A DNA stretch of 64,000 nucleotides from an uncultured Planctomycetales bacterium (GTDB lineage Bacteria > Omnitrophota > Gorgyraeia > Gygaellales > Profunditerraquicolaceae), in contig CAZJFL010000003.1 in assembly GCA_964545575.1 (NCBI GenBank), positions 55,000 to 118,999 on the forward strand. Reading direction: 5' to 3'. How positions within the stretch are numbered: position 1 is the stretch's first letter; the number at the start of each line of letters is the position of its first letter. Shown here one piece after another: positions 1 to 64,000 of this stretch. The translations under genes and the position numbers were made by a program. Under the pieces are notes generated by a model. The model was not told the DNA's origin. It searched no databases and was given only the letters and a program-made list of their open reading frames with translations.

Positions 1-570
1 GACGGCAATCCACATCGCAAGCTGTATAAGCAATACCAGCGGGGTCTCAAGGCCACTAGCCACAAAAATCCAGATTGAAGTGGAAAGAGAAAATAAAAAC
101 GCTGCTATTGCCGCCATGGCCTTTCCCAGACGGCTCGCCACATAGATGTAAAAAATAATAAGGGCAATGATGATACAGGCGACGTTAAAAAGACAAGAAA
201 AAATATACAAATTATTCATGCCTGCAATTAAATAGCCGGCTGCCATGCACAATAAATACAAAAAATTAGTATACCCCTCTACCCTCTCCCCCGGATTAAA
301 AACAAAACCGTTGCCCATGGCCAGATTCTGAGAATAGCGGTAACCAATGAATGCGTCCTCATTTCCCCAGGCATGCCCCGCCGAATCAGCATGAAAGTAA
401 CCAAAGAAAATATGGATAATCACGCCGGTGATTAAAATTAAAAGGCTGGCTAAAAGTGCAAGGGTATATCGCTTGCGCCGCAGAGAGAAAAATAATATAC
501 CTGTGAAAAAAAAGATAACTAAGGCGACAATCATTTTTATAAAAAAATAGCCAGTAAAAAAATGTGCCAT
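1..570 (-). CDS. GT-C type (ArnT/PMT-like) membrane glycosyltransferase; 5' part only, the gene continues past the window start
   Basis: Hand-translated minus strand from ATG at 570: MAHFFTGYFFIKMIVALVIFFF..., several TM segments and a GHAWGNEDAFIGYRYSQNLAMGNGFVFNPGE loop typical of GT39/GT83 enzymes. No stop within the window, so it is absent from the ORF track. Confidence 0.4.
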   Translation of the reverse strand, partial: MAHFFTGYFFIKMIVALVIFFFTGILFFSLRRKRYTLALLASLLILITGVIIHIFFGYFHADSAGHAWGNEDAFIGYRYSQNLAMGNGFVFNPGERVEGYTNFLYLLCMAAGYLIAGMNNLYIFSCLFNVACIIIALIIFYIYVASRLGKAMAAIAAFLFSLSTSIWIFVASGLETPLVLLIQLAMWIAV

Positions 571-710
571 GTCACCTTTCCCGTTTTCTGATATAATCAG
601 AAATGGTCAGTTACAAAACAGCCCGCGTATTTTTACCAGTTACTCTCCGATTATGTGAAATTGAGCCCGCCTCAAGCAATAAATCATGGGATTCCTATCA
701 CGGGCTTTAT

Positions 711-1883
711 TCAGCAGCGGCTATTACTTTTAATTACGCTGACAACGGCATCAATTACATCCCGGACATCCCTGTCACTCAGCTTGGCAGAAATCGGCAA
801 AGATACCGTCCTTTTAGAAATCCATTCCGCATTCGGAAAATCTCCCCACCGGTAACCCAGTTCCTTTTGGTAATAGGGGTGTAAATGCAGGGCGATATAA
901 TGCACGCCTGTGCCAATATTGCGCTTTGCCATGGCGTCTAAGAAACCATCCCGGCTGATTTTAAGCCTGTTGATATCAAGCAGCAGGGTGTAGAGATGGT
1001 ACGCATGCCTTATGCCTTTCTCGACAGGGGCCGGTATGAATACAGGCAGGCCCCCGAATGCTTCATTATATTTATTCCAGATCTCCTCTCTCCTCTTCCA
1101 GTATTTATTTATCCGGGGCAATTGATGGATGCCGATAGCAGCCTGCATATCCGTCATATTATATTTGTATCCGGGATATACAACTTTATAGTGCTTATAT
1201 CCTTTGTCCGAGAATCTCTTCCAGGCATCCTTGGTCATGCCCTGCAGCGCCAGTATCTTTATTTTCTCATCGTATCGCGGATTATCCGTAATCACCATTC
1301 CCCCTTCTGCGGTGGTGATATTTTTGGTAACATAAAAACTGAAACAGCCGAGCTCTCCGAAAGTCCCGGCCTTCCTGCCGTGATATTCCGCCTCAATCGC
1401 GTGCGCGCAATCCTCCACTACTTTAAGGGAAGATTTTCTGGCAAGCTTCATAATCTCATCCATATTAGAGGGGCGGCCGGCAAAATGCACCGGGATTATC
1501 GCTTTTGTCCTGCGGGTAATTTTTCTTTTTATGTCTTCGGGTTCGATGTTAAGCGTATCTCTCTGGCAATCAACAAAAACAGGCCTTGCCCCTGCCTGTA
1601 TAACGGCATTGGCAGTGCTGGCAAATGTCATCGCAGGCAAAATCACCTCATCCCCGCGTTTTGCCCCGATGACCAACATAGAAAGATGCAGCGCAGCAGT
1701 GCAAGAGCTTAAAGCTGCGGCGAATCTGCTGCCTTTGTATTTCTTAAACATCTCCTCGAATTTCTGGACTCTGGGGCCGGTGCCTACCCAGCCGGAGTCT
1801 AGCGTAGCCAGGACTTCGTCGATTTCCGGGCGCTCAATCAGGGGAGAGCCGAAAATTAAAAAATCTTTTCTCTTTTTTGACAT
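711..1883 (-). CDS. DegT/DnrJ/EryC1/StrS family PLP-dependent sugar aminotransferase
   Basis: 390 aa. The fold-type I aminotransferase pattern (GDEVILPAMTFASTANAV, VVEDCAHAIEAEY, SFYVTKNITTAEGGMV) matches nucleotide-sugar aminotransferases. Confidence 0.85.
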   Translation of the reverse strand: MSKKRKDFLIFGSPLIERPEIDEVLATLDSGWVGTGPRVQKFEEMFKKYKGSRFAAALSSCTAALHLSMLVIGAKRGDEVILPAMTFASTANAVIQAGARPVFVDCQRDTLNIEPEDIKRKITRRTKAIIPVHFAGRPSNMDEIMKLARKSSLKVVEDCAHAIEAEYHGRKAGTFGELGCFSFYVTKNITTAEGGMVITDNPRYDEKIKILALQGMTKDAWKRFSDKGYKHYKVVYPGYKYNMTDMQAAIGIHQLPRINKYWKRREEIWNKYNEAFGGLPVFIPAPVEKGIRHAYHLYTLLLDINRLKISRDGFLDAMAKRNIGTGVHYIALHLHPYYQKELGYRWGDFPNAEWISKRTVSLPISAKLSDRDVRDVIDAVVSVIKSNSRC

Positions 1884-1887
1884 CTCT

Positions 1888-3279
1888 TTAACCCACCGTA
1901 GCTACCGCTACTTCTGCGCTAGCCTCCTGCTCACCCAACAACCGCGGCAATGACAAAACTATGGCTGCCATAAACCAGAATGGCTCCATAACGATAATTA
2001 TAATGAAAGTATTTGTGCTGATTGCCTGCATCAGGAGCCCGACAAAACCAGCCATAAACCCTACGGCAAGCCCCTTGCTAAAGTTATCTTCTCTGGCTAA
2101 AATCTCGCCCAATGCTTCTTTGGCTACTTTAAAAAACCTGAAGAGCGCCCGCAGGAACAAAAATAATCCCAGAAGCCCCGATTCACAAAGCACTAAAAAC
2201 AGCTGGCTGTCAATAAAATATTTGCCGACGCCGTGGCCGATAATAGGGCTTGCCGGGAATCTTTCAAATAATACTATCTTCCAGCTCTCCAGGCGCGCCT
2301 GGGGAGAATCTTCCCATTTCAGAGTAGGCCCCTCTACAGATTGTTGCACCGTAAGCGTCTCCGTTATCCTGTCCCTGACCATAGTAGGCATAAACACTAC
2401 TGCCAAAAGCAAAACAGCGATTACCAGATATATAAGATTAAATCTTTTGGAAAAGAAAACAAAACTGACGAGCATGGGTATAAAAGCCAGGTAAGAACCT
2501 CTGGATAGAGTGTAGAGGAACCCTCTGAACATTAACAATAACAGAATAGCTAATAATGCCCTGATATAGAGCGGGCGCGCATACACTAAAAGGCCTGCGA
2601 CAATAGCAATCATAAAAAGCAGATACCCTCCCAGGGTCCCTGGCTCATCGCCTCCCACTTTCGTGACCGGCGGAGCTGCCCTGAAATACTGCACCCCAGC
2701 CAGCTGCTGCTGCTCAATATACTGGTGGGCATGAATTGAAACAAAGAGCGCAGTCAGCAGGAATATCAATATGAATATCTTGGCCTGCCCGAGGCTTCTC
2801 ATGTTTTCCCTGACTATTAAAAATAAAAGAAAATATTCCAGATATTTGAGTATCGTAAAAAAGCTCTGCTTGAGGTCTATGTCAGCTGATAGTGCTGCTA
2901 TCGACGTAGCGAGCGCGCAGAAAGCATAATACATGAAAAAACAGGCAGTGAGCTTAGTCTTAAATACTGCCGTAACATCTTTTGTCATGGCTGTCCTGAT
3001 AAAAGAAGCCAAAATAACCACTAATAAGAAAATATCCTCTATGCGTACGGTTACCCCTCTGACAGAAGTGCTGCCCATTGTTATTTCCGGAGAAAAAAGC
3101 ATGGAGACTATAATTATCACCAGGCCTATGTCCGGGTTGATCAGGGTCGGTATAAAAACCAGAAGAAAAATCAGGAAGCCGGTAGTCTGCGGGTTAAACT
3201 GCGCCTTTGCCAAAAAAAAAGTTATGCTCAGGCCCATGAGTAAAATACCGAAATAGACTAAAAGCTTATTTTTATCCAT
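1888..3279 (-). CDS. Polytopic membrane protein, Wzy/O-antigen ligase-like polysaccharide polymerase candidate
   Basis: 463 aa with about 10-12 hydrophobic helices and one larger loop. The call rests on its position within the EPS locus and its topology only. Confidence 0.45.
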   Translation of the reverse strand: MDKNKLLVYFGILLMGLSITFFLAKAQFNPQTTGFLIFLLVFIPTLINPDIGLVIIIVSMLFSPEITMGSTSVRGVTVRIEDIFLLVVILASFIRTAMTKDVTAVFKTKLTACFFMYYAFCALATSIAALSADIDLKQSFFTILKYLEYFLLFLIVRENMRSLGQAKIFILIFLLTALFVSIHAHQYIEQQQLAGVQYFRAAPPVTKVGGDEPGTLGGYLLFMIAIVAGLLVYARPLYIRALLAILLLLMFRGFLYTLSRGSYLAFIPMLVSFVFFSKRFNLIYLVIAVLLLAVVFMPTMVRDRITETLTVQQSVEGPTLKWEDSPQARLESWKIVLFERFPASPIIGHGVGKYFIDSQLFLVLCESGLLGLFLFLRALFRFFKVAKEALGEILAREDNFSKGLAVGFMAGFVGLLMQAISTNTFIIIIVMEPFWFMAAIVLSLPRLLGEQEASAEVAVATVG

Positions 3280-3323
3280 TCTTAAAAACCCGCGCCTTTA
3301 GAGCTTATCTATGTATAGCGAGA

Positions 3324-4457
3324 TTAAACCGAATCCTGGATAGACGGAAAATCCTGATTAGATAGATCTATGATAATGTTTTCTTTAGGCGGCTCGTTAC
3401 TGGCATCCCTGATAATCATCACTACCGGCCGTAAGGGAGAACCCGGCTCGACACTAATAACCTTGGCTAACTCTTGCGTATCTAGCCTGACAATGCTGCC
3501 TATCGGATAGACGGACATCTTATTGATGAATACCTTCAGCACGTCCGGGTCAAAATAATCTTTGGCGCCAGCCAGAAGGAACCGGATAGCCTTATGCGCG
3601 CTCATCCCCTGGCGGTACGGCCGGCTGTTGGTAAGCGCCTCGTAGGTATCTGCCAGCCCGATTATCTTGGCATAGGGATTTATATTTTCTGATTTTATGC
3701 CCCGGGGATAACCTTTACCAGAGAAGCGCTCATGGTGCATGCGTATAGTCTCTTTTACGAGGTCGTTGATGGCAGGGATCCTATCAACTACTTTTAAACT
3801 TTTGGAAATATGCGTCTTTATTAAAACGAGCTCTTCTTCGGTAAGTTGGCGGGGCTGGCCTGCGATTTCCCGCAAGGGATCCATTCCTATGTCGTAAAAT
3901 ATAGCCGCCAGCCCTAAATGGTTGAGACGAGATTTATTAAACCCCATATTTAAGCCTATGACAGAAGATAAGACCATAACGTTAGTGATGTGATAAGGCA
4001 GGTAATATTCGCCCCTCTCTCTGACATATATGTTATCCAATATACTATCCCCCAAGACCAACTGATTAAAGATGTCGTCTAAAAGGACTTCAATCTTGTC
4101 TATGTAGGGGAGCAGGTCTCCCTTGAGCCTCACTTTTTCCAGAAGGATATTTACTATCCCCACGGCGTCTTCGTAGATCTCCTGCGTCCTATCCTTATTA
4201 TCCACGCCGTATTTTCTCACTGCCGAAATAAGCTTCTTCGATAATAAGGCGCAATCTTCTTTTTTTGCGGTTTGTTTCTTATCGATTGCGATAATATTTT
4301 TAGGGAAACTTAGGGGTTGTTCGGCGGGCGCCTGCTGCGCGTTATCTGTGGGCGCAGTATTTTCTGGAACCGCCTCTTTTTTACCTTCATCATCTTTAGG
4401 CTGGCCTGCTTCGTCCTGCGGCACTTTATTTCTGAGGATATCAAACATCCTTGGCAT
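3324..4457 (-). CDS. HD-GYP domain c-di-GMP phosphodiesterase
   Basis: 377 aa. HHERFSGKGYPRG (the HD...GYP signature) lies in the C-terminal half. The N-terminus is a low-complexity Pro/Ala/Gln linker. Confidence 0.7.
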   Translation of the reverse strand: MPRMFDILRNKVPQDEAGQPKDDEGKKEAVPENTAPTDNAQQAPAEQPLSFPKNIIAIDKKQTAKKEDCALLSKKLISAVRKYGVDNKDRTQEIYEDAVGIVNILLEKVRLKGDLLPYIDKIEVLLDDIFNQLVLGDSILDNIYVRERGEYYLPYHITNVMVLSSVIGLNMGFNKSRLNHLGLAAIFYDIGMDPLREIAGQPRQLTEEELVLIKTHISKSLKVVDRIPAINDLVKETIRMHHERFSGKGYPRGIKSENINPYAKIIGLADTYEALTNSRPYRQGMSAHKAIRFLLAGAKDYFDPDVLKVFINKMSVYPIGSIVRLDTQELAKVISVEPGSPLRPVVMIIRDASNEPPKENIIIDLSNQDFPSIQDSV

Positions 4458-5271
4458 GGACAGGAACCTCCTTGTTGAAATCTGAAGCGATTCTTTCGAT
4501 CAATCCCCCGTCAACCTCCTTTACCTCCTGGCCAAAACCGATCAAAAGGCTCATATCGCAAATATTATTTATCTTCCTCGGCAGGCCCTGGGCGTGGTCA
4601 TAAATGGCCTGCATAGCCTCTGCGGTAAATATCTCGCTCTTAGCACCTGCTACGCTAAGGCGGTGTTTGATATACTCCTCAGTCTCTTTTCTATCAAGGG
4701 CTGCCAAATGATATTTTATGCCTAACCTCTGCTCTAACTGCGGTATTGCCTTGACCTTGCCCAATAGTTCAGGTTGGCCTATCAATACCAGCGTAATCAG
4801 AAATTTATTATTCAGCTGAAAGTTAAGTATCAGCCTCAGCTCTTCAAAGGTTTCCTTGTTCTTGATAATCTGCGCCTCATCAATTAAAATCACGGTCTTT
4901 TTCTGGTCATTGTGATTTTTATAAATGATATCCTGCAGCATATGCAGCAGTTGCGGCTTTGAGCCTTGGATATGTTCGTTTTTCAACTGATAGATTATCT
5001 CCTGTATAAACTGGATAGGGGTAAGCTGCGGGTGGACGATAAGCGCGACCTCATAGATCTTGTTTTTTATAAGTTCCTCTATGATAATCCTGCTTAATAC
5101 GGTTTTACCCGAACCGTATTCTCCGGAGAGCATCGCAGCCCCCTTCTCCTCTTTTATGGCATAGAGCATCCTGGTAAGGGCTTCTTCATGCTTCTTGGAA
5201 TAATACATAAAACGCGGGTCAGGCGTGTTTTCAAAGGGTTTCTCGGCCAGGCCCCAGTATTTTTCATACAT
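4441..5271 (-). CDS. ExeA/GspA-like AAA ATPase (PEP-CTERM locus secretion-ATPase type)
   Basis: 276 aa with Walker A GEYGSGKT and Walker B VILIDEAQ. The architecture is that of the AAA ATPases that accompany Wzc/Wza in exosortase-type EPS loci. Confidence 0.65.
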   Translation of the reverse strand: MYEKYWGLAEKPFENTPDPRFMYYSKKHEEALTRMLYAIKEEKGAAMLSGEYGSGKTVLSRIIIEELIKNKIYEVALIVHPQLTPIQFIQEIIYQLKNEHIQGSKPQLLHMLQDIIYKNHNDQKKTVILIDEAQIIKNKETFEELRLILNFQLNNKFLITLVLIGQPELLGKVKAIPQLEQRLGIKYHLAALDRKETEEYIKHRLSVAGAKSEIFTAEAMQAIYDHAQGLPRKINNICDMSLLIGFGQEVKEVDGGLIERIASDFNKEVPVHAKDV

Positions 5272-7219
5272 TTTTTCCGCCCTCCTCTGTCTTTTTTTCC
5301 GAAGGATCCTTGCCGTAATACTTTTTGCTGTAATAATAGTAATAGGCGCTCATGCCAATCTCGGGGGTAACGTTATTTAAGATGATGCCGGCAAGCGATT
5401 TTTTGCCCCTGACGCTCTCTATCTGTATCTTTGACCTGCGCAGCGCCAAACGTGAGGTAGAACCTGCCCGGTAGACTAACAAGACGCCGTCTACTTTAGG
5501 CAATAGAATAGAAGGTTCGCTTACTGCCAATACAGGAGAGGTGTCCATGAGCACCACATCGTATCTGTTTCTAAAATACTGCAGAGTCTCATCGAGTTTA
5601 GAGGAATTAAACAGGGCTATGGTATTGGGGAAAGTTGAGCCTGCAGTGACTACATTGAGATTATTCAACCAGGGTTTCTCGATTATCCTATCGATAGAGG
5701 TAGAGCCCAACATTATATCTGTAGCGGTTTTTATGCTGGCCTCGATGCTTATTTTGCCCGTCAGAATATCGGTCAGGCCATTCTCCTTCTCTTTCAGGCC
5801 GAAGCTCTTGTGTATATGGGCCCTGCGGGTATCGGCATCGACCACCAGGACCTTATAACCCATCTGCGCCATAATCACACCGAGGCTGGAGACAATGACG
5901 GTTTTGCCCTCCTCCGGCTTGGAGCTGGTGATAAGAATTATATTATTCTTTATCTTTCCGTTTTTACCAAAAATCACCTGCAGGTTTACGCCTAAAAGGC
6001 GAAAGGCTTCAAGAAACAAAGAGGTACGGTCGGACTTTTCCAGATCAAGGATATACGTAGGCCTTAAGTCTAGAGCCATGTTTTCTTTTTTGAAAAGAGT
6101 CCAGTGCTTCTTTTTGCCACTCCTCTTCTCCTCCTCCTCATAATACTCTGTGCAGTAAGGAATAATTCCCACCACGCCTACTTTTACGAAAGTTTCAATA
6201 TCATCCACCCTGCCGATGGAAGTATCCAAATTCTCGGATACCAATGCCGTAGCAACGCCCAGAACTAAACCCAAGACTAGCCCTATTAAGTAATTCTTTT
6301 TCTTATCGGGCAAATACGGGGTTTTAGGCATTATAGCCGGGTTGATGATGACAATATTATCCAGTTTCTCCGCTTCTCTGATCTGGGCGGTCTGGAGCTG
6401 TTGTTTTAAGGCATTGTACAGGGTCTCGTTAATCTTGGTATCCCGCTGCAGGATACCATATTCGAATTCCTCTTTGGGCAATGAGTTAAGTTTCTGCTTT
6501 AATATGGATCTTTCCTCTTCCATGTTGACTAAAAGAGGGTATTTGGGCGTAAATCTGGTTGAGAAATCCGTTATCTTGTCATCCAAATCCCGAATCTGCT
6601 GCATAATGCTCGCTGCTACACCTACCGCACCCTGGGTGGTAAGAACACGCAGCCTCTCTTCCTGTTCCTTTAATTTTTCCGAAACATTGGCTAGCGTAGT
6701 CTCGATAAAAATCCTTACATTACGCGTGCGCTCATTCTTCTGCTCCATGTTTATCTCTTTAAATGCCTGGGCCACGCCGTTGGCGAAATCCGTTGCTTTG
6801 GCGGCGTCAGTAAAATAAGTGTAAAGCCGTATCATGCTGCTTTTTTCTATTTCGACCGCCGAAACCTTGCTGGCCAAATCACTGACTATCCGCTCCGCCT
6901 CTCTTTTGGCAACGCCATCTTTTACCCATCCTAATTCTCTGGCGGCTCTTTCTATGACCGGGCCGGTAACCACCTGTCTTATGTAATCGGAAAGCTCATA
7001 AGGCTGCATGTACGAAGAGCGGCTCGGAAATATCACATCGGAAGGGAGCGAGGTAGACTCTATCTTTAAAAGGACCGTTGCCCGATAAATTGGCACCTGA
7101 AAGTAAGTATAAAAAAAAGCACTGAAAAAAACTACCAGGAAGGCAAGAAGGATTTCCCATTTTCTCTTTAAGAATATTGTCGAGTAATCCCTCAGGTTTA
7201 GTTCGTAAAATTTCTCCAT
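5264..7219 (-). CDS. wzc: Polysaccharide co-polymerase / tyrosine autokinase (Wzc/GumC-like, fused chain-length determinant plus BY-kinase)
   Basis: 651 aa. N-terminal TM, a long coiled-coil periplasmic region, a second TM, then a P-loop ATPase (SSKPEEGKTVIVSSLG, VLMDTSP). The C-terminal Tyr-rich tail SAYYYYYSKKYYGK is typical of BY-kinases. Confidence 0.8.
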   Translation of the reverse strand: MEKFYELNLRDYSTIFLKRKWEILLAFLVVFFSAFFYTYFQVPIYRATVLLKIESTSLPSDVIFPSRSSYMQPYELSDYIRQVVTGPVIERAARELGWVKDGVAKREAERIVSDLASKVSAVEIEKSSMIRLYTYFTDAAKATDFANGVAQAFKEINMEQKNERTRNVRIFIETTLANVSEKLKEQEERLRVLTTQGAVGVAASIMQQIRDLDDKITDFSTRFTPKYPLLVNMEEERSILKQKLNSLPKEEFEYGILQRDTKINETLYNALKQQLQTAQIREAEKLDNIVIINPAIMPKTPYLPDKKKNYLIGLVLGLVLGVATALVSENLDTSIGRVDDIETFVKVGVVGIIPYCTEYYEEEEKRSGKKKHWTLFKKENMALDLRPTYILDLEKSDRTSLFLEAFRLLGVNLQVIFGKNGKIKNNIILITSSKPEEGKTVIVSSLGVIMAQMGYKVLVVDADTRRAHIHKSFGLKEKENGLTDILTGKISIEASIKTATDIMLGSTSIDRIIEKPWLNNLNVVTAGSTFPNTIALFNSSKLDETLQYFRNRYDVVLMDTSPVLAVSEPSILLPKVDGVLLVYRAGSTSRLALRRSKIQIESVRGKKSLAGIILNNVTPEIGMSAYYYYYSKKYYGKDPSEKKTEEGGKNV

Positions 7220-7238
7220 AGTAATATCAAACCTTTAC

Positions 7239-8009
7239 CTATTGCCAACCTTTGTCAACATGCCCGCCAATTTCTCTGACTGCCCTTCTCAGATCAATCG
7301 CTGTCATCGCAGCATTGATAGTAGGCATCATGTTGTCTAAGAACTGGTTAAAATCAGCGATAAAGGCCTTAGGCACGAATATCAGATCATTTGGCTGCAA
7401 TATAATATCTTGCCTAGTCGTGCCTTTTGTAAGCACCTGCAGCATATTTATCCTGGTGACCTGCGGCTTATCGGTTAAGTTCCCGCGCACCAGCAGAACG
7501 CAATCCCTGCGGGACTTAACGGTGAAGTCCCCGGCTAATGCTATTGCATCGATTAAAGTCGCCCTGCCCTTGTAAGAGTATATTCCGGCGTAGCCCACTT
7601 CGCCTAAGACAATTACCTGATTGCCGGCAAACTTTGTCATCATCACCGAAACCTGCGGGTTCTTCACGTACTCGGAGATCTTTTCCCTAAATGTATCCTC
7701 GAGCTGGCCTACGCTTAAACCGGCAACTTTAATCCTGCCCACCAGAGGATAAGATATAAAACCGTCGGGCCCTACCACGATATGCTTGCTAAGGTCGGGG
7801 TTCTGCCAGATAAAAATTTCCATGGTATCTTCCGGCGCAATAAAATATTCAACCATGGGAAACTCTCCGGGCGTAGCTTCTTTTTCCGATGCCAGCGTAC
7901 CGCTCCTTACCCTTAAAAATTCCTGCCCCTGGGCAAAAGATTCTTGAACTCCGTAATATATTAGGAATAAAGAAAATATAACCCAAAGGATAAAAAAATT
8001 CTTTTTCAT
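7239..8009 (-). CDS. wza: Wza/GumB-like periplasmic polysaccharide export protein
   Basis: 256 aa with a signal peptide. The polysaccharide-export (Poly_export plus SLBB) pattern is present: PGDTMEIFIWQNPDLS, DGFISYPLVGRIKVAGLSVGQLE. Confidence 0.7.
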   Translation of the reverse strand: MKKNFFILWVIFSLFLIYYGVQESFAQGQEFLRVRSGTLASEKEATPGEFPMVEYFIAPEDTMEIFIWQNPDLSKHIVVGPDGFISYPLVGRIKVAGLSVGQLEDTFREKISEYVKNPQVSVMMTKFAGNQVIVLGEVGYAGIYSYKGRATLIDAIALAGDFTVKSRRDCVLLVRGNLTDKPQVTRINMLQVLTKGTTRQDIILQPNDLIFVPKAFIADFNQFLDNMMPTINAAMTAIDLRRAVREIGGHVDKGWQ

Positions 8010-8083
8010 AAAAATATAGGGCTCCTTTGCACTAAACTCCTATTCTATATTTTATCTTATACCGGTAAAAAATCAATCCTTTT

Positions 8084-9691
8084 TTAAGCGGGTTTTGGCA
8101 ATACTAATTTTGCTATCCCTTTAAAAATTCTCAAGATATAACTTCTCTGCCCCATTGCCTGCCGCGGGGGAAAAACCACCTTTTTTAAAATAATCAGGTA
8201 ATCCTTTAAGCAACGCGCCTCTGTTATTTCAAAAAAAATGTAGGCTAAAAACTTATCCAGGAAAGCCCTGCGCAGCCCTTCCTTCAAGATAACATTTTTA
8301 TTGGCAAAAGCCCGGATAAAAATGCGCTTAGGCGAAGAGAGGCCTAACCAAGCCAATAGTTCTCCAGGAAACCGGGGAACAAAAAAATCCTGATTCAGCC
8401 TGAGCGCTGCATATAGCGAGCCGCTCAGCCGCCATTTTTTTGCTTTATCCGCTAAACGCTGCCAGTTAATTTCCGGGGCATATTTTTGGAGCAATCGGTT
8501 GATATCAGCTACGGCTCTTAAGGTCCGGAAGGAATTGCTGTTGACCAGATGCGCCGAAAGGTAAAGCAGGAGCTCTTCCGGCTTAAAATCGTAATAACTT
8601 GCCCCCTCCCGCTCCACCGGCTCTGTGCCCTCCCATAATCCCTCGATGCGCTCGCGGCTGCGCACCATCATTGTTATATCCCAGTGTAGATCCACTTTTT
8701 TTTCTTTGGATTTAGAAAACTCATACTGCCATTGCCACTTTTCCACAAGTTCGGCCCTGGAGAACCGATAGCCAACCCCCTCTAATGCATTTTTTGTAAT
8801 TTCTCTATCCTCTTCTTTTATCAAAAAATCAAAATCGCAGCTTATGCCCCTTCCTGCAATATTTCCATAAAGCCTCTTAGCCAAAATTGTTCCCTTTAAG
8901 GGTAAAACCAGAATACCCTTTTTTGTAAACACCCCTAGAAGTTCCTCCAGCTGCTTATGCTGGTAATTGACTTCTGAGATTATGAAAAGGTAACTGAATT
9001 TTAATCTATCAAAGACAAATTGCGGGATATCTCGGCGGGGGGCAATTTCTCTTAAGGCATCATACACCAAAATAGTAACTCCTTTTTTCATCGCCAATTC
9101 TAAAAATCTCTGCCAGTAAAGGCCTTCCTTTATTAAACTTGCGGCTTCCTTTTTTAATTTTTCATCTAAATTTTTCTGGCAACAGATTAAGAGAAGCTCT
9201 TCGGTGTTGTAGAGCAAGGGGTTTGCCTTTTTTAATCTATTTTTTAGCTTAAATAGAAACAGCCTCCATTCGATGGCTAAACTTATGTACTTTGATAAAA
9301 AGCTAAGCGCCTTTGGATACCTCAATGAGAGTTGCGCAATAAACCTGTTAAAACGCCTCCATAAAGGCAGATTTAAATCAAAGCTGATTTTTCCCCTCCG
9401 GATTTCGGTTACTCTGCCGACAATTGATTCCGAATTTACTGGATTTTCCAGTCCCCCTTTATGGGCATCTCCTTTTGTAAAATAGGCTGTTTTTCCATCC
9501 TGCTCAATAATCTTTACCACCCGATGGGTGAGAAAAAGCTTTTCTTTATTTATCGGCACAACTTTTATGCAGTCGCCATTTTTTATAAAAGGGCACATGC
9601 TTAAACCTTTGGCGTTGAAATATAGAGGCTTGGCCTCCTGCGTTAAGCTTGAGCCTAAAGCCTTTGCTTTTTGTTCTTCTTTTACGATCAT
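8084..9691 (-). CDS. Fusion protein: N-terminal S24/S26-type (LexA/signal-peptidase-like) serine peptidase domain plus C-terminal uncharacterised nucleotidyltransferase-family domain
   Basis: The N-terminal ~130 aa carry KGLSMCPFIKNGDCIKV (the GxSMxP nucleophile motif) followed by downstream Lys residues. The C-terminal ~400 aa look like the 'nucleotidyltransferase family protein' (NTP_transf_5-like) found with PqqD/HprK-like genes. The likely start is the internal Met at 9691, which avoids overlap with the ABC gene. Confidence 0.5.
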   Translation of the reverse strand: MIVKEEQKAKALGSSLTQEAKPLYFNAKGLSMCPFIKNGDCIKVVPINKEKLFLTHRVVKIIEQDGKTAYFTKGDAHKGGLENPVNSESIVGRVTEIRRGKISFDLNLPLWRRFNRFIAQLSLRYPKALSFLSKYISLAIEWRLFLFKLKNRLKKANPLLYNTEELLLICCQKNLDEKLKKEAASLIKEGLYWQRFLELAMKKGVTILVYDALREIAPRRDIPQFVFDRLKFSYLFIISEVNYQHKQLEELLGVFTKKGILVLPLKGTILAKRLYGNIAGRGISCDFDFLIKEEDREITKNALEGVGYRFSRAELVEKWQWQYEFSKSKEKKVDLHWDITMMVRSRERIEGLWEGTEPVEREGASYYDFKPEELLLYLSAHLVNSNSFRTLRAVADINRLLQKYAPEINWQRLADKAKKWRLSGSLYAALRLNQDFFVPRFPGELLAWLGLSSPKRIFIRAFANKNVILKEGLRRAFLDKFLAYIFFEITEARCLKDYLIILKKVVFPPRQAMGQRSYILRIFKGIAKLVLPKPA

Positions 9692-9695
9692 TTTT

Positions 9696-11441
9696 TTAAA
9701 ATATAATTCCTTCTTCCGAAGCTGCCTCAATCTGGCTGGCAAATAATTCCCTATACCCCGCATTCCTTAAGAGTTCCTCGTGGCTGCCGATATAAATATC
9801 GGCGGGGCCTTCTAAAAAATAGGCCAGCTCCATCTTTTTAACCGTAGATAGCCTATGCGAAACAACGATTATGGTAGAATCTCTGAATTCATTTTTGATA
9901 TTATCGATGATTTTTTCCTCGGTTTCAGAATCTAACGAAGACATCGCTTCATCTAAAATCAGGATACTCGGCCTTTTTATTACTGTTCTGGCAATGGCAA
10001 CCCTTTGCTTCTGGCCCTCGGAAAGTTTACAGGCCATCTCTCCAATTAGCGAATCGTAGCCTTGGGGCAGCTTAAAAATAAATTTATCGATTTGCGCGAT
10101 CTTCGCTGCCTTAACCATTTCTTCATAACTGGCATCATCTTTTCCGTAGAGGATATTATTGGCAAGCGTATCATTCCAGAGGAGCGCCTCCTGAAGGCAA
10201 ATACCAATTTGCTCCTTCAAGGATTTTAATTTAACATCTTTTATATTCTGGCCGTCGATTAAAATCGAGCCTTTTTCCAGATTATAAAGCCTTAAGATCA
10301 AAGAAAGCAAAGTTGTCTTTCCGCATCCTGATTTTCCTACCAGGGCAATTTTTGAGCCGGGTTTGATTGTAAAATTTACCCCTTTTAAGACAAATCCATC
10401 TTTTTGGTATGTAAAATGAACGTCATGAAATTCTATTTTTCCCTTTAGAATCTTTGCCCCGGCGGCACCCTCTTTATCCCTTATCTCTGTTTTGATATCG
10501 AGAATTTCTGCCAGGCGCTGGTAGGATACTGAATTTACAAAAATATTTTCATAAAATCCTGCCATTGACTTAAACGCCCCCAAGGCTTGAGTTAAATAAA
10601 TCATTAACGCAGTCAGGCTTCCTAAGGTCAGATCCCCCCTGATAACTTGATAACCGCCGTATAAAAGAATTATCCCGCTTATCAGCTTGTTAAGAATAGA
10701 GCTGGAAAAACTGCTCATGCTGCGTATGCGGGCGTTTTTGAACTCAAAATCCGTCCTTCTTAAAAGAGATTCCTCAAATCTTTTTATCTCATACTCTTCT
10801 TTGCCCAAAGCCTTTACCAGATGCATATGGCTGAAAACTTCCTGAAGATTTCTATAAATATCCTGGGACTTATCAATGACCCTATAGGCTACCTGTTTTA
10901 GCCATTTTCCAAAAAAATAGGGATGGATAAAACTTAGGGGGGCCAAAATAAAGGTAAAAAAAGCAAGTTTCCAGTTAAGATAAAAAACGATGCATGAAAT
11001 AACCGCCAGGCGCAAAATTACTAAAGGTACCTGGGGGAGGCTGTTAGAGATAAAGCCGCTTACGGATGAAACATCGTTGCTTATACGATAAATATGCTCG
11101 CCTGTAGATTTATCCTTAAAGAAACTTAAAGAGAGGCTCTGCAGGTGCCTGAATAAATCTTTGGTTATATCAAAGCGTACCTGGGAATTTACTTTCGAGG
11201 AAAGGTAACTGATTAAGGAATTGATTAAACCATTTAGGATGAATATGCTTGCGCCAATAACAGCTAAAATCAAAAATAATTTTAGATCCTTATTCGCATA
11301 TGCCCTATCAATGACCAGCTTTGTAAGATAGGGGTTGATTAAACTTAAAGGCAAGCTAACCAGCCCTAAAAGAATTACCAGAGTCTCAATTTTCCAGTAT
11401 CTATAGAGATATTTATTAAAGCGTTTCCAATTTACATTCAT
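9696..11441 (-). CDS. ABC exporter, fused permease/ATPase (MsbA/LagD-like, no C39 peptidase domain)
   Basis: 581 aa. Six TM helices, then Walker A GKSGCGKTT, signature LSEGQKQRVAIAR and Walker B ILILDEA. Confidence 0.85.
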   Translation of the reverse strand: MNVNWKRFNKYLYRYWKIETLVILLGLVSLPLSLINPYLTKLVIDRAYANKDLKLFLILAVIGASIFILNGLINSLISYLSSKVNSQVRFDITKDLFRHLQSLSLSFFKDKSTGEHIYRISNDVSSVSGFISNSLPQVPLVILRLAVISCIVFYLNWKLAFFTFILAPLSFIHPYFFGKWLKQVAYRVIDKSQDIYRNLQEVFSHMHLVKALGKEEYEIKRFEESLLRRTDFEFKNARIRSMSSFSSSILNKLISGIILLYGGYQVIRGDLTLGSLTALMIYLTQALGAFKSMAGFYENIFVNSVSYQRLAEILDIKTEIRDKEGAAGAKILKGKIEFHDVHFTYQKDGFVLKGVNFTIKPGSKIALVGKSGCGKTTLLSLILRLYNLEKGSILIDGQNIKDVKLKSLKEQIGICLQEALLWNDTLANNILYGKDDASYEEMVKAAKIAQIDKFIFKLPQGYDSLIGEMACKLSEGQKQRVAIARTVIKRPSILILDEAMSSLDSETEEKIIDNIKNEFRDSTIIVVSHRLSTVKKMELAYFLEGPADIYIGSHEELLRNAGYRELFASQIEAASEEGIIF

Positions 11442-11500
11442 GGTTAAATTGTCAAATCGCTATATTGTTATACTGCTAGGTAATTTGACAGTTTAGCGGT

Positions 11501-12424
11501 TTATTTTGTCTTGCGCACAAACCCGATCACTCTTTTATTATTTACAAACCCCAAACGATAACAAGGCACGCTGCTAAGCAAATCCTGGCAAAAGGAAACG
11601 ATATTCTCTAAACAATTTTTGTCCCAGAAGGTGGGGAATAAACAGGGATACAGTAGGTTAAGGGCTGACTTTTTAGAAATTATTTTTATTTTATTCTCCG
11701 GGCTATGATAGATAAAAAATATCTTCTCCAGAGGCGCGGATTCTATCTTTGAGCTTAAATAATCGCTGAATGCGCCATGCCAGGGAGAGCTGTAGATAAA
11801 GAATCTTTTTTTAATTTTACGGATGATTATACGATCGTCATTTAAAACCATGGCTTTTGAATGATTATACCAGAGCTTGGCCAGAGTAGTTTTGCCGGCG
11901 TGAGATTTACCGGCAAAAAGTAAACCCTTGCCTTGCAAATCTTTTATCCCCACAGAATGGGTAAAAATTCCTTGCCTTCTTAAGGCAAGATGATTTATCA
12001 GCAGGACCTGTAAAAAGTCATAGATAATATCGGTGAAATTCCAGGCTCTTGCCTTGTTTTTTTTAGGCAAAAGATAAGCATTTACCTTATCAAAGGCCGG
12101 ATTCACCCGCATAAGTTGTTTCTTGGCTTCTAAAGGGCACTTATAGATATAAAAATCATTCTTTTTAAGCAGGCGCCAATTCTCATTTTTGCTTATATAG
12201 TGAGTAGTGATAAAGATATCTTGCGCCTGCCTGATTTCGGGCAATTTGTCTACGATGTTAACCTGAATAGTAATATGCGGTTTTTGCCTTCCCTTATAAA
12301 AAAAATTTTGAAAGCGCTCAAACCTTTCCAGCCTCTTCTTTTCTTTAGTCCGCTGTTCAAAGGGAAAAGCGCTTTGCATCTGAATGACTATATCGGCAAT
12401 CTTTAATTTTACCCTGTACTCCAT
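11501..12424 (-). CDS. HprK-related P-loop kinase (ScmC / HprK-related-kinase type)
   Basis: 307 aa. GKGLLFAGKSHAGKTTLA and LNDDRIII resemble the HPr kinase C-terminal P-loop domain (G-x-S-G-x-GKS ... ADDR). It sits in a PqqD/radical SAM context. Confidence 0.55.
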   Translation of the reverse strand: MEYRVKLKIADIVIQMQSAFPFEQRTKEKKRLERFERFQNFFYKGRQKPHITIQVNIVDKLPEIRQAQDIFITTHYISKNENWRLLKKNDFYIYKCPLEAKKQLMRVNPAFDKVNAYLLPKKNKARAWNFTDIIYDFLQVLLINHLALRRQGIFTHSVGIKDLQGKGLLFAGKSHAGKTTLAKLWYNHSKAMVLNDDRIIIRKIKKRFFIYSSPWHGAFSDYLSSKIESAPLEKIFFIYHSPENKIKIISKKSALNLLYPCLFPTFWDKNCLENIVSFCQDLLSSVPCYRLGFVNNKRVIGFVRKTK

Positions 12425-12425
12425 A

Positions 12426-13484
12426 TTAACAGTTTAAACCTTGCTTTATTTTTTTGGCAAAAATCCGGCTCTCGGGCTCGCAGGAGGTGAAGGTTTTATT
12501 GTAAAGCCATGCCCTCCCCGGGCACCATTTGCAGAAAGGCGCTAAATTGCATCTGTCGCATTTATAATTTTTATCTTGCTTAATTGAGGAAACCAGTCCT
12601 TTTAGCCTCTGCCAGGCATCTTTTAAAGAGGTCTTTAATATTTTGTATTTAGGAAAATCAATCATCAAGCACATTTTCAGTTCTCCAAAAGGATTAATTG
12701 CTGCCTGGCTTACTCCTACTGCGCATTTAAATAAATTATTGCTATCGGGTATTTGGTTTGTAGCCACTAAATCACACTCTTTAAAATTATCTTTTCTTAT
12801 GGCCTGCAACCTGTAGCCTGTAGCCTGTAGCTTATTTTTTAAACTTCCCCTATACCTAAATGGCTCTTTTGAACCATCTAGGCGTGGCGAAAGCCTGGTA
12901 TCCAGCCGATGTAGGGCGCCTAAGGATTCGGCAAAATCCTGGATATCCTCTATTTGGGCTTCGTTTTCTTTTAAAACACAGGTCTTAAAACCTAAATTGA
13001 CTTTATTTTTATGTAAAAGCCCGATTGCTTTAAAAACTTTTTTATATGAACCGGGAGAACAGGTTATCTTCTCAAAAGCGGCTTCAGTCATTGCCGGAAG
13101 GGTAATATCTACCTTGTTTGGTTTAAGCTGGGCTAATTCCCGGGCAATTATTTCATCGATTAAAGAGCCATTGCTATAAATGATGATTTCAACCCCTTTT
13201 TTCTTAGCATAGCAAAGGATCTGTATTATATCCTTTCTCATAAACGGTTCGCCGCCTGTAAAGCCCAAATAGAAGCAACCTATATCAGCCAGTTGATCAA
13301 GAATAGAAAATACCTCTTTAGTCTTAAGTTCTCTTTTTTCTCTAAAACTTTCCGGGACATAACAGTGCCTGCATTTAAAATTACATCTATAGGTTAACTC
13401 GAACATCACCCTTAAGAGAGAACCTTTTTCCTTTGCGCTCTTATGTATCTGTTGCCAGAACTTATTGTAGGCCCTAGTCTGCAT
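12426..13484 (-). CDS. Radical SAM/SPASM-domain peptide-modifying enzyme
   Basis: 352 aa. CX3CX2C (YRCNFKCRHCY) near the N-terminus; C-terminal SPASM Cys cluster (CDRCNLAPFCKWCPGRAW). Confidence 0.8.
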   Translation of the reverse strand: MQTRAYNKFWQQIHKSAKEKGSLLRVMFELTYRCNFKCRHCYVPESFREKRELKTKEVFSILDQLADIGCFYLGFTGGEPFMRKDIIQILCYAKKKGVEIIIYSNGSLIDEIIARELAQLKPNKVDITLPAMTEAAFEKITCSPGSYKKVFKAIGLLHKNKVNLGFKTCVLKENEAQIEDIQDFAESLGALHRLDTRLSPRLDGSKEPFRYRGSLKNKLQATGYRLQAIRKDNFKECDLVATNQIPDSNNLFKCAVGVSQAAINPFGELKMCLMIDFPKYKILKTSLKDAWQRLKGLVSSIKQDKNYKCDRCNLAPFCKWCPGRAWLYNKTFTSCEPESRIFAKKIKQGLNC

Positions 13485-13485
13485 C

Positions 13486-14586
13486 TTAACCGCCTAAACG
13501 CTTTCTCTCTGCTAAGGTGGCTTTAGCCAAATCGCAATAATAAGTTACCGGGGATTCCTCATCCCCGGTTTCTAAGAAAGCCCTGGCTGGGCAGTTATAG
13601 CAGAGCGGCCTTAAAGAACAGAGCCGGCATTTAGATTCGGTTTTAAATTTCTCCTTTAAGATTCCGGGAAAGACGCGGTAAAAGCCTTCTTTAAAGGGAG
13701 TTTCTTTTAAATCCACGCTGAATTTTTCAGAAAACATGCAAAACTTCAATTTTCCATAGGGATTGATAAAGAAATACTTCTTCCAGATATTGCAACGGTA
13801 AAGAAAATCTTTATTTCTGCTTAAATCCGGAAAATCGCTCTTTAAACGCCGCTGGTATTCTTCCCAGATTTGGGGGTCTTGTCTTCTTGCCTCTTTTAGC
13901 TCGGAAAAATTAAGTCTAAAATTTGTGGGGGCTATGTCTCCATTCAGCCGGGGGTAAATCATCGGGTCATATTTGAAATGGTATCTATTTTTGGAAGGCC
14001 CCCCCCAAAGTTGTTCGGTCCATTGTTTTATGCTTCCCAGCTCGTCTTTATTCTGCTTAAGGCAGTTTGTCTTCACTATCAAGGGTATTTTACTTTCTGC
14101 CAAAAATTTAATATTCTTTATTGCCTTTGAAAAAGAACCCCCTACCCGGCTTATCTTTTCATAGGTATCTTTGGTTATCCCGTTTAAAGTGACCTCGATG
14201 GACAGGGGCGGAGATTTTATCAAATAATCAAAAATCTCTTTGCTGAATAGCTGCGCATTAGTAAAAATGGTTACAAGAAAACCTTTTTCTTTGGCAAAGG
14301 AATAAAGCTCTAGAAAATCATCCCTGATTAAGGGATCCCCTCCGGTAAAGGTAACCCATAGACAACCCTCTTTTTTAATCTCGTTTAAAATTTTCTTCCA
14401 ATCTTGAGTGGTTAATTCCTGGTTTGAGGTTTTGCGGTATTTTTGCGGTATTGCGCTATTTTTACAGTAGCAATGGATACAGTTAAGGCTGCAATTGTAG
14501 GTAAGCTCGATTGTGCCGCTTAAGGGGAATTGCCCTTTTTTAATCCTAAGCCGCTGATAAAAAGGGCCTAATCTTCGCTCTTGCAT
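13486..14586 (-). CDS. Radical SAM/SPASM-domain peptide-modifying enzyme (second paralog)
   Basis: 366 aa. CX3CX2C (YNCSLNCIHCY); C-terminal SPASM (CRLCSLRPLCYNCPARAF). Confidence 0.8.
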   Translation of the reverse strand: MQERRLGPFYQRLRIKKGQFPLSGTIELTYNCSLNCIHCYCKNSAIPQKYRKTSNQELTTQDWKKILNEIKKEGCLWVTFTGGDPLIRDDFLELYSFAKEKGFLVTIFTNAQLFSKEIFDYLIKSPPLSIEVTLNGITKDTYEKISRVGGSFSKAIKNIKFLAESKIPLIVKTNCLKQNKDELGSIKQWTEQLWGGPSKNRYHFKYDPMIYPRLNGDIAPTNFRLNFSELKEARRQDPQIWEEYQRRLKSDFPDLSRNKDFLYRCNIWKKYFFINPYGKLKFCMFSEKFSVDLKETPFKEGFYRVFPGILKEKFKTESKCRLCSLRPLCYNCPARAFLETGDEESPVTYYCDLAKATLAERKRLGG

Positions 14587-14589
14587 AAA

Positions 14590-14850
14590 TTAAGATTGCC
14601 CTTCGGCCGAGTAAGGAGTCTGTCCTGCTGGATAGATACCAGGAGGAAACTCGCAAACCCCCTCACCCAGCATCTCTTTTGTAGCGACCTCAGTCCAGCA
14701 AATATTATCTGGGGGTGGAGGGGTATTAGCTAGATGTGCTGTTGTCCATGCCACACCAAACTCAAAACAGTTACAAGACAGCACTGCCTGCTCGGGGTTT
14801 AATTTTATCCGGCTAATCACCGGCCTAAACTTTGGTTTTCTCGTCTTCAT
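14590..14850 (-). CDS. Small Cys/Trp/Pro-containing protein; candidate precursor peptide of the radical SAM cassette
   Basis: 86 aa: MKTRKPKFRPVISRIKLNPEQAVLSCNCFEFGVAWTTAHLANTPPPPDNICWTEVATKEMLGEGVCEFPPGIYPAGQTPYSAEGQS. Its start overlaps the PqqD stop (ATGA) and is preceded by GGAGGTAAA. It has four Cys and lies immediately before the two rSAM/SPASM genes. Confidence 0.4.
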   Translation of the reverse strand: MKTRKPKFRPVISRIKLNPEQAVLSCNCFEFGVAWTTAHLANTPPPPDNICWTEVATKEMLGEGVCEFPPGIYPAGQTPYSAEGQS

Positions 14851-15137
14851 TTTACCTCCTCTATTGCCTTTATCTTCCTTAAATCTTCCAGCAGCACCTG
14901 CAATTTTTTGTCTGTTTCTTCTTCTGTGGTATCAAACTTTTTTAAAATCGCTTTTCTAATATCTTTTAGGGTTCTTTTTCCATCAATTAAATCCCAGATC
15001 TTTAAGGCAGCCTTATTTAGGGTATAAATATAATTTGCTTCCTCGGATGTCCTATAAATGGGTATCAGCATCGCTTGATCATCTATCTGGCGGCTGACTA
15101 TATCCGGGCTCTTCTTTAAAACTGCATCCTTTTTCAT
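14847..15137 (-). CDS. PqqD-family RiPP recognition element (RRE) / peptide chaperone
   Basis: 96 aa. Fits the PqqD family pattern (DQAMLIP...YTLNKAALKIWDLIDGKRTLKDI). SD AAGGAGG lies before the ATG. It is the first gene of the operon. Confidence 0.75.
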   Translation of the reverse strand: MKKDAVLKKSPDIVSRQIDDQAMLIPIYRTSEEANYIYTLNKAALKIWDLIDGKRTLKDIRKAILKKFDTTEEETDKKLQVLLEDLRKIKAIEEVK

Positions 15138-15358
15138 ACTTTGCCTCCTTGTAAATTCAATCGCAACAGTGTGCCCTGGCTATTGCTAGATGAGCGTCTA
15201 ACTATGCCTACAGGGGCAAGGCTATTATTAGGGAAAGCCTACTCTCATATTATCACAAGAGGAAATCAGAGACAACAGGTTTTCTTAAGACGGGGAATTT
15301 GTCTAGGTTTTATGTGGGTTTTGCGTTGGTTTGGGAATTGTCTGGGTTTTGGGTTTTG

Positions 15359-18300
15359 TTAACGCAGGTACCAGTGATCCTCATCGCCCACTAAAAGCTT
15401 ATATCCGGGAAATATTATTTTTGAATAGTCAGAACCGAGATCCATTCTGCTGTTAGCATCAAGGAAGCTAAAACCGACTCCGCTATAAACGTCGATCCTA
15501 GTGTTGTCAAAGATATCTGCGTCTAAGAAGGATATCAGCCCGCCGGCATGAAGATAGAGCCGGTCAATGGTAGTAATACCTACCGCCTCTAAGCTAATGC
15601 TACCAGCAGCATAAAGGGAAATCCAATCATGCGGACCAAAGGAAAAACCCCCTGTCAGAGTAATACTCCCTCCAGTAGAAGTAATAGCCAGTCCTTTGTT
15701 ACCTATAAAGTGGCTAAGGAAAGATGTATTGGCAGTAAGGCTATCTGCACTTTGGAGGTAGATGTAGGAAGAGGTAGCTGTGTTATTTAAAGTAAGGCTT
15801 CCTCCTCCGCTTTTATCATAATTCGCATAAAGATAGATCTTGTCGGCGGCTATACTTTGGTTTAAAGTAACGTCTCCGTAAGCAAGAATATAGATTGCTG
15901 TCAGCCCGGAGAGCTGCGAGTCAACAACAATGGTGCCAGCGGCAGCAGTAGAAGTAATGCCAAGCCCTCCGCTGTAATTGGATAAACGGGGAAGGAGTGC
16001 ACTTAAGGTAAATCCGGTCGGATTCGCACCTTGGAGGTAGATGTAGGGAGCGGTAACCATGATGGTCGGCGGTGTTATGAAAGTAAGGCTTCCAGAGCCC
16101 TTTTTATCATTATCCGCATAGAGATAGATCGCACCGTTTATTGTATCGTTTGTGCTAATAGTAGTCCTGTTTACAGTAAGAGTTCCGGCAGCAAAAAGGT
16201 AGACTCCATCATTTCGGGCAATGGGCGCAGATACCGTAATATCTCCGTTGGTAGAGCAAACACTTAAAACGCCGGTGTTGTTGATTAAAAAGCCAAGGAA
16301 AGCTGCATCGATGAACATAATTGCTGCCCCATCAGGCGCACTTTGGAGGTAGATCTTGGCAGCTTCTACATATTTATTATTTAAATTAAGGGCTCCCGAG
16401 CCATCTTTATCATTATCCGCAAGAAGATAGGCGCAGGGGGCTGTTATCGCTGTTGCCGACAGAGGATTTAAAGTAAGAATTCCAGCAGCATAAAGGTAGA
16501 TTCCCGTATTTCGGGAAATGGCCGTAGTTACCGTAATATCTCCCGTGGCAGCCACTTCTGCTTTAAGAGCGTTGATGCTTAAAACATCTGCGGCACCACC
16601 GGAATAGGCTAATTTGTTCAGGAAAGTCAAATCAATAGTAAAATTCTGCGCGCCTTGGAAGTAGATGTTGGCAGCATTGAAGGTGCCCAATGTATAAGAA
16701 ATCTGTCCCGATATAGCGCCAACACTATCCCCATACGCCGCATAGACGTAAATCTTGCCGCTCCCAGAGGTAACTGATAGGGCTACCGGACCACCTACCC
16801 CTACAGTAATATTTTCCGCACCATAAAGGTAGATTCCCTGAGTGCGGCTAATGTCAGTTGTTACCGTAATATTTCCGGCAGTAGAGGTGATGCTTAAGAG
16901 CTGGGTGTTACTGGTTAAAAAGCCGAGGAAACTTCCATCGATAGTAAAACTACCCGTACCTTGGAAGCCCGCACCTTGGAGGTAGGCGTAGGCAGCGTCA
17001 ATCTTTGTACCTACGCCCCCTATATAAAGTTGTCCTGCTTTATCTTTATCCTGATCCGCATAAAGGTAGACGTGGCCGCCGACTGCGTTGTCGCTGATTA
17101 TATCTGCATTTACAGTAATATCTCCAGTAGCATAAAGGTAGATATTATTTCGGCCACTAATGCGCGCACCTACAGCTACCGTAATATTTCCGTTGGTAGA
17201 GTAGAGACTTAAAACGCCGGTGTTGTTGATTAAAAAGCCAAGGAAACTTCCATCGATATTAAAAAGCTGCGCCTTTTTGAGATAGATGTTGGGAGAGTTG
17301 ATTAGTATGTTATTACTAAGGGTTCCTGTTTTATTTTGATCATAATCCGCATAAAGGTAGACCGCGCCGGTTGTTGCGGTAGAGGCGTTGGCCTGGGCCA
17401 CTGTAACATTATTATCAGCATAAACATAAATTTTACCTCCCGTTGCCGTAATAGTTCCACAGGTAATATTAAGTGAAGCATGAAGATTGACATCTTGGCC
17501 TCCGGTAATCACAGAAGACGCGCCGCCACCAATACAATAAATACTACCGCTTGCGGAAATATAAACTGAACCGGCGGCATTTAAATTATACGTTCCAGGC
17601 ACCCCCAGAATAACATTATGCCCAAAGATTTTTATATCGCCGGAAGTAGCAACGGTAATCGAGGTTCCGTTAGCCTGGGTAAAATCTCCGTCCCCGTTAT
17701 AATCTGAATCAGCCACAAAGATGAAATCAGTACCCGTGACAGTAATACTAGCATTCACATTTATATTGCGGGCGGCTTCTAAGGGACCAACGAGACCTAT
17801 CGGATTGCTAATAATGACGTCATAAAAGGGATGGCCACCAGGAGTGATGGTCGGGGTACTCCCGCCGTTAAAAGTGACAAGTGAGTTTCCAGGGTCAAAA
17901 GTAGCAGCTTCGCTTAAGGTAAAATTACCCCCCACGGATATGTTTGAGCTTTGGGCATTAAAAATAGCGCCGCTGTTTAAAATAAAACTACCACCCACGG
18001 CTAAAGTAAAAGATCCACAATTGACTTCTCCTGAATCTTGGCTATAAGGGCCGTTAATATTAAGGCCCCCCGCCAGGGTGATTGACCCTGAAAAACCACT
18101 TGTAATAATCAGGGAGTTAATCGTTAACCCTGGCATATTCATAATAGTATCGTCTGAGGTTGTATTAAAGATAATATCTTGGCCGTCAGGAGGTATCTGA
18201 GGATTCCAGTTAAGCGGATCTGACCAAAAAATGCCGTCGCCAGGCGGAAACCCCCCTGCCCCCACCCACTCCGGGTCTAAATGCCAGCCCACGATGCTGC

Positions 18301-19963
18301 CGTACTTTCCACCATGGACCACTTCAATAATCTCAGGGTTGAGGTTATGGCTATCCCGGACCAAGACCTCGTCAATATTATGGATATTGGAAGGTATGCT
18401 GATATACCAGGGTTTCCCGAGTTCGGAAGCATAAAGCTTGATTGTATCTGCGGGAGTGCCCTGGATAGTAGTTAAACCCTCAAAAGTATAGGTTTTTCCG
18501 GATTCAAAATAGATTTCCTTGCCCGGGATAGTGCAATTAAAGTTATAAAAGGTGATATTGCCGTATAAATAGGTAGGCTCCTGCCCTAAAAGAGTGACTT
18601 TATTCGCCTCTAAGGTAAGATTAGTATCTTTATTATAGATTATCGCGCCGAAGCCATCTGGCGGGCCGCGCAGCATAATACTGGTTCCGATTCCTAAACT
18701 ATCTAAGATATTAATATCTCCTTGAGTTCTGTTTATATAGATAAGCGCTGCATCTATCACTAAAGGCGCATCTATTGTTCCGAATTGCTTGGCAAATATT
18801 TTAACCTGATTGGCCTGAATAATTACCCCGGGAGCGGTGTTTATCGGAGGATCCCCTTCGTAAGTCACCGGGTCCTCGGGAAGGATGACTTCCACTTTCT
18901 CTGCATTAATGGTGATGAGCTTATCCGCCATGATCAAACCACCCTGTAAAAGGTTGACTGCCTGGATACTGATGAGATCATCAAAACCTTGGGAAGCTTG
19001 AGTGATTATATTGCCTTTATTAATGAAATCTGTACCTTGGGCGTTGACTTCTATCTTACCTGCTTCTAATCTGCCGCTATTAATTATGGGCGCACCCGCG
19101 GCTACCAGTTCAATTACGCCATTACGGTTAACCATATTATTTGCCTGAATTAAGCCCGTATTATTAATCGCATAATCAAAGACGCCATTTAAGACACTAG
19201 CCGTTAAAATAACTTTGCCGCCGTTGGCAGAGATTGTTCCTGAATTTTTAAGCGCAGAATCAAATCCGGAAATGGCTTCTTTTACCGGCCCGTCAACGAC
19301 TACCGAGATTGACCCTAAATTATCCAAAGCTAAGGTCATCTTCTCACCCGAAGCCAAAACCACCGTTCCTAAATCCGCCAGAATTAACCCTTGATTATCT
19401 ATTGCCCCGGATAAAAGGCAGATATATCCGCCCGGACTTCTGATTTGGCCCTGATTGACAATATAACCGTTTCCGGCACCCTTCTTGTAAAAATCATACT
19501 TACCATTTAAGAAATCATCATTAGAAATATCTAAGGTTGAAGCAAGTAATCCGGCAACATCTACCCTTGAATTTGGCCCGAATAAGATTCCGTTAGGATT
19601 AATAATAAAGATGCGTCCGGTAGCAGTTAAAATACCAAAGAGGCTGGAAGGATCAATACCCGTTACCCGGTTTAAGGCAATGCTTGAGGAAGAAGGCTGA
19701 ATAAAATGCACTGCTTCAGCTTGAGCAATAGAGAAACTGTTATAATTGACGATGAGTTTGTCTGAAGTGGTGCTGATAGTCAAGGTTTCTGCGCTTGTGC
19801 GGTCAAAAGTAGCCGAACCGCTGACTACGCTTTCGCCTTCAGGCAGACACCAAATAAATGAGGAACTGCCTAATACTATCAGGCTCGCCAAAATCAAAAT
19901 CAGAGAACCTTTAAAGAGGATTGTTTTTTTCATCTTCTTTTCCCTAATGGTAATGCCTATCAT
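15359..19963 (-). CDS. Large secreted exoprotein with filamentous-haemagglutinin-type TPS (two-partner secretion) N-terminal domain and beta-helical repeats
   Basis: 1534 aa with a signal peptide. The N-terminal domain has the haemagglutination-activity/TPS motifs (FIINPNGILFG, ALNRV). The body consists of about 7 repeats of ~95 aa (IDGSFLGFLxxNTxxLS..STxGNITV...GIYLYAAG) rich in G/N/T/S. Confidence 0.75.
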   Translation of the reverse strand: MIGITIREKKMKKTILFKGSLILILASLIVLGSSSFIWCLPEGESVVSGSATFDRTSAETLTISTTSDKLIVNYNSFSIAQAEAVHFIQPSSSSIALNRVTGIDPSSLFGILTATGRIFIINPNGILFGPNSRVDVAGLLASTLDISNDDFLNGKYDFYKKGAGNGYIVNQGQIRSPGGYICLLSGAIDNQGLILADLGTVVLASGEKMTLALDNLGSISVVVDGPVKEAISGFDSALKNSGTISANGGKVILTASVLNGVFDYAINNTGLIQANNMVNRNGVIELVAAGAPIINSGRLEAGKIEVNAQGTDFINKGNIITQASQGFDDLISIQAVNLLQGGLIMADKLITINAEKVEVILPEDPVTYEGDPPINTAPGVIIQANQVKIFAKQFGTIDAPLVIDAALIYINRTQGDINILDSLGIGTSIMLRGPPDGFGAIIYNKDTNLTLEANKVTLLGQEPTYLYGNITFYNFNCTIPGKEIYFESGKTYTFEGLTTIQGTPADTIKLYASELGKPWYISIPSNIHNIDEVLVRDSHNLNPEIIEVVHGGKYGSIVGWHLDPEWVGAGGFPPGDGIFWSDPLNWNPQIPPDGQDIIFNTTSDDTIMNMPGLTINSLIITSGFSGSITLAGGLNINGPYSQDSGEVNCGSFTLAVGGSFILNSGAIFNAQSSNISVGGNFTLSEAATFDPGNSLVTFNGGSTPTITPGGHPFYDVIISNPIGLVGPLEAARNINVNASITVTGTDFIFVADSDYNGDGDFTQANGTSITVATSGDIKIFGHNVILGVPGTYNLNAAGSVYISASGSIYCIGGGASSVITGGQDVNLHASLNITCGTITATGGKIYVYADNNVTVAQANASTATTGAVYLYADYDQNKTGTLSNNILINSPNIYLKKAQLFNIDGSFLGFLINNTGVLSLYSTNGNITVAVGARISGRNNIYLYATGDITVNADIISDNAVGGHVYLYADQDKDKAGQLYIGGVGTKIDAAYAYLQGAGFQGTGSFTIDGSFLGFLTSNTQLLSITSTAGNITVTTDISRTQGIYLYGAENITVGVGGPVALSVTSGSGKIYVYAAYGDSVGAISGQISYTLGTFNAANIYFQGAQNFTIDLTFLNKLAYSGGAADVLSINALKAEVAATGDITVTTAISRNTGIYLYAAGILTLNPLSATAITAPCAYLLADNDKDGSGALNLNNKYVEAAKIYLQSAPDGAAIMFIDAAFLGFLINNTGVLSVCSTNGDITVSAPIARNDGVYLFAAGTLTVNRTTISTNDTINGAIYLYADNDKKGSGSLTFITPPTIMVTAPYIYLQGANPTGFTLSALLPRLSNYSGGLGITSTAAAGTIVVDSQLSGLTAIYILAYGDVTLNQSIAADKIYLYANYDKSGGGSLTLNNTATSSYIYLQSADSLTANTSFLSHFIGNKGLAITSTGGSITLTGGFSFGPHDWISLYAAGSISLEAVGITTIDRLYLHAGGLISFLDADIFDNTRIDVYSGVGFSFLDANSRMDLGSDYSKIIFPGYKLLVGDEDHWYLR

Positions 19964-20379
19964 TTATTATCCTTCAATAAAAAAGCCCACTCTGTATCCT
20001 ACTAGAATGGGCTTATAGTTTTTTATTGCTTTGTTTCGGCAACTGACTGCCATACCCCATCTTAGGGGGTTTAGGCTCTAGAGTTTTGCGCCCCATCCTT
20101 TCGGATAGTTTACCTTTATCGTCTTACATATAAAGTATAACAGCTCTTGTGCAACTTGTCAACTTACACATCACTGTATTTTAGAGGCACATGCCCCGCC
20201 CTCTGCGGGGATGTCCCTAAACCTATCGGTACCTTGCCCTAAATGATGGGCAAGTATCCCACCGCCTGTGGGAATGGTTTATGCACCCTGCAATTCAAAA
20301 AATTAACCAAGAGATAAGCTGCCTAATCTATTGACTTGGAGCTCTTAATATGCTATTTTATGGGCTAAAGGAGAAACTT

Positions 20380-22065
20380 ATGAACTGGAAAAAAACAAAA
20401 TTCCTCTTTTCTCTATACTGGATAAAAATAACCGTTATTTCCGTAATAATTATCCTCTTGATAACAACGGTAATTATCGTTTCTTCGGGAATGCGCGCGT
20501 GGAACGAATCAGAATCGTACCTGCGTCAATCCCAGCTTGCGATGATGCCTCTGCAGATGTACATGTGGCTTATCATGGGATTAGTCCAGGCAGTAGTTTT
20601 TACCTACATGTATTACTGGATGTTCTTTAAAAAGGGGGCGAGCGGTTTCACTCAATCTCATAAAAAATCAATTGCCGGACAGGATATCGGGATCAAGTGG
20701 ACTGATGTCATCGGCATGGATGAAGCAAAACAAGAGGCGCTGGAAGTGGTTAAACTGATTAAAGACCGCGCGGAACTGCAGCGTATCGGCGGAAAAATAT
20801 TACGCGGAATCTTAGCGCTTGGGCCGCCGGGTTGCGGAAAAACCTATCTTGCCAAGGCGATCGCCACGGAAGCAGGCATGCCTTTCATCTCTATGTCCGG
20901 TTCGGAGTTCGTAGAGATGTTTGTGGGTGTGGGTGCCGGCAGAATCCGCAGTCTATTCAAAAAGGCGCGCCAATTAGCAGAATTAGAAGGTGGATGTATC
21001 ATCTTTATCGACGAAATAGATGCGGTAGGCGCACAACGCGCTGCCGATCCCGGATTCGGAGGGCAAACCGAAACCAACACCACCTTAAACCAGTTGCTGG
21101 TAGAGATGGACGGCCTGAAAGAAAAAGACGTAAATGTGGTCATCATCGGTGCTACAAATATGCCGGAAGCCTTTCTGGATGCAGCCCTGCTTCGCCCGGG
21201 GAGATTCGACCGTAAGCTCTACGTAGATAAGCCTAGCCTCGAAGACCGGGAGAAATTATTCGCTTATTATCTGGGAAAAGTCAGATACGATACGAATGAC
21301 GTAAAGATCGACCGCCTGGCGCGCATAACCGTCGGGCAAAGCCCGGCAGACATTGCTAATATCGTCAGGGAAGCGGCATTAATAGCCGTGCGCAATAAAC
21401 GCACCGCTATCGGCATGAAAGATATCGACGATGCCCGCGAAAGGATCGCCTTAGGCATCAAGCGTAGAATAAAGATGACCGAAAAAGAAAAATGGCAGGT
21501 GGCTTATCATGAGGCAGGACACGCTATTGTTACCTATATGCTCGTGCCTTCCAAAGACGTCTTTAAAATTACTATCACTCCCCGCGGGCATACCGGAGGA
21601 GCGACCTGGATCCCCGAGCGCGAAGAGACATTTATCGAGGACCAGAAACAACTTTTAAGCGAAATCAAAATTGCGCTCGGCTCTTATGCTGCGGAAAAAA
21701 TAAAACTCGGATTTACCACCTCCGGGGTAGGGGGTGATTTTGCCAATGCCCTCTATACCGCTCACAATATGGTCTGGCGTGTGGGGATGGGAAAATCGGG
21801 ATTAATCGGAGATTTTCACGCCCTGGATTTTTATCGGCGTATGGGCGGCACTGCCACACCCATATCCGAAGAAACCAAAAGCCGTTTAGACCGCGACGTG
21901 CAGGAGATAATGCAAGGTTGCTTGCAGGAAGTAACGGAATTATTAAAAAAAGAAGAGCCCCTACTTGACCGCCTGGCAAAAGAGCTGATCCTTAAAGAAG
22001 AACTTAATTATGACGAAATCGAGGCCATTTTTAAAGAGTTCGGCAAAGTGCGGCCTTCTGCTTAA
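20380..22065 (+). CDS. ftsH: FtsH-family ATP-dependent zinc metalloprotease
   Basis: Two N-terminal TM helices. AAA motifs GPPGCGKTYLAKAIA and IIFIDEIDAVG, SRH region, and HEAGHAI zinc motif. The likely start is ATG 20380 (GGAG 7 nt upstream); the ORF track begins at 20350. Confidence 0.85.
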   Translation: MNWKKTKFLFSLYWIKITVISVIIILLITTVIIVSSGMRAWNESESYLRQSQLAMMPLQMYMWLIMGLVQAVVFTYMYYWMFFKKGASGFTQSHKKSIAGQDIGIKWTDVIGMDEAKQEALEVVKLIKDRAELQRIGGKILRGILALGPPGCGKTYLAKAIATEAGMPFISMSGSEFVEMFVGVGAGRIRSLFKKARQLAELEGGCIIFIDEIDAVGAQRAADPGFGGQTETNTTLNQLLVEMDGLKEKDVNVVIIGATNMPEAFLDAALLRPGRFDRKLYVDKPSLEDREKLFAYYLGKVRYDTNDVKIDRLARITVGQSPADIANIVREAALIAVRNKRTAIGMKDIDDARERIALGIKRRIKMTEKEKWQVAYHEAGHAIVTYMLVPSKDVFKITITPRGHTGGATWIPEREETFIEDQKQLLSEIKIALGSYAAEKIKLGFTTSGVGGDFANALYTAHNMVWRVGMGKSGLIGDFHALDFYRRMGGTATPISEETKSRLDRDVQEIMQGCLQEVTELLKKEEPLLDRLAKELILKEELNYDEIEAIFKEFGKVRPSA

Positions 22066-22912
22066 TATATTAGTTATCGCCTTTCTATTCTCGGGTTGTT
22101 CATCATCTACCGCGCCTACCTACCTTAAAGAAAATATCCCCCAGGCAATCCAGAACATCTGCAAAGAAGAATATAAGTTTGATATCCGGGCCAAGTTAGT
22201 AGGAGAAACTCTCTGGCTTTACCTTCCGGTTGAAGATATGTTTACGGCACTGGATAAAAAAGATAAGGCCGATAAATACCTGGATAGATTTAACATCGAG
22301 GAGAATAAAAATACGCTGGAAAAAGGAGAATTAAAATTAGAATACAATATTAAAGAAATCCCCGAAAAAGAGAAATACCAGGAATATAATTACAATAAAA
22401 AAGTTGCCGAGCAGATAAACAACGTAATTATGGTTTTGCGGCGCGTAGTCTTAAGCCTGGACCGCTCTAAAAAGGATGAACCGAAGTTTTATTGCCTGGT
22501 GGTTGCGGATATCAAAAACGGCTTCCAGATGCAGGAGATAATGTACTATGCTGACTTAAGAAAGGTATCTTACGGGTTTATCTCTATCGGTGAATATCAG
22601 CACCGCACTACGCAAGACTTGGTTATAGAACCGAAGGCGATCGGCGATAAGAAAGGGTTCTATCTTGATTACAGGAATCTTTCTTTAGCTGATTTTATTC
22701 TTGCCCAGATAGGGCAACGCATAAAATTAAAATTCAGCAAGCCGGAAGTAGAAAAGAATGCTGATATCGATAAGGAAATCATCAAAATAGTTGCCTACAC
22801 CATAAAAATTTACGGTTTTAAGGATTTCCAGACCCTGGAATTAAACAACCTGGCAACAGGCAAAAAGACTAGCTTTAATACTGCGGCGATTTGGGCGAGG
22901 CCTACGGAATAA
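22010..22912 (+). CDS. Hypothetical lipoprotein
   Basis: 300 aa. Signal peptide with lipobox LFSGC. Lys/Glu-rich mature part. Overlaps the ftsH 3' end. Confidence 0.45.
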   Translation: MTKSRPFLKSSAKCGLLLNILVIAFLFSGCSSSTAPTYLKENIPQAIQNICKEEYKFDIRAKLVGETLWLYLPVEDMFTALDKKDKADKYLDRFNIEENKNTLEKGELKLEYNIKEIPEKEKYQEYNYNKKVAEQINNVIMVLRRVVLSLDRSKKDEPKFYCLVVADIKNGFQMQEIMYYADLRKVSYGFISIGEYQHRTTQDLVIEPKAIGDKKGFYLDYRNLSLADFILAQIGQRIKLKFSKPEVEKNADIDKEIIKIVAYTIKIYGFKDFQTLELNNLATGKKTSFNTAAIWARPTE

Positions 22913-23510
22913 CCTTTACTATCCTTCCCTCTGTTTTTAACTTACCTTCCAGAAATAATCTTAGGGCTTCGGGATAAAGCTTATGTTCAACTTTGTGAAT
23001 TTTAGCCTCTAAACTCTCTAAGGTATCGGATTCTTCTATTCTTACCGGCGCCTGAAGGATAATCGGGCCGTGGTCGGTCTTTTCATCCACAAAATGCACC
23101 GTGACACCCGTAACTTTTACGCCGTATTCGAAAGCGTCCTTTAACCCGGCGGCACCTTTAAAAGAAGGAAGCAGCGCCGGGTGGATATTGATAATTTTAT
23201 TTCTATAGCTATTGATCAGGTCGCTTCCTAAAACGCGCATAAAGCCGGCCAAAATCACCAGATCAATTTTATTTTCTTCCAGGCGCCGGATAATTTCTCT
23301 TTCAAATTCCTGCCTGCTGGCAAAATCTTCTCTTTTGATCAGGGCGATTTTTACGCCGGCGCGTTTTGCCTTGGCTAATACCGGAGCCTTAGGGTTGTCA
23401 GAAACCAATAAAGACAGATTAGCCTTGACCCTGCCGCTTTTTACGGCGCGGGCAATTGCCGAAAAATTCGTCCCTCTACCGGAGGCAAAAACCGCAATAT
23501 TGCTCATCAT
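22902..23510 (-). CDS. purN: Phosphoribosylglycinamide formyltransferase
   Basis: 202 aa. The formyl-transferase N-domain motifs are present: IAVFASGRGTNF, DLVILAGFMRVL, INIHPALLPSFKG. Confidence 0.85.
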   Translation of the reverse strand: MMSNIAVFASGRGTNFSAIARAVKSGRVKANLSLLVSDNPKAPVLAKAKRAGVKIALIKREDFASRQEFEREIIRRLEENKIDLVILAGFMRVLGSDLINSYRNKIINIHPALLPSFKGAAGLKDAFEYGVKVTGVTVHFVDEKTDHGPIILQAPVRIEESDTLESLEAKIHKVEHKLYPEALRLFLEGKLKTEGRIVKVIP

Positions 23511-24292
23511 CTGGTCCTTATCGTTTTCATCGGGCAGACCTTAATGCACTCCCCGCAGGAAGTACACTTATTATAATCTATAACTGCTAAATTGTCTATT
23601 ACATGTATGGCATCGGCAGGGCAGGCCTTCTCGCAAAGCTTACAGGCAATACAGCCTACGGAGCAGACGGCTTTGGTATCTTTACCGGAATCATGGGAGC
23701 TGCAGGCAACATAAACTTTAGACGTCACCGGGACCAGGGCGAATAATTTATTGGGGCAGATGAGCACGCATTTATTGCAAGCTTTGCATTTCTTAGGGTC
23801 GACGACGGGTAACTCTTCATCAGACATCTTCAGGGCGCCAAAGGGGCAGACTTTAACGCAGGTGCCAAAACCTAAACAACCCCAAACGCAATTCTTTGGC
23901 CCGCCTAAAACTAAATGCGCAGCTACGCAGTCGTCTATTCCCTTATATATAAACCTATTCCTTACTCTCCTGCCGCCTGCGCAATAGAGGGTTGCGATTT
24001 TTCTTACCCTCTTTTCTAATGATTCGCCTAATATTTTGGCGATTTGCTCCTTTGTTTCCTCCCCGGCCACGCGGCAGGCGTCGGGTAAAAACTTTCCGGA
24101 AAGCAGGCCTTCGGCAAAACCAAAACACCCTGCCCCTCCGCAGGCGCCGCAGTTTGAGCCAGGCAGCAACCCGTGGATCTGCTCTAAGCGCGGATCAATC
24201 TTAACCGCTAACTTTCTGGAGGCAATGGCCAGGCCTACGCCGAATGCCAAACCTAAAAACCCCAAAGTCAAAATTGGAATTAAAATATCCAT
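23507..24292 (-). CDS. rnfB: Rnf complex subunit B (polyferredoxin)
   Basis: N-terminal TM plus CGACGGAGC cluster, then several CxxCxxCxxxCP ferredoxin motifs. Confidence 0.8.
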   Translation of the reverse strand: MDILIPILTLGFLGLAFGVGLAIASRKLAVKIDPRLEQIHGLLPGSNCGACGGAGCFGFAEGLLSGKFLPDACRVAGEETKEQIAKILGESLEKRVRKIATLYCAGGRRVRNRFIYKGIDDCVAAHLVLGGPKNCVWGCLGFGTCVKVCPFGALKMSDEELPVVDPKKCKACNKCVLICPNKLFALVPVTSKVYVACSSHDSGKDTKAVCSVGCIACKLCEKACPADAIHVIDNLAVIDYNKCTSCGECIKVCPMKTIRTR

Positions 24293-24900
24293 TAGAACCT
24301 GAATCCGTTAAATCCCATAAAACTTAAGCTCATAATCGAAGCGATGATAAAGGCAAGGGGGAATTCTTTTACCGCCTGCGGGACATCGCAGAGGTCAAGC
24401 CGCTCTCTGATTCCGGACATCAGGAGCATCGCCAGGGTATAGCCTAAGCCTACGCAGATACCCTGAAATAGCGAATAGATGAAGCTTCCCGGGACGGCTT
24501 TACCTTTTACAAAAAACATATCCGAGTTTAAGACTGCTACCCCTAAGACAGCGCAGTTGACGGTGATCAGCGGCAGGTATATCCCGAAAAATCTATACAT
24601 CGGCGGGCTGATTTTCCTGATGACCATTTCGACTAACTGCACAAAGGTAGCGATGACCAGAATAAAAGAAATGGTGCGCAGATACGTCAGCCCAAAAGGG
24701 ATAAGCAGAAATCTATAAATCGCCCAGGTAATGATGGAGGCCATGGTGGTCACAAACATGACCGATAAACTCATCGCCAGGGCGGGCTTCGTTTCCTTAG
24801 AGATAGCGATGAAAGAACACAAGCCCAGAAAACGGGAGAGGATAACGTTATAGATAAAGACTGCGGAAATAAAAATAGTCAGCAATTGCGCGGGATTCAT
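24292..24900 (-). CDS. rnfA: Rnf complex subunit A
   Basis: Matches the RnfA/NqrE pattern (FLGLC..., LPLITVNCAVLGVA, IRERL). Confidence 0.85.
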   Translation of the reverse strand: MNPAQLLTIFISAVFIYNVILSRFLGLCSFIAISKETKPALAMSLSVMFVTTMASIITWAIYRFLLIPFGLTYLRTISFILVIATFVQLVEMVIRKISPPMYRFFGIYLPLITVNCAVLGVAVLNSDMFFVKGKAVPGSFIYSLFQGICVGLGYTLAMLLMSGIRERLDLCDVPQAVKEFPLAFIIASIMSLSFMGFNGFRF

Positions 24901-25490
24901 GTTTTCCTGTTTTTTAAAAGGTTAAAAAATCCCAATAACAGGCCGATGACTAAAAGCGCGCCTGATGGCATGCCTAAGACAAATACCGGCTCAAAACCTT
25001 TGAATATACCATGCCCTAAAAGTTTTCCTGCCCCTAAAAATTCCCTGATCCCCGAGATCAGTAGAAGCGCTAAGGTAAACCCGACACCCATGCCTAAACC
25101 GTCGAGCAGAGAATTTAAGACACTGCTTTTCTGAGCAAAGGCCTCGGCGCGGCCTAAGACGATGCAGTTCACCACGATTAAAGGCACATAAATTCCCAGC
25201 GCGCGGTCTAAGACAGGGCTGTAAGCCTTCATGGTCATCTCGGCGATAGTAACAAAGGTGGCGATGACTACGATAAAACAAGGGATACGGATCCTATCCG
25301 GAATAAAATTCTTTATTAGCGAAATAATAATGTTGGAACCTAAGAGTACGAAGGTCGCGGCTATCCCCATGCCGATACCGTTGATTAAAGATACCGAGAC
25401 TGCCAGCGTCGGGCATAAGCCCAAAGCCAGGACAAAAGTGGGATTCTCTTTAATGATCCCTTTTGTAAATTCGGCGAAATATTTTTTCAT
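24897..25490 (-). CDS. rnfE: Rnf complex subunit E
   Basis: Matches the RnfE/NqrD pattern (ALGLCPTLAVS, IVVNCIVLGRAEAFA). Confidence 0.85.
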   Translation of the reverse strand: MKKYFAEFTKGIIKENPTFVLALGLCPTLAVSVSLINGIGMGIAATFVLLGSNIIISLIKNFIPDRIRIPCFIVVIATFVTIAEMTMKAYSPVLDRALGIYVPLIVVNCIVLGRAEAFAQKSSVLNSLLDGLGMGVGFTLALLLISGIREFLGAGKLLGHGIFKGFEPVFVLGMPSGALLVIGLLLGFFNLLKNRKT

Positions 25491-26422
25491 CTTGTTCCGT
25501 AAACCCTGTTTTTGGTGTAGCGGTCGATGATCGGTGTGGCGGCATTCATCATTAGGATGGCATAAGAGACGCCTTCCGGATACCCTCCCCAGAGGCGGAT
25601 AACCGCAGTCAAAATACCGCAGCCGATGCCAAAAATAATCTGGCCTTTTCGGGTCAAGGGAGAAGTAACGTAGTCCGTAGCCATAAAAAACGCCCCCAGG
25701 ATCAGGCCGCCGGATAAAATATGGAATAGCCAGTCTCCGCTAAACAAGGCTTTTCCCGCAAAGACGTAAACGAATATTCCTGTGGTAGCGATGTATGTTA
25801 CGGGTATATGCCAGGATATATAGCCCCGGATTAAAAGAAAGGCTGCGCCCAGAAGCAGCGCTAATATACAAACCTCTCCGATGCAACCGCCGCGTTTACC
25901 TAAAAATAAATCTAAATAAGAAATATTCTCTAATATTTTACCTTCCCTGAGCGCTGCTAAGGGGGTAGCCTGGGTTATGGCATCAAAGGGCTTGGTAAAG
26001 GCAGTCATATACTTTGGCCAGGAAGCCATGAGAAATACGCGGCCCACTAAAGCCGGATTAAAGATATTCTGGCCCAGCCCGCCAAAGATTTGTTTTCCAA
26101 TGGCAATGGCAAAGAAGGAACCCGCGATAGGAAGCCAAAACGGCACTTTCGGCGGCAGGTTATAAGCCAGCAATAAGCCGGTGAGAATTGCGCTACCGTC
26201 AAAGATGGTTAATTTTCTTTTGGTTAATAGCTGTAAAACTCCCTCCGTAATTACCGCGGCAGAGATGCCTAAAATAATTACCCAGAGAGCGCTCTTTCCA
26301 AAGATCCATATCCCGGCAATACCCGCGGGGATTAAGCTAAGTACTGCCAGCCACATGATTTTACTGGTAGACTCCTTAGTATGTATGTGCGGGGAAGTAG
26401 AAACTATAAAGTTATTTTGCAT
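25487..26422 (-). CDS. rnfD: Rnf complex subunit D
   Basis: 311 aa polytopic. The N-terminus STSPHIHTKESTSKIMW matches the RnfD/NqrB family. Confidence 0.85.
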   Translation of the reverse strand: MQNNFIVSTSPHIHTKESTSKIMWLAVLSLIPAGIAGIWIFGKSALWVIILGISAAVITEGVLQLLTKRKLTIFDGSAILTGLLLAYNLPPKVPFWLPIAGSFFAIAIGKQIFGGLGQNIFNPALVGRVFLMASWPKYMTAFTKPFDAITQATPLAALREGKILENISYLDLFLGKRGGCIGEVCILALLLGAAFLLIRGYISWHIPVTYIATTGIFVYVFAGKALFSGDWLFHILSGGLILGAFFMATDYVTSPLTRKGQIIFGIGCGILTAVIRLWGGYPEGVSYAILMMNAATPIIDRYTKNRVYGTR

Positions 26423-26936
26423 TTTTCAGTATACCCTCTAAATCTTGCGCTCTCTTTTTTACGGCATCTATCACTGCCCGGGAAGAAATCGTAGCTCCGG
26501 TAATGGCCTGCACTTCGCTTAAGCCCGGGATGTCTTTGCCGCTAAATTGAGCGGCAAATTTCGAATCCGCAACGTTAGCCCCCAGCCCCGGGGTTTCATT
26601 TTGGCTTAGTACCTTTATAGCGGTGATTTTTCCGTCCTTGGCCATGCCTACCATAGTCTCAACGATACTAGAATAGCCTTTACCCGCAGCCTTAAAAGCC
26701 AGGCCGATTAATTTTCCGTTTTTATCATGGGCCTTGTAATAAAGGATGTCGTTACCGGATTTTACGGCCTCAAAATGCTCGGCGAGGGGCATTACCTCTT
26801 TGAGGCTGGCCTCTTCCTCTGCCTCTGCCTGCGCAAGGATGCGGGATTTAGTCAAAACATTCACTCCTGCCAGAAGCCCGCTTGCCACCACGCAGATTAC
26901 CGCCAAGATAAAACCATAACGGATCATTTCTTTCAC
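26412..26936 (-). CDS. rnfG: Rnf complex subunit G (FMN-binding)
   Basis: 174 aa. One TM and an FMN_bind domain with the TGATISS covalent-FMN site. Confidence 0.8.
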   Translation of the reverse strand: MKEMIRYGFILAVICVVASGLLAGVNVLTKSRILAQAEAEEEASLKEVMPLAEHFEAVKSGNDILYYKAHDKNGKLIGLAFKAAGKGYSSIVETMVGMAKDGKITAIKVLSQNETPGLGANVADSKFAAQFSGKDIPGLSEVQAITGATISSRAVIDAVKKRAQDLEGILKNAK

Positions 26937-28192
26937 TTTCCCGCCTCCAGCTTTGCTCTTTTAATGGATTGAACCAGCTTTCTATTTGCCGGACAGACAT
27001 AGTCGCACAAACCGCATTCAATACAATCCAGGGCGCCGTAATTTTTTGCCTGCGGCCAAAGCCATTTTTCAGAGGCTAGATTAATCAGGCAAGGCATCAG
27101 CCCCACCGGGCATTCCCGCACACAGGCTCCGCAGCGAATGCAGAATTCTTCCTCTTTTTCTTGGGCTTCTTTTTTGTTTAATAAAATCACGCCCCCGGTG
27201 GATTTTATCGCCGGGACTTCATCGGTATACTGGGCGATACCCATCATCGGGCCGCCGATAATAATTTTTACCGGCTCTTCTTTTAAGGGGCCGCAAAAGG
27301 CGATTAAATCTTTGACCGGGGTACCCAAACGCACCAATAAATTTCTGGGGTTGGCGATACAACTTCCGGTTACGGTAACTACGCGTTCATATAAGGGCTT
27401 ATTCTTATAAACTGCTTCGTAAATGGCAAAAACCGTAGCCACGTTTTGCACCACTGCCCCGACATCAAAAGGTAATTTTCCCGAAGGAACTTCCCTCTTG
27501 AGGATTTTCTTAATCAGCTGCTTTTCCCCTCCCTGCGGATAAGCACTTTTTAGGACCTTTACCCTGAACCCTGAACCCTGAACCCTGAATTTTTCTATCG
27601 CCTGCGGTTTATTATCCTCTATGACAATATAAATAAACTTTGCCTTTAAACATTTTGCGACAAGTTCGATGCCGGAAAAAATTTCTTCTGTCTTCTCAAG
27701 CATCAACCGGTAATCGCTGGTCAGATACGGCTCGCATTCTGCGCCGTTGATGATTAAACTATCTACCGGCTTCGGAGGGTTAAGTTTAACCTGGGTGGGA
27801 AAACAGGCACCACCCATGCCGACTATACCTGCCTCGCGGATGATCTTGCGGATTTGCTCAGGGCTCTGGGCGGGAAGCTCGGCGCCAGGAGCTAAGAGTT
27901 TATCCTCTCCGTCATTTTCAATCACTATCGCCTTACATCTGCCTAAAACCGGATGCGGCCAATCCTGGATAGCCGTAACTTTTCCGGATAGCGAAGCATG
28001 GATAGGCGCAGAAATATTGGCTTCGACACTAGCGATCTGCTGGCCAAGAGACACTATATCCCCGACATTTACCAGCGGTAAACAGGCCTTACCCATATGC
28101 TGCACCAAGGGTAAATAAACCTTAGGCGGTAAAGGAAATTTTTCAATAGGCTTATCTAAACTTAGGTGTTTCTGCTCTTCTAGTCTAACCAT
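26933..28192 (-). CDS. rnfC: Rnf complex subunit C
   Basis: 419 aa. NADH-binding region and two C-terminal 4Fe-4S motifs (CIRCGACVRECP, CIECGLCDYVCP). Contains an in-frame heptamer repeat at 27561-27588. Confidence 0.85.
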   Translation of the reverse strand: MVRLEEQKHLSLDKPIEKFPLPPKVYLPLVQHMGKACLPLVNVGDIVSLGQQIASVEANISAPIHASLSGKVTAIQDWPHPVLGRCKAIVIENDGEDKLLAPGAELPAQSPEQIRKIIREAGIVGMGGACFPTQVKLNPPKPVDSLIINGAECEPYLTSDYRLMLEKTEEIFSGIELVAKCLKAKFIYIVIEDNKPQAIEKFRVQGSGFRVKVLKSAYPQGGEKQLIKKILKREVPSGKLPFDVGAVVQNVATVFAIYEAVYKNKPLYERVVTVTGSCIANPRNLLVRLGTPVKDLIAFCGPLKEEPVKIIIGGPMMGIAQYTDEVPAIKSTGGVILLNKKEAQEKEEEFCIRCGACVRECPVGLMPCLINLASEKWLWPQAKNYGALDCIECGLCDYVCPANRKLVQSIKRAKLEAGK

Positions 28193-29439
28193 GGGATCCT
28201 GCGGTGATAGATGAGATTTAGAAAACCTAAAATGCTGAATACGCCTCCGACGATAACCAGGATTAAAACGTGGGATATTCTTTCCGCCAGGATGCTGCTT
28301 AAGAACATAAATAATAAAAATCCCAGATGCATCACAATTTCCAGGGAACTGAAAATCTTTCCCATCATGTGGGTCTCGCTGACATTATGGATGATGGTAT
28401 TGGAAGCGATCATAATCGGCGAAACCAAGAACCCCAGCAGAAAAGAAAGGAGTGCCGCGATTAAAAAATAAGGATGATTCTGTAGGACCAGGGCAAAAAC
28501 AACCAGCATTATGCCGCTGGAAACCAGGGAAGCAAATATTATTTTATAACGGGACAGACGCTGGCCGAGGAGGCCGTAAATAAGCGAGCCCAAGAATAAG
28601 CCGATACCTAAAAACATAATCAACAGCCCTAAATCTTTAGTAGCGGAATGCAGGGTCTTCTGCACAAAGACAATCAAAACTACGTAAACCGCTCCCAATG
28701 CCGACCATAAAGCAAAAATGATAGCCGCAGTGAAGCGGATGTCTTTTTTGGTAATAAAATAAAGGATCCCTTCTTTTACTTCCTGTAATACGGATTTCCT
28801 GATCACCTCGACTATCTCCCGGCCGACCTTTTTAATATTCAAGGATGAGAGGGCCGCTCCTTTCTTGACAATAAGAAAAATGAAGGTCCCTGAGACCAGA
28901 AAGCTTAAGGCATCCAGATAAAAACCGCTTTTTGCCCCCAGCCACTCCACTATCACGCCGCTTACGCCGAAACCCAGTATCGCTGCAATCATACCGGTAG
29001 TATTCACCAAAGAATTGGCCATCAGCAGGTCTTTCTCTTTGACCAAGTCCGGGATTATGGATAATTTGGCGGGAATAAAAAACCTGCCCAGGGAGAAGGT
29101 AACGAATATGATCATGTATATGGGAATTAAGCTCTTGGCATAAAATAAAAAGAAGGGTATGGTAAAGACCAAGGCCGCTCTTAAGAAATCGCAGACATAC
29201 ATGGTGCGGCGCCTGTCCCACCTGTCTACGTATACCCCGGCAATCGGGCCGATCAAAAATACCGGGATAATGGTAAAAGAGAGGATTTTGGCAATCTCCC
29301 ACGCTGAACCCGGAGCCCTCAAATATACGAAGGCAATTAAGGCCATCTGGTCGAGCCGGTCTCCTAATTGGGAGATAATCTGGCCAGTCCACAGAAAAAA
29401 GAAATTGCGATTTTTTAAAACTTCGTTGAACTTAGACAT
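28180..29439 (-). CDS. MFS transporter
   Basis: 419 aa, 12 predicted TM helices, with an MFS signature region (GPIAGVYVDRWDRRR). Confidence 0.75.
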   Translation of the reverse strand: MSKFNEVLKNRNFFFLWTGQIISQLGDRLDQMALIAFVYLRAPGSAWEIAKILSFTIIPVFLIGPIAGVYVDRWDRRRTMYVCDFLRAALVFTIPFFLFYAKSLIPIYMIIFVTFSLGRFFIPAKLSIIPDLVKEKDLLMANSLVNTTGMIAAILGFGVSGVIVEWLGAKSGFYLDALSFLVSGTFIFLIVKKGAALSSLNIKKVGREIVEVIRKSVLQEVKEGILYFITKKDIRFTAAIIFALWSALGAVYVVLIVFVQKTLHSATKDLGLLIMFLGIGLFLGSLIYGLLGQRLSRYKIIFASLVSSGIMLVVFALVLQNHPYFLIAALLSFLLGFLVSPIMIASNTIIHNVSETHMMGKIFSSLEIVMHLGFLLFMFLSSILAERISHVLILVIVGGVFSILGFLNLIYHRRIPWLD

Positions 29440-29475
29440 AGTATATTATACCGTGCAGTGCACGGCTTAAATTTA

Positions 29476-29548
29476 AGCCGACGGGGGGAGTCGAACCCTC
29501 GACCTAGTGTTTACGAAACACTTGCTCTACCAACTGAGCTACGTCGGC
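29476..29548 (-). tRNA. tRNA-Thr(CGU): tRNA-Thr (anticodon CGU)
   Basis: Minus-strand sequence GCCGACGUAGCUCAGUUGGUAGAGCAAGUGUUUCGUAAACACUAGGUCGAGGGUUCGACUCCCCCCGUCGGCU folds as a cloverleaf. 7-bp acceptor, D-arm GCUC/GAGC, anticodon stem AGUGU/ACACU with loop UUCGUAA (CGU), T-loop UUCGACU. There is one A-C mismatch in the T-stem. CCA is not encoded. Confidence 0.8.
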
Positions 29549-29560
29549 ACAAGTTATACT

Positions 29561-29588
29561 ATTATATCAATTTTTTGGGAATAGTCAA
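29561..29588 (-). promoter_or_regulatory. Near-consensus sigma70-type promoter (TTGACT-N16-TATAAT) driving tRNA-Thr
   Basis: Minus strand reads TTGACTattcccaaaaaattgaTATAAT, ending 12 nt before the tRNA 5' end. Confidence 0.5.
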
Positions 29589-29601
29589 CCTGAGGGGGAG
29601 G

Positions 29602-30507
29602 TTAGAATTTATGCTGGACTAAATAGCGGGAAGCTGAGAGTGCCGCCTTTGCCCCTTCTCCGGCAGCGATGATAATCTGTTTTTCGACAACGTCAGTCAC
29701 ATCTCCGGCGGCAAAGATACCAGGGATACTGGTTTCGTTACGGGAATTAACTTTTATCTCCGAATAATTATTTTTTTCTATAATTTTGGCAAATCCGGAA
29801 TTAGGAATAAGCCCGACTTCCACAAATACGCCCTGTACTGCAAGAACCTCATCTTTGCCTTCTTTCTTTATCTTAATCCCGCTTACGAATTTGTCCCCTA
29901 AGATAGCGGTAATTTCAGTATTATGCATCGCCGTGGCAATTTTGCTGTTATTTATACTCTCCTGCATTACGGCATCGCCGCTAAATTCAGAAGTTATGTT
30001 AATGATGTAAACTTTACGGGCTATCCGCATCAACTGTATCGCCGCATCTAAAGCAGAATTGCCCCCTCCGATCACCGCTACGTCTTTGCCGGCAAATAGC
30101 GGGCCGTCGCAGGTGGCGCAATAAGTCACCCCCCGGTTTTTAAACTCTTTTTCTCCCGGCACGTTCAATTCTCTTGAGCTTTTGCCGGAAGCAATGATCG
30201 CGGCTTTCACTTCATAGGCGCCTTTATCGGTCTTAACCGTGATTTTATTATCTACCTTTTGTATATCGGTTACGGATTCCCCTTCTTGAAGCTGAATATC
30301 GAACTTACGCAGATGCTCTTCGAACTTAGCTGCCAGGTCCGGGCCGGTAATGAACTGGTATCCGGTATAATTCTCGATATCCCCGCTCCAGGCTGCCTGG
30401 CCGCCGATATCCTTGGTGATTACTAAGACGTTCAGTTTTTTACGCGCGGCGTAGACGCTGGCGGTTATCCCCGCCGGCCCTGCCCCGATGATAATTAGGT
30501 CATACAT
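29602..30507 (-). CDS. trxB: Thioredoxin reductase
   Basis: 301 aa. FAD motif GAGPAGITASVYAAR, redox-active CATCDG, NADPH motif. Confidence 0.9.
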   Translation of the reverse strand: MYDLIIIGAGPAGITASVYAARKKLNVLVITKDIGGQAAWSGDIENYTGYQFITGPDLAAKFEEHLRKFDIQLQEGESVTDIQKVDNKITVKTDKGAYEVKAAIIASGKSSRELNVPGEKEFKNRGVTYCATCDGPLFAGKDVAVIGGGNSALDAAIQLMRIARKVYIINITSEFSGDAVMQESINNSKIATAMHNTEITAILGDKFVSGIKIKKEGKDEVLAVQGVFVEVGLIPNSGFAKIIEKNNYSEIKVNSRNETSIPGIFAAGDVTDVVEKQIIIAAGEGAKAALSASRYLVQHKF

Positions 30508-30510
30508 ATT

Positions 30511-30747
30511 TTAAATTCCCAACGTTTGTTTTATTCTGTCTTTGTCAAACCCGACGATGATTTCACCCTCAATATCTATGACTGGCACGCCCATCTGGCC
30601 GGATTTTTCCACCATCTCATCTGCTTTAACCTTATCAGAAGAGACGTCGTAATTGGTGAATTGTATGTTATTTTCTTTTAAGAATTGCTTTGCCCGGATA
30701 CAATAAGGGCAGGTCGGGGTACTGTAAACTAATACGTTCTTAGCCAT
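30511..30747 (-). CDS. Glutaredoxin-like protein (CPYC active site)
   Basis: 78 aa. TPTCPYCIRAK thioredoxin-fold motif. Confidence 0.7.
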   Translation of the reverse strand: MAKNVLVYSTPTCPYCIRAKQFLKENNIQFTNYDVSSDKVKADEMVEKSGQMGVPVIDIEGEIIVGFDKDRIKQTLGI

Positions 30748-31219
30748 CTTGTTTCTCCTCTTTTAAGTGTTGCGGGGTGAGATCAACCACTTCTTCCACC
30801 TGCATCATGATCAGATATTGCGGCAGGGGAAGTAACGACTCCGGATGCCGTGGATGGCCCTTCTCTCCCCGTAAGTTTCTTAAGACTCTCTGCGTCAGAC
30901 GGCTGGCTATCCTCTGCTCCCATGCGCTTTTAATCTCCGGGCTTAAGTTTCTGACTAGCAATACTCTTGCTTTACCCTTTAGGCAGTAACCTTTGAATCT
31001 ATGTTCGTCAACCGCGGTCAGGCTAATATTCTTATTGCGCTTAAGATTACTGAAGGTCTCACGCAGATAAAGGTCAAGCAGGTATACCCTACCGTTTTCA
31101 TTTATTTTTATCAGGTCTTTGCAGGCGCTATGCGGACGGCCGCGGTTATCGAGGGTTGAAACAATCACAAACCCCTGGTCCTGGAAAAACCTGACTACAT
31201 TGTCGGATAATCTCGGCAT
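30740..31219 (-). CDS. Pyridoxamine 5'-phosphate oxidase-like FMN-binding split-barrel protein
   Basis: 159 aa. N-terminal pattern FFQDQGFVIVSTLDNRGRPHSA fits the PNPOx-like family. Confidence 0.5.
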   Translation of the reverse strand: MPRLSDNVVRFFQDQGFVIVSTLDNRGRPHSACKDLIKINENGRVYLLDLYLRETFSNLKRNKNISLTAVDEHRFKGYCLKGKARVLLVRNLSPEIKSAWEQRIASRLTQRVLRNLRGEKGHPRHPESLLPLPQYLIMMQVEEVVDLTPQHLKEEKQDG

Positions 31220-31659
31220 TAAAGTTCTTGCTCAGCAATCCAGCGGCCGTGGATATTGCAATTTTCCAAAGCCAGCAGTTTTCCGGAAGCGGCTTTTAAA
31301 TGTATTCCTAAAATCGGATTCAGTTTATCCGCAGTCATATGGTAACGCGCAATAAAAGCAGAATCAAGGTAAACATCAATATACATAATATAGTGCTTCT
31401 CTTCCATGACGTGCAGGATTTCTCCTACCTTGATATGCACATCAGTACATCCCGGGCCGGCTAAACCGCAGGTCTTGTTGATTTTTATCGCCGGGATATG
31501 CTTCTTTTCCAATTCAGTTAGATTTTGGGGGTCAGCGGGTTTCTTGATTGCGCTGTTATCGAGTTGGAAGGCTTCTTTTTTTGCGCCACACACCGGACAG
31601 GCATCCGGAGCCTGGCCAAAAGCCACGTACCCGCATTTTCCGCAGACAAAAGTATCCAT
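31219..31659 (-). CDS. Superoxide reductase / desulfoferrodoxin-like (N-terminal Cys4 zinc-ribbon/desulforedoxin-like domain plus SOR domain)
   Basis: 146 aa. N-terminal CGKCGY...CPVCGA; C-terminal KHIPAI...ENCNIHGRW matches the SOR Fe(His)4Cys site motif (CNxHGxW). SD AAGGAGGAG precedes the ATG. Confidence 0.7.
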   Translation of the reverse strand: MDTFVCGKCGYVAFGQAPDACPVCGAKKEAFQLDNSAIKKPADPQNLTELEKKHIPAIKINKTCGLAGPGCTDVHIKVGEILHVMEEKHYIMYIDVYLDSAFIARYHMTADKLNPILGIHLKAASGKLLALENCNIHGRWIAEQEL

Positions 31660-31660
31660 T

Positions 31661-31760
31661 TTCTCCTCCTTTTAATGAGCAGACAACTTATGGAACACGA
31701 AGTGCGACATAAGTTGTAGCATCGCTATTAAATTTCTATTGCGTCTGCGAATTAATATCC
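31661..31760 (-). promoter_or_regulatory. Conserved structured 5'-leader element, copy A (before the superoxide reductase operon)
   Basis: Shares the blocks cctcctNttaatgagcRgacaaYttatgga / gacataaRttgtagc / ctatt.aa.t / gcgtcYgcgaatt with copy B. Two stems show compensatory changes. Confidence 0.55.
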
Positions 31761-31833
31761 CGCCCGCTCATACTTTGCTTGCGGGATAAAACAACAGATA
31801 ACTGTCGTGCTGCGCACTCCATAAGTTATGGCC

Positions 31834-31995
31834 TCACTTAATCTCCTCGAACATATCTTTACCTACGCCGCATTCCGGACAGACCCAGGAATCGGGAAGA
31901 TTTTCAAAAGCTGTTCCGGGCGCAATCCCCTGCGTAGAATCCCCGACTGCCGGATCATAAATATACCCGCAGACCGTGCAACGGTATTTTGCCAT
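31834..31995 (-). CDS. rub: Rubredoxin
   Basis: Not in the ORF track (53 aa). Hand-translated: [53 protein letters not shown], with the two CxxCG knuckles. Confidence 0.85.
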
Positions 31996-32004
31996 TACCC
32001 CCCC

Positions 32005-33192
32005 CTATTTAATTTGCCGGGCAAAGTTTTTCCCGAATTCGTAACAGCGCTGCATTTCATTTTTATCCGGGACATATTGAACGCCTAAACCCGGCTGGGT
32101 AACTTCTATTCCCGTGTCTTTGAGAATATTTTCTATATTCTTAACTGCGCCCCCTGCCCAGCCAAAGGAACCAAAGACAGAGGCAATCCTGTTTTTAGGC
32201 TTTAAGCCTTTTAAAAATTCCAGGAACCCCGCAATAGAAGTAAGCATATCATTATCGTGGGTAGAGGAACCGATGATGTAGCCCTGAGCATCCAGCATCT
32301 CCTTAATCACCTCGGTGCGGTCAGAGGCAGCGATGTCGAAAAGTTTTAGGCTTATGCCGGAGCTGATCACTCCTTCGGCGATGGCCCGAGCCATCTTCTC
32401 GGTTGCGCCCCACATAGTTTCATATACCACTACCACTTTAGGCTTAGTCTGATTGTTCCCCCAGGAAAGATAGGCATTGATAATCTTGCCGGGGTCTTTA
32501 CGCCAGATAATCCCGTGGCTGGGCGCGATCATCTTAATAGGAATGCCCATTTTCTTTACTTCTTCGATCTTCTTTACTACTAAAGCGCTTAGCGGCCAGA
32601 GGATATTGCCGTAATATTTTGCCGCCTCCTCCATCAGCGCGCAATGATCAATTTCATCATCGAACCTTTCGGAGGTCGCGTAATGCTGGCCAAAGGCATC
32701 GTTAGGCAAGAGAATCGCGTCTTCCAAAACGTAAGTAAACATGCTATCCGGCCAGTGCAACATCGGCGCCTCTAAAAAAGTAAGCGTCCTTTTGCCTAAT
32801 TTTAGCTGATCGCCGGTTTTAAGGGTCTGGAAATCCCAGTTTTCGTAATAATGCTTATAAAGGCCTTCTTTACATTTTGCCGTGCCTAAAACTTTGGCTT
32901 TGGGGCATAATTTCATCAGCTCTGGCATCGCTCCGGAGTGGTCAGTCTCTACGTGATTGGCAATCACATAGTCGATTTTTTCCGGAGGAATAATTTCCCT
33001 GATTCTTTCGATGAGCTCTTCTGAAAAAGGCCCGTAAACCGTATCCACCAAGGCAACCTTTTCATCCAGGATTAAATAAGCGTTGTAGGTGGTGCCTCTT
33101 TTAGTAGTGTAGGTGTGGCCGTGAAAATTCCGCACGTTCCAGTCTACCGCCCCCACCCAGAATATATTTTCTGCAATCTCTGTCTTTGCCAT
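32005..33192 (-). CDS. Flavodiiron protein (A-type flavoprotein; rubredoxin:oxygen/NO oxidoreductase)
   Basis: 395 aa. N-terminal metallo-beta-lactamase-like diiron domain (HVETDHSGA) and C-terminal flavodoxin domain. Confidence 0.85.
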   Translation of the reverse strand: MAKTEIAENIFWVGAVDWNVRNFHGHTYTTKRGTTYNAYLILDEKVALVDTVYGPFSEELIERIREIIPPEKIDYVIANHVETDHSGAMPELMKLCPKAKVLGTAKCKEGLYKHYYENWDFQTLKTGDQLKLGKRTLTFLEAPMLHWPDSMFTYVLEDAILLPNDAFGQHYATSERFDDEIDHCALMEEAAKYYGNILWPLSALVVKKIEEVKKMGIPIKMIAPSHGIIWRKDPGKIINAYLSWGNNQTKPKVVVVYETMWGATEKMARAIAEGVISSGISLKLFDIAASDRTEVIKEMLDAQGYIIGSSTHDNDMLTSIAGFLEFLKGLKPKNRIASVFGSFGWAGGAVKNIENILKDTGIEVTQPGLGVQYVPDKNEMQRCYEFGKNFARQIK

Positions 33193-33207
33193 ATTTTATT
33201 GCCCCTT

Positions 33208-33966
33208 TTAATAACCGATAAAATTTTCTATTCTTAAATTTTCCTTCTTTGCCCCTGCCTCTAAACTAACAGCCTGCATTGCCTCGACCATTTTAGGGGG
33301 CCCGAAAATAAATAAAATGCGGTTTTCTAGATCGGGGATCTCTGCCCTGATAAAATCCTTGTCTATCCTGCCGAATATACAGGACTTATCCTTAGGCTGG
33401 TAATCTGTAACTAAGTAGCTTATTTTAAAGTTTTTATTCAATGAACGCCAGTAATCTAATTCTTTTTTAAAGGCGATTTCTTCTTCCGTGCGGTTAGAAT
33501 AAATCAGGCAGAGATCCGTCTCTATTTTTTTATCCGCTATATACTCGATTATGGAAATGACCGGAGTAATCCCTATCCCGCCGATAAGAAAAGCTATTTT
33601 TCCATATTCTTCTTTAAAGACGCAAGCCCCTAGCGGCGCGTTTATTACGATTTCATCCAGAGGCTTTAAGTCTTTTAGCGCTTGCGAAAACTTGCTTTCG
33701 CTTAATCTTTTAGTCACCTCGACATAGTCATGAGCGGGAGAACAGGAAAAAGAAAGGTATTTATTCAGCTCTTTATTGCCGGGGTTATCCGGATCAAAGA
33801 CCAGCTGCAGGAACTGCCCGGGGATAAAGCTTATTTTTTTCTTCGGCAGAAAGCGGAAACTTTCTACACTTGGCGTTCTCCTGATGCGCTGGCTAAATTT
33901 TACCTTTAATAATCCCATTCTTCTCGTTAAGTAATCAGCGATTCGTTGAAGCACCGGAACTGCCAC
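33208..33966 (-). CDS. FNR-like FAD/NAD(P)-binding oxidoreductase (probable reductase partner of the rubredoxin/FDP system)
   Basis: 252 aa. FAD-binding (RxYS-type, SFSCSP) and NAD-binding (LIGGIGITP) motifs. No Fe-S domain. Confidence 0.6.
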   Translation of the reverse strand: MAVPVLQRIADYLTRRMGLLKVKFSQRIRRTPSVESFRFLPKKKISFIPGQFLQLVFDPDNPGNKELNKYLSFSCSPAHDYVEVTKRLSESKFSQALKDLKPLDEIVINAPLGACVFKEEYGKIAFLIGGIGITPVISIIEYIADKKIETDLCLIYSNRTEEEIAFKKELDYWRSLNKNFKISYLVTDYQPKDKSCIFGRIDKDFIRAEIPDLENRILFIFGPPKMVEAMQAVSLEAGAKKENLRIENFIGY

Positions 33967-34336
33967 ACTTCATCATGCCCTTGTTGCCTTCAGGCATCAT
34001 CCCCTGGTTTTTGGCCGCGGCTTGGCCTTGCATCCGCATCATACCTTGCCCCTGCCGCTGCATCATGCCCGGCCCCATCATCCCCGGCCTATGAGACCCC
34101 ATTATCTTGTGCATCATCGGATACATCATCGCTGGCCTTCCGGTAGAAAGCGTATAAGCCCCTGCCGAAAAAACCAATGCTGCCGCCAGCCAAAGCAGCG
34201 CTGCCACCACATAACCAAAGGCTTTTAACCCTTGCGTTTCAATTTTACGCATGGCAAACAAAACAAAGAAACTGATCGTCAATAACACTGCTGCCGGAAT
34301 AACCGCAAACAACCCCGCTATCCTTAAGCCTTCCAT
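33935..34336 (-). CDS. Membrane protein with Met-rich (MxxM/MMxxM) C-terminal tail, possibly Cu(I)-binding
   Basis: The probable start is MEGLRIAG at 34336, preceded by AAGAGGAGGTG. Two TM helices, then PAMMYPMMHKIMGSHRPGMMGPGMMQRQGQGMMRMQG... Confidence 0.45.
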   Translation of the reverse strand: MEGLRIAGLFAVIPAAVLLTISFFVLFAMRKIETQGLKAFGYVVAALLWLAAALVFSAGAYTLSTGRPAMMYPMMHKIMGSHRPGMMGPGMMQRQGQGMMRMQGQAAAKNQGMMPEGNKGMMKCGSSGASTNR

Positions 34337-34440
34337 CTGCCACCTCCTCTTAATGAGCGGACAATTTATGGAGCTCTCAAAGAACGACATAAATTGTAGC
34401 TCAGAGCTATTTAATTATTGAAGCGTCCGCGAATTTACAC
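34337..34440 (-). promoter_or_regulatory. Conserved structured 5'-leader element, copy B (before the Met-rich protein/FNR-like/FDP/rubredoxin operon)
   Basis: See copy A. It lies immediately before the SD GAGGAGG of the MEGLRIAG start. Confidence 0.55.
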
Positions 34441-34625
34441 TCCCTTGCCGCCTTACACCAGTCAACACAACTGGGTAACCTCTCCCTGCAGGCCAAACTC
34501 TTGCATCTCGGGCACCTTGCCTTTATTTCATCGGAAAAAATCTCTATCTCGTATCCGCAGTCCGGACACTCTAGCAGCTCTGCTTTTAGTTTCCGATCAT
34601 CCTGCCCGGGGCATTTATTGATCAT
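34407..34625 (-). CDS. Small zinc-ribbon (Cys-rich) protein
   Basis: 72 aa with CPDCGY...CPRCKS...C..C. Confidence 0.35.
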   Translation of the reverse strand: MINKCPGQDDRKLKAELLECPDCGYEIEIFSDEIKARCPRCKSLACRERLPSCVDWCKAARECKFADASIIK

Positions 34626-34626
34626 T

Positions 34627-35031
34627 TTAATTTTTCCTTAATAAAGAAGCTAAGTTTATAGATTTTAACTGTGAAAACACATATTTTTCTATGGAACCTA
34701 TTTTTCTTCTTAAGGCGCAGGTATGCACATTGGAACAGGGTACTTTCTTAAAAACACACTCATTCAGGCTAAGCGGCCCCTGGAAAATCTCTATTAAATC
34801 TACCAGGAATATTTTACGGGCCTCTTTGGCTAACCGGAAACCTCCGCCCTGGCCTTTGTGAGATTGCAGGATCCCTTTTTTATTTAAGACCTGCAGGATC
34901 TTGCGCAAAAAAGGCCGCGGCATCTTTAAATCTTCAACTAGTTCAGAAACCGGGACTGTTTTTTTCTTGTGCCTAGCGATAAAACATAACGCCCTTAAGG
35001 CGTAATCTGTGTCTCTGGTGATTAATTTCAT
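34627..35031 (-). CDS. Rrf2-family (IscR/NsrR-like) transcriptional regulator
   Basis: 134 aa. wHTH (DYALRALCFIARH...VPVSELVEDLKMPRPFLRKILQVL) plus three clustered Cys (CVFKKVPCSNVHTC) that could ligate an Fe-S cluster. Confidence 0.8.
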   Translation of the reverse strand: MKLITRDTDYALRALCFIARHKKKTVPVSELVEDLKMPRPFLRKILQVLNKKGILQSHKGQGGGFRLAKEARKIFLVDLIEIFQGPLSLNECVFKKVPCSNVHTCALRRKIGSIEKYVFSQLKSINLASLLRKN

Positions 35032-35039
35032 TACCCAAA

Positions 35040-35075
35040 TGATACCATATTTGTATCATTTGTCAAGGAAAATTT
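35040..35075 (-). promoter_or_regulatory. Promoter (TTGACA-N17-TATCAT) with embedded palindromic operator TGATACaaatatGGTATCA directly before the Rrf2 start; likely leaderless, autoregulated
   Basis: Minus strand reads TTGACAaatgatacaaatatggTATCATttgggtaATG. The perfect 7-bp inverted repeat lies between -35 and -10. Confidence 0.45.
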
Positions 35076-36235
35076 TAAAAAATCAAATTAAAGAGATAAC
35101 CGATAAGTACGACTTGCGGGACAGTGATTACAGGCATCCATAAGGCGGTGCGCCGGCCGACATTAGTCCAAAGCAGGCCAATTTCGGTATAATCCGTAGC
35201 CACGCCGGCCATTAAAAAAACAAAGCTATTGCCCAGCGCGCCTGTTTGGCGGTAAATTTCAAAGGCCAGCGGAGATGACCCCTCGGAACAGACCTCTATG
35301 ACTGTAGCCAAGGCTAAGGTAACTAGCAGCCCCAATAGCGTCGGGCCCATAAACTTATGGAAGAAATGCACCGGAATATATGCGCCGGCTAAACTAGCTA
35401 TGGCGAGGCCCAAAATAATCCACCAAAGGACCATCTCAGAAAGCGCCCAAGTCCCGATAAGGACGCCTTTAAAATCACTGGCTATATTAGCCAAGTTGAA
35501 TTTATAATTCCTGGAACGCGCCTTAATATCATCAAGAATCGAAAACTTTTCCGGAACCTCTACGATATTCTTATTTTTTTCAATCAGCCCCTTCTTCTCC
35601 AGAAATATAAAGATAAAGCCTGTATTAATAGCGACGATAAGCGCAGCGATAATTATAAACAAGCCTTTGAAACCAAAAAACCCGACCAGCATTACCGTAA
35701 TCGTAAAGTTTGCCCAGGGGCTAGCCAGAAGAAAACTCACCACCGCCGGATTAGAAGCCCCCTTCTTATGTATCTGCATGGAGATGGCAAGTATGCCGTG
35801 GCTGCAGGCGCTCATTAGGAAACCCAAAAAAACGGCATTAAATATAGCGGAGGGTTTTTTCTGGGCAAGCATTTTAGAGATGTATTCCCGCGGGATATAA
35901 TAGTCAATAATCCCGCCTAAAAATAAACCTAAGGCCACTGCCCACCAGATCTTTTTTAAATAATCTAAAAACGCCCTGCGGAAAGGTTCTAAAAAGGGGA
36001 GGAAAAGAGAAACTAAGAGCAGAATTAAAACTGCGCTGCTGGTGATAAACAGCCTGTTTTTAAAAATGGACTGTTTTTTTGCTACAGAACAAACAGCCGC
36101 ATCCCTTATTCTCTCCTGTTGGATAAATTTATCCCGGCAATGCGTACTGCAGAAAAAATACTCCTGGCCACGATGAACCACCCTGAGGCCGCTTTTAGAA
36201 TCTACTTCCATCCCGCAGATCGGGTCTTTCGGCAT
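35075..36235 (-). CDS. YHS/TRASH metal-binding domain fused to a DUF318/ArsP-type permease
   Basis: N-terminus PICGMEVD...FFCSTHCRDKF (YHS domain) followed by an 8-10 TM permease body. Confidence 0.55.
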   Translation of the reverse strand: MPKDPICGMEVDSKSGLRVVHRGQEYFFCSTHCRDKFIQQERIRDAAVCSVAKKQSIFKNRLFITSSAVLILLLVSLFLPFLEPFRRAFLDYLKKIWWAVALGLFLGGIIDYYIPREYISKMLAQKKPSAIFNAVFLGFLMSACSHGILAISMQIHKKGASNPAVVSFLLASPWANFTITVMLVGFFGFKGLFIIIAALIVAINTGFIFIFLEKKGLIEKNKNIVEVPEKFSILDDIKARSRNYKFNLANIASDFKGVLIGTWALSEMVLWWIILGLAIASLAGAYIPVHFFHKFMGPTLLGLLVTLALATVIEVCSEGSSPLAFEIYRQTGALGNSFVFLMAGVATDYTEIGLLWTNVGRRTALWMPVITVPQVVLIGYLFNLIF

Positions 36236-36252
36236 CTCTTATAGCCTCTCTG

Positions 36253-36864
36253 TTAGATGCTGCCAGAAAATAACGCCTGAAACTTTTCTATCTCTTTTTT
36301 TACGTCCGGCCGGGTAACGATGGCAGAGATCGCGCATAAACCGTCGGCTCCCGAGAGGATAACCTCTTTAGCGTTTAAGAGGTTTATTCCGCCGATAGCC
36401 ACCAACGGTATAGAAACCGCTTTTTTGATTTCATTTATCAGCCTAACGCCCACGGGCGGCCCCGCGCCTTTTTTTGTTGTGGTGCTAAAAACCGGGGATA
36501 CGCCCAGATAGTCCGCACCTAGTTTTTGCGCCGCTTTTGCCTCTCTGAGCGAACGGACCGTCAGGCCGATTATTTTCTTTTTGCCGAGGAGCTTCCTGGC
36601 AACTGCGTAAGGCAAATCCTCCTGCCCCAGATGCACTCCGTCGGCTCCCACGGCTAATGCGATATCAATCCTATCATTAACCAGAAAAATATTGCCTTTA
36701 CATATCCTTTTTAATTTAAAGGCTTCCTCGTACATCTCTTTTGTGCTTGCCTTCTTCTCTCGGTACTGCACAAACTTTACTCTCGCCGCCAACGCATTTT
36801 TTACATCGCTAATATTACCGGCGCGGCTTAAGCCCGAATCGGTAATAAAATAATATCCGATCAT
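36253..36864 (-). CDS. thiE: Thiamine-phosphate synthase
   Basis: 203 aa. TMP-TENI pattern (IALAVGADGVHLGQEDLP, GADYLGVSPVFST, IPLVAIGGI). Confidence 0.85.
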   Translation of the reverse strand: MIGYYFITDSGLSRAGNISDVKNALAARVKFVQYREKKASTKEMYEEAFKLKRICKGNIFLVNDRIDIALAVGADGVHLGQEDLPYAVARKLLGKKKIIGLTVRSLREAKAAQKLGADYLGVSPVFSTTTKKGAGPPVGVRLINEIKKAVSIPLVAIGGINLLNAKEVILSGADGLCAISAIVTRPDVKKEIEKFQALFSGSI

Positions 36865-37020
36865 GCCTCTACCCTCTGCATTTTATTAGTCAAATGGTGG
36901 ATAACCGGCTTCTGCATAAACATTAAAACTTTAGTTTTACGGATAATAACAGGAGGCCTCAAATAACTGTGCAAACTACCGCCGTTTTTATCGGCAGCAG
37001 CAATACCAGCGCTATAAAAG

Positions 37021-38049
37021 TTAAACGAATACCCCCGGTATGGGGCTAGTGCAATAAATACACCTGCCTTCTTTTATATTATAATCAAAAATATTAAAGC
37101 CTTCCCTTTTAATTAATAATTTATTGCAGGCAGGGCAATTAGTATCGTTGCCCCAGCCGTAGACATTGCCGGCATAGATAAACTCCAATCCCGCCCTTCG
37201 GCCTATTGCCTGCGTTTTTTCTAAGACCGCCTCAGGCGTAGGATGGCGGTGGGTAAGTTTATAGTCGGGGTGAAACCGCGATACGTGCCAAGGTATATTT
37301 TTATCCACGCCGGCGATAAATTTGGCGATCCCCTCTAATTCCTCGTCAGAGTCATTCTCTCCGGGCACGACCAACGTAGTTATTTCCACCCAAATCTTTA
37401 ATTCTTTCATCAGCCTAATCGTATCCAGAACGGGCTGAAGGCTACCGGAGCAGATTCTTTTATAGGAACTGTCTTTAAAAAACTTTAAATCAACATTAGC
37501 CGCATCCAGATATGGCCTGATCATCTCCAAAGCTTCTTTGGTCATATAGCCGTTGGTAACAAAAATATTATACAGGTCTTTTTCTTTGGCCAGCTTTACC
37601 GTATCATAAGCATATTCAAAGAATATGGTGGGTTCGGTGTAGGTATAGGAGATACTTTTACAGTCATTCCTTACAGCTTCGTCCACTATTTCTTCGGGTA
37701 GAAACTCTTCTTCTGCCAAATCAGTCCCCTGCGCAGACAGTCCCTTCTTATCAAATGAACTCTGAGAGATTTCCCAGTTCTGGCAAAAGTCACAGCGGAA
37801 ATTACAGCCGATGGTGGCGATAGAAAAGCTCTTTGAGCCGGGCAAGAAGTGGTATAACGGTTTTTTCTCGATGGGGTCGATGTGCGCGGCGATCACCTTA
37901 CCGTAGGCGTAAGTATACAAAGTACCTTTTAGATTTTGCCTGACGCCGCAGAAGCCGAATTTCTGGTCGGCAATTTTACAATGATGGGCACAGAGAAAAC
38001 AGTGCACAAAATTATTTTCTAATTTTTCGCAGAGTAAAGCTTCTTTCAT
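37021..38049 (-). CDS. AmmeMemoRadiSam-system-type radical SAM enzyme
   Basis: 342 aa. N-terminal VHCFLCAHHCKI..FGFCGVRQN motif, then CNFRCDFCQN (CX3CX2C). Its overall size and pattern resemble the PFL-activase-like rSAM family found with AMMECR1/MEMO1. Confidence 0.65.
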   Translation of the reverse strand: MKEALLCEKLENNFVHCFLCAHHCKIADQKFGFCGVRQNLKGTLYTYAYGKVIAAHIDPIEKKPLYHFLPGSKSFSIATIGCNFRCDFCQNWEISQSSFDKKGLSAQGTDLAEEEFLPEEIVDEAVRNDCKSISYTYTEPTIFFEYAYDTVKLAKEKDLYNIFVTNGYMTKEALEMIRPYLDAANVDLKFFKDSSYKRICSGSLQPVLDTIRLMKELKIWVEITTLVVPGENDSDEELEGIAKFIAGVDKNIPWHVSRFHPDYKLTHRHPTPEAVLEKTQAIGRRAGLEFIYAGNVYGWGNDTNCPACNKLLIKREGFNIFDYNIKEGRCIYCTSPIPGVFV

Positions 38050-39113
38050 ATCTTCAAGTTTTGTAATTCCGTATCACTTATAGGGGGAACTCTTAGAAAA
38101 GAGGGACTGTCCCCGCAGGGGGGCGGGGCACCAAACCATCCGATAGGTTTGGGTGCTTCCCCGTAACCAGAGGGATCTGTCCCTCTTTTAATTATAATTA
38201 CCGCCTCCTTGCTGCCATTCAAATCGCAATAACGACAGGTAATGCTACAGGAAAGATTGATTAAATCCGGATTAAATTCTCCCCTGCCTAAAGAAGTGGG
38301 GCCGGCCAGTTCCTCATTAGGAAAAAACAGGTAATCACCTGCACTGGCTAAATTTTCCAGCTCTTTACCCTCTTTTTCATCGCGGCCTACCACCAGCCTT
38401 GCCTGCTCCGAGAGCCTGAAATGCCTGCCGATTTTTAACAACTCTATGTTATTTAGGCTTAACTGCCGGTGAGCGATAAGTTCTTTTAGCCTGCCGGCAA
38501 ACTCCGGATCAGTCAGCAAACAGCCCCCGGCGGCATTAGGATAATCTTTTATCCCGAATTTTTGCGCTAACTTTATCTGCGGCCTGCGGCTCCTGCCGCT
38601 AAAATCCAGCAACTTTTCTCTAGACACCCACCCTTGTTTTTCGGGGGTTGTCTCTGGCAACAGCTTAGCCGATAACGGCCGCAAGAGCAAACCTTCCAAG
38701 CCGCTTTTTTTCTCAATAAGCTCCAATGCCTTCCGGTGCTGCGACATCGGCCGCTGCCCTAAAACCTCTCCTGTGACTACAAATGCCGCATCTAGCTCTT
38801 TCATTATTTCTCTGGTTTTAGTTAACATAAAAATCTTGCAATCTATACAGGGGTTCAGATTTGCGCCAAAGCCGTGCTCCGGCTTAATCAGTAATTTCAG
38901 GAATTCATTACTGATATCGAATATCTTTAAATCTGACCCTAAGCTATTCTTTACGAAAGAAATTAAATTATTTTCCCGCGATGAAACTCCTTTATCGCGA
39001 TGAGAGAAAGGTATCTTAAAGTGCAGCGGGATAACTCTAACCCCTTCTTCCTGGGCGGTTTTAGCCGCTAAGATGCTATCTAATCCTCCGGAGATTAAAG
39101 CTATTGCTTTCAT
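38046..39113 (-). CDS. PP-loop (SGGxDS) adenine-nucleotide alpha-hydrolase family ATPase, likely a tRNA/cofactor thiolation-type enzyme
   Basis: N-terminus AIALISGGLDSILAAK; NPCIDCK and C-terminal Cys cluster. The last ~45 aa are Pro/Gly-rich translation of a GC-rich palindromic element, so the true C-terminus is uncertain. Confidence 0.5.
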   Translation of the reverse strand: MKAIALISGGLDSILAAKTAQEEGVRVIPLHFKIPFSHRDKGVSSRENNLISFVKNSLGSDLKIFDISNEFLKLLIKPEHGFGANLNPCIDCKIFMLTKTREIMKELDAAFVVTGEVLGQRPMSQHRKALELIEKKSGLEGLLLRPLSAKLLPETTPEKQGWVSREKLLDFSGRSRRPQIKLAQKFGIKDYPNAAGGCLLTDPEFAGRLKELIAHRQLSLNNIELLKIGRHFRLSEQARLVVGRDEKEGKELENLASAGDYLFFPNEELAGPTSLGRGEFNPDLINLSCSITCRYCDLNGSKEAVIIIKRGTDPSGYGEAPKPIGWFGAPPPCGDSPSFLRVPPISDTELQNLKI

Positions 39114-39130
39114 AGATAAATCGGCAGGGC

Positions 39131-39874
39131 TTAATGGCCGGGCAGTGTCCGGGCCAGCAAAATAAACAACACGCCGCAGATAAAAGCAAACATGGCTAAG
39201 GCGCTCTTTTTTATTTGCGGCTCTTTGTGTAATTCCGGGATCAGGTCGCAGGCGCCGATATAGATAAACCCTCCGGCGGTAAGGGGGAGCAATACGGCTG
39301 AAAAATTGCCGATCCTGCCCGATAAATAAAATCCGGCTACCGTCCCTAAAACACAGGTGAGCGCTGAGATAAAATTATAGAATAATGCCTTTGTCTTCTC
39401 CATGCCGCCGTAAACCAATATGCCGAAATCTCCGATCTCCTGCGGGATTTCATGAAAGACTATCACCAAGGTAGTAATCACGCCAAAATGGATGCCCACT
39501 AAAAAACTTGCGCCGATCACCAGCCCGTCGCAAAAATTATGGATGCCGTCTCCGACAAGATTAAGATAGGTAAATGTATGTATCTGACATTCGCCCTGAT
39601 GACAGTGGCGCCAATGCAGGTACCTTTCCAGAATAAAAAAGACGATAAATCCTGCTATAACATAAATGAAGACTGCAGAAGGCCTTGATTCTTCTAGGGC
39701 CTCAGGGATAAGATGCAAGAAGGCCCCTCCGATTAACCCACCTGCGGAAAAGCCGATTAATACAAATAATAGCCTTTCAAGCCATCCCTCTTTAAGGAGC
39801 AGGGTAAAAATTCCGATCAAAGAGATAAGGCTGACCGCGATACTTGCCGCTAAAGCCCAGATTAAATTTATCAT
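39131..39874 (-). CDS. zupT: ZIP-family divalent metal (zinc) transporter
   Basis: 247 aa. ZIP signature HEIPQEIGDFGIL, His-rich loop, 8 TM helices. Confidence 0.8.
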   Translation of the reverse strand: MINLIWALAASIAVSLISLIGIFTLLLKEGWLERLLFVLIGFSAGGLIGGAFLHLIPEALEESRPSAVFIYVIAGFIVFFILERYLHWRHCHQGECQIHTFTYLNLVGDGIHNFCDGLVIGASFLVGIHFGVITTLVIVFHEIPQEIGDFGILVYGGMEKTKALFYNFISALTCVLGTVAGFYLSGRIGNFSAVLLPLTAGGFIYIGACDLIPELHKEPQIKKSALAMFAFICGVLFILLARTLPGH

Positions 39875-39920
39875 TCTGGTATTTGCCTCCTTTTATAGTT
39901 TACTTATTATAACACGGGAA

Positions 39921-40661
39921 TTAAAATTTATGAAGAAGAGATAAGGGCGCTTCTAAACCGTGCGCAGTAAGAAGGGGTTTGTTAGAAAGGACTTCTTTAG
40001 TCAGGCCTTCGGCGACTATCCTGCTGTTGTCTAAAATAATAACACGCTGACAAGTTTCCAGGACCATTTCTAAATCGTGTGTCGCGATTATTTTAGTAAA
40101 TTTAAATTTCTTTAAAAATTCTATCAAGTGCCTGCGGGATGAGTGATCGAGGTTGGCATTCGGCTCATCCAAAATCAAAATCTCCGGGGACATCGCCAAA
40201 ACCGTGGCAATGGAAAGCCTGCGCTGCTGCCCTAAGCTTAAATGGTGCGAAGAATGGCTCCCGGCATCCGAAAGCCCCATCTCTTTGAGGGCATAATTTA
40301 CCCTCTCTTTTACCTCTTCCTTGTTCATGCCAAGATTCATCGGCCCGAAAGCGACATCTTAGTATGCAGTAGGCATAAAAAGCTGATCCTGCGGGTCCTG
40401 AAAAACAAAACCGACCTGCTGACGGATAAAAGAAAGATTTCCTTTTGACGCCTCCCTGCCGAAAATCCTGACTGCTGCGCTATTTCCGTTGAGCAAACCG
40501 TTAAAATGCAAAAGCAGAGTGGACTTACCGGCGCCATTAGGTCCGATTACCGCCAGCGAATCCCCTTCGTATATGTCAAGAGTTATATCCTCCAGGGCAG
40601 GACTGCCGTCCGGATAAACGAAGCTCAAATTCCTTATTTCAACGGCTTTTCTCATGGGCAT
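39921..40661 (-). pseudogene. cbiO: ECF-transporter ATPase (CbiO/NikO/EcfA) interrupted by an in-frame TAA at 40359-40361
   Basis: Two ORF-track pieces (40359..40661 with Walker A GPNGAGKST; 39921..40340 with LSLGQQRRL and ILILDEP) are in the same frame, separated by one TAA. The read-through sequence FQDPQDQLFMPTAY*DVAFGPMNLG matches the conserved Q-loop region, where the stop occupies a position that is normally Glu (GAA). Confidence 0.6.
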
Positions 40662-41268
40662 ACCCCCTTGCGCACATCGCCAGGTATACTCTTTCCGCGC
40701 GCTCGTAGGTGCGAATGAATACGGTCCCCAGGATATTGCTTAATACTCTGACCTTAAATCTCGCCTTGGCATCGCCGGCGCTCCTGGACTCATAAGCGCG
40801 CCTTACTCTTAATATCTGGTCTTCTAAAAGGAAAGAGTAACGGTACATAAAAGAAAGCAGGTCAACCAATAACCGGGGAAACCTTAACTGCCTCAATGCC
40901 CCCAGCAGTTCTGTAAATTTAGTGGTAAAAGAAATTATCAAGACTAAGGAAACGGCTAAAACAGCTTTCGCTATACAGTTTAAAAATAGAAGATAACCCG
41001 ATTTCCTGAATAACGCAGGTATTGCAATAAGGGCGATAAAAGGCAATATCTCAACTAATTTTGCCAACAGTAGCTTAAGCGGTACCCCTGATAAGTAAAA
41101 CAAAGTTGCGACTATCAATGTATAGCCTATAAATAAAGCCACCTGCCTGATGGGAGTAAGAACTACGGCGAATAGAAAAATAAAGAGAGCGATGATTTTT
41201 ACCCTAGCGTTAATCTTATGCAAAGGGGTATCCAGGTCGGCACAACTATCGAAAAAGGCGTGTTTCAT
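40639..41268 (-). CDS. cbiQ: ECF transporter transmembrane T component (CbiQ/NikQ)
   Basis: 209 aa, 5 TM helices. CbiQ-family pattern with its conserved Arg-rich C-terminal region (LRVRRAYESR). Confidence 0.7.
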   Translation of the reverse strand: MKHAFFDSCADLDTPLHKINARVKIIALFIFLFAVVLTPIRQVALFIGYTLIVATLFYLSGVPLKLLLAKLVEILPFIALIAIPALFRKSGYLLFLNCIAKAVLAVSLVLIISFTTKFTELLGALRQLRFPRLLVDLLSFMYRYSFLLEDQILRVRRAYESRSAGDAKARFKVRVLSNILGTVFIRTYERAERVYLAMCARGYAHEKSR

Positions 41269-41542
41269 TTTTTCTCCCGAGTAATCTGCCTAAAATAAGA
41301 GCTGAAATAAATACGATAAATACTCCTACCACTCCCGCGATAGAACCGGCTAACTTTTCGTTGTTTACGCCGGGGAACATATAATCGGCAATGGGCGCGC
41401 GGATCAAGCTGACAGCTTTATCCAAAAAACTTTTATCCTCGGCCACGCGCTCAAGGCCGTCAGGAGAAGCGGAGGCAAGAAAAGAAAATATTGCCAAGGT
41501 AACAGCTATAACTAAACCGATAATTACATCCTTCTTTTTCAT
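41246..41542 (-). CDS. PDGLE-domain small membrane protein (CbiN/NikL-type auxiliary component)
   Basis: 98 aa. SPDGLERVAED motif between two TM helices. Confidence 0.6.
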   Translation of the reverse strand: MKKKDVIIGLVIAVTLAIFSFLASASPDGLERVAEDKSFLDKAVSLIRAPIADYMFPGVNNEKLAGSIAGVVGVFIVFISALILGRLLGRKNETRLFR

Positions 41543-41544
41543 GG

Positions 41545-42171
41545 TTATCTCCCGTATACGAGATCCGGCCTGACCTTTAATATAAAGCTTATTACCAACG
41601 TAGTAATAACGGCCTCGCCTGTGCCGATAAAAATATGCACAAATAACATCGCCGGGAGCGCTATATTAAGCGGCGATATTCCTGAGGCGGCTAATTCAAA
41701 AGCGCAAGCGCTTGCGGCTATAACTACGGAAAACCAGCTGGCAATAAACACAGCCGGCAGGATATTATTCCGGAAAAACGATTTCTTAAGCAACGTATAG
41801 AAATAATAACTTAAAATCGTGCCTACTATCGCCATATTAAAGATATTGGCTCCCAAAGCGGTCAATCCCCCGTCCTGAAATATCAAGCACTGCACAATTA
41901 AGACCAGGCTTAAGACAATTGCGCCGGCATATGGCCCTAAGGTAACCGCCGCCAGAACCCCGCCTAATAGATGCCCGGAAGTCCCGCCTAAAACCGGAAA
42001 ATTCAGCATCTGCGCCGCAAAGATAAATGCAGCCATTACTCCCATTAAAGGCACTGTTTTATCTTTCATGGACTCTTTGACTTTTTTGAAGGCATAACTT
42101 AAGGTGCCCAAAGCAACCGCCCACGCCGAGATAAAAACCGGCGGGCTCAAAAAACCATCCGGGATATGCAT
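41545..42171 (-). CDS. cbiM: ECF transporter substrate-capture component CbiM/NikM
   Basis: The conserved N-terminus MHIPDGFLS starts at 42171; the ORF track extends 9 codons further upstream. 6-7 TM helices. Confidence 0.85.
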   Translation of the reverse strand: MHIPDGFLSPPVFISAWAVALGTLSYAFKKVKESMKDKTVPLMGVMAAFIFAAQMLNFPVLGGTSGHLLGGVLAAVTLGPYAGAIVLSLVLIVQCLIFQDGGLTALGANIFNMAIVGTILSYYFYTLLKKSFFRNNILPAVFIASWFSVVIAASACAFELAASGISPLNIALPAMLFVHIFIGTGEAVITTLVISFILKVRPDLVYGR

Positions 42172-42326
42172 ATCTGCCTCCTTCACAGTAGTAAACACCC
42201 GATTTTATCGGATAAATCGGTGTCCCGTCTTCTACGGGAACACCGAACCATTCCCGCAAAGGCGGGACGCCGAAGCATCCAATAGCTTCGGGCGCATATA
42301 GGTTCGGGTGCAACAATCTATCTATT

Positions 42327-43100
42327 TTAAAATGCAAATGATAAAGTTGAGGAAAGCTGATAATCCGGGCTGGCCTTAGAAATGCCTCCGGCTCCGCTTA
42401 CTTCAAAAGAAACATTCTTATTAAATTCATAGCTTAAGGTAAGCGCGCCGATGAATATGTTATCGTCGAAATCCCCTTTAAAAATATTTTCTCCGTAAAT
42501 TTCCGCGCAGATGCCGAGCTTTTCGGTGAGGCTACGGCCGATATCAAAACAATAAAAGAATGCATTATCTTCTCCCTTGGCAAGGGTAAAAATATAGCCC
42601 AAATTTAGATCAAAAACATTATCCCCTATATTTTTGGTAAAGATATTATTGACGCTAAGATCAAACCTCCCGGTACCGATACCATCGCTTTTATCTGCTG
42701 ATGGAGGTTTGACATCAAAATACAAAGCATAACCGGGCAAAACCCGGCTTTCTTCGCGCAACCGGCATTTAGTTTCTATAAGGATATCGGAAAAACCATT
42801 TACCTTACCGTCTGAGCCGTTAATAAACTCATAGGGTACGGTTAAGCCGACATCCAGATTATCCAGCAGGCCGTAAGAAAAATAAGCGCTAACGTCTAAT
42901 TCTCTGCTAGCCGGCTTGATATTTTCTCCAGACTCAAGATCAAATCCCGTTTCTACGTCCCGGTAATAATCGGCGGTAAATTCTATATCCCAGTGCCCTT
43001 TATCGGTAGTATAAATATCATCTATAAAAAGAGCTGCATAACTGCGGCTAAACTGTGCACAAAAAAATATGGTCAAAAAGATAACAAATGCTTTTCTCAT
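42327..43100 (-). CDS. Putative outer-membrane beta-barrel protein
   Basis: 257 aa. Signal peptide, alternating amphipathic beta-strand pattern, C-terminal ...LSFAF. Confidence 0.4.
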
Positions 43101-43513
43101 AATCCTTCTCCTACTGTAGTCATTACCAGCCTACCGTGTTTGACGCCTTTTACCGAAATCAGAGCATCTGCTATTTTTTTAATACGCGCCGGCTTTCCCC
43201 TGACCGCTAATACTTCAAGGCAATTATGCACATCTAGGTGCACATGCATTGAAGAAATAATTTCTGAATGGTATTGATGCTGCAATTCGGTAAGGATATC
43301 GGTTAATTCATGCACATGGTGACTATAGACTATGGTTACCGTGCCCACTGTCTCTTTATTGCCTGCCTCCCATTCTTCTTCTACCAGATTATTGCGTATC
43401 AGGTCTCTTATTGCCTCGGAACGATTAGCATAACCTTTGCGGTTTATCAGCCGGTCAAACTTTTTTAAAAGCTCTTCCTCCATGGCTACGCCAAAACGTA
43501 TTACTGCGGACAT
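43097..43513 (-). CDS. nikR: Nickel-responsive regulator NikR
   Basis: Probable start at ATG 43513 (GGGAGGAG upstream). N-terminal ribbon-helix-helix ([37 protein letters not shown]); C-terminal ACT-like domain with His/Cys metal site (HHVHE...H.HLDVHNC). Confidence 0.8.
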
Positions 43514-43529
43514 AGAACTCCTCCCTGCA

Positions 43530-43556
43530 AGCAGGATTAGTGTTACTTTTTTAAAA
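43530..43556. promoter_or_regulatory. Candidate NikR operator: dyad GTGTTACT-N11-AGTAACAC upstream of nikR
   Basis: Perfect 8-bp inverted arms 17-43 nt upstream of the proposed nikR start. Confidence 0.45.
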
Positions 43557-43700
43557 ATAGTAACACACAATAAAGCTTTGTCAAGTCTTTTTTATAAAAG
43601 ATTTTTAAGGGGGGCTAAAAATGCGGGCTGGCGTTAGCCAAGGTTAGGCTTTCTTCCTTTATTTGCCCTTTTGGAGCGCCAGTTAAGTTTGCCTCTGCGT

Positions 43701-44279
43701 TTACGTTTTCCCATTTGCCTTCTCTTTATTTAAAGCCTCTATTATTTTATACGCCAGATCCTCGCCGGCATTCGCTAATGCCTCCCTGCCGCCGGTAATC
43801 ACATCTAGGTGCGCGGAATTGCCCGCAGCATCCAGATAAGCAATGACTTTCCCGTCTTTGACCCGGATGAGCTTAGCGGTGACATTGGCAAAGCAGGAGC
43901 GCATATTTGACTGCGGGACATTGCCTCCGGCGGAAGCAATGGCTTTGCCTACTACTACGTAATTGGCGCGCGATAAATTACCTAATTTTACGGCCTTGCC
44001 TTCGGAAAAATTAAGCAGGCGGAATGCCGGGTCCTGGCGGACGATCTTGGTGAGGTTGGAGGGTTCAAGCACGTCATAACCCTGGGCAATCAGCTGGGTG
44101 GCAAGCTTAGCTTCCGTAGTGGATAAGTCTATTTCGCTGGCCCACCAGGCCCGTTGCGGGCCTTCGATATTCTGCTCACTGATGAGCAGGATGATCTTGG
44201 TCTGTGTATCTTTGGCGTAAGATAGCGATAAGGAAAGGGTAAAATAAAGCATTAAGAAAATAAAAGATATTTTTTTCAT
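43701..44279 (-). CDS. Hypothetical secreted protein
   Basis: 192 aa with a signal peptide; no recognisable catalytic motif. Confidence 0.3.
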   Translation of the reverse strand: MKKISFIFLMLYFTLSLSLSYAKDTQTKIILLISEQNIEGPQRAWWASEIDLSTTEAKLATQLIAQGYDVLEPSNLTKIVRQDPAFRLLNFSEGKAVKLGNLSRANYVVVGKAIASAGGNVPQSNMRSCFANVTAKLIRVKDGKVIAYLDAAGNSAHLDVITGGREALANAGEDLAYKIIEALNKEKANGKT

Positions 44280-44350
44280 CTTTTAGCCTCCTGTTTGATT
44301 TAATATATTAGAAATGTCTGCCGCTGTCAAGCTAAATCGACGGCGTAAAA

Positions 44351-44989
44351 TTATAATATTTTAAATAAATCCGTAATTTTATGCGCTATACGCCAAGGCT
44401 CCTCCCGTCTGATCTCCTGCCGGCTGCTTGAGCCGGTGGTCACAATAACCGTCTTTATTGCGGCGCGCCGGCCGGCCTGGGCATCGATAGTCATATCCCC
44501 TACGTATAAGGTCTCGGACGGCTTACTCCTTTCTTTACGCATAATTTTCTGCAGGATCTCTGGGTGCGGCTTGCCATGCGCCAATTTATCCGCGCAAAGG
44601 ATAGTATTAAAATATGGCGCGATTTTTAAGTGGCGGATTAAAATCCATAAAAAACGCGTGGGGCGGTTGCTGGCAAGCGCAAGCTGATAGCCCCTGTTCT
44701 CTAGATAGGTTAAGAGCTTCTTTACGCTAGGAAATAAGCGAGATTGGCAAAGGAGCGACTTGCGATGATGCCGGCGGTATATCGAAAGCACCTTTTTTAA
44801 ATCCGCTTTCTTGATAAAGGGCGTAAGGAGCCGCTCGTCTCCCCAGCCTACTGCCCGGCAAATAATCCCGGGGGCCTGTTTAGGATAACCCGTTTTTTGC
44901 ATCGCGTAATTAAAGCTGCTGACAATCGCCGGATACGCGTTGACCAGCGTACCGTCCAGATCGAAGATAATTAATTTTAAATTATGCAT
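44351..44989 (-). CDS. HAD-superfamily hydrolase (phosphoglycolate phosphatase-like, subfamily IA)
   Basis: 212 aa. Motif I IIFDLDGTL; motifs III/IV present. Confidence 0.8.
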   Translation of the reverse strand: MHNLKLIIFDLDGTLVNAYPAIVSSFNYAMQKTGYPKQAPGIICRAVGWGDERLLTPFIKKADLKKVLSIYRRHHRKSLLCQSRLFPSVKKLLTYLENRGYQLALASNRPTRFLWILIRHLKIAPYFNTILCADKLAHGKPHPEILQKIMRKERSKPSETLYVGDMTIDAQAGRRAAIKTVIVTTGSSSRQEIRREEPWRIAHKITDLFKIL

Positions 44990-45105
44990 CTTAGTTATGC
45001 CGCCTACGGCGGTGTCATTTTCTAAAATTATAAGAGCCAGAAAATGAATAAGGCAGGCCTCTTTAGCCTGCCTTTTAATAGGTGGTTAATTTAATAGCTA
45101 AAAAC

Positions 45106-45558
45106 TTATTCTGCTACCTGCGGTGCTATCGTATTATTAGAGGCATCCGGCATCGCCCCTTCTTCTTCGGGGGGTATTGCTTCGGTAGCTTCCGGCTTTT
45201 CTACGCTGATATTTTTGGCGATATTCTTTCCTTGGTCAGTAATGATATAATCGATGCTGACGTTATCCTGTATTCTAAGGTCGGCCAAAGATTTTACATT
45301 CTCGTAAGCGGTTTTATCGTCAGCGGTGATAAGCATTTGTTTTTCCGTATCCGTTTCATAATCGAGGTATTTGACCGAAATAGAGTTGGTTTGCGGATTG
45401 AGAGAAACTACCTCGCCCCAGAGCCATTGCACTTCCGGTTCACTGGCCAGAACCGGCTGTTCTTTATCCGCGCTCTCCTGCGAAACGCTAAGACCGTAAC
45501 CTAAAAGGATTAAACCAGCCGCTATAATACCCAGAATAAAATACCGCTTAAATTTCAT
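45106..45558 (-). CDS. Hypothetical secreted protein
   Basis: 150 aa. Signal/TM anchor; acidic Glu/Pro-rich C-terminus. Confidence 0.3.
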   Translation of the reverse strand: MKFKRYFILGIIAAGLILLGYGLSVSQESADKEQPVLASEPEVQWLWGEVVSLNPQTNSISVKYLDYETDTEKQMLITADDKTAYENVKSLADLRIQDNVSIDYIITDQGKNIAKNISVEKPEATEAIPPEEEGAMPDASNNTIAPQVAE

Positions 45559-45612
45559 CTTCTCCTCCCTTTAACGAAATTGACTATAGCATAAGTTATA
45601 TTGTTTGTCAAG

Positions 45613-46887
45613 CTATCTCCAGATAAACCAGTTAAAGAGCGACCCTAAGAATACGGCGATCAGCGTAAAGGGCAGGCCTATCTTTAGGAATTCGCTGAAT
45701 TTTACCTGATAGCCCTGTTTGCGCAATATCCCCACGGTGACCACATTACAGGAGGCGCCGATCGGCGTAATATTGCCCCCCAAACAGGTTCCGATTAAAA
45801 GCCCGAATAAAAACGGATACATCGGCATGCCAAGATTTAAGGCTACAATTTTAGCTACCGGGATCATCGCTACGGTGTAAGGTATATTATCCACAAAGGC
45901 AGAGATCAAAACCGACATCCAGACTATCAGCATATAAGCAAAAAAGGCGTTTTGGCCGGTAAACGAAGATATATATTTGGCAATCTCCTCGATTACCCCG
46001 TTATAAGTAAGGCTTCCGACGAGGATAAATATCCCGATCAGGAAAAAGAAGGTCTGCCAGTCTAAATTCTTCACTAAAGAAATGCCCTCGCGGTGCTTCA
46101 GTTCATGCCAGATCAGCCCGACTGCTGCCCAGGATAAACAAATAATCGCCACCGTATGCTGGGGCTTATTCTGGATAAATGAAGCTAGCACCAGGCTTGC
46201 CACCATTAAAGACATTAGTATCGCCGGTACCCAGGTTTTAGGTCTAATAATTTTTATTTGCGGGGGTGCCTGTCTGTGCTTCTTAAAAATCAGCCATAAA
46301 ACAAAAAGGGCTCCGATGGCACCCAGTTCCACGGCAAAAAATATCCCGGGCCTGCCCTTCATCCAGAAAAAATCGTTAAAATTCATCCCGGATTGCATCG
46401 CCAGAATAATACTGGGAGAATCTCCGATCATCGTAGCCGTCCCCTGGAGATTTGCCGAGAGGGCTACTCCGATAAGCAGGGGAACCGGGTTTATCTTTAT
46501 ATGCCGGGCAATCTCCAAGGCTATCGGCGCCACAATTAAAACCGTAGCCACATTCTCGGTAAAGCTGGAGATAAAACCGCTTAGGCCGCAGACTAAGAGC
46601 ATGGCTACGGCTATGCTCTTAGATTTATCTACTAAATTGGCAGCCAGATACGCCGGCACTCCGGAATAAATAAACAGTCCGGATAAAATCATCGTGCCTA
46701 AAAAGACACCTAAGACATTGATGTTTATAGAGCCGACTGCCCCGGATAGATTTATTGCGGAGGTCAAAAAAAGCGTCGCGACGCCGATATACACCGCCAC
46801 CAATGCTAAGAAATGTTTCTGCCGGTTCATAAAGTAGCTGATAAAGGCATAACAAGCCAAAAATATGGCGAGCGCTAAATATTTCAT
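45613..46887 (-). CDS. ArsB/NhaD-superfamily (CitMHS-like) anion/ion permease, divergent paralog
   Basis: Polytopic membrane protein. The shared motif GGNITPIGASCNVVTVGILRKQGY aligns with the two downstream paralogs. The probable start is the internal Met at about 46887. Confidence 0.55.
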   Translation of the reverse strand: MKYLALAIFLACYAFISYFMNRQKHFLALVAVYIGVATLFLTSAINLSGAVGSININVLGVFLGTMILSGLFIYSGVPAYLAANLVDKSKSIAVAMLLVCGLSGFISSFTENVATVLIVAPIALEIARHIKINPVPLLIGVALSANLQGTATMIGDSPSIILAMQSGMNFNDFFWMKGRPGIFFAVELGAIGALFVLWLIFKKHRQAPPQIKIIRPKTWVPAILMSLMVASLVLASFIQNKPQHTVAIICLSWAAVGLIWHELKHREGISLVKNLDWQTFFFLIGIFILVGSLTYNGVIEEIAKYISSFTGQNAFFAYMLIVWMSVLISAFVDNIPYTVAMIPVAKIVALNLGMPMYPFLFGLLIGTCLGGNITPIGASCNVVTVGILRKQGYQVKFSEFLKIGLPFTLIAVFLGSLFNWFIWR

Positions 46888-48266
46888 CGGTAGATAGGAG
46901 TAAATATCAGGATAAGCCAGACTACACAAGTAGTAACTAATCCGACTGTAAGGCCAACCCAGAACCACCTAAAAAATGTCACGCGGATATTCTTCTCTTT
47001 TTCTAATATACCTAAAGCAACAATATTTGCGGTTGAACCGACCAGGGTAATATTGCCACCGAAGCAGCCCCCGAAGAGTAATGCCCACCATAAAGGTTGT
47101 AGGTTTAGATTTAAACCCTGAAAGCTCTGGATGACCGGGATAAAAGCCGCAACCAGCACCACGTTATCCAGGATGCTCGAACCTATAGTAGAGATCCAGA
47201 GCACTATTCCGATTAGGACCGGCAGGCTATTACCGGCAAAGCCAGCTAGTTTTTTTGCCAGAACATCCGTTGCTCCGGTGTATTTAAGTGTTCCTGCCTG
47301 GGCAAAGAGCAATAAAAAGAATAAAAGCGTCCACCACTCCACATCCTTCTCGATATAATCCCTAGCCTTCTGCCATTTCCAAGCCATCACCAAGCCGCTT
47401 GAGATAAGCGGTATGGTCAGCAATACGGTATTGGGCTTCAGGTGCCAAAGGACTTCCAGGCGGTGGTGAAAGGCAATCGAAAGTAAGGTTGCGCCGAAGA
47501 TTGATAATCCTATCTTAAGCTCCTTCTCCGGCGGAATGGAAATGAGCTTAATAAGCATATCATTGGCGCCTAACTCTTTCATCTTACGGTCTAGTTCAGC
47601 TAACGGCTTTCTGTACCAAAACTTCACAATAAGAATCGCAACTATAAGGCACAATAACATCACCGGAAAAGCCTTGATAATAAAGTCTTCGAAAGTAAGC
47701 CCGGACTTGGTGGCAATCAGCACGCCGATGGGGTTGCCCAGCACCGTGCCGCTTGAGCCAATGTTGGTGGCTAAGACCGAAATGATTAAAAAGGGCGTAG
47801 GCTCAACTTCAAAATAATCGCAGATTTCAAAGATTGCCGCCACGACAAAAATAATCGAGGTCACCTCATCAATAGCGCAGGCAAGCAGCCCCGAAATGAC
47901 CGAAATAATAATAAGAAACTTATTGGCAGTGAGGTTTTTTAAACGCAGAATGAGGCTGACAATCCAGGCGAAGAAGCCGGAGTCTTTAAGTAATCCCACC
48001 AAAACCATCATCCCTACCAGAAAAAGGATAACTTCCAGGGATGAAAACTTTACTACATTATCCAAATCTATAGTCTGGGTTATCAATAATACGGAGGTAC
48101 CCAGGAAGGCAAAAGTCAGGCGGAAACTCCAAAAAAAGAGCGTGCCTAATATAGAGAAGGAGAATATCGAAATGGATAATGCCTGCGAAAGATTTAAGCC
48201 GATCTTTAAGCTCAGGAAAAATAACCCCGCTGCTATAGCCGCGACAAAAATTAGCTTCTTGAGCAA
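46884..48266 (-). CDS. ArsB/NhaD-superfamily permease, tandem paralog 1
   Basis: 460 aa. GGNITLVGSTANIVALGILEKEKNIR; about 70% identical to the next gene. Confidence 0.6.
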   Translation of the reverse strand: MLKKLIFVAAIAAGLFFLSLKIGLNLSQALSISIFSFSILGTLFFWSFRLTFAFLGTSVLLITQTIDLDNVVKFSSLEVILFLVGMMVLVGLLKDSGFFAWIVSLILRLKNLTANKFLIIISVISGLLACAIDEVTSIIFVVAAIFEICDYFEVEPTPFLIISVLATNIGSSGTVLGNPIGVLIATKSGLTFEDFIIKAFPVMLLCLIVAILIVKFWYRKPLAELDRKMKELGANDMLIKLISIPPEKELKIGLSIFGATLLSIAFHHRLEVLWHLKPNTVLLTIPLISSGLVMAWKWQKARDYIEKDVEWWTLLFFLLLFAQAGTLKYTGATDVLAKKLAGFAGNSLPVLIGIVLWISTIGSSILDNVVLVAAFIPVIQSFQGLNLNLQPLWWALLFGGCFGGNITLVGSTANIVALGILEKEKNIRVTFFRWFWVGLTVGLVTTCVVWLILIFTPIYR

Positions 48267-48290
48267 TTTATTTATCCTTTTACCTGTAGC

Positions 48291-49673
48291 TTAACGGTAC
48301 ATCGGAAGAAATAAAAGTGCCGCCCAGACTACTATGGTAGTCACCACTCCCACCGTAAGGCCAATCCAGAACCAGCGGAAAAAAGTCATACGGATATTCT
48401 TTTCTTTTTCTAAGATACCTAAGGCCACGATATTGGCGGTAGAACCGACTAAAGTGATATTCCCTCCGAAGCAGCCGCCGAAAAGCAACGCCCACCATAG
48501 AGGATGTAGATTAAGATTCAAGCCCTGAAAACTCTGGATGACAGGAATAAATGCCGCCACTAAAACTACGTTATCCAGCATACTGGAACCTATGGTAGAG
48601 ACCCACAGAACTATACCGATTAAAACTGAAAGGCTATTACCGGCTAAAGAAGACAGATTTTTGGCCAAGACATCGGTTGCACCGGTATATTTGAGTGTGC
48701 CTGCCTGGGCAAAAAGCAGCATAAAAAATAAAAGCGTCCACCATTCTACGTCTTTCTCCACATAATCGCGCGCCCTGCGCCACTTCCAAATCATCACTGC
48801 GCCGCTGGCAAAAAGCGGCATGGTCAAAAGCACAGTGTTAGGCTCAAGGTGCCAGAGAAGCTCCAGGCGGTGGTGGAGCGAGATAAAAAAGAGAGTTGCT
48901 GCGAAAATCGCTAGGCTGATTTTCAGTTCTTTTTCCGGCGGGACGGAGATGAGCTTAATGAGCATTTCGTTAGCCCCTAATTTTACGATATGTTCATCCA
49001 TTTGCTTTATGGTTTTTCTGTACCAAATAAGCACCACGAAAATCATCACCACCAAACATCCCATTGCCAGAGGAAAGGCTTTAACAATAAAATCCTCAAA
49101 AGTCAGTCCTGCCTTGGAAGCAATCAGGATTCCTACAGGATTACCCAATACCGTAGCGGCGCTGCCGATATTGGTAGCCAGCACGGAAATAATTATAAAC
49201 GGGACGGCGTCAACATCGAAATAATCGCAGATTTCTAATACCGCCGCCACCATAAAAATGATGGAGACGACTTCCGAAGTCATAGTGGATAAAAGTGCGG
49301 AGACTATGGAGATTATGACCACAAACTTAGTGGCGGTCAGGTTCTTGATCCTAAGTATCAGCTGCACTATCCAGGCAAAAAAACCCGCCTCTTTAAGAAG
49401 CCCTACCAAAATCATCATCCCTACGAGGAAAAGGATAACGTCCAAAGAAGCAAACTTAATCACATTCTCCAGGTCTATGGTGCGGCTCATCAGAAGTATC
49501 GAGATGCCTAAAAAAGCAAAACCCAGACGGAAATCCCAAAAGAACAATGTCCCTAATATAGACGCGGAAAATATGGATATGGCGGTGGCTTGATGAAAAT
49601 TAAGCCCGATATTTCTGCTTAAAAAACCTAAGCTTAAAGATATCAGAATAAGAATGATAAACTTTTTTACCAT
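48291..49673 (-). CDS. ArsB/NhaD-superfamily permease, tandem paralog 2
   Basis: 460 aa. Collinear with 46884..48266, same length and conserved blocks throughout. Confidence 0.6.
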   Translation of the reverse strand: MVKKFIILILISLSLGFLSRNIGLNFHQATAISIFSASILGTLFFWDFRLGFAFLGISILLMSRTIDLENVIKFASLDVILFLVGMMILVGLLKEAGFFAWIVQLILRIKNLTATKFVVIISIVSALLSTMTSEVVSIIFMVAAVLEICDYFDVDAVPFIIISVLATNIGSAATVLGNPVGILIASKAGLTFEDFIVKAFPLAMGCLVVMIFVVLIWYRKTIKQMDEHIVKLGANEMLIKLISVPPEKELKISLAIFAATLFFISLHHRLELLWHLEPNTVLLTMPLFASGAVMIWKWRRARDYVEKDVEWWTLLFFMLLFAQAGTLKYTGATDVLAKNLSSLAGNSLSVLIGIVLWVSTIGSSMLDNVVLVAAFIPVIQSFQGLNLNLHPLWWALLFGGCFGGNITLVGSTANIVALGILEKEKNIRMTFFRWFWIGLTVGVVTTIVVWAALLFLPMYR

Positions 49674-49678
49674 AATAA

Positions 49679-50116
49679 TCAGCTAGTGAGGGCACTGAGC
49701 ACATCGCAGCGTGCCACGATGCCCACTACTTTACCGGATTTATCCACTACCGGGACACGGCGGGCTTTCTGGGTCAGAATGACCCTGGCCACCTCGCAGA
49801 TAGTAGTATCTTCCGTAGTAGTAATCACGTCTTTACGCATCAATTGGGCAACCTTCATCTTGCTTAATTCCTCGGCCTTCCTCTTGGTGGATTTTGGGTT
49901 TTCTTCATAGATAAATCTTCCTACTTTTTCTATATAGCTGGGCAGGATATACGACAGGATATCTTTTTCGGTAAACATCCCCACCAGCTTGCCATCTTTA
50001 TCAATAACAGGCAGCCCGCTAATTTCCATTTTCTTTAATAAATCCAACGCTTCCTGTGCACTAGTATCCGGAAAGACACTTATCACATCTTTAGTCATAA
50101 TCTCTTTTACCTTCAT
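49679..50116 (-). CDS. CBS-domain pair protein
   Basis: 145 aa with two CBS motifs. Confidence 0.75.
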   Translation of the reverse strand: MKVKEIMTKDVISVFPDTSAQEALDLLKKMEISGLPVIDKDGKLVGMFTEKDILSYILPSYIEKVGRFIYEENPKSTKRKAEELSKMKVAQLMRKDVITTTEDTTICEVARVILTQKARRVPVVDKSGKVVGIVARCDVLSALTS

Positions 50117-50135
50117 CTCTCCTCCTTATCAAAAG

Positions 50136-50702
50136 TTATAATATTTCTTTAAGGCGGGACTTTAGTTTTAAATATATTACGGAAGCGCAAAAGGCCTTTA
50201 CTAAATCTCCTGTAAGAAACGGTAGGAATCCGATCAATAACAGCTTGTCCCACGAATAACCAAAAATGACTTTAAGCCAGATAGTCCCGCTGGCTAAAAG
50301 TATCAAGTCGCCCAAACAAAAGACGGCCAGCGTATAAAATAAATTATCCGGGGTATATTTTATAAATCTACCGATAAACAGGGCGGCTAAAATAAAACCT
50401 AAGAGGTAGCCTCCGGTAGGACCAAAAAAATATAATAAACCGCTGCCTGCGCCGCTAAATATAGGAATACCTACCAGACCCAGAAAGATATAGCTGGCTT
50501 GAGTAACTGCCCCGAAACCGCTTCCTAAGAAAGCTGCGGATAAGAGCACAAAAAATGTCTGTAGCGTAAGCGGCACCGGACTAAAGGGCAAGGGGATACG
50601 CACAAAAGCGCCCAGGCTCATCAGGATTACAAAAATCAATACCCCCAGAATCCGGCTTACGGCCCTGTTAAGAGTGATTTCCTTGGTCAGAATAGTCTCC
50701 AT
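50136..50702 (-). CDS. bioY: Biotin ECF-transporter S component BioY
   Basis: 188 aa, 6 TM helices. BioY family pattern. Confidence 0.75.
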   Translation of the reverse strand: METILTKEITLNRAVSRILGVLIFVILMSLGAFVRIPLPFSPVPLTLQTFFVLLSAAFLGSGFGAVTQASYIFLGLVGIPIFSGAGSGLLYFFGPTGGYLLGFILAALFIGRFIKYTPDNLFYTLAVFCLGDLILLASGTIWLKVIFGYSWDKLLLIGFLPFLTGDLVKAFCASVIYLKLKSRLKEIL

Positions 50703-50753
50703 GATTATTCTCCCGCGATAATGAAAATTGAATTTTTAGAATAAGCTTATAAC

Positions 50754-50933
50754 CTACTCTTTGGCTATTGCCAGGGTAATGATGCCTGCCAGAAGCAGAA
50801 ACGGCCCGGCGCAACCTTTAATCACTAGCCATGTCTCCTGCCACCAGAGGCGCCCGATCAACAGATAGATTGCCAGCCCTAAGAAAACTAACCCCAAGAC
50901 CGCTTTCAGAATAGTCCCTAATAACTTGCCCAT
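50754..50933 (-). CDS. Small two-TM membrane protein
   Basis: 59 aa. The ORF track's longer 116-aa call overlaps the upstream gene; the internal start MGKLLGTILKAV is more plausible. Confidence 0.35.
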   Translation of the reverse strand: MGKLLGTILKAVLGLVFLGLAIYLLIGRLWWQETWLVIKGCAGPFLLLAGIITLAIAKE

Positions 50934-50934
50934 A

Positions 50935-51864
50935 CTATCCACCTCCTTCTGTGTTCGGCCTGCTCTTCCAGCGCCGATGAATCCAGCTCCATTCCGCCGG
51001 ATAGCGCCGGATGTAAGATTCAATGATATCGGTGAGCTTCTGAATATTGATCTGCACAAACTCTTGGCGCATCTTTCCTTCCGCCAGATTAAAAGGCGGC
51101 TCAAAGATAATTTTATGGGTATCGTCTTTCTGGCGCAGAATGAAGCAGGGTAATATAGGGGCGCCGGTACGCTGCGCCAGGACCACCGGCCCCGTAGCGG
51201 TAGCTGCTTTCTTGCCGAAAAAATCTACGAAGACGCCACCTGCTGAGCCGAAGTTCTGGTCGATAGGAATAAAGACTATTTCGCTGCCGCGCAATGACCT
51301 GATAGTCGCCTCGACGCAGGCGCGGCGCGGCTGGCTGTAGATAGTTTTTATGCCAAAGCGGGTACGCGCGCCCAAAAACATCTTTTCCGCGCGCTCATCG
51401 CGCATCGGCCGCATAATACCGGCGATTTTATATCCCTGGAGGCTTAGCTTCGACATCAGCAGAGGAAAATTACCAAAATGCGCGCTCACCAAAATCACGC
51501 CTTTGCCCTGGGATAGGGCGGCATCCAGGTTATCTTGGCCGGCTATCTGCACGCGTTTTTTTACTAGCGCCGGCTTATTTAAGAAATACATCATCTCCAT
51601 CCCGCCCTTGGCCATAAAAATAAAACTATCTCTGGCTATCCGTTCTATCTCCTCTTTCGACTTCTCGTTGCCGAAGGCAATACTTAAGCTTTCCAAGGCG
51701 GTCTTTCTCTGTTTGGCGGCGATACGGTAGCCTAGACGGGAGGCATTTTGCGCAAAAGCGTATACCCAACTTCTCGGAAGTATGCTGACCAGCAAAGCAG
51801 CAAAGTTTAAACCCAGCCACCCCAGGTAACGGCTGATGGCAAGGCGTATTTTTTTTGTATCCAT
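50935..51864 (-). CDS. LpxL/HtrB-family lipid A (Kdo2-lipid IVA) late acyltransferase
   Basis: 309 aa. N-terminal TM, acyltransferase HX4D-like region (VSAHFGNFPL), overall family pattern. Confidence 0.7.
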   Translation of the reverse strand: MDTKKIRLAISRYLGWLGLNFAALLVSILPRSWVYAFAQNASRLGYRIAAKQRKTALESLSIAFGNEKSKEEIERIARDSFIFMAKGGMEMMYFLNKPALVKKRVQIAGQDNLDAALSQGKGVILVSAHFGNFPLLMSKLSLQGYKIAGIMRPMRDERAEKMFLGARTRFGIKTIYSQPRRACVEATIRSLRGSEIVFIPIDQNFGSAGGVFVDFFGKKAATATGPVVLAQRTGAPILPCFILRQKDDTHKIIFEPPFNLAEGKMRQEFVQINIQKLTDIIESYIRRYPAEWSWIHRRWKSRPNTEGGG

Positions 51865-52353
51865 CTAAAGCTTATATCCTAACTGGCGTAAGAAATTTTT
51901 ACGCCAGGCGATATCCTCTGTAGATTCCAGCCCTTTGGGCTTTGCGCCGTCAATAACACCGAGGATGCCGCGGCCCATATCGGTCTCGGCAATAATCACT
52001 TCTACGGGGTTAGCAGAAGCACAGTAGATATTGCAGACCTCGGGTATATTTTTAAGCGCGTTTAAAATATTAATCGGGTAGGCATTCTTGATAAAGATGA
52101 TAAAGCTGTGTCCGGCCGCGATTTCTAAAGCGTTCTCCGCGGCTAACTTCTTAAACTCCCCATCATTGCCCTCCACTCTCACTTTGCAGGCTCCGGAAGA
52201 TTCCACAAACGCCAAACCGAACTGGATACCCGGGACATTGTTTACCAGCATTTCGTAGATATCTTCCACGGTCTTAATAAAGTGGCTCTGGCCCAATATA
52301 AAATTTACCTCGGCGGGCTTCTGAATTTTTACTACCTTTAACTCTACCGTCAC
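51865..52353 (-). CDS. Adenosine-specific-kinase-like (DUF355) protein
   Basis: 162 aa. The pattern GQSHFIKTVEDIYEMLVNNVPGIQFGLAFVESSG resembles the small archaeal/bacterial adenosine-kinase family. Confidence 0.35.
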   Translation of the reverse strand: MTVELKVVKIQKPAEVNFILGQSHFIKTVEDIYEMLVNNVPGIQFGLAFVESSGACKVRVEGNDGEFKKLAAENALEIAAGHSFIIFIKNAYPINILNALKNIPEVCNIYCASANPVEVIIAETDMGRGILGVIDGAKPKGLESTEDIAWRKNFLRQLGYKL

Positions 52354-52402
52354 TGTCCTCTCCTTCTTTTATATCTTAACATAAAACTTAAAGAGCATAC
52401 AA

Positions 52403-53770
52403 TTATTTCTTTAGGCTTATCTTTCGGAAAGCCGAGGTATTTACCGAAAACAGCGCAGCGTAGGTTTTGGCGCAGGCTAATACAAAATCCGGATCGCCCA
52501 AAACCCTAACCGGTACGGCCAAAACCAGCCAATCATCCCCTGACTCTACACGCAATCCTTGCGGCTCGACTAATTTATTCGCATCCCAGACCCTGATCTT
52601 TCTGCCCTTAAGAATAATGCGGATCTTAGACATGCTAGGAAACGGCTTCTTATAACTGTAGCCGAAAAGGTAAAATCCGAAGCTCATTTTGCTGCCGCGG
52701 ATCTGCATTTTATCTATGCGAATCAAAAGGGCATCCTCTTCTACCGAATAAGTAACTCTGCCTTGCCCCAAAGAAGAAGCACCCCCTTCTGCATCTGAAC
52801 CCGTGTACATAGCCGACTCTCCTAAAAATTCTTTCTGTTTTGGCTCTACGTCGGGGTAATCGCTGAATAATTCGTTCCTACGGGCAAAAGACAACAGGTA
52901 AAAGGCGCTGGATTCCGTCTGGCTTTTATACGAGAGGATTGCTTGATATTTATTATCTATTTGCGCCCCTGCCAGTTCTTGTTTAAACCAGTGTATGGAC
53001 GTATCCGCAAATTGTTCGGGCGGAATTAACGGTAATTCCGGATGATAGCGCCGGGGAAGAGGCCAGCCTACCCAGTGGACAAGATAAGGATAAATCTCGG
53101 GCCTTGGAATATCTTTATTCAGGTCAGCAAGGGCGACCTGCAAAAAGAGGTAGAGCGCTTTATGGTCGAGGTTCGCGTCAGCGGGGTGCGAGACAAAAAT
53201 CTTATTGGGCTGATACTCTCCAATGATGCTTTCCAAATCCGCCAGAATACTCTCTCCTTTATAGGGCGCGCCAAAAGAACGGTTTTCTCGGTAGGGGACG
53301 GAAGAGACGCGGGTCAGCATGGTCTTAAAGGGCGACACCTCTTGCCAATGTTTAGCGAATATGGCAAACGTCCCGGAATCCGGATACCCCAGAAAAATAA
53401 GGTTGTTTTCGCCTAAGCCCAATAGCTTCATCGCCTCTATCGCTTCTTTGCGGCGCACCTCCCCCAGATGGATAAATTCACTTTTTCTTAAGGGGATCCT
53501 TTTTTCGTAAACGATAAAAGCAAACTGATTATGCTCTCCGTTTGTAAGATAGACGACGCGTATGTTTGCTCCGCTATCGATGGCCTGCTGGATGATACCG
53601 GCGCAAGCGATTGTTTCGTCGTCGGGGTGGGGAACGAGGATAAGAATCCGGTCCTGTTTTTTAAAAAGGGGCAGATTGTCAATTTGGACACGGTCTGTTT
53701 GCGGATAGGCTAAAGCATAAAATAAGCACAGCCAAAGACAAACACAAAAAATCTTTTTCGTCATCGTCAA
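52403..53770 (-). CDS. Secreted PIG-L/LmbE-family N-acetylglucosaminyl deacetylase with C-terminal extension
   Basis: Signal peptide; LVPHPDDETIACAG motif. Confidence 0.7.
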   Translation of the reverse strand: MTMTKKIFCVCLWLCLFYALAYPQTDRVQIDNLPLFKKQDRILILVPHPDDETIACAGIIQQAIDSGANIRVVYLTNGEHNQFAFIVYEKRIPLRKSEFIHLGEVRRKEAIEAMKLLGLGENNLIFLGYPDSGTFAIFAKHWQEVSPFKTMLTRVSSVPYRENRSFGAPYKGESILADLESIIGEYQPNKIFVSHPADANLDHKALYLFLQVALADLNKDIPRPEIYPYLVHWVGWPLPRRYHPELPLIPPEQFADTSIHWFKQELAGAQIDNKYQAILSYKSQTESSAFYLLSFARRNELFSDYPDVEPKQKEFLGESAMYTGSDAEGGASSLGQGRVTYSVEEDALLIRIDKMQIRGSKMSFGFYLFGYSYKKPFPSMSKIRIILKGRKIRVWDANKLVEPQGLRVESGDDWLVLAVPVRVLGDPDFVLACAKTYAALFSVNTSAFRKISLKK

Positions 53771-53894
53771 AATCAGGATTGCGCTTCTTGCTTAAGGAAA
53801 TAATTTTATCATAAGCGCGGCCATAAATCAATACGTTCTGGAAGGAACAATAAAGCAGTTGAAATAAGGGTTAAATAAATATATAATTATTTAT

Positions 53895-54788
53895 ATGGCG
53901 AAGCCAATAGACGAACACTACAGAACAATCAGATATGTGCTGCTGGTGATCCTCCTCTTGAACTGGGCAGTAGCCGCGGCCAAGATCATCTACGGGCTCT
54001 TGACGCGCTGCGCCAGTATGACTGCCGACGGCTTCCACTCCCTTGCCGACGGCGCCTCCAATATCATCGGCCTGATAGGCATCGCCCTGGCCTGCCAACC
54101 TAAAGATACAGATCATCCCTACGGCCACAAGAAATACGAAACCTTATTCTCGCTTGTCATCGCAGCGCTCTTATTTGTGGTTTGTTTTAACCTCTTTAAG
54201 GAGGGTCTAAAACGCATCCTCCATCCGGTCATACCCGAAATCAATATCACGAGCTTTATAGTAATGTTAACTACGCTGGCGGTGAATATCTGGGTGATGA
54301 AATATGAATATACGAAAGGCAAAGCTCTGCAAAGTGACATCCTGATTTCCGATTCCATGCATACAAGAGCGGATATCTTTACTTCCCTGTCGGTTATCAT
54401 CGCGCTGGTCGCGGTAAAAATCGGCCTGCCAATCATCGACCCTATCGCCACAATCATGATTTCGCTGTTTATCGCCCATGCCGGCTGGCAGATCACCAAA
54501 GAAAGCTCTGCCGTCCTCTGCGACAGCGCAGCGATACTGGAAGATAAAAAAATAGTGGATATTGTCCTGGGGGTCAAAGGCGTGAAGACCTGCCATAAAA
54601 TACGCACGCGCGGAAGGCCAGATGATATCCATGTTGACTTACATGTGCAAGTCAATCCTGATATGCACGTAGATAATGCCCACCGGGTAAGCTATGCTAT
54701 CGAAGGCGCGATTAAGCAAAATATCCCTAACGTCACCGACGTCATCGTGCACATCGAGCCGCAGGAAAAAATTTCAAATTCCCCTTAG
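53895..54788 (+). CDS. Cation diffusion facilitator (CzcD/ZitB-like) metal efflux transporter
   Basis: 297 aa. HSLADGASN and DSMHTRAD metal-site motifs; 6 TM helices plus a cytoplasmic C-terminal domain. Confidence 0.85.
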   Translation: MAKPIDEHYRTIRYVLLVILLLNWAVAAAKIIYGLLTRCASMTADGFHSLADGASNIIGLIGIALACQPKDTDHPYGHKKYETLFSLVIAALLFVVCFNLFKEGLKRILHPVIPEINITSFIVMLTTLAVNIWVMKYEYTKGKALQSDILISDSMHTRADIFTSLSVIIALVAVKIGLPIIDPIATIMISLFIAHAGWQITKESSAVLCDSAAILEDKKIVDIVLGVKGVKTCHKIRTRGRPDDIHVDLHVQVNPDMHVDNAHRVSYAIEGAIKQNIPNVTDVIVHIEPQEKISNSP

Positions 54789-55919
54789 GATAAACCAAAG
54801 GCCGATGCTTGCCGCTATCCCCATAAACCCACCGAAATAAAACGGGGCGGCAGCACCCAGAAACTTCCAGAGTAACCCCGCCAATAATGAAGCGGGCAAT
54901 AATCCTATCCCGACAAAGGTAGCATGCAGGCCGATGGCAGTGGCGCGTAAATTAACCGGCGCCATATCTGTTACCAATGCCTTTTCTACGCCTTCGGTAA
55001 ATCCGATATACAACCCATAAACCCCGAATAAAACCCAGAACATATTTAAGGAATTATTCAGCGCAAACCCCAGATACACCAGCCCGTAGAAAAAATAACC
55101 CAAGACCAGGAGTTTCTTTCTGCCGATTCTATCGGAAATGCGGCTGGCCGGGTAGGCAACTGAAGCATAAACGGCATTATAAACCAGATAAAAGAGGATT
55201 ATCTGCGGGAGGGGGCTGCCCAGGTTTTTTGCGCGCAACAAGAGGAATTGGTTGGAAGAATTACCAAGCGTGAAGATAAAAGTAAAGATAAGGAAAAGTT
55301 TTAATCTTTTATCCAAGGCGCGCCACCTGAATTCTAATCTTTTAGAGAGGGCGGGCCTTTCTTGCGCCTTTTTTTCCCTGACAAAGAATAAAACCAGAAC
55401 TCCAAAAAATGCCGGAATAAGCGAGAATAAAAATACGTCTCTCAAAGGGCCCCTGAAACGGGTGACCAAAAAATAGGCTATGGCGACCCCTGCTGTCGCT
55501 CCCAAAGTATCCATGGCCCGATGCAGCCCAAAAGCAGCCCCGCGTTTTCCCTCTTTAGCGCTCTCTGCAATCAACGCATCCCGCGGAGCCGTGCGCACGC
55601 CTTTGCCGAAACGGTCGATTACCCTGCCGCATAAAACCATCCCCCAGCTCTGAGAAATATACAAAAATAATTTGCCGAGGGTAGAGCCGGTATAACCGAT
55701 TATAGTAAAAGGCTTCCTTAATTTTATCCTGTCGGAAAAATATCCTGAAAAAACCTTAAGCAGGCTGGCTAGGCTTTCGGCGATTCCTTCGATTAAACCC
55801 AGTATCGCCGGGCTGGCTCCGAGGACCGTGACTAAAAAAACCGGCAATATCGGATAGACCATTTCGCTGGAGATGTCGGTCAAGAGGCTGGTTATGCCGA
55901 GTAAAATAATATTGAACAT
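54774..55919 (-). CDS. MFS transporter
   Basis: 381 aa, 12 TM helices. Confidence 0.7.
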   Translation of the reverse strand: MFNIILLGITSLLTDISSEMVYPILPVFLVTVLGASPAILGLIEGIAESLASLLKVFSGYFSDRIKLRKPFTIIGYTGSTLGKLFLYISQSWGMVLCGRVIDRFGKGVRTAPRDALIAESAKEGKRGAAFGLHRAMDTLGATAGVAIAYFLVTRFRGPLRDVFLFSLIPAFFGVLVLFFVREKKAQERPALSKRLEFRWRALDKRLKLFLIFTFIFTLGNSSNQFLLLRAKNLGSPLPQIILFYLVYNAVYASVAYPASRISDRIGRKKLLVLGYFFYGLVYLGFALNNSLNMFWVLFGVYGLYIGFTEGVEKALVTDMAPVNLRATAIGLHATFVGIGLLPASLLAGLLWKFLGAAAPFYFGGFMGIAASIGLWFILRGI

Positions 55920-55920
55920 A

Positions 55921-56409
55921 TTATTCTAAATATTCCCGGGGGTCTTGGGGGATGCCGTTTTTTCTTACTTCAAAATGCAGGTGCGGCTGGATAGCGCGGT
56001 AATTGGCATTGCCGGTTTTGCCCACGCTTCCGATAAGCTCTCCCTGACGCACGAGCGCGTTTTTCTGCACGTAGATATCGGTAAGATGGCCGTAGATAGT
56101 AATCATGCTGCCGGGATGTTTGATCGCAATATAATTGCCCATCCCCTTACTGCTGGTGGCAGCGACCACTATCCCTGAGCGCGCCGCAAATACAGGCGAG
56201 CCGAGCGCAGCCAAGAGGTCGATACCCTGATGCAGCCTTCCTCCGCTACGCGGGCTACCGAATAAGCCATCTCCCATGGAATCGGAGCGGACAACCATCT
56301 TTACCTTGTATTCGATGGGAGAGAAAAAATAGCTTTTATCCAGGAAGTAAAGGCCGGCTACCAGATAAAACGGTAAAACTATCAGTAAAATTAATAATAT
56401 TTTTTTCAT
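55921..56409 (-). CDS. M23-family peptidase
   Basis: HQGIDL, GHLTDIYV, PHLHFEV motifs. Confidence 0.8.
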   Translation of the reverse strand: MKKILLILLIVLPFYLVAGLYFLDKSYFFSPIEYKVKMVVRSDSMGDGLFGSPRSGGRLHQGIDLLAALGSPVFAARSGIVVAATSSKGMGNYIAIKHPGSMITIYGHLTDIYVQKNALVRQGELIGSVGKTGNANYRAIQPHLHFEVRKNGIPQDPREYLE

Positions 56410-56411
56410 GC

Positions 56412-57941
56412 TTATTTTTTAAAACGCACTATTATAGCATAGAGAATAAAAATCAAACAAGCTAAAATGAAGATATCCCCATAGCACGTATAAAGCGAAC
56501 GATTCTCACCCGATACAAAAACATCCTCCGTTTTATAGCCACGAATAAATATGCTCCTTCCCCGGCAATCACTCGCCAAAGAAACGATTTTACCGGAAGG
56601 CAAAATAAAAGCGGAAACTCCGGTATTGGCGGCACGGATAAGATTGATGCGGTTTTCTACGGCCCTGAATACCGAAGCCTGGAGATGCTGTAAGGGCGCA
56701 GATGTTCTTTTGTACCAGGCATCATTAGTGATGTTGACCAAGAAGTCCGCCCCTCTCCTCCTGAATTCCCGGCTCAATTCGGGGAATAAGTCTTCGAAGC
56801 AAACCAAGACCGCAAACTTAAGCAGGAGCTGTGAACTTGACTCCGGAAGCTTAAAAATTGTATAATCTTTGCCGGGGGCGACTTCTCCGATAGGCACGAC
56901 AGTCTCTAGGAAACCGAATATATTTTTTAAGGGCACATATTCCCCGAAAGGAACCAGATGCAATTTATTATAGCGCCCTAGCAGCTCTCCCCGGGAGGAA
57001 ACCAGGAGCGCGCTATTGTAATAGGTGCCTCCTTGCGAGACGACCGCTCCGAAGAGCAGGGGCGTTTTAACGCTCTCTGCAAAGAGCTTTATTTTTTCAA
57101 AATATCGCGGTTCCTCCCCGATGATGGCAGGGCTGGCTGCCTCAGGCCAGACGATTAAATCCGGTTTTTCTTTGGCGGCCGAACTGCTTAAAGCAAAATA
57201 TTCGCCAAAGATAAAATCCTTAGCCTGCGTATCCCATTTTAGATTCTGGGGGATGTTAGCTTGGATTACGGATATTTTGGTTGAGAATTCATAGTTCTTA
57301 GTTTGTAGTAATTTGTAATAACCGTAAGTCAGAGAAATAATTAAACAAAAAATGGGCAATATATATATCTTTAGACTTTGAACCCTGAACTCTGAACGAC
57401 GAACTAATAAATAGCATGCTATATTGACTAACATAATCAAAAACGACACTCCCCAGGCTCCGGTAATATCGGCTATCTGAATCGCCGGCAAATTAAGGTA
57501 CTGGGAATAACCTAATAAGGCCCAAGGAAACCCGGTTAAGAGGTGGCTACGTAAATATTCCAATAAAACCCAGAGGGAAGGAAGCAATAGTAGGGAGTAG
57601 ATAGTAGGTAAGGTGTAGGAGACGGCCAGGCCGAAGAAACCGAAATATAAAGCAAGATATAAAATAAGCAGGATCGTGCCGGGTAAAGTTACGTGGATCA
57701 GCCAGTAAATAGTGCCACTCCAAAATATTACGCCCGTAAAATAGGAGAGTAAAAATGCCTGGGTTCTATTCTTGCCTTCTAACACAAAAAATAACGGCAC
57801 AAACCCAAACCACGCAAAAATCCAAAGATTAAAGTTCGGAAAAGAAAGGATAAGCAGAATTGAAGATAGGACGCATAAGAGCAATTGCTTGGCGATAGGC
57901 GATAGGCGATAGGCGCTATGCGAACTCATCTGCCGCAGCAC
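56412..57941 (-). CDS. lnt: Apolipoprotein N-acyltransferase
   Basis: 509 aa. N-terminal polytopic domain plus C-terminal nitrilase-like CN-hydrolase domain (VCFEDLFPE). Contains two in-frame heptamer repeat blocks. Confidence 0.85.
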
Positions 57942-60850
57942 TTTTTATATTTTTTGCCCGAATGGCACGGGCAGGGATCATTACGTCCGACTTTGGGCTG
58001 TGCTCTTTGGGGGGCAATAGGCTGCGCTCGGGGCGGGCTGGAAAGATTTTCTTCTCCTAGTAACTTTTCTGCAGGGGCTTCCATTTTAGCAAGCTCCGGA
58101 TGCAACAATTCTTGCGCTACTGAGCTAAAAACACCCCTTATTCTCTCCGGCCTTACCGGCTGTAGTTTAAAAACCGCCTCTACCGCCTCTTCCTCAATAC
58201 TGGAAATCAGCCGGCCGAACATATCAAATGCCTCGCGCTTGTATTCTATCAGCGGGTCGCGCTGGCCGTAAGCCCTGAGGCCTATGCCTTCACGCAGGCT
58301 ATCCATGGCATAGAGGTGGTCTTTCCATTTGCTATCGATAACCTGCAGAAAAACCATGTATTCCAGATGCCGCATCAGTTCGGCGCCCAGTTTTTTTTCT
58401 TTTTCTGCATAGGCAGCCGCGGCTTTCTCATAGAGGTGTTCTTTAATTTTAGCGCCGGCGGAGTTTTCCAGGGAAGATAAGTCTAACTCCAGGCCAAACT
58501 TTAATTTTATTTTCCCGGAAAGTTCTGCGCTACCGGCTGCCTGCCGGACAGCATCGCCGAAATGGGTATTCACAATACCCTCAATCACCTTATCGGTTAT
58601 CCCGAGAATATCTTCTTTTAAAGACACTCCTTCCAGCACCGCCCTGCGCTGGCCGTAGATAACTTCTCTCTGTTTATTCATGACATTGTCGTATTCTAAG
58701 AGCTGCTTTCTGATTTCAAAATTATGCTGCTCCACCCTCCTTTGGGCGATTTCAATAGAGCCGGTTACCCAGGGATGTTCAATGACCTGCCCCTCCTCTA
58801 GGCCGAGCTTATCCATCATGCCGATAATCCGGTCAGAGCCAAAAAGCCGCATCAGTTCATCCCCTAAAGAAACATAAAATCTGGACGAGCCGGGATCCCC
58901 CTGCCTTCCGGAGCGGCCGCGCAGCTGGTTATCGATGCGCCGGGCTTCATGGCGTTCCGTGCCTAAAACGTGCAATCCGGCGAGGGCGACCACTTTTTCG
59001 TGCTCTACCTGGGTTTCCTTTTTATACCCCTCCAATATTTTTTTATACCCCTCTTGATAGAGAGGGTCGTCGGCAGCCAGCTTCTCTTTGGCCAGGCTAC
59101 GCGCCATAAACTCCGGGTTGCCGCCTAATAAAATATCGGTTCCGCGGCCGGCCATATTGGTGGCGATGGTTACCGCTTGATACCTGCCTGCCTGGGCAAC
59201 GATTTGCGCTTCCATTTCATGATATTTGGCATTCAGGACCTGATGCGGTATCCCGCGTACCTTAAGCATCTCCGAGAGCCGTTCTGATCTATCTATGGAG
59301 ATGGTGCCGACCAAAACCGGCCTGCCCTTTTTATATAATTCAGAGATTTCCTCGACCACGGCAGCAAACTTTTCCTTTTCCGTCTTATAAATCCGGTCGG
59401 CGTAGTTTGTGCGCAGGAGCTTGCAGTTGGTCGGAATGACCACTACATCCAGTCTATATATCGCCTTGAACTCATTAGCTTCGGTAAAAGCGGTGCCGGT
59501 CATGCCGGCTAATTTCTCATACATGCGGAAGTAATTCTGGAAAGTAATCGTGGCTAAGGTTTGGTTTTCGCGTTCGATCTTTAAGCCTTCTTTTGCCTCT
59601 ACTGCCTGATGCAGCCCGTCTGACCAGCGCCGGCCAGGCATCATCCTGCCGGTAAATTCATCCACGATAATCACCTGGCCGTCTTTTACCACATAATCCA
59701 CATCTTTTTCGTAAAGGTTATGCGCAGAGAGTGCCTGAATCAGGTGGTGCCGCCACTCCATGGTCTCGACATCATGGAGGTTAGCGATATTAAGCATCTT
59801 ACAGGCTTTTGCTTCCCCTTGTTCGGTAAGATAGGCAGCGTGCTCTTTATGGTCGACGATATAGTCGAAGCCTTTAGTGAGGTCTTCGCCTTTATACTTT
59901 GCGCTAATGGCGTCCTTTTCCAAAATCTCTTTACCTTTTAAGTGCGGGATGGTCTTGTCCACGATATAATATTTATCGGTAGACTCGTCAGCCGCTCCGG
60001 AAATAATCAAAGGCGTGCGCGCCTCGTCAATCAGGATGGAATCCACCTCATCCACAATAGCGTAGAAAAACGGCCGCTGCACTAAATCCTCTAAGCTGTA
60101 TTTCATATTATCGCGCAGGTAATCGAAGCCGAATTCGTTATTGGTGCCGTAGGTGATATCGCAGGCGTAGGCCTTTTTTCTTTCTTCGTCGGACATCTCA
60201 TGCTGTATCACTCCCACGGTCAACCCTAAAAACTCATAAATCGGCCCCATCCATTCGCGGTCGCGGCGGGCTAAATAATCATTGACGGTGACGATATGCA
60301 CGCCTTTACCAAGCAGCGCATTTAAATATGCGGATAGCGTTGCCACCAGCGTCTTTCCTTCTCCGGTAGCCATCTCGGAGATTTTACCTTCGTGCAGGAT
60401 GATGCCGCCGGCAAGCTGCACGTCGAAATGCCGCAGGCCGATGGTGCGCCGGGACGCCTCTCTGACCACGCTGAAGGTCTCCGGTAATACCTGCTCAAAG
60501 ATTTTATTGCGGGTATTTTTAAGCTTCTCTTTTATTTTATCCCGTTCCTCGGCAATGGCGGCTAAAGACAGCGCTTCTTCTAATTCCTTAATCTCCGATT
60601 CGTATTCCGCGGATTTTTTAAACAGGACTTGCTTGAATTCTTCTGTCTTTTTTCTTAATTGCTCGTCCGACAGGCCGCTTATTTTCGGCTCCAGGGCGTT
60701 GATAGCAGCCACGGTCTTAGCCACTTCCGCCATTTTATTGACCGAAGGACTCGGCATTTCAGCATGCAGGATGATATTCACCGCGGGGGATTGCCTGCGG
60801 ATAACTTTTTGCTTCTGATTTAAAATGGTTTTCTTGATAAAGCCTAACAT
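57926..60850 (-). CDS. secA: Preprotein translocase ATPase SecA
   Basis: 974 aa. DEAD-like motor ([13 protein letters not shown]), and the C-terminal zinc motif [14 protein letters not shown]. Confidence 0.95.
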
Positions 60851-61936
60851 TTTTTCTTTAAATATACCTCGATAAACTCGTCTATCCCGCCGTCCAGCAC
60901 TTTGCCTGCATCGCCGGTCTCATAATCCGTGCGGTGGTCTTTTACCAGCGTATAAGGATGCAAGACATAGGAGCGGATCTGGCTGCCCCATTCGATTTTC
61001 TTTTTTTCAGCACCCTGCTTTGCCAGCTCACGCTCTTTCTTTTCCCGCCCTAATTCCCAGATGCGCGCCTTTAATATTTTTAAAGCGGTCTGTTTATTCT
61101 GATATTGCGAACGTTCGTTCTGGCATTGCGCCACCAGCCCCGTAGGGACGTGGGTGATCCTGACCGCGGAATCCGTGGTATTGACGCTCTGGCCGCCGGC
61201 TCCTTTGGAACGGTAAACTTCAATACGCAGGTCTTTCTCTTCCAAATTCACCTCGGCGTCTTCTTCTATTTCCGGAATGACATCCACGGAAGCAAAAGAA
61301 GTATGCCGGCGTTTGTTGGCATCAAACGGCGATATCCTCACCAGGCGGTGCACCCCGCGCTCAGCCTTAAGATAACCGTAGGCATAATCTCCTTCGATAA
61401 GCACGGTTACGTTTTTAATCCCGGCTTCTTCCCCGTAGAGCACGTCTATGGTTTCTACGCTCCAGCCGTGATTTTGGGCGAAACGGCTGTACATGCGCAA
61501 AATCATCCCCACCCAGTCGCAGGACTCTGTGCCGCCTGCGCCGGCATTGATACTTAAAATGGCGCTATTCTTGTCTAATTCAGCGCCCAAAAACGCATTA
61601 AACTCTAATTTATCCAGCTCGTTTAAAAGCAGATCAACGCTCTTGTTTAAGTCCGCGCATAACTGCTCATCTTCTTCTTTTAAGATGCTGCTTAACTCCT
61701 CTGCTTCCTGGTATTTCTTAAAAGCGTTTTCCCACGGCTCCACCAGAGCCTTGATGGCTTTTAGCTGCCGGACTACTTTCGTAGACTCCTGGGCATCATC
61801 CCAGAATCCGGGCTCTGACATCCGCGAAGATAGCTCTGCAATCAATTTATTTTTATTCTCTATGTCAAAGATAACCTCTTAAATTATTCAGGTGGGTAGA
61901 TACAGATGAGAGTTTGGATTTGATTTCTTCCAGCAT
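60844..61936 (-). CDS. prfB: Peptide chain release factor 2, with programmed +1 frameshift
   Basis: GGQ and SPF motifs. The 0-frame N-terminus [23 protein letters not shown] stops at CTTTGAC (minus strand, 61864-61870), with AGAGGT three nt upstream. The +1 frame continues [14 protein letters not shown]... Confidence 0.9.
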
Positions 61937-61963
61937 CTTTGGCCTCCGTGATTTTAAAGCTGA

Positions 61964-63055
61964 TTAAACTTTTCTGATGCCCTTTAAGGAAAGGATAAAC
62001 TCGTCTTTATTATCGGAGAAGGCCATGGCTTCTTCTTCGCTAATCTTTCCCGCTTCCGAGAGCTTAACCAGCGACTGGGTAAAAGACTGCATCCCGAAGA
62101 TAGAGCCTTCTTCGATGAACTTAGGAATCTCGACCACGTTTCCTTCCCTGATTAAACGGCTGATCGTGGGTGTCAGGAGCATGATTTCATAGGCCGGGAT
62201 ACGCCCGGACTGACCCTTTAAGGGAACCAGCCGCAAAGAGATTACGCCTTTTAACAAGGTTGCCAGCTGCATATGTACCTGATGATGCTGGTGCGGCGGG
62301 AAAAAATTGGTAATGCGCTCGACGCTCTGCGCGGCATTGATGGTGTGCAGGGTGCTTAAAACCAGGACCCCTGTCTCTGCCGCAGTCAGGGCCGCAGCCA
62401 TGGTCTCCGGGTCGCGGATGTTGGCAATATAAATCACATCCGGGCTCTGCAGGGTAAATGCGCGCAGCGCCGTAGCATAAGAGAGCACGTCCAGCCCCAG
62501 CTCTCTCTGATTGATAATGGAGCCTTTGTCCTTGAAGGTGAACTCAATGGGCTCTTCTATGGTCAGGATGTGCTTTTTGGTATTGCTGTTAATGTACTCA
62601 AGCATGCTGGCGATAGCGGTAGACTTGCCGCTGCCGGTGCTTCCGGTCAAAAGGACTAACCCCCTGGTTTCCAGGCATAACTTTTTTAATACCTCGGCGG
62701 GGAGGTTCAGTTCTTGGAAATTAGCGATGGTATTGCGTATGTTCCTGATCACGAAAGCCGGCCAGTTCCGCTGCATAAAAATGCTTATGCGCAGGCGCCT
62801 GTCCAGCTCTTGCGAAAATAAAGCAAAATCTATATCTAAATTATTTTTTAGTTTTTCTCTTTGCTCTGGGGTAGTGATTTCTTCTACCGCTTTTACGACA
62901 TCATCTATAGTAAGGGCCTCTTCTCCCAGCGCCGTAATATGCCCGTCTACCCTTAAGCGCGGGGGGCTGCCAGCGCGACAGAATAAATCCGAAGCATCCT
63001 GCCTTACCATCTCTTCTAATAATTTCTTGGTTTTCATCGGCTCGTCCCTCCTCAC
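61964..63055 (-). CDS. pilT: Type IV pilus retraction ATPase PilT/PilU family
   Basis: 363 aa. Walker A GSTGSGKST, Asp/His boxes, PilT-family pattern. Confidence 0.85.
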   Translation of the reverse strand: MRRDEPMKTKKLLEEMVRQDASDLFCRAGSPPRLRVDGHITALGEEALTIDDVVKAVEEITTPEQREKLKNNLDIDFALFSQELDRRLRISIFMQRNWPAFVIRNIRNTIANFQELNLPAEVLKKLCLETRGLVLLTGSTGSGKSTAIASMLEYINSNTKKHILTIEEPIEFTFKDKGSIINQRELGLDVLSYATALRAFTLQSPDVIYIANIRDPETMAAALTAAETGVLVLSTLHTINAAQSVERITNFFPPHQHHQVHMQLATLLKGVISLRLVPLKGQSGRIPAYEIMLLTPTISRLIREGNVVEIPKFIEEGSIFGMQSFTQSLVKLSEAGKISEEEAMAFSDNKDEFILSLKGIRKV

Positions 63056-63058
63056 TTA

Positions 63059-63331
63059 TTATAGCATTAACTTCTTAATTTGTCTCTCCAGATTTAACAA
63101 CGCTGCTTTTTTCTTCTTTCCCCAAACATAGCCGCCGACTCCTGCGCTAGATGTCACCACGCGGTGGCAGGGGATGAATAAGGGACAAGGGCTATTTTTT
63201 AATACCTGCCCGACAGCGCGCTGGGCCCTGGGAGAACCTGCTTTTTTGGCCACCCACTTGTAGGTACGGACTTCGCCTAACGGAATAGCTGCCACAACCC
63301 GATATACTCGTTTTGCGAAAGGAGTCATCAT
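63059..63331 (-). CDS. MGMT-family (O6-alkylguanine-DNA alkyltransferase DNA-binding/active-site domain) protein
   Basis: 90 aa. IPCHRVV active-site motif. Only the C-terminal domain is present. Confidence 0.7.
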   Translation of the reverse strand: MMTPFAKRVYRVVAAIPLGEVRTYKWVAKKAGSPRAQRAVGQVLKNSPCPLFIPCHRVVTSSAGVGGYVWGKKKKAALLNLERQIKKLML

Positions 63332-63334
63332 TTT

Positions 63335-63473
63335 AAACTCTAAACCCTAAACACTAAACCCTAAACAAATTCTAATTTATAAATTCTAAACTTGCCAGTT
63401 TAGGACATTAGGATTTGGAATTTGGGATTTGTTTAGAGTTTAGGATTTCGGATTTAGGATTTAACATTATTTG
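63335..63473. repeat. Imperfect inverted array of heptamer repeats (CTAAACC/CTAAACA x4 ... GGGATTT/AGGATTT x~6)
   Basis: Left arm ctaaaccctaaacactaaaccctaaac; right arm aggatttggaatttgggatttgtttagagtttaggatttcggatttaggattt. Roughly self-complementary, lying between the MGMT and uvrC genes. Confidence 0.7.
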
Positions 63474-64000
63474 CCAATAATTTTTTATGCCGTAACAAGT
63501 GGTGGTATTTAATCGCAAAGCGGTGCGCTTCGTCGCGGATCCTGCGTATTAGATTCAAGGCCGGGGTATCGGCTTTTAGCTTTATGGGATTATCCTTGGC
63601 CGGCAGGTATATATTCTCCCTATCCTTGGCCAGGCTGATTAAGTCAACATGCAAAGCTAAGGCTTTTATTACCCTGGCTGCCACGGCAAGGTGCCCCCTG
63701 CCTCCGTCGATCAGGATTAAATCCGGCAAGGAAAGGCCCTCTGCCAACAGCCTGGAATAGCGCCTCTGGATTACTTCTCTGAGCATCCCGTAATCGTCTA
63801 TATTTTTGACGGTCTTAATGCGGAAACGACGGTAGTTATTCTTATCGGAATTACCCCGGTAAAAACTTACCATTGAGCCGCAGGCACCGGCTCCGGAAAT
63901 ATTGGATATATCAAAAGCCTCGATGCGCTCCGGAAGTTTATGCATCCTTAGCAGGTTTTTTAAATCTTGGAGCTCATCAATGCTTGTTTTCTCTTGCCCC
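63454..64000 (-). CDS. uvrC: UvrC-like excinuclease subunit, C-terminal part (the gene starts beyond the window); ends without the usual HhH domain
   Basis: FDISN, LIDGGRGHL and RDEAHRFA motifs of the UvrC RNase H-like endonuclease domain. The ORF terminates inside a heptamer-repeat element. Confidence 0.65.
   Translation of the reverse strand, partial: GQEKTSIDELQDLKNLLRMHKLPERIEAFDISNISGAGACGSMVSFYRGNSDKNNYRRFRIKTVKNIDDYGMLREVIQRRYSRLLAEGLSLPDLILIDGGRGHLAVAARVIKALALHVDLISLAKDRENIYLPAKDNPIKLKADTPALNLIRRIRDEAHRFAIKYHHLLRHKKLLANNVKS

Follow-up and report, generated by a model that had tools for sequence, protein, structure and literature searches.

A conserved seven-gene locus of uncultured Omnitrophota probably joins radical SAM maturases to an LPP/paeninodin-type tailoring set

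A seven-gene operon and its conservation

Do the seven genes at positions 8084-15137 of the 64-kb stretch of DNA analysed here (the window) form a real operon, and if so, what kind of peptide would it make? The first part has a plain answer: the cassette is a genuine operon, confirmed as widely conserved among uncultured Omnitrophota. As to the second, our main reading, to which we give a probability of about 0.7, is that of a hybrid RiPP operon on an Omnitrophota-type chromosome, in which a tailoring set of the kind that serves linear polyphosphorylated peptides (LPP; Popov et al., Nat Commun 2026, PMC13381572) and paeninodin is combined with a radical SAM module to yield a modified secreted peptide.

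An earlier reading, made from the sequence only, had described seven co-directional, tightly packed genes at this position, and a check of ORFs and spacing verified every ORF with its coordinates and strand (minus throughout). A PqqD-type RRE (14847-15137, 96 aa) is followed by a precursor peptide (14590-14850, 86 aa), two radical SAM/SPASM-like maturases, rSAM1 (13486-14586, 366 aa) and rSAM2 (12426-13484, 352 aa), an HprK/PEPCK-fold P-loop kinase-like protein (11501-12424, 307 aa) and an MsbA-type ABC exporter (9696-11441, 581 aa); from PqqD to the exporter the intergenic gaps are -4, 3, 1, 1 and 59 nt. The last gene, a fusion of a peptidase to a nucleotidyltransferase (NT), is real as the sequence-only reading had it, but its start is not at 9763, within the exporter gene. 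Alignment of orthologues places the start at the ATG at 9691 (MIVKEE...); the whole gene therefore spans 8084-9691 on the minus strand and begins 4 nt behind the exporter stop instead of overlapping it by 68 nt. The GC content of the cassette (0.37-0.41) lies below that of its flanks (0.43-0.47).

The gene order is kept at 35 non-redundant loci, mostly from Omnitrophota. rSAM1 and rSAM2 are each present at 32 of them, a third radical SAM gene (rSAM3) at 33, PqqD at 30, the exporter at 22 (a count affected by the many loci that end at contig borders), the NT at 20 and the S26 peptidase at 18. The recurrence of the gene set at these loci, together with a peptide family of 834 representatives, rules out a chance assembly of ORFs.

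The precursor family and the enzymes of the cassette

A strong Shine-Dalgarno sequence, AAGGAGG, stands ahead of the PqqD start. The assignment of this protein to the PqqD family of RREs holds (Pfam PqqD, 43.5 bits, cut-off 23.4); its top NCBIfam match is ScmD (34.1 bits, cut-off 100), and LppB (9x8z) and the lasso RRE TbiB1 are weak PDB matches. Its stop codon overlaps the ATG of the next gene (ATGA), with GAGGAGG just ahead of the start, so the translational coupling proposed for the 86-aa Cys-containing peptide was upheld. The peptide consists of a leader, MKTRKPKFRPVISRIKLNPEQAVL, a junction, SCNC, and a variable core with Cys51 and Cys66, and it ends in Ser86. It had zero matches in Pfam or NCBIfam, and it is a true precursor, a member of a large unannotated family with 834 cluster representatives at E<=1e-3. 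Across this family the leader is near-invariant (KFxPxITRVKLNPEQAVL-x-CxC) and the core hypervariable; members carry three or four Cys, namely the CxC at the junction and one or two in the core. The C-terminal residue is Ser in 151 of 155 and in 107 of 124 members (86-97%), while Ser in the core stands at only 11.8% and the junction Ser is just ~50% conserved.

Precursor genes, in tandem or scattered, number up to 35 per genome, a figure reached in one MAG; the 64-kb window has a single one. Both the near-invariant C-terminal Ser and the multi-copy hypervariable precursors of other genomes had been overlooked earlier. Prochlorosin-type combinatorial libraries likewise comprise many scattered or tandem precursor genes with a common leader and hypervariable cores. 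There, however, a single LanM matures all the precursors, whereas the enzymes found here are radical SAM proteins, a kinase-like protein and an NT.

Both maturases carry a Radical_SAM domain (Pfam, 75.9 bits for rSAM1 and 94.8 bits for rSAM2). A CX3CX2C motif (C32/36/39 in rSAM1, C34/38/41 in rSAM2) is joined in each by seven conserved C-terminal Cys, which in rSAM1 lie at positions 265, 283, 320, 323, 329, 332 and 351. The proposal of two radical SAM/SPASM enzymes thus stands as regards the domain and the SPASM-like Cys pattern, but the Pfam SPASM model itself matches neither protein. Their matches are generic: rSAM1 reaches no NCBIfam equivalog cut-off, the top matches of rSAM2 are NirJ2 (126.6 bits, cut-off 500) and MftC (111 bits, cut-off 265), AhbD too is far under its cut-off, and the solved structures found are SkfB (nearest to rSAM1, E 2.8e-15) or PqqE. 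With the sactipeptide and ranthipeptide maturases SkfB, AlbA and StsB the system has in common the CX3CX2C motif with seven auxiliary-cluster Cys, an RRE of PqqD type and precursors that contain Cys. It differs from them in having a free-standing RRE instead of a fused one and three distinct radical SAM clades per cluster; the similarity to solved enzymes of this type is generic (<=60 bits), and thioether formation is a proposal for the window system.

The P-loop protein is covered only by a broad Pfam family, PF27840, which bears the name "ScmC". The protein shows homology to an HprK-like kinase from a lasso cluster (hhalign 93.5%, E 2.3e-7), and comparison of its predicted structure indicates a PEPCK/HprK-like fold; the model has a mean pLDDT of 64.6 and is poor near the P-loop. 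The assignment as a kinase, drawn from weak sequence scores and this low-confidence model, is a putative one. The exporter is a half-transporter with ABC_membrane (148.5 bits) and ABC_tran (117.4 bits) domains and, in the Pfam search, no C39/peptidase domain, just as had been predicted; its NCBIfam matches are of MsbA/TAP/HlyB type, all under cut-off.

The fusion of a serine peptidase to a nucleotidyltransferase was likewise recognised correctly. Its N-terminal part (9377-9634, minus strand) is a signal-peptidase-like domain of SipW/Sec11 type (S26B), with NCBIfam matches to sigpep_I_arch (E 2.3e-7) and SipW (6e-7). An orthologue profile matches SEC11A/C (E 1e-8), aligned over SM...HRV...KGD, and Ser31, His56 and Asp75 are invariant among orthologues. 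The second domain (8381-9115, minus strand) is NTP_transf_5 (Pfam, 166 bits); its homologues include the lasso-adjacent PF14907 protein, and its structural neighbours (4xje) are those published for PsmN (PMC6993621).

Taken as a RiPP-type radical SAM operon, the locus has been borne out. The precursor is genuine and the gene order conserved, the P-loop protein is not a bona fide HprK, and the radical SAM enzymes fall short of the cofactor-maturation families, scoring 79-126 bits against NCBIfam cut-offs of 265-650.

Likeness to LPP and lasso systems and a proposed pathway

The conserved LPP core consists of an RRE, a kinase of the HprK-like kind, an exporter, a peptidase and a nucleotidyltransferase (PMC13381572), and the same five components, the peptidase again of SipW/Sec11 type, make up the non-radical-SAM half of the window system. 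In LPP biosynthesis the peptidase LppS has a Ser-His-Asp triad and needs the RRE LppB for leader cleavage, the phosphorylated residue is core Ser3, and LppN was inactive in the published heterologous system (PMC13381572). The two systems also share precursors that are conserved at the N-terminus but variable in their C-terminal part, and a polysaccharide-locus setting. They differ in several respects. Two to three radical SAM/SPASM enzymes, a class not mentioned in PMC13381572, are extra in the window system, which also fuses the peptidase to the NT; the leaders are unrelated (KFxPxI..KLNPEQAVL here, YxxPxVLxHQxIxFETxxS in LPP); its cores bear Cys, and it is the Ser at the C-terminus that is conserved as hydroxyl residue, the site phosphorylated in LPP being core Ser3. 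Moreover, its hosts include Omnitrophota and Elusimicrobia among others, whereas LPP are described as restricted to Bacillota.

The paeninodin and pseudomycoidin lasso clusters (PMC8498205, PMC6993621) share with the window a homologous HprK-like kinase and PF14907 NT, a precursor ending in Ser, a PqqD-type RRE as well as an ABC exporter. Some lasso clusters encode the NT and the leader peptidase as a single protein, as here, and polysaccharide genes lie nearby. The C-terminal Ser is a known kinase target: HprK-like kinases (poly)phosphorylate it in lasso precursors (PMC8498205), and PsmN attaches hexoses to the resulting phosphate (PMC6993621). Unlike lasso clusters, the seven genes encode neither a macrolactam synthetase (Asn-synthase-like C) nor a transglutaminase-type B2 peptidase; any ring would come via radical SAM chemistry, and the peptidase assigned to the leader is of the serine type. 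The exporter and the peptidase-NT fusion had been taken for additions to the SynChlorMet and HPr-rel cassettes. They do lie outside those definitions but are not unusual, as with the RRE and the kinase they correspond to the LPP core (PMC13381572) and the lasso tailoring set (PMC8498205, PMC6993621).

The pathway that we propose would thus have two modules, one comprising the discrete PqqD RRE, a putative HprK-like Ser kinase, the NTP_transf_5 enzyme, the SipW-type leader peptidase and the MsbA-like exporter, the other the two radical SAM/SPASM-like maturases (three in almost all relatives). PqqD would bind the leader (KFxPxI.R.KLNPEQAVL) and present the peptide to the enzymes. The radical SAM proteins would then cross-link or otherwise alter the core via its conserved Cys, thioether bridges being the likeliest chemistry, and the kinase might add phosphate, perhaps repeatedly, to the near-invariant Ser at the C-terminus. 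Since LPP are phosphorylated at core Ser3 and not at a C-terminal Ser (PMC13381572), the acceptor is here one that we infer. The NT domain could place a sugar or a nucleotide-derived group on the phosphate, after which the peptidase domain would remove the leader in an RRE-dependent manner and the ABC protein would export the product.

Polysaccharide setting, reduced state and other readings

A co-directional block of polysaccharide genes (711-8009, minus strand) lies downstream of the cassette. The sequence-only reading had placed Wza, Wzc and PEP-CTERM-type ATPase genes next to the cassette, and Pfam and NCBIfam matches agree for each: Wza (7239-8009), a Wzc-like protein (5264-7219) and a pepcterm-ATPase-like protein (4441-5271), followed by HD-GYP (3324-4457), Wzy_C (1888-3279) and a DegT aminotransferase (711-1883), all on the minus strand. 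Homologues of Wza, Wzc, the ATPase or HD-GYP occur within 10 kb of the cassette at 14 of the 35 loci, in several phyla, on either side and in differing gene orders. This recurrent synteny supports the earlier idea of a link with polysaccharide or surface biology, and the product most probably works, alongside the adjacent Wza/Wzc machinery, on the cell surface or within the matrix. It also weighs against a possible, if rather doubtful, alternative, in which the product is a bacteriocin-like antagonistic or host/prey-interaction peptide and the adjacency is functionally meaningless. That alternative would fit the hypervariable cores behind a conserved leader, the tandem arrays and as many as 35 distinct precursor genes per genome, the dedicated exporter and the GC of the cassette, lower than that of its flanks; the patchy distribution of LPP and paeninodins is regarded by the authors of the LPP paper as typical of conflict systems (PMC13381572). 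However, the clusters for LPP and paeninodin, too, sit inside capsule loci and are induced together with an EPS gene (PMC13381572), and the seven genes include no evident immunity gene.

The window copy is reduced relative to its orthologues, an aspect also overlooked in the sequence-only reading. In a contig that is 93% identical (L078), a 357-aa rSAM3 gene (L078 2277-3350) lies between the kinase and ABC genes; at the scar (11442-11500), 19 nt in the window stand for 1057 nt of L078, and rSAM3 is absent elsewhere in the 64-kb window. In addition, an in-frame deletion at about 9536-9541 has taken 13 aa from the peptidase domain, in the GDI-V box region that separates the catalytic Ser from the catalytic His; it removes the segment "IKIGDIIVVNKEK" that L078 and other orthologues keep. 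Predicted-structure pLDDT is 45-68 for the peptidase domain and >90 for the NT domain. With rSAM3 missing, the peptidase deletion and low model confidence there, the window copy is therefore perhaps not fully functional; its product may be a simpler one, or the copy may be partially defective. These losses, along with the single precursor gene, would also be expected of a decaying remnant that no longer makes a mature product in this genome, but we consider this unlikely: none of the seven ORFs is disrupted, the two deletions are clean or preserve the frame, the catalytic Ser/His/Asp, Walker A, the DxD motif and every Fe-S Cys are still present, and the translational coupling and Shine-Dalgarno sequences are unbroken.

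Membership in the SynChlorMet (ScmC/D/E/F) or HPr-rel-A/B systems of TIGRFAMs/NCBIfam (TIGR04248-51, TIGR04352, TIGR04355), which the sequence-only reading had favoured, is improbable. The core architecture is indeed equal, with PqqD, paired radical SAM/SPASM enzymes and an HprK-related protein; ScmD is the top NCBIfam match of PqqD, and orthologues of the PF27840 protein match ScmC in 27 of 36 cases and HprK_rel_B in 31 of 36. Nevertheless, every equivalog cut-off is missed widely (ScmC 19.2 of 125 bits, ScmD 34.1 of 100, ScmE 74-79 of 400, ScmF 69-73 of 400, HprK_rel_B 20.5 of 200), and the best E of any orthologue is about 4e-9. The radical SAM proteins score higher on NirJ2/AhbD than on ScmE/F, and three radical SAM clades, the peptidase, the NT and the exporter fall outside those definitions. 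To our knowledge, no precursor family has been assigned to SynChlorMet, whereas the window-type system has an identified one. Finally, maturation of a peptide-derived redox cofactor is scarcely credible: PqqD with radical SAM/SPASM enzymes does recall PQQ and mycofactocin, MftC (87-111 bits), which works on the C-terminus of its precursor, and PqqE (79-82 bits) are among the better NCBIfam matches, but with cut-offs of 265 and 381 these scores fall far short, the hypervariable cores hold no fixed cofactor-forming motif, which by itself comes close to refuting the idea, and the many paralogous precursors per genome, the exporter, the leader peptidase and the kinase-like protein likewise count against it.

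Gene content and conservation of the cassette

An ORF check located the seven cassette genes, all on the minus strand, at the coordinates of the sequence-only reading: PqqD (14847-15137), an 86-aa peptide (14590-14850), two radical SAM proteins, rSAM1 (13486-14586) and rSAM2 (12426-13484), a kinase-like P-loop protein (11501-12424), an ABC exporter (9696-11441) and a peptidase-nucleotidyltransferase (NT) fusion (8084-9763 as first given). Only the start of the last gene had to be moved, since orthologue alignment places it not at 9763 but at the ATG at 9691 (MIVKEE...), 4 nt past the ABC stop codon. Pfam bore out the domain calls for PqqD, Radical_SAM in both rSAMs, ABC_membrane and ABC_tran without C39 in the exporter, and NTP_transf_5 in the fusion (166 bits); the P-loop protein had no Pfam match at E≤0.01. 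Successive cassette genes are spaced by -4, 3, 1, 1 and 59 nt. The ATG of the peptide gene overlaps the PqqD stop codon (ATGA) and is preceded by GAGGAGG, and AAGGAGG precedes the PqqD start. The GC content of the cassette is 0.37-0.41 (window 9000-14500), lower than the 0.43-0.47 of the flanking EPS and TPS genes, which is a possible sign of horizontal acquisition. Elsewhere the window has ordinary chromosomal genes (Rnf complex, PurN, SecA and others).

The cassette is real, conserved and of interest. A leader-pattern scan using one genome per species yielded 72 loci, most of them in Candidatus Omnitrophota MAGs and the others labelled Elusimicrobia, Planctomycetales, Verrucomicrobiota, NPL-UPA2, WOR-3, Chloroflexota and others. 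The ORFs of these loci were searched with the window proteins and with profiles derived from them, and the gene set recurred in 35 non-redundant loci bearing the kinase gene. Among these, rSAM1 and rSAM2 were each present in 32, a third rSAM clade (rSAM3) in 33 and PqqD in 30; the ABC exporter (22/35), the NT (20/35) and the S26 peptidase (18/35) were less frequent, their counts being lowered by contig ends. Fused peptidase and NT are found in five of the 35 loci, and at least 30 protein clusters show the fusion too; otherwise separate genes encode them. Independent look-ups of precomputed Pfam labels concur (PqqD, Radical_SAM, ScmC, ABC, NTP_transf_5, glycosyltransferases).

The window copy is reduced relative to L078, a metagenome contig with 93% DNA identity to the window. 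In L078, a gene for a 357-aa rSAM3 lies between the kinase and ABC genes. At 11442-11500 of the window, 19 nt stand in for 1057 nt of that contig and the whole rSAM3 gene is gone; none was found elsewhere in the 64-kb window. A 39-nt in-frame deletion (13 codons) at ~9536-9541 in the peptidase domain removes IKIGDIIVVNKEK, between the catalytic Ser and His, and apparently arose between direct NKEK-coding repeats. Judged against L078, both losses appear to be lineage-specific. The peptidase domain of the window copy gave a low-confidence model. Every catalytic residue is kept and all ORFs are intact, and we regard a fully dead cassette in this genome as unlikely.

Relation to known peptide-tailoring systems

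All three rSAM clades share CX3CX2C and seven conserved C-terminal Cys with SPASM-like spacing (CX2CX5CX2C). In sactipeptide- and ranthipeptide-type systems, rSAMs with CX3CX2C and a SPASM auxiliary-cluster Cys motif act on Cys-containing cores. A relation to these systems is possible: the Cys motifs are present and conserved and the cores are Cys-bearing, but the Pfam SPASM model did not match the window rSAMs. Their best NCBIfam matches are NirJ2/AhbD, MftC and StsB, all far under cut-off, and their nearest solved structures are SkfB for rSAM1 (E 2.8e-15) and PqqE for rSAM2. In the kinase family GxSxxGK[ST], D196, R198 and H156 are invariant. Its profile matched an HprK-like kinase encoded in a Bacillus lasso cluster with 93.5% probability (E 2.3e-7) and gave P-loop-level matches only against the PDB, with HprK at E ~0.09. 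Pfam PF27840 'ScmC' is recorded on P0027, a protein 99% identical to the window kinase. The peptidase-domain profile matches human SEC11C/A (E 1e-8) with the catalytic SM, HRV and KGD boxes aligned, and Ser31, His56 and Asp75 are invariant in the orthologue alignment; the domain is therefore of the ER/archaeal/SipW type. The NT domain was modelled with pLDDT > 90 and is 27% identical (E 7e-16) to a PF14907 protein beside the Bacillus lasso cluster.

A close parallel is with the linear polyphosphorylated peptides (LPPs) described by Popov et al. 2026, whose gene set sits within loci for capsular polysaccharide and is said to be restricted to Bacillota (PMC13381572). The window shares with it a free-standing RRE, a kinase of HprK-like type, an NTP transferase, an MsbA-like exporter and, notwithstanding the 13-aa deletion, a signal peptidase of SipW/archaeal type that has a Ser-His-Asp triad. 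The half of the operon other than the rSAMs is the LPP enzyme set. The two systems differ in other respects. LPPs are linear and their conserved gene set includes no other core-modifying enzyme, and radical SAM is never mentioned in the LPP paper (PMC13381572), whereas the window has two rSAM genes and its relatives carry three rSAM clades, each in 32-33 of 35 loci. The LPP leader motif is YxxPxVLxHQxIxFETxxS, and Ser3, the phospho-acceptor, comes just past the cleavage site (PMC13381572); the leader here is KFxPxITRVKLNPEQAVL, and the residue after EQAVL is Ser in only ~50% of members and Ala in 13-20%. Because Ser occupies this position in only about half of members, we rejected the junction Ser as a conserved, LPP-like acceptor. 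The taxonomic range is also different, with Omnitrophota, Elusimicrobia and other uncultured lineages here in place of Bacillota only.

A second parallel is with the phosphorylated lasso peptides. In paeninodin-type systems, HprK homologues phosphorylate the C-terminal Ser of the precursor, sometimes repeatedly and with little regard for the remaining sequence, and many of the clusters contain an NTP-transferase gene, in some cases as a fusion with the B2 leader peptidase (PMC8498205). In pseudomycoidin, the addition of one or two hexoses to the phosphate requires PsmN (PMC6993621). The window precursor likewise has a C-terminal Ser, on which the HprK-like kinase acts in the lasso system, but neither an Asn-synthase-like macrolactam synthetase (C) nor a transglutaminase-type B2 peptidase is encoded among the seven window proteins. 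Both are present at L080, the Bacillus lasso locus. There (Bacillus sp. AFS043905, NUSS01000021.1), a paeninodin-type cluster (Asn_synthase, HprK-like, PqqD, Transglut_core3) is next to a PF14907 gene. The surrounding polysaccharide locus contains glycosyltransferases, a MurJ-like flippase and a pyruvyl transferase, and the peptide-plus-glycan neighbourhood is the same as in the window.

The sequence-only interpretation, a cassette like SynChlorMet (SCM) and HPr-rel-A, proved partly right. Its architectural element holds, as PqqD, two rSAM/SPASM proteins and a ScmC-like protein occur in one operon in the window too, but family membership does not follow from the scores. The PqqD reached 34.1 bits against ScmD (TIGR04248, cut-off 100) and the two rSAMs 74.4 and 78.6 bits against ScmE and 69.1 and 73.4 bits against ScmF (TIGR04250/51, cut-off 400). 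The kinase matches ScmC and HprK_rel_B weakly, at 19.2 bits (TIGR04249 equivalog, cut-off 125) and 20.5 bits (TIGR04355, cut-off 200), the best ScmC E-value among 36 kinase orthologues being 4e-9; it had no match to HprK_rel_A (TIGR04352), and PqqD_rel_X was not among the PqqD matches. To our knowledge, no substrate has so far been assigned to the SCM and HPr-rel TIGRFAM relatives of this cassette type, and our literature search found no paper mentioning SynChlorMet. Maturation of a PQQ- or mycofactocin-like cofactor was rejected on the low scores of the rSAMs (79-82 bits against PqqE, cut-off 381; 87-111 bits against MftC, cut-off 265) and on cores that are hypervariable in place of a conserved cofactor-forming motif. 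Nor is the kinase a bona fide HPr kinase/phosphorylase, defined by Hpr_kinase_N and Hpr_kinase_C domains and TIGR00679: neither Pfam domain was matched by the window protein (E≤0.01), Hpr_kinase_C was matched by 16 of 36 orthologues and TIGR00679 weakly by eight of 36, and the context is a RiPP operon.

Given these missed cut-offs, the absence of a lasso cyclase and B2 peptidase from the operon, and an LPP enzyme set combined with a different leader, rSAM enzymes and other taxa, we class the cassette as a relative of the LPP and paeninodin tailoring systems that contains rSAMs and has a distant relationship to the SCM cassette. The LPP/paeninodin phospho-tailoring module thus extends well beyond Bacillota, into Omnitrophota, Elusimicrobia and other uncultured lineages, and is coupled to radical SAM chemistry, a combination not found in the searchable literature; in particular, no paper was found that combines HprK-like kinases with radical SAM and PqqD.

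A large family of hypervariable precursors

The 86-aa peptide has no match in Pfam or NCBIfam. It is a real precursor of a large family, with 25 homologues in a 90% clustered database and, in a 50% library, 834 representatives at E≤1e-3, of which 633 reach E≤1e-10. The N-terminal part is near-invariant in alignments (M.RKPKF[RK]P.ITR[VI]KLNPEQAVL) and runs into x-C-x-C, replaced by C-C in a second subtype. Beyond this junction the sequence is hypervariable and contributes one or two more Cys, so that cores total 3-4. The C-terminal residue is Ser in 151 of 155 family representatives (Thr in three more) and in 107 of 124 peptides from the genome loci (Thr in 11 more), set against a Ser frequency of 11.8% across the core; the window peptide ends in Ser86. 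The HprK-related/rSAM cassette type thereby gains a large and easily recognised precursor family, which comprises at least 834 clusters and is marked by a terminal Ser and an invariant KLNPEQAVL leader.

Precursor number varies widely. The 64-kb window holds the single copy and no further precursor gene, while the Omnitrophota MAG STF1_137 has 35 distinct precursor genes on 12 contigs and another Omnitrophota MAG has 11. Where a genome has dozens of hypervariable precursors, enzymes of relaxed substrate specificity would find in them a natural combinatorial library. Most of the STF1_137 genes lie away from any cassette, in an arrangement resembling a prochlorosin-like library. Members of the second subtype (leader ...KLNPEQAVLSCC[DN]) occur in tandem arrays and as scattered copies (L053-L077, e.g. 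L054, L069, L070 and L075). At three loci of the marine Omnitrophota MAG JAHJHM01 (L018, L023, L029), the longest ORFs, of 240-279 aa, join the PqqD gene to precursor sequence, possibly as fusions of RRE and precursor, or just because mechanical ORF calling missed stops or starts. Locus L003 (10001-11658) has an orphan precursor gene for which the 10 kb upstream contain no cassette; 850 nt separate it from a gene weakly matching a PEP-CTERM sorting domain and a PilZ-domain gene.

Predicted pathway and exopolysaccharide neighbourhood

From the gene content and the precedents, a pathway can be proposed. The RRE would bind the leader, and the rSAMs would modify the Cys-bearing core, most likely with thioether bridges. 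The kinase would then phosphorylate the terminal Ser, which we take as its site because it is conserved and has the lasso precedent; the LPP precedent, with Ser3 as acceptor, argues for caution here. The NT would decorate the phosphate, the SipW-type domain would remove the leader and the ABC protein would export the product, which would act with the EPS or cell-surface machinery.

The suggestion that the cassette is linked to polysaccharide or cell-surface biology gained support from its neighbourhoods. Downstream in the window lie Wza, a Wzc-like kinase, a pepcterm-ATPase-like protein, HD-GYP, Wzy_C and DegT. Homologues of Wza, Wzc, the ATPase or HD-GYP were found ≤10 kb from the cassette in 14 of 35 loci, including ones labelled Elusimicrobia, Planctomycetales and 'Clostridia', and the EPS genes lie upstream of the cassette in some loci and downstream in others. 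We infer, as a judgement rather than a computed value, that this frequency is far above expectation for a gene set with one or a few copies in each genome. The repeated linkage to Wza, Wzc and HD-GYP genes, seen independently in the LPP clusters of Bacillota, makes a possible role of these phosphopeptides in capsule or biofilm biology directly testable. A more far-reaching proposal, to which we would give only about one chance in eight, is that the peptides are not antibiotics but surface or matrix peptides that are cross-linked by the rSAMs and form a combinatorial library. A sugar or glycan, built by the NT and neighbouring glycosyltransferases, would be attached at the C-terminal phospho-Ser and exported with Wza/Wzc. 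Omnitrophota and other uncultured phyla would thereby have a coat of peptide-linked exopolysaccharide or glycopeptide, and the up to 35 variants per genome would serve host, prey or particle interaction.

Upstream of the cassette (15359-19963, minus strand) lies a gene for a giant, secreted-adhesin-like TPS/FHA-like protein of 1534 aa, carrying an N-terminal two-partner secretion domain and long, repetitive sequence of beta-helix-like type. No homologue occurs near any related cassette, and we rejected it as a component of the system. Directly upstream of it is a c-di-GMP-I riboswitch (RF01051, 20035-20124, minus strand; 73.4 bits, E 1.7e-12), preceded by the best sigma-70-like match of the region (20162-20134, minus strand; 11/12). 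A promoter and terminator scan of 3000-20500 gave counts no different from those of shuffled sequence (34 vs 35.9 and 25 vs 20.5) and yielded no operon boundaries. It placed no terminator-like site between the TPS/FHA-like gene and PqqD, and control by c-di-GMP could therefore reach into the cassette. As a conserved regulator the riboswitch was rejected, being present in the window and in 0/23 related loci. An HD-GYP gene stands at the far end of its same-strand gene block. In one Omnitrophota cassette (L006/L001), small GIY-YIG, DUF5674, 23S_rRNA_IVP and RVT_1-fragment ORFs (2476-3471, 5065-5439 and 10338-10703) lie among the cassette genes, which suggests that selfish elements have inserted into that operon.

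Follow-up and report, generated by a model that had tools for sequence, protein, structure and literature searches.

The window analysed here is a 64,000-nucleotide stretch of DNA from an uncultured Planctomycetales bacterium. One of its genes encodes a protein in which an S24/S26-fold domain at the N-terminus is fused to a nucleotidyltransferase domain of the PF14907 family. The locus raises the question of whether this fusion is genuine and whether its peptidase half removes the leader of the 86-aa peptide encoded in the same cassette. We propose, with a probability of about 0.75, that the gene is a fusion of an LppS-type leader peptidase and an LppN/PsmN-type tailoring enzyme from a RiPP pathway of the linear polyphosphorylated peptide (LPP) type, and that the protease half is damaged in this copy.

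The fusion gene lies on the minus strand and appears in the ORF list as an uninterrupted ORF of 559 aa (8084–9763). The true start is almost certainly the ATG corresponding to M25 of this ORF, which gives a protein of 535 aa. This start is preferred because it lies 4 nt past the stop codon of the ABC exporter gene and because the equivalent MI(V/L)EEK sequence is the start of most of the 37 homologues. The exporter gene and the fusion gene are closely packed, and the ORF extended to 9763 would overlap the former by 68 nt. Active-site residues are counted below from M25; the GLSMCP motif corresponds to residues 53–58 in the numbering of the 559-aa ORF. The earlier note overlooked the unique internal deletion in the protease domain that is described below; in addition, the minus-strand orientation of the gene needed to be stated and its start to be corrected to 9691.

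The fusion gene is natural. At least eight contigs carry the identical protein, called there with 552 aa, and the six contigs listed come from six samples. Both domains are fused in 43 of the 81 homologue clusters found in the databases. On these two grounds an assembly artefact was rejected. An assembly chimera, or a sequencing error joining two neighbouring genes, might be suspected from the fact that the two parts are neighbouring separate genes in most phyla and that the gene is split by a frameshift in one Omnitrophota locus (L008). However, the architecture and a conserved linker are common to the 43 protein clusters from many assemblies, and further fused representatives were obtained by exhaustive search. 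The probability of an artefact is negligible.

Table 1. Features of the fusion gene, its cassette and the flanking region (window positions; residues counted from M25)
Feature	Position	Strand	Remarks
Flanking exopolysaccharide genes	711–8009	-	Wza-like, Wzc-like, PEP-CTERM-type ATPase, HD_5, Wzy_C, DegT aminotransferase
Fusion protein, most likely CDS	8084–9691	-	535 aa + stop; ATG 9689–9691
NTP_transf_5 (LppN/PsmN-type) nucleotidyltransferase-fold domain	8087–9211	-	includes K266-G267 and D286-x-D288 (8828–8836)
Helical extension past the peptidase domain	9212–9379	-	residues 105–160, amphipathic, borderline hydrophobicity
S26B-type (LppS/SipW/SEC11-like) serine peptidase domain	9380–9652	-	residues ~14–104
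Box E, TKGDAHKGGLE	9446–9469	-	Asp75 at 9467–9469, Glu82 at 9446–9448
His56 codon, general base in THRVV ("HR" box)	9524–9526	-	= LppS H68; invariant
In-frame deletion site, between K51/L52 and F53	9533–9541	-	~17–19 residues missing
Ser31 codon, nucleophile in GLSMCP	9599–9601	-	= LppS S29; codon checked
MsbA-like ABC exporter (LppD-like)	9696–11441	-	581 aa; ABC_membrane + ABC_tran only
HprK-like P-loop protein (ScmC/LppK-like)	11501–12424	-	sub-threshold HprK_rel_B and ScmC matches
Two radical SAM enzymes, SPASM-type peptide maturase-like	12426–14586	-	12426–13484 and 13486–14586
86-aa precursor peptide	14590–14850	-	leader KFRPVISRIKLNPEQ, then Cys-containing core ending in Ser
PqqD-like RiPP recognition element (RRE; LppB-like)	14847–15137	-	PF05402 E 4e-11; ScmD and lasso PqqD matches

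The Pfam domain search proposed in the earlier note returned the PF14907 domain and no match for the N-terminal region. Membership of this region in the S24/S26 superfamily, which had been suggested from the GLSMCP motif, was corroborated by other models. The region matches NCBIfam TIGR02228 (archaeal-type signal peptidase I) with E 2.3e-7 and the SipW model with E 6e-7, both below the curated cut-offs, and it aligns with the characterised LppS in BLASTP with E 2e-10. On TIGR02228, which matches all 38 fused proteins, the window protein reaches 30.9 bits, short of the cut-off at 51.85, and the four stand-alone relatives tested score 54–62 bits, above the cut-off. Our own family HMM matches the window protease domain with E 9e-31. 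A profile built from the N-domains of the homologues matches SEC11C (E 2.5e-9) and SEC11A (E 4.8e-9), and the SM, HR and GD boxes coincide in the alignment.

The protease half is of the archaeal/ER type (S26B) and has a Ser-His-acid active site, not a Ser-Lys one. The GLSMCP motif with Ser31 aligns with the SGSMEP box (box B, SM.P) of SEC11, and the HR pair, His56 and Arg57, aligns with its VHRV box. Ser31, the HR pair and Asp75 of the GD box are invariant in the 38 fused proteins and in 36 aligned loci from many phyla. His56 occupies the position of the Lys in S24/S26A enzymes, and a His at the general-base position is also found in SEC11, SipW and the archaeal S26B enzymes. The Ser-Lys dyad assumed earlier was thus not borne out: there is no catalytic Lys in box D, and the conserved K37 and K73 belong to other boxes. 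Glu82 takes the position of LppS D93 in the profile alignment, where most homologues have Asp; hmmalign and BLASTP differ here by one residue, which leaves the register ambiguous.

The AF2 model of the N-domain of an intact homologue has a pLDDT of 83, and its top Foldseek matches are SEC11C/A, λ cI, SipA and SpsB with a probability of 1.0. The common superfamily fold, the C-domain of the λ repressor (2ho0) as the third Foldseek match and the fact that some homologues exceed the Pfam Peptidase_S24 threshold would suit a self-cleaving S24 module of the LexA/UmuD/λ cI type, which regulates or releases the transferase by autoproteolysis. Such a module is nevertheless very improbable here. A His takes the place of Lys as general base, and both sequence and fold agree best with SEC11, SipW and archaeal signal peptidases. 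Moreover, in 25 of the 35 loci surveyed the protease stands alone and has no attached partner to set free, and a stand-alone homologue cuts a separate precursor in trans (PMC13381572). The protease domain is followed by a helical extension (helices 109–170 in the window model), which is also present at the C-terminus of the stand-alone peptidases and accompanies the peptidase, not the transferase, in locus L009. The 19-residue Kyte-Doolittle maximum of these helices is about 1.1, within a family range of about 0.1–2.2.

The assignment of the C-terminal ~400 aa to the family that accompanies PqqD and HprK-like genes was confirmed. PF14907 (NTP_transf_5) covers residues 217–461 of the 559-aa ORF with 166.3 bits against a cut-off of 31.2, and profile positions 5–248 of 249 are aligned. 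The transferase is modelled with a pLDDT above 90, and its top Foldseek matches are LnuA, ANT(2'')-Ia, TM1012 and FKRP; the probability of 1.0 for the first three indicates a nucleotidyltransferase fold. The residues K266, G267, D286 and D288 are invariant among the fused homologues. The window protein aligns with LppN at E 6e-13. It shares its Pfam family, its fold and its partners, an HprK-like kinase and an ABC exporter, with LppN of the LPP clusters and with PsmN of the paeninodin/pseudomycoidin-type lasso clusters, and differs from both in the fusion to a protease. The invariant metal-binding DxD, D286/D288 in the window, corresponds to D134/D136 of PsmN, which are required (PMC6993621). 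PsmN is needed for hexose addition to phosphoserine, and its Phyre2 structural homologues are ANT(2'') structures (5cfs, 4xje), as reported in the pseudomycoidin paper (PMC6993621). Since LppN showed no activity in the heterologous system (PMC13381572), the chemistry assigned to the transferase half rests on analogy to PsmN.

In a paper of May 2026, the stand-alone LppS of Paenibacillus was described as an RRE-dependent RiPP leader peptidase. LppS of Paenibacillus alginolyticus cuts the precursor only with the PqqD-like RRE, its N-terminal helix contacts the RRE–leader complex, and the mutants S29A, H68A and D93A are dead (PMC13381572). The LPP core consists of LppK/B/S/D/N, in which LppS is accompanied by a kinase resembling HprK, an exporter resembling MsbA and LppN, an NTP transferase; RRE-dependent cleavage of the leader and polyphosphorylation of Ser were demonstrated for P. 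alginolyticus only, and the family was called Bacillota-restricted (PMC13381572). The LppS gene is present among our loci (L023:2654–3109), with S29, H68 and D93 at the published positions. The window domain belongs to the same protease subfamily and has the SMxPF[IL]KxGD, HR and GD boxes in common with LppS; Ser31 and His56 correspond to S29 and H68, and Glu82 lies at or beside the position of D93. The gene partners are likewise a PqqD RRE, a kinase resembling HprK, an MsbA-like exporter and an NTP transferase, and the surroundings are a polysaccharide locus. LppS differs in being a stand-alone protein of 151 aa, whereas the window domain forms one protein with the transferase, is missing box C as well as a portion of the N-terminal helix, and comes from a host outside the Bacillota. 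As LppS and LppN are a described pair of leader peptidase and tailoring enzyme, the gene is a fused, non-Bacillota variant of the described LppS/LppN system. The view that the fusion is undescribed therefore stands only in part. The pair itself is known, but the literature searched contains neither the LppS–LppN fusion nor a case outside Bacillota alongside radical SAM enzymes, and the fusion does not appear in the LPP paper (PMC13381572).

The peptidase, the discrete RRE, the HprK-like kinase homologue, the NTP transferase and the MsbA-like exporter are encoded in one same-strand block (8084–15137). Going by the names of homologues, the genome is probably that of a member of the Omnitrophota. 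As noted earlier, the exporter carries no C39 peptidase domain in the Pfam domain search. The HprK-like protein has a precomputed Pfam match to PF27840 (ScmC) that is marked weak, and it is homologous to the P. alginolyticus LppK ORF (E 7e-12). The stop codon of the PqqD-like gene overlaps the start codon of the precursor gene. The precursor leader is of the RRE type; it is conserved in Omnitrophota and other loci and can be aligned to the LppA leader. Against the motif YxxPxVLxHQxIxFETxxS, the window leader KFRPVISRIKLNPEQ followed by AVLS shows one gap and keeps the P, the aliphatic pair, the S, the E and the A. It departs from the LppA motif in FRP for [Y/W]xxP and in P-E-Q for F-E-T; YxxP or WxxP is found in the leaders of some Omnitrophota relatives.

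Modelled on the characterised Paenibacillus system, the leader would be bound by the PqqD protein and the peptide phosphorylated by the kinase homologue. The protease domain would dock on the PqqD–leader complex and cut at the end of the leader, with NPEQ↓AVLS as the site predicted from the alignment with FET↓AQS of LppA. The phosphorylated peptide would then be decorated by the transferase domain, and the product would be released by the exporter. The fusion may hold protease and transferase at a 1:1 ratio beside the exporter.

The window cassette differs from the LPP cluster in two additional radical SAM enzymes and in a Cys-containing precursor core. A linear product without any other class-defining maturase is part of the LPP definition, and in this point the window cassette departs from it. 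Like the SynChlorMet (SCM) system, the cassette combines two radical SAM/SPASM enzymes with an HprK-like ScmC and a PqqD-like protein; the ScmC, ScmD, ScmE and ScmF models give weak matches in the cassette, all far below the curated cut-offs. The SCM definition is not known to include the protease or the transferase.

The five-part core set recurs across the 35 loci that were found via the protease motif. A kinase homologue is encoded nearby in 25 of them, a transferase in 26 and an exporter in 23. The survey for separate genes suggested in the earlier note was informative: besides the 25 loci with a separate protease gene, the protease is fused to the transferase in nine and to the ABC exporter in one, the minimal cassette L033. 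The protease family shares its fold, as modelled for the intact homologue, and its Ser/His/Asp chemistry with the S26B signal peptidases of MEROPS (SEC11A/C, SipW, archaeal signal peptidase I), which resemble it most in sequence and structure. The models closest to the domain are those of SipW and archaeal signal peptidase, the cassette sits within an exopolysaccharide (EPS) export locus, and upstream there is a gene for a large secreted TPS-domain protein. The domain could accordingly be pictured as a signal peptidase of the Sec type that is devoted to exported proteins of the EPS/biofilm locus, as Bacillus SipW is to biofilm matrix proteins, and not to a RiPP leader. We consider this highly unlikely. 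The fusion protein has no hydrophobic N-terminus that could serve as a membrane anchor, and the helices after the protease domain are only of borderline hydrophobicity. In a soluble fusion to a cytoplasmic-type nucleotidyltransferase, the active site would not be on the side of the membrane where such a peptidase acts. Furthermore, the protease co-occurs with PqqD, the HprK-like protein and the ABC exporter also at loci that lack neighbouring EPS genes, such as L033, and the leader of the 86-aa peptide is not a Sec signal. By analogy with LppS, the substrate would be an RRE-bound leader, not a Sec signal peptide.

The LppS-type protease half carries an in-frame deletion in the window copy, and this deletion is unique among all aligned copies. 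The missing segment is box C (IKIGDIVAVD...W), one β-strand and a loop; it corresponds to strand E66–70 in the model of the intact homologue and to a 14-residue gap in the BLASTP alignment with LppS. Each of the remaining 37 fused proteins keeps box C (GD[IV][IV]), and so do all the other aligned loci, from Omnitrophota to Bacillota. It contributes to the S3 substrate pocket in structures of E. coli signal peptidase. The N-terminal helix is shortened as well, and its conserved LSLL..G motif is changed. In the AF2 model, the window protease domain has one strand fewer than the intact homologue and a pLDDT of about 65–70, which falls below 50 at residues 50–55, the deletion site; low pLDDT can come from alignment mismatch and need not imply an unfolded domain. 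A full-length Foldseek search with the window model gave no S26 match. Strongly conserved columns are lost or changed at 6 of 24 positions (25%) in the protease, compared with 4 of 68 (6%) in the transferase. Lacking the box-C strand and part of the N-terminal helix, the protease of this copy is probably weakened, if not inactive, and in the course of being lost; the transferase half is intact. Ser31, His56, Asp75, an acidic residue at the triad position and the reading frame are kept despite the deletion.

A fully functional window protease, which serves as the leader peptidase of the cassette and for which the deleted segment is dispensable, is possible but doubtful. Such a reading is consistent with the kept Ser31, His56 and Asp75, with the acidic Glu82 at the third triad position and with the intact ORF, whose identical allele was found in six samples among the contigs listed. 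AF2 still builds a β-barrel-like protease domain, and no other protease was found in the cassette or, with the family HMM, anywhere in the 64-kb window. The deletion nevertheless removes a strand that is present in every other copy and whose counterpart in E. coli signal peptidase contributes to the S3 pocket; the shortened helix is the one that contacts the RRE–leader complex in LppS, and the TIGR02228 score lies well below those of the four stand-alone copies. In addition, the full-length relative that is nearest, with 69% identity in the transferase, manages without the protease domain (gene order ScmC-ABC-NTP5-Wza), as do other Omnitrophota cassettes. Further decay might be expected of a domain that is dead, so the truncated one may have stayed active or act as a docking module. 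The role in leader removal put forward in the earlier note has been shown for the family by LppS (PMC13381572), and the unique deletion makes it doubtful in this copy.

It is conceivable, though rather unlikely, that the fused S26B domain is mainly an RRE-docking adaptor that brings tailoring enzymes to the PqqD-bound precursor, and that phosphorylated peptides of the LPP type which radical SAM enzymes also cross-link are a conserved part of EPS/capsule export loci across distant phyla. If the domain were an adaptor, the truncated window copy would have kept docking while losing proteolysis. If the peptides belonged to EPS/capsule loci, a functional link between peptide and polysaccharide, and not an antibiotic role, would be implied.

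The coupling of a leader protease to an RRE and/or an exporter is also known from the PCATs (C39) and from the split lasso leader peptidase B1/B2. These are cysteine C39 or transglutaminase-like enzymes, whereas the window protein contains a serine S26B domain, which is joined to a tailoring enzyme rather than, as in the PCATs, to a transporter. In Paenibacillus, the LPP cassette adjoins a lasso cassette of the same gene set, in which a B2 cysteine protease replaces the serine protease. In relatives, the protease domain is also fused to GNAT acetyltransferases, to a methyltransferase and to an exporter.

The minus-strand region 8084..9763 is one uninterrupted ORF of 559 aa, in which the motif GLSMCP occupies residues 53-58. 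It shares 68 nt with the upstream ABC gene. An in-frame ATG (9689-9691) sits 4 nt past the stop codon of the ABC gene and matches the MI(V/L)EEK start of most homologues. On account of this spacing and the homologue start, the CDS of the fusion gene is taken as 8084-9691, encoding a putative protein of 535 aa, and residues are numbered from that Met. The C-terminal two thirds of the protein match PF14907 (NTP_transf_5, Pfam) with 166 bits at a cut-off of 31.2. The Pfam scan gave no match at the N-terminus, which is matched in NCBIfam by TIGR02228, the archaeal-type signal peptidase I (E 2e-7, 30.9 bits; cut-off 51.85), and, also below threshold, by SipW. The fusion of a peptidase-like and a nucleotidyltransferase-family domain, claimed in the earlier note from the sequence alone, is thus confirmed, as is its statement that the adjoining ABC exporter carries no C39 domain (Pfam scan). 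The identical protein is encoded on at least eight contigs (the six listed come from six samples), which shows that the window allele is genuine.

Among 5.8 billion proteins searched, the homologues fell into 81 clusters, 43 of which contain the N-terminal domain; all organism-named clusters belong to Omnitrophota. TIGR02228 is matched by all 38 aligned full-length fused proteins (best E 5e-15). The residues S31, M32, P34, D40, H56, R57, D75 and R99 are invariant in this alignment and can be assigned to boxes B, D and E of the ER/archaeal-type (S26B) signal peptidases. His, not Lys, stands at the general-base position, so the Ser-Lys dyad proposed in the earlier note does not exist in these proteins. 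A single-sequence search with the N-terminal 130 aa of the window protein against PDB sequences gave chance matches only. Among the same PDB sequences, the profile built from the N-terminal region of the homologues matched human SEC11C (E 2.5e-9) and SEC11A (E 4.8e-9); the SM, HR and GD boxes line up in these alignments. Residues 1-191 of P0005, the N-terminus of an intact homologue, were modelled with AlphaFold at a mean pLDDT of 83; most core residues reach about 90 or more. The best Foldseek matches of this model, all with probability 1.0, are SEC11C, SEC11A, the C-domain of λ repressor, SipA and SpsB. Among the 50 Foldseek matches listed for the full-length model of the window protein, only nucleotidyltransferases appeared, since the small, lower-confidence N-domain was swamped. 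The fusion protein lacks a membrane anchor at its N-terminus, and its β-domain is followed by two to three amphipathic helices whose hydrophobicity is borderline. The nucleophilic Ser is replaced by Cys in 3 of 140 representatives of an exhaustive profile search, with the His of the HR box kept; for example, SWCMFP stands at residues ~50-60 of P0065 where others have GMSMYP. These members are possible Cys-His variants of the S26 fold.

The C-terminal part is modelled with pLDDT > 90 in the full-length protein, and its structural matches are the nucleotidyltransferases LnuA, ANT(2'')-Ia and TM1012, and also FKRP. The motifs K266-G267 and D286-x-D288 are invariant among the aligned fused homologues. 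In the related lasso peptide enzyme PsmN, which is required for hexose addition to phosphoserine, the DxD motif is essential (PMC6993621).

Both domains have counterparts in the linear polyphosphorylated peptide (LPP) pathway, a RiPP pathway described in 2026. Its core genes encode the precursor LppA, the HprK-like kinase LppK, the RiPP recognition element (RRE) LppB, the SpI-like peptidase LppS, the MsbA-like exporter LppD and the NTP transferase LppN (PMC13381572). Deletion of lppS abolishes processing, LppB is required for cleavage by LppS, and the S29A, H68A and D93A variants of LppS are inactive; LppA is cut at FET|AQS and core S3 is polyphosphorylated (PMC13381572). LppN showed no activity in the heterologous host (PMC13381572). 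One of our related loci, L023 (Paenibacillus alginolyticus), comes from the strain studied there. Its LppS ORF carries S29, H68 and D93 at the published positions and matches the N-domain of the window protein with E 2e-10; its LppN matches the C-domain with E 6e-13. A second, Pfam-annotated Paenibacillus locus contains two adjacent cassettes, as the paper describes. Relative to the published LPP pathway, the window system is a variant from outside Bacillota in which protease and transferase are fused and radical SAM enzymes are added. LPPs had been declared restricted to Bacillota, and the few non-Bacillota homologues in the supplementary list are stand-alone only (PMC13381572). The earlier view that the fusion is undescribed holds insofar as neither a fusion nor radical SAM enzymes nor Omnitrophota appear in PMC13381572, but both parts are known there as LppS and LppN. 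Literature searches on PF14907/NTP_transf_5, on the SynChlorMet/Scm names and on a five-term combination of the gene set yielded nothing useful.

The protease half of the window protein differs from that of its homologues. It is the only aligned copy without box C (IKIGDIVAVD...W, about 17-19 residues), which appears as a 14-residue gap against LppS and corresponds to strand E66-70 and the following loop in the intact homologue model. Some 10 residues of the N-terminal helix are also missing, and the conserved LSLL..G and SMYPF motifs are altered. The corresponding helix of LppS contacts the RRE-leader complex (PMC13381572). Of the strongly conserved alignment columns, the window protein deviates at 6 of 24 in its protease domain and at only 4 of 68 in the transferase; in other members with transferase departures of at most 7%, the protease columns show 0-15%. 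The pLDDT of the window N-domain is ~65-70 and falls below 50 at the deletion site. The nearest full-length relative (gene order ScmC-ABC-NTP5-Wza) is 69% identical in the transferase and has no protease domain. Because of the deletion, the column departures, the low pLDDT and this protease-free relative, the protease half of the window protein is probably weakened or inactive and being lost in its lineage. The domain is missing from other Omnitrophota cassettes too, and the 64-kb window contains no second protease copy. Ser31, His56 and Asp75 are kept and the triad position is still acidic, so the domain may yet be active or serve as an adaptor. The leader-peptidase role suggested in the earlier note is therefore supported for the family by the LppS experiments (PMC13381572) but doubtful for the window copy, which lacks box C. 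Two Omnitrophota loci, L002 and L045, both have genes for the exporter, the transferase and Wza, with an ScmC gene in addition in L045; no protease gene of the S26B RiPP family was detected in the DNA examined of either.

Homologues of the 86-aa ORF adjoin the cassette in other Omnitrophota and in further loci. They share the leader [KR]-P-x-I-x-[RK]-[IV]-K-[LM]-x-P-E-Q-A-V-L-[SA]-C, which aligns with the LppA leader with one gap. By homology to the LppA site, cleavage of the 86-aa precursor is predicted at NPEQ|AVLS. A signal-peptidase-style -3/-1 reading of A-V-L-[S/A], with the cut after S/A, was dropped in view of the LppA site and the leader alignment. The Ser of AVLS was considered as a universal kinase target by analogy with S3 of LppA, and was excluded by the Ala found in two Omnitrophota precursors. 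In all six precursors from cassettes with radical SAM genes, the last residue is Ser or Thr and the core contains several Cys. The Paenibacillus LPP precursors are instead rich in Gly, Asn and Pro, contain no Cys and end in Lys or His. The C-terminal Ser/Thr of the six may be an alternative kinase target, as in paeninodin-type lasso peptides. In the window, the stop codon of the PqqD gene and the start codon of the precursor gene overlap (ATGA, 14847-14850). In L001 the precursor homologue is fused to the PqqD ORF, which has 178 aa and a tail resembling a precursor (...KMQPEQAVLSCC...SSSSMVS); either RRE and precursor are truly fused there, or the tail stems from a read-through or frameshift.

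Features of the window and of related loci (L, locus; P, protein representative); the window genes marked as lying on the same strand are tightly packed
Feature	Position or identifier	Strand or remark
PqqD-like protein	14847-15137	minus, same strand as fusion gene
86-aa ORF (precursor)	14590-14850	minus, same strand as fusion gene
Two radical SAM enzymes, like SPASM-type maturases		same strand as fusion gene
HprK-like P-loop protein		same strand as fusion gene; ScmC in newer Pfam releases
ABC exporter		same strand, tightly packed with fusion gene
Wza-like, Wzc-like, PEP-CTERM-type ATPase, HD_5, Wzy_C and DegT genes		same strand as fusion gene
1534-aa TPS-domain protein	15359-19963
FtsH-like protein	20350-22065	opposite strand
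Six radical-SAM-type precursors	window 14590-14850; L001, L005, L006, L009, L031
PqqD-precursor ORF	L001:1674-2210
LppS ORF, P. alginolyticus	L023:2654-3109
Stand-alone proteases above TIGR02228 trusted cut-off	L012:7721-8176, L018:9929-10393, L011:9971-10471, L024:9995-10501	NCBIfam score
Protease-GNAT (7) and protease-SAM methyltransferase (1)	P0117, P0143, P0146, P0169, P0190, P0196, P0207, P0184
Triple fusions protease-GNAT-NTP_transf_5	L028:9905-11902; P0031, P0065	665-741 aa
Minimal cassette with protease-ABC fusion	L033:7818-11750
Split fused gene, Omnitrophota	L008:1593-3460
Cassettes inside exopolysaccharide/capsule export loci	window 711-15137; L001, L005, L006, L011, L012 and others

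Related loci were sought by scanning one genome per species with an 8-sequence alignment as the query and were annotated with our own HMMs. The two domains do occur as separate genes, a point that the earlier note had raised. Of the 35 loci found, 25 encode the protease on its own (roughly 110-280 aa, typically 150-190), including those of Paenibacillus, Peribacillus, Bacillus, Alkalihalobacillus and Alicyclobacillus as well as Planctomycetia, Chloroflexota, Actinomycetota, Syntrophorhabdales and KSB1. Nine loci have it joined to the transferase (Omnitrophota, a Planctomycetales-labelled bin, Desulfobacteraceae and another delta-proteobacterial bin). The remaining locus (L033, Lentimicrobiaceae, a Bacteroidota family) encodes a 748-aa protein in which the protease forms the N-terminal part, ahead of the ABC exporter, and which exceeds both the S24 and the S26 thresholds of Pfam. 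This protein is a serine-protease analogue of the C39-containing PCAT transporters. The minimal L033 cassette comprises four genes, for a 57-aa peptide, PqqD, an HprK-like protein and the fusion, and has no transferase or radical SAM gene. Near the protease, a kinase homologue is found in 25, a transferase in 26 and an exporter in 23 of the 35 loci. The exhaustive profile search gave 2,400 representatives at E<=1e-10. About three quarters of the best 150 are stand-alone; ~22 are protease-transferase fusions, seven protease-GNAT and one protease-methyltransferase. The leader peptidase appears to be a recurrent fusion partner of tailoring enzymes. The protease-transferase, protease-GNAT, protease-GNAT-transferase, protease-methyltransferase and protease-ABC fusions provide 'Rosetta stone' evidence that it works physically near the tailoring enzymes and the exporter, and offer experimenters better-behaved single-chain constructs for LppN chemistry. 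In L008, two overlapping ORFs take the place of the single fused gene, the break falling within the transferase domain; the cause is either a frameshift or a sequencing error.

Stand-alone members from four loci exceed the trusted cut-off of the TIGR02228 equivalog, so automatic annotation would name them 'signal peptidase I'. Yet they have no membrane anchor and would act on RRE-bound leaders. For annotation, the window and its related loci show that hundreds of proteins now named 'signal peptidase I' or given the label 'nucleotidyltransferase family protein' belong among the RiPP enzymes.

The protease-RRE-kinase-transferase-exporter module occurs in Omnitrophota, Planctomycetota, Chloroflexota, Actinomycetota, the delta-proteobacterial Desulfobacteraceae and Syntrophorhabdales, and Lentimicrobiaceae, often accompanied by radical SAM/SPASM maturases. 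LPP clusters sit in capsular polysaccharide loci, frequently beside paeninodin-type lasso clusters; this association was reported for Bacilli only (PMC13381572). The 2026 description left open its meaning, the reason for the placement and the function of LppN (PMC13381572). The module adjoins Wza/Wzc-type export genes in Omnitrophota, Planctomycetia and Paenibacillus loci, and the association therefore spans distant phyla. The window and the related loci bear on the role of LppN, on the capsule-locus placement and on the restriction to Bacillota. In Omnitrophota and Planctomycetia, exopolysaccharide/capsule genes (Wza, Wzc, Wzy, PEP-CTERM-type ATPase) enclose the cassette; in Paenibacillus, Wzc-like genes lie a few kb from it.

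Membership of the window cassette in the SCM type was rejected, as all matches are far under the curated cut-offs. The gene directly upstream of the cassette encodes 1534 aa that include a TPS (two-partner secretion) domain as well as long repeats; a TpsB-type transporter is not apparent next to it. The next gene, on the opposite strand, encodes an FtsH-like protein (AAA + M41).

Follow-up and report, generated by a model that had tools for sequence, protein, structure and literature searches.

The window, by which we mean the whole 64-kb stretch of Omnitrophota DNA analysed here, carries tandem arrays of seven-nucleotide units in frame within several genes, which raises the question of how a unit whose length is not a multiple of three came to lie in coding sequences, and why at these places.

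Period-7 arrays in the window and in the phylum

The in-frame heptamer arrays of the window were confirmed to be real and far beyond chance. Three of the runs have an exact period of 7 and measure 22-29 nt, and a fourth, of 31 nt, is degenerate; their hosts are a radical-SAM/SPASM gene (rSAM), rnfC and lnt. Translating these four arrays reproduced the peptides QATGYRL, FRVQGSGFRV, SEFRVQS and AYRLSPIA given in the initial annotation, and the shuffles place the exact runs far beyond chance: three in the window reach 21 nt or more, versus one in total across 300 dinucleotide-preserving shuffles. For periods of 8-12, the window lacks exact runs that reach 2.5 copies. TRF, with mismatches allowed, gives longer array bounds than the exact period-7 runs, and degenerate arrays were scored by lag-7 matches.

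The rSAM array (positions 12797-12831, minus strand; host ORF 12426-13484) has five units with 21 of 28 lag-7 matches. It contains an exact CCTGTAG run of 22 nt at 12810-12831, and TRF delimits 4.3 copies at 12802-12831. On the sense strand it comprises three GCTACAG units, GTTGCAG and GCCATAA, coding LQATGYRLQAI in the linker from the radical-SAM core to the C-terminal Cys-rich region. The rnfC array (27561-27589, minus strand; host ORF 26933-28192) is perfect, with 4.1 copies by TRF of TTCAGGG on the sense strand (the exact run being 29 nt of ACCCTGA), and its peptide FRVQGSGFRV spans a helix end, a loop and the start of a beta-strand of the FMN-binding domain. In lnt (ORF 56412-57941), the N-terminal array of 4.7 units (57891-57923 by TRF, minus strand; CCTATCG on the sense strand) covers codons 6-16, includes an exact GGCGATA run of 25 nt at 57891-57915, and begins 3 nt past the stop codon of the overlapping secA. 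The second lnt array (site 2; 57374-57404, minus strand, 31 nt, 4.4 units) follows a GTTCNNN pattern on the sense strand (GTTCGTC, GTTCAGA, GTTCAGG, GTTCAAA and GTC) and codes RRSEFRVQS in the short loop that joins the final two membrane helices ahead of the nitrilase domain, as placed by alignment to E. coli Lnt 5n6h. The block reported there at 57380-57404 is real, but weaker than had been described, being degenerate with 17 of 24 lag-7 matches. As had also been noted, the arrays sit in linker-like regions, in frame, in loops, linkers or termini. Five array sites can occur within one lnt gene.

Outside the genes, an inverted pair of arrays and a degenerate tract had been overlooked. The array at 63334-63366 (TAAACCC, 4.7 units; GGGTTTA on the minus strand) adjoins, on the upstream side, the start codon of a 91-aa MGMT-type ORF (63062-63334, minus strand). 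A second array of about 9.6 degenerate units (63399-63463; AAATCCT-like on the minus strand) covers the uvrC stop codon, continues downstream of uvrC and is roughly complementary to the former, the two making a long hairpin with 63399-63463 as 5' arm and 63334-63366 as 3' arm. The minus-strand RNA of 63320-63475 is predicted to fold at -40.4 kcal/mol (z = -5.1), and none of 200 shuffles folds as well. The tract at 15300-15358, directly 3' of the stop of a 1534-aa TPS-domain ORF, is a possible decayed array of uncertain membership (GGGTTTT-like, CAAAACC on the minus strand; 25 of 52 lag-7 matches), in which TRF detects TGGGTTT x2.3 at 15343-15358.

Beyond the window, too, period 7 stands out among unit lengths: 1.085 Mb of Omnitrophota DNA yielded 60 arrays at this period, versus 11 at period 8 and 5 at period 9; for 1.056 Mb of DNA of other phyla, the counts were 14, 7 and 5, respectively. 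A frequency expected by chance had been proposed as grounds for setting the arrays aside, and both this census and the window shuffles clearly speak against it. The 69 Omnitrophota arrays fall into 53 canonical units, a diversity that speaks against one mobile sequence or one binding site as their common basis. Their lengths cluster tightly at 29-32 nt (about 4.4 units) in ORFs and outside them, 14 of the 21 large non-ORF arrays being 29-31 nt long; this four-unit mode is general, although a GGG or CCC tract occurs in only 8 of the 69. Outside rnfC, arrays number 4.2 per 100 kb if the lineage's rnfC has an array versus 0.66 per 100 kb otherwise, and the propensity for heptamer arrays acts at the genome level. 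Arrays make up about 0.2% of the DNA surveyed.

Orthologous sites, 21-nt steps and concerted change

All four coding sites are old hot spots with arrays across much of the phylum and a lineage-specific unit (TTCAGGG, TTCATGG, TACGCAA and GAGCTCC are among those at orthologous sites), contrary to the proposal that they are recently acquired, fixed insertions. The rnfC site bears arrays with other units, such as TTCATGG, TACGCAA and GAGCTAA, in more than 30 Omnitrophota loci, and the rnfC linker is a second site of this gene with lineage-dependent heptamers. Likewise, different units occupy the same codon of the rSAM linker across lineages. At lnt site 2, orthologues read SVIGYRLSVIG, SAVSCQLSAVS and alike, and other lineages have perfect arrays (TCGGTTA x4.6 in L172); the N-termini of Lnt orthologues are 7-residue-periodic with other units (TCAGTTG x4.6 in L172) or lack the segment. 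Proteins with residue identity at lag 7 number 27 of 120 for Lnt, 17 of 112 for RnfC and 25 of 117 for rSAM, versus 0-6 at lags 5, 6, 8 and 9. Identical residues in distant orthologues had been suggested as an argument against insertion; it is the 7-residue periodicity that is shared, and the residues are not the same.

At rSAM, the lnt N-terminus and lnt site 2, array-free orthologues are exactly 7 residues (21 nt, three units) shorter, and short orthologues keep a seed of one or two units. For example, the short rSAM orthologue of L173 has 2.1 units of GCTACAA (GCTACAAGCTACAAG) and is exactly 21 nt shorter than the five-unit window gene, and a sister species (87% aa identity) also has five units, with the variants shuffled. 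The lengths of the lnt site-2 region peak at 25, 32, 39 and 46 aa (32 aa in 46 proteins versus 25 aa in 7), the rnfC loop steps from 22 to 29 and from 24 to 31, L121 has 2.4 units versus 5.6 in L005, and the L171 array reaches 9.9 units. The claim that each array adds about seven codons therefore stands, at exactly seven, for rSAM (relative to L173) and both lnt sites, but not for rnfC, whose EDNKP..YPQGG segment has 31 aa in the window and 31-38 aa in other phyla, with the solved RnfC 7zc6 having 3 aa more than the window protein; since this length is in keeping with other phyla and PDB 7zc6, the rnfC array is not a net insertion. Differences between lineages are three-unit steps only, in accordance with the earlier remark that no other change keeps the frame, and only in-frame states were observed among about 350 orthologues.

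The arrays evolve in concert and much faster than the flanking sequence. L098 and L104 have flanks 95.4% identical and differ in all units (TTCAGGG versus TTCAAAG/TTCATAG), and between the window and L085 (flanks 89.7% identical) three of the seven unit positions have changed in every copy. In intergenic inverted pairs, both arms switch unit together across lineages. Copy-number variants were absent from 5-6 independent assemblies of the same species. These same-species assemblies do contain strain variation, in the form of a SNP near the array, with identical copy number.

Slippage and the competing explanations

The periodicity, the 21-nt quantum, the seeds in short orthologues, the concerted change, the lineage effect and the population-level stability are the observations to be explained. 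We consider it somewhat probable that the arrays are heptanucleotide simple-sequence repeats (SSRs, or microsatellites) born in place by slipped-strand mispairing, held to 21-nt steps by selection, and with their units homogenised by slippage in loops, linkers and termini that tolerate indels; the shared slipped-strand process already named in the initial annotation is the best explanation available, slippage being inferred as the mechanism by analogy with a published experiment. A seed of one or two heptamer copies plus a few bases repeating the heptamer start would permit the nascent strand to mispair one unit out of register in replication, and the tract could then grow. Because 7 is not a multiple of three, only three-unit differences (21 nt, 7 codons) would preserve the frame in genes, so that the visible states would be the seed and the seed plus three, six or nine units. 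Tracts of at least four units could undergo single three-unit slips either way without a frameshifted intermediate, and such slips, with out-of-register pairing and correction within the tract, would homogenise the units, so that the whole unit drifts and differs by lineage and the array keeps its codon. Arrays would survive only where seven added residues are harmless, that is, in surface loops, interdomain linkers, N-termini and gene junctions; such spots being few, the identical small set of sites would be occupied across the phylum. Tolerance rather than function would then account for the array sites.

There is an experimental precedent in Pseudomonas fluorescens, where the seed GGTGcccGGTG went from one to two copies (frame lost) and then to four (frame restored) by slipped-strand mispairing, at a rate that was orders of magnitude higher in tracts of more copies (bioRxiv 10.1101/2024.05.01.592015). 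In that tract, contractions outnumbered expansions by 86 to 3 (bioRxiv 10.1101/2024.05.01.592015), so neutral slippage alone would predict mostly short forms, whereas the long state dominates several of our sites. The 29-32 nt mode also holds outside ORFs, where the reading frame is no explanation and free slippage by one unit predicts a broader spread. For an essential gene such as lnt, going from 1.x to 4.x units takes either an intermediate that is out of frame or the gain of several units at once; neither was observed. Also counting against slippage are the constant copy number in the same-species assemblies and the paired arms that switch unit together, for which selection for pairing or a templated process is needed.

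In a reading that we regard as unlikely, the arrays are selected cis-acting elements of about 30 nt (four heptamers) on mRNA or DNA, serving for example in translation or processing control at gene junctions, as hairpin arms or as unstructured tracts; selection would maintain the sites, and arrays within genes would be tolerated, in-frame instances of this element. It fits the four-unit build inside as well as outside ORFs, the persistence at orthologous sites despite at least 35% protein divergence with the long state predominant, the strong folding of inverted pairs (z = -5.1), and the location of many arrays at stop/start junctions or first codons (the lnt N-terminus and 63334-63463 in the window, the prfA/secA junction in L172, and the rnfD/rnfE junctions in L096, L104, L130 and L154). 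There are also parallels in the Xanthomonas GGGAATC repeats, which favour four units between aligned ORFs (PMC4692102), the Nostoc heptamers, present in 3-4 copies near start codons and whose deletion alters reporter activity (bioRxiv 10.1101/2022.06.06.494920), and the Beggiatoaceae TAACTGA repeats just upstream of start codons (PMC4679880). However, 53 units in 69 arrays with no shared sequence exclude a sequence-specific binder, and a reader of periodicity alone is without known example; many arrays lie deep in ORFs (the rnfC loop, the five sites of one lnt gene), and whole lineages retain the genes with no arrays at these sites or elsewhere. G-quadruplex regulatory repeats as in Xanthomonas and Nostoc, with four units from the need for four G-tracts, are a very improbable answer. 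The rnfC array (GGGTTCAGGGTTCAGGGTTCAGGG on the sense strand) is the sole canonical motif (G3N1-7 x4) in the 64-kb window, the intergenic array has two GGG tracts in its GGGTTTA-type units, and a four-unit preference is published for GGGAATC (PMC4692102), but a four-unit mode without G-tracts, with GGG or CCC in just 8 of 69 arrays, refutes the quadruplex as a general cause, and it is impossible for the window arrays GCTACAG, CCTATCG and GTTCNNN and for the orthologous rnfC units TTCATGG, TACGCAA and GAGCTAA. We give hardly any credence to selection of the 7-residue peptide itself as a structural or functional protein repeat. The repeats are in frame, and some peptide patterns recur ([FY]-x-[VL] at the rnfC beta-strand start, YRL in three arrays of the window), but at the DNA level the repetition is perfect down to synonymous positions, the architecture is the same outside ORFs, and the encoded peptides vary freely among lineages.

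The initial annotation had also considered footprints of a cut-and-paste element, which we find improbable. Related genomes do contain a candidate for such an element, a dispersed 21-nt GC-rich hairpin module (CCTGCCTG..CAGGCAGG) whose repeated insertion and excision could leave arrays as footprints or target-site duplications: about 9 of its 16 copies lie inside heptamer arrays, which are about 0.2% of the DNA, one copy outside arrays is flanked by GATAAGC/GATAAGA, and L098 differs from L099 (flanks 94.6% identical) by a 48-nt double-hairpin insert in mid-array. Against this, the module is absent from the window, where there are at least six arrays; units vary by site and run on into conserved local codons, the seed is already present in short orthologues such as that of L173, lineages differ by three-unit steps and not by one-unit increments, and there was no sign of a transposase, a terminal inverted repeat or a consistent target site. 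Contingency loci, switching host genes on and off through copy number, are equally hard to credit as the peptide repeat. Haemophilus influenzae hmw1A and the evolved pflu0185 of P. fluorescens are known heptanucleotide switches, and a one-unit change would frameshift the host genes here, but all of these hosts (rnfC, lnt, an rSAM maturase) are housekeeping genes, 5-6 independent assemblies agree in copy number although a nearby SNP shows strain variation, and some 350 orthologues are in in-frame states only.

Relation to known heptanucleotide repeats

The arrays are akin to a known kind of repeat, represented by the LSSR, the STRR, TAACTGA, and the four-unit heptamers of Xanthomonas and Geobacter. 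In heterocystous cyanobacteria, STRR heptamers reportedly co-occur with SDR, hairpin modules of 21-27 nt that insert precisely, including in genes, and STRR families are said to have fixed units, unlike the Omnitrophota arrays. According to the summary in PMC4679880, in many prokaryotes heptanucleotide repeats had been reported to outnumber every other class of long SSR (Mrazek et al. 2007). The LSSRs of Mrazek, Guo and Shah 2007, summarised in the same source, resemble our arrays in that tandem 7-nt units are over-represented, compared with other unit lengths, in particular bacterial lineages, and polymerase slippage was proposed as their origin (PMC4679880). By that summary, units in coding regions were expected to be multiples of three, whereas here 7-nt units lie in frame as 21-nt blocks, and our orthologous hot spots with unit turnover go beyond a survey in which Omnitrophota are not covered (PMC4679880).

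The GGGAATC / GGGGAYT repeats of Xanthomonas and Nostoc are also found between co-oriented ORFs near stop and start codons, with inverted pairs, but the units here are arbitrary (8 of 69 with G- or C-tracts) and a large number of our arrays lie in coding sequence (PMC4692102). In Beggiatoaceae, TAACTGA occurs in sets of 2-6 copies, mostly just upstream of start codons, and, as here, a few sets are in frame within genes, where they encode parts of the protein that are peripheral or variable (e.g., LSVINYQLS, an RpoC-like variable loop); in contrast to our arrays, it is a single unit genome-wide and across phyla, its forward copies give stops in all three frames, and it is not shown at orthologous sites with changing units (PMC4679880). 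The elements of Geobacter metallireducens consist of four tandem heptanucleotides, like the four-unit arrays here, but form a 49-copy family with one consensus, GGACCGG, read as regulatory RNA, where the Omnitrophota have a unit per site (PMC2700814). Finally, the pflu0185 tract has a comparable seed, a heptamer plus a 4-nt microhomology (GGTGcccGGTG there, TCGGttaTCGG in L172 lnt), and in-frame states of one and four copies arising by slipped-strand mispairing, as proposed here (bioRxiv 10.1101/2024.05.01.592015). The pflu0185 tract evolved in the laboratory as an on/off switch and changes its copy number rapidly, whereas within-species copy number is stable in our arrays and the genes are on.

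Heptamer arrays of the window and their period

Three exact period-7 runs lie in coding regions of the window, whose G+C content is ~45%: 22 nt with unit CCTGTAG in a radical-SAM (rSAM) gene (12810-12831), 29 nt with unit ACCCTGA in rnfC (27561-27589), and 25 nt with unit GGCGATA in lnt (57891-57915), corresponding to 4.3, 4.1, and 4.7 copies, respectively, when mismatches are allowed (TRF). The initial annotation had described four such blocks; the fourth, also in lnt (57374-57404), is present but degenerate (sense GTTCGTC GTTCAGA GTTCAGG GTTCAAA GTC, 17/24 lag-7 matches). The assignment of the hosts to a radical-SAM enzyme, RnfC, and Lnt was confirmed, as were the in-frame position of the arrays and their peptides; all three genes are on the minus strand. 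Over 300 dinucleotide-preserving shuffles, exact runs of 21 nt or more totalled one, against three in the window; for periods 8-12, no exact run in the window reaches 2.5 copies. The shuffles and the comparison with other periods rule out a chance origin; the blocks are real and far above chance frequency. As head-to-tail copies of a short unit, longer than expected by chance, they have the structure of SSRs. The units of the window are all different (GCTACAG, TTCAGGG, GTTCNNN, CCTATCG, and GGGTTTA).

The surroundings of two hosts show further features. The rSAM gene belongs to a RiPP-like gene cluster (8084-14586) with two radical-SAM enzymes, an ScmC-like protein, and an ABC transporter, and a contig of the same species (L174) carries a PqqD-family gene upstream. 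The stop codon of secA and the start codon of lnt overlap (ATGA, 57926-57941), and the N-terminal lnt array begins 3 nt past the secA stop; an alternative GTG start of lnt, 12 nt upstream, fits the MLRQ.. N-termini of orthologues. A decayed G/T-rich tract, overlooked initially, is located at 15300-15358, just 3' of an ORF of 1534 aa with a TPS domain (two-partner-secretion type), past its stop codon. It is degenerate and GGGTTTT-like, with TGGGTTT x2.3 at its end, and is C-rich and G-poor on the mRNA strand.

Three sets of rnfC loci served for comparison (L numbers designate comparison loci). Species-representative genomes contributed 16 Omnitrophota and 64 non-Omnitrophota loci, metagenomes a further 80 close Omnitrophota loci, and the third set consisted of contigs of the same species from other samples. 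Homologues of RnfC, Lnt, and the rSAM protein are overwhelmingly from Candidatus Omnitrophota. Counting TRF arrays of at least 2.8 copies, 1.085 Mb of Omnitrophota DNA contains 60 arrays of period 7, 11 of period 8, and 5 of period 9, compared with 14, 7, and 5 in 1.056 Mb from other phyla, where the period-7 arrays are clustered in a few Bacteroidales loci. The same Omnitrophota loci also yielded a few tandem arrays of period 8, 33-37 nt in length. Within Omnitrophota, flanks hold 4.2 further arrays per 100 kb where rnfC has an array versus 0.66 where it does not, and the rnfC genes themselves contribute 41 arrays over 124 kb. The signal is also visible in the proteins: lag-7 periodicity (at least 4/7 identical residues) was observed in 27/120 Lnt, 17/112 RnfC, and 25/117 rSAM sequences, versus 0-6 proteins at lags 5, 6, 8, and 9. 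The 69 arrays comprise 53 units, which rules out a single mobile heptamer family. The phenomenon extends beyond Omnitrophota, with heptamer arrays of ~31 nt in some Bacteroidales and one Bacillota locus (rnfC loci L065, L066, L076, L056, and L043); these examples include ATTGAAC x4.4, AGGATTC x4.4 encoding GFRIQDSGFRIQ, and one 137-nt array.

Orthologous hot spots and the turnover of their units

The arrays had been proposed to be recently acquired, fixed insertions. Instead, each of the window's coding sites is a phylum-wide hot spot in which other lineages carry other units. In the rnfC loop (EDNKP to YPQGG), a period-7 array ending at the same codon is present in more than 30 Omnitrophota loci, with either TTC-type units (TTCAGGG in the window, TTCAGAG, TTCACAG, TTCATGG, TTCAAAG, TTCGAAA, and TTCAGGC elsewhere) or others (TTACGAR, TACGCAA, TACGCCG, GAACTAC, GAGCTAA, GAGCTCC, GAACACC, and GGGTACA); one period-14 variant exists, and an entire clade (FSKFSGIKVKVL) has no array. 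A second rnfC hot spot, not occupied in the window's rnfC, is the linker that follows the N-terminal domain; its units include AGTCGTC, TCCAGCA, AGAACCG, and GTCACCA. Similarly, the N-termini of Lnt orthologues are periodic over 7 residues (SHIAYRISHIA, SVVSCQLSVV, VIGYRLSVIE, SSFVVRRSSFV, QLSAISFQLSA) or miss the segment, and Lnt site 2 reads SVIGYRLSVIG, SAVSCQLSAVS, VLGVRFWVLG, and the like, or is 7 residues shorter. The rSAM linker of orthologues is also 7-residue periodic, with up to three periods, and one orthologue carries CACGCTN x9.9 (L171). In another Omnitrophota locus (L172, arrays at 1045-1076 and 4019-5134), one lnt of 63% identity has five arrays (TCAGTTG x4.6, ATCCAGC x4.7, TCGGTTA x4.6, ACCTAAC x2.4, and CAAGCTC x4.9) and a sixth spans the prfA stop and the secA start; the locus has six different units in 6.8 kb.

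The lengths of these sites change in quanta of 21 nt. Region lengths at Lnt site 2 peak at 25, 32, 39, and 46 residues, and the rnfC loop steps from 22 to 29 and from 24 to 31. At the rSAM site, a short orthologue (L173) has 2.1 units (GCTACAA GCTACAA G) and the window has five (GCTACAG x3, GTTGCAG, GCCATAA), a difference of exactly 21 nt; for rnfC, TTACGAA x2.4 in L121 compares with 5.6 units in L005. The seed in the L172 lnt is TCGGttaTCGG, within conserved membrane-helix codons for SVIG. Since the short orthologues (L173, L121) already hold the heptamer, the extra block corresponds to three further copies of a local coding heptamer and not to foreign DNA. Orthologues thus differ by exactly three units, the whole-unit copy-number variation between related sequences that characterizes SSRs.

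Relative to array-less Omnitrophota orthologues, 7 residues are added at the rSAM site and both Lnt sites, where the annotated seven-codon insertion is borne out by alignment; it does not hold for rnfC, which shows no gain with respect to other phyla. Its array-bearing loop has 31 aa, versus 31-38 aa in other phyla, and is 3 residues shorter than in RnfC PDB 7zc6, ruling out the rnfC array as a simple insertion relative to all orthologues. On 7zc6 the array runs from a helix end across a loop into the start of a beta strand. Lnt site 2 aligns to E. coli Lnt 5n6h at the short loop joining the final two membrane helices ahead of the nitrilase domain. The 7-residue indels seen in Omnitrophota RnfC, Lnt, and rSAM maturases arise from repeats, and it would be a mistake to take them for functional motifs.

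The units change in concert. The flanks of L098 and L104 are 95.4% identical, and those of L099 and L104 92.4%, yet in both pairs a TTCAGGG-type array faces TTCAAAG/TTCATAG; between the window and L085 (89.7% identical flanks), 3/7 unit positions differ in all copies. In these three pairs the arrays diverge far faster than the flanks, and the purity of many arrays is 100%. Re-homogenization of the tract is therefore much quicker than species divergence. The rSAM array changes more slowly, as its five units are shared with a sister species (87% protein identity), with the variant positions shuffled.

Within the species, the arrays are stable. In independent ENA, JGI, and Logan assemblies of different samples, the arrays of rnfC (4 contigs), lnt (2-4), and rSAM (5) do not differ, which rules out an assembly artefact. 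A SNP 10 nt from the rSAM array indicates that strain variation is present, and a search for copy-number polymorphism through neighbouring genes in other samples found none (5-6 consensus assemblies). At consensus-assembly resolution the window arrays are therefore not phase-variable, and their identity across independent assemblies despite the nearby SNP does not agree with contingency loci (phase-variable SSRs).

Four-unit mode, gene junctions, and hairpin modules

The lengths of period-7 arrays are bimodal, with a chance-like tail from 14 to ~24 nt, a sharp peak at 29-32 nt, and a few arrays at 53-69 nt. The peak is found inside and outside ORFs (14/21 large non-ORF arrays have 29-31 nt), while periods 6, 8, and 9 lack it. 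This four-unit mode and the location of arrays at stop/start junctions are the habits of dispersed heptamer families. In Xanthomonas, the four-unit preference of GGGAATC repeats was attributed to G-quadruplex formation (PMC4692102). However, G- or C-tracts of at least three occur in only 8/69 arrays, and four G-tracts of at least 3 G with short loops are absent from 61/69 arrays. Among the window arrays only that of rnfC has them (27562-27585, minus strand; a perfect G3N4 x4), and the 64-kb window has no other canonical G-quadruplex motif (G3N1-7 x4). Because so few arrays have such tracts, and arbitrary units keep the four-unit (~30 nt) mode, the Xanthomonas explanation cannot be the general cause.

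The non-coding arrays are located at junctions of co-oriented genes, often as inverted pairs in which an array and its complement surround a short loop (units GTCTATR in L096 and L130, AAAGTYA in L154, and AACCGAT in L018). The window has one such pair, missed by the initial annotation, in the spacer from the uvrC stop codon to the start codon of an ORF of 91 aa with an MGMT DNA-binding domain. The 3' arm, TAAACCC x4.7 (63334-63366), abuts the AUG of the MGMT-type ORF; the other arm (63399-63463), with ~9.6 degenerate units, is roughly complementary to it. For the pair, folding predicts a hairpin that is long but imperfect (-40.4 kcal/mol, z = -5.1), and no intrinsic terminator is predicted at 63334-63463. 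The rnfD/rnfE junction is a further hot spot (L096 4978-5047, L130 5742-5819, L104 5696-5725, L154 6943-6996), where inverted pairs with lineage-specific units fill the short spacer. Across lineages both arms of the pair switch unit together. In the window rnfD and rnfE overlap, with no array at the junction.

In related Omnitrophota, a 21-nt GC-rich palindromic module, CCTGCCTG..CAGGCAGG, lies inside heptamer arrays, coding and non-coding, in ~9/16 copies (e.g., L086 4081, L093 2670, L109 960, L145 1979 and 2321, L115 3144, L009 3206, and L018 12776). In this rnfC-centred sample, arrays are preferred landing sites of the module, which in coding arrays is in frame and read as CLSGRQA or LPVRQAG. 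Longer or double GC hairpins are also present in arrays of related genomes: in the rnfC loop, L098 and L099 (94.6% identical flanks) differ by a 48-nt insert, made of two GC hairpins, that splits the TTCAGGG array in its middle, a recent event. A search of the window for CCTGCC..GGCAGG retrieved no copy, ruling out the module as a component of its arrays. In two loci (L088 ~3700-3760, L136 ~5130-5200), similar GC hairpin modules break a tRNA-like 5' half (GTAGCTCAGTTGG) located just 5' of a called tRNA-Thr; the interrupted sequence is not recognized as a tRNA by ARAGORN.

Origin of the arrays and relation to known repeats

Heptanucleotide repeats have been noted for decades in several bacterial phyla, and to our knowledge their origin and role are not agreed upon. 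The window arrays qualify as, and behave like, heptanucleotide SSRs, and slipped-strand mispairing on a local seed, with the reading frame as a filter, is the best-supported account of them, as suggested by the seeds, the concerted change, and published experiments. Mispairing at a seed would let the tract grow, the reading frame would sieve the products inside genes, and three-unit slips in tracts of at least four units would provide in-frame turnover and homogenization; the tolerance of loops, linkers, and termini to 7-residue indels would account for the recurrent sites. In Pseudomonas fluorescens, the seed GGTGcccGGTG expanded to two copies with loss of frame, the frame was regained when the tract either contracted or jumped to four copies, and rates climbed by orders of magnitude with copy number (bioRxiv 10.1101/2024.05.01.592015). 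According to the summary of Mrazek et al. (2007) in PMC4679880, heptanucleotide units outnumber all other classes of long SSRs in many prokaryotes, and polymerase slippage was put forward as the cause. The initial annotation, whose observation itself stands, was therefore partly right in its interpretation: a slipped-strand process was among its proposals. Its other proposal, the footprint of a cut-and-paste element, disagrees with the coding arrays, which lack the terminal inverted repeats of transposon footprints or MITEs and whose units are continuous with local codons and seeds.

Slippage does not explain why non-ORF arrays also have the four-unit mode, why the long state predominates in spite of the experimental contraction bias, how essential genes get from ~1 to ~4 units, or why the two arms of inverted pairs co-vary. 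These four points leave room for the ~30-nt array itself being selected or made by a 21-nt-step process. A doubling of arrays through 1, 2, 4, and 8 units was considered in view of the ABAB unit patterns in L104, L085, and L006 and the non-coding arrays of 7.6-9.6 units. It agrees with the published 2 to 4 step in P. fluorescens, but is not separable from intra-array conversion. A broader reading, which we consider unlikely as a whole, is that four-unit arrays would be a defined, self-renewing class of ~30-nt elements beyond slippage debris, arising from an activity in replication or repair whose register is 7 nt and whose step is 21 nt, or from selection for a sequence-independent RNA or DNA role at junctions and inside genes; that they would be coupled to the 21-nt GC-hairpin modules inserting preferentially into them; and that the four-unit rule of Xanthomonas, Geobacter, and Nostoc would share one cause other than G-quadruplexes. 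If, under the slippage account, the arrays are only tolerated products, they make a tidy yet modest natural history of the genome. The occupation of the same codons throughout the phylum, with units changing in concert, offers a natural system for concerted evolution and for the 21-nt frame filter in essential genes.

The literature searched yielded no report of heptamer arrays in Omnitrophota, nor of orthologous in-frame hot spots with unit turnover. The dispersed families (STRR, TAACTGA, GGGAATC, and Geobacter H4) differ from the Omnitrophota arrays in having one conserved unit per genome, and contingency loci differ in being defined by frame switching within populations. In contrast, the four-unit and gene-junction habits are common to the Omnitrophota arrays and the heptamer repeats of Xanthomonas and Nostoc (PMC4692102), the start-codon-proximal heptamers of Nostoc (bioRxiv 10.1101/2022.06.06.494920), and the four-heptamer elements of Geobacter (PMC2700814), which occur inside genes too. 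The TAACTGA repeats of Beggiatoaceae (PMC4679880), a few copies of which are in frame in variable loops, have these two habits as well.
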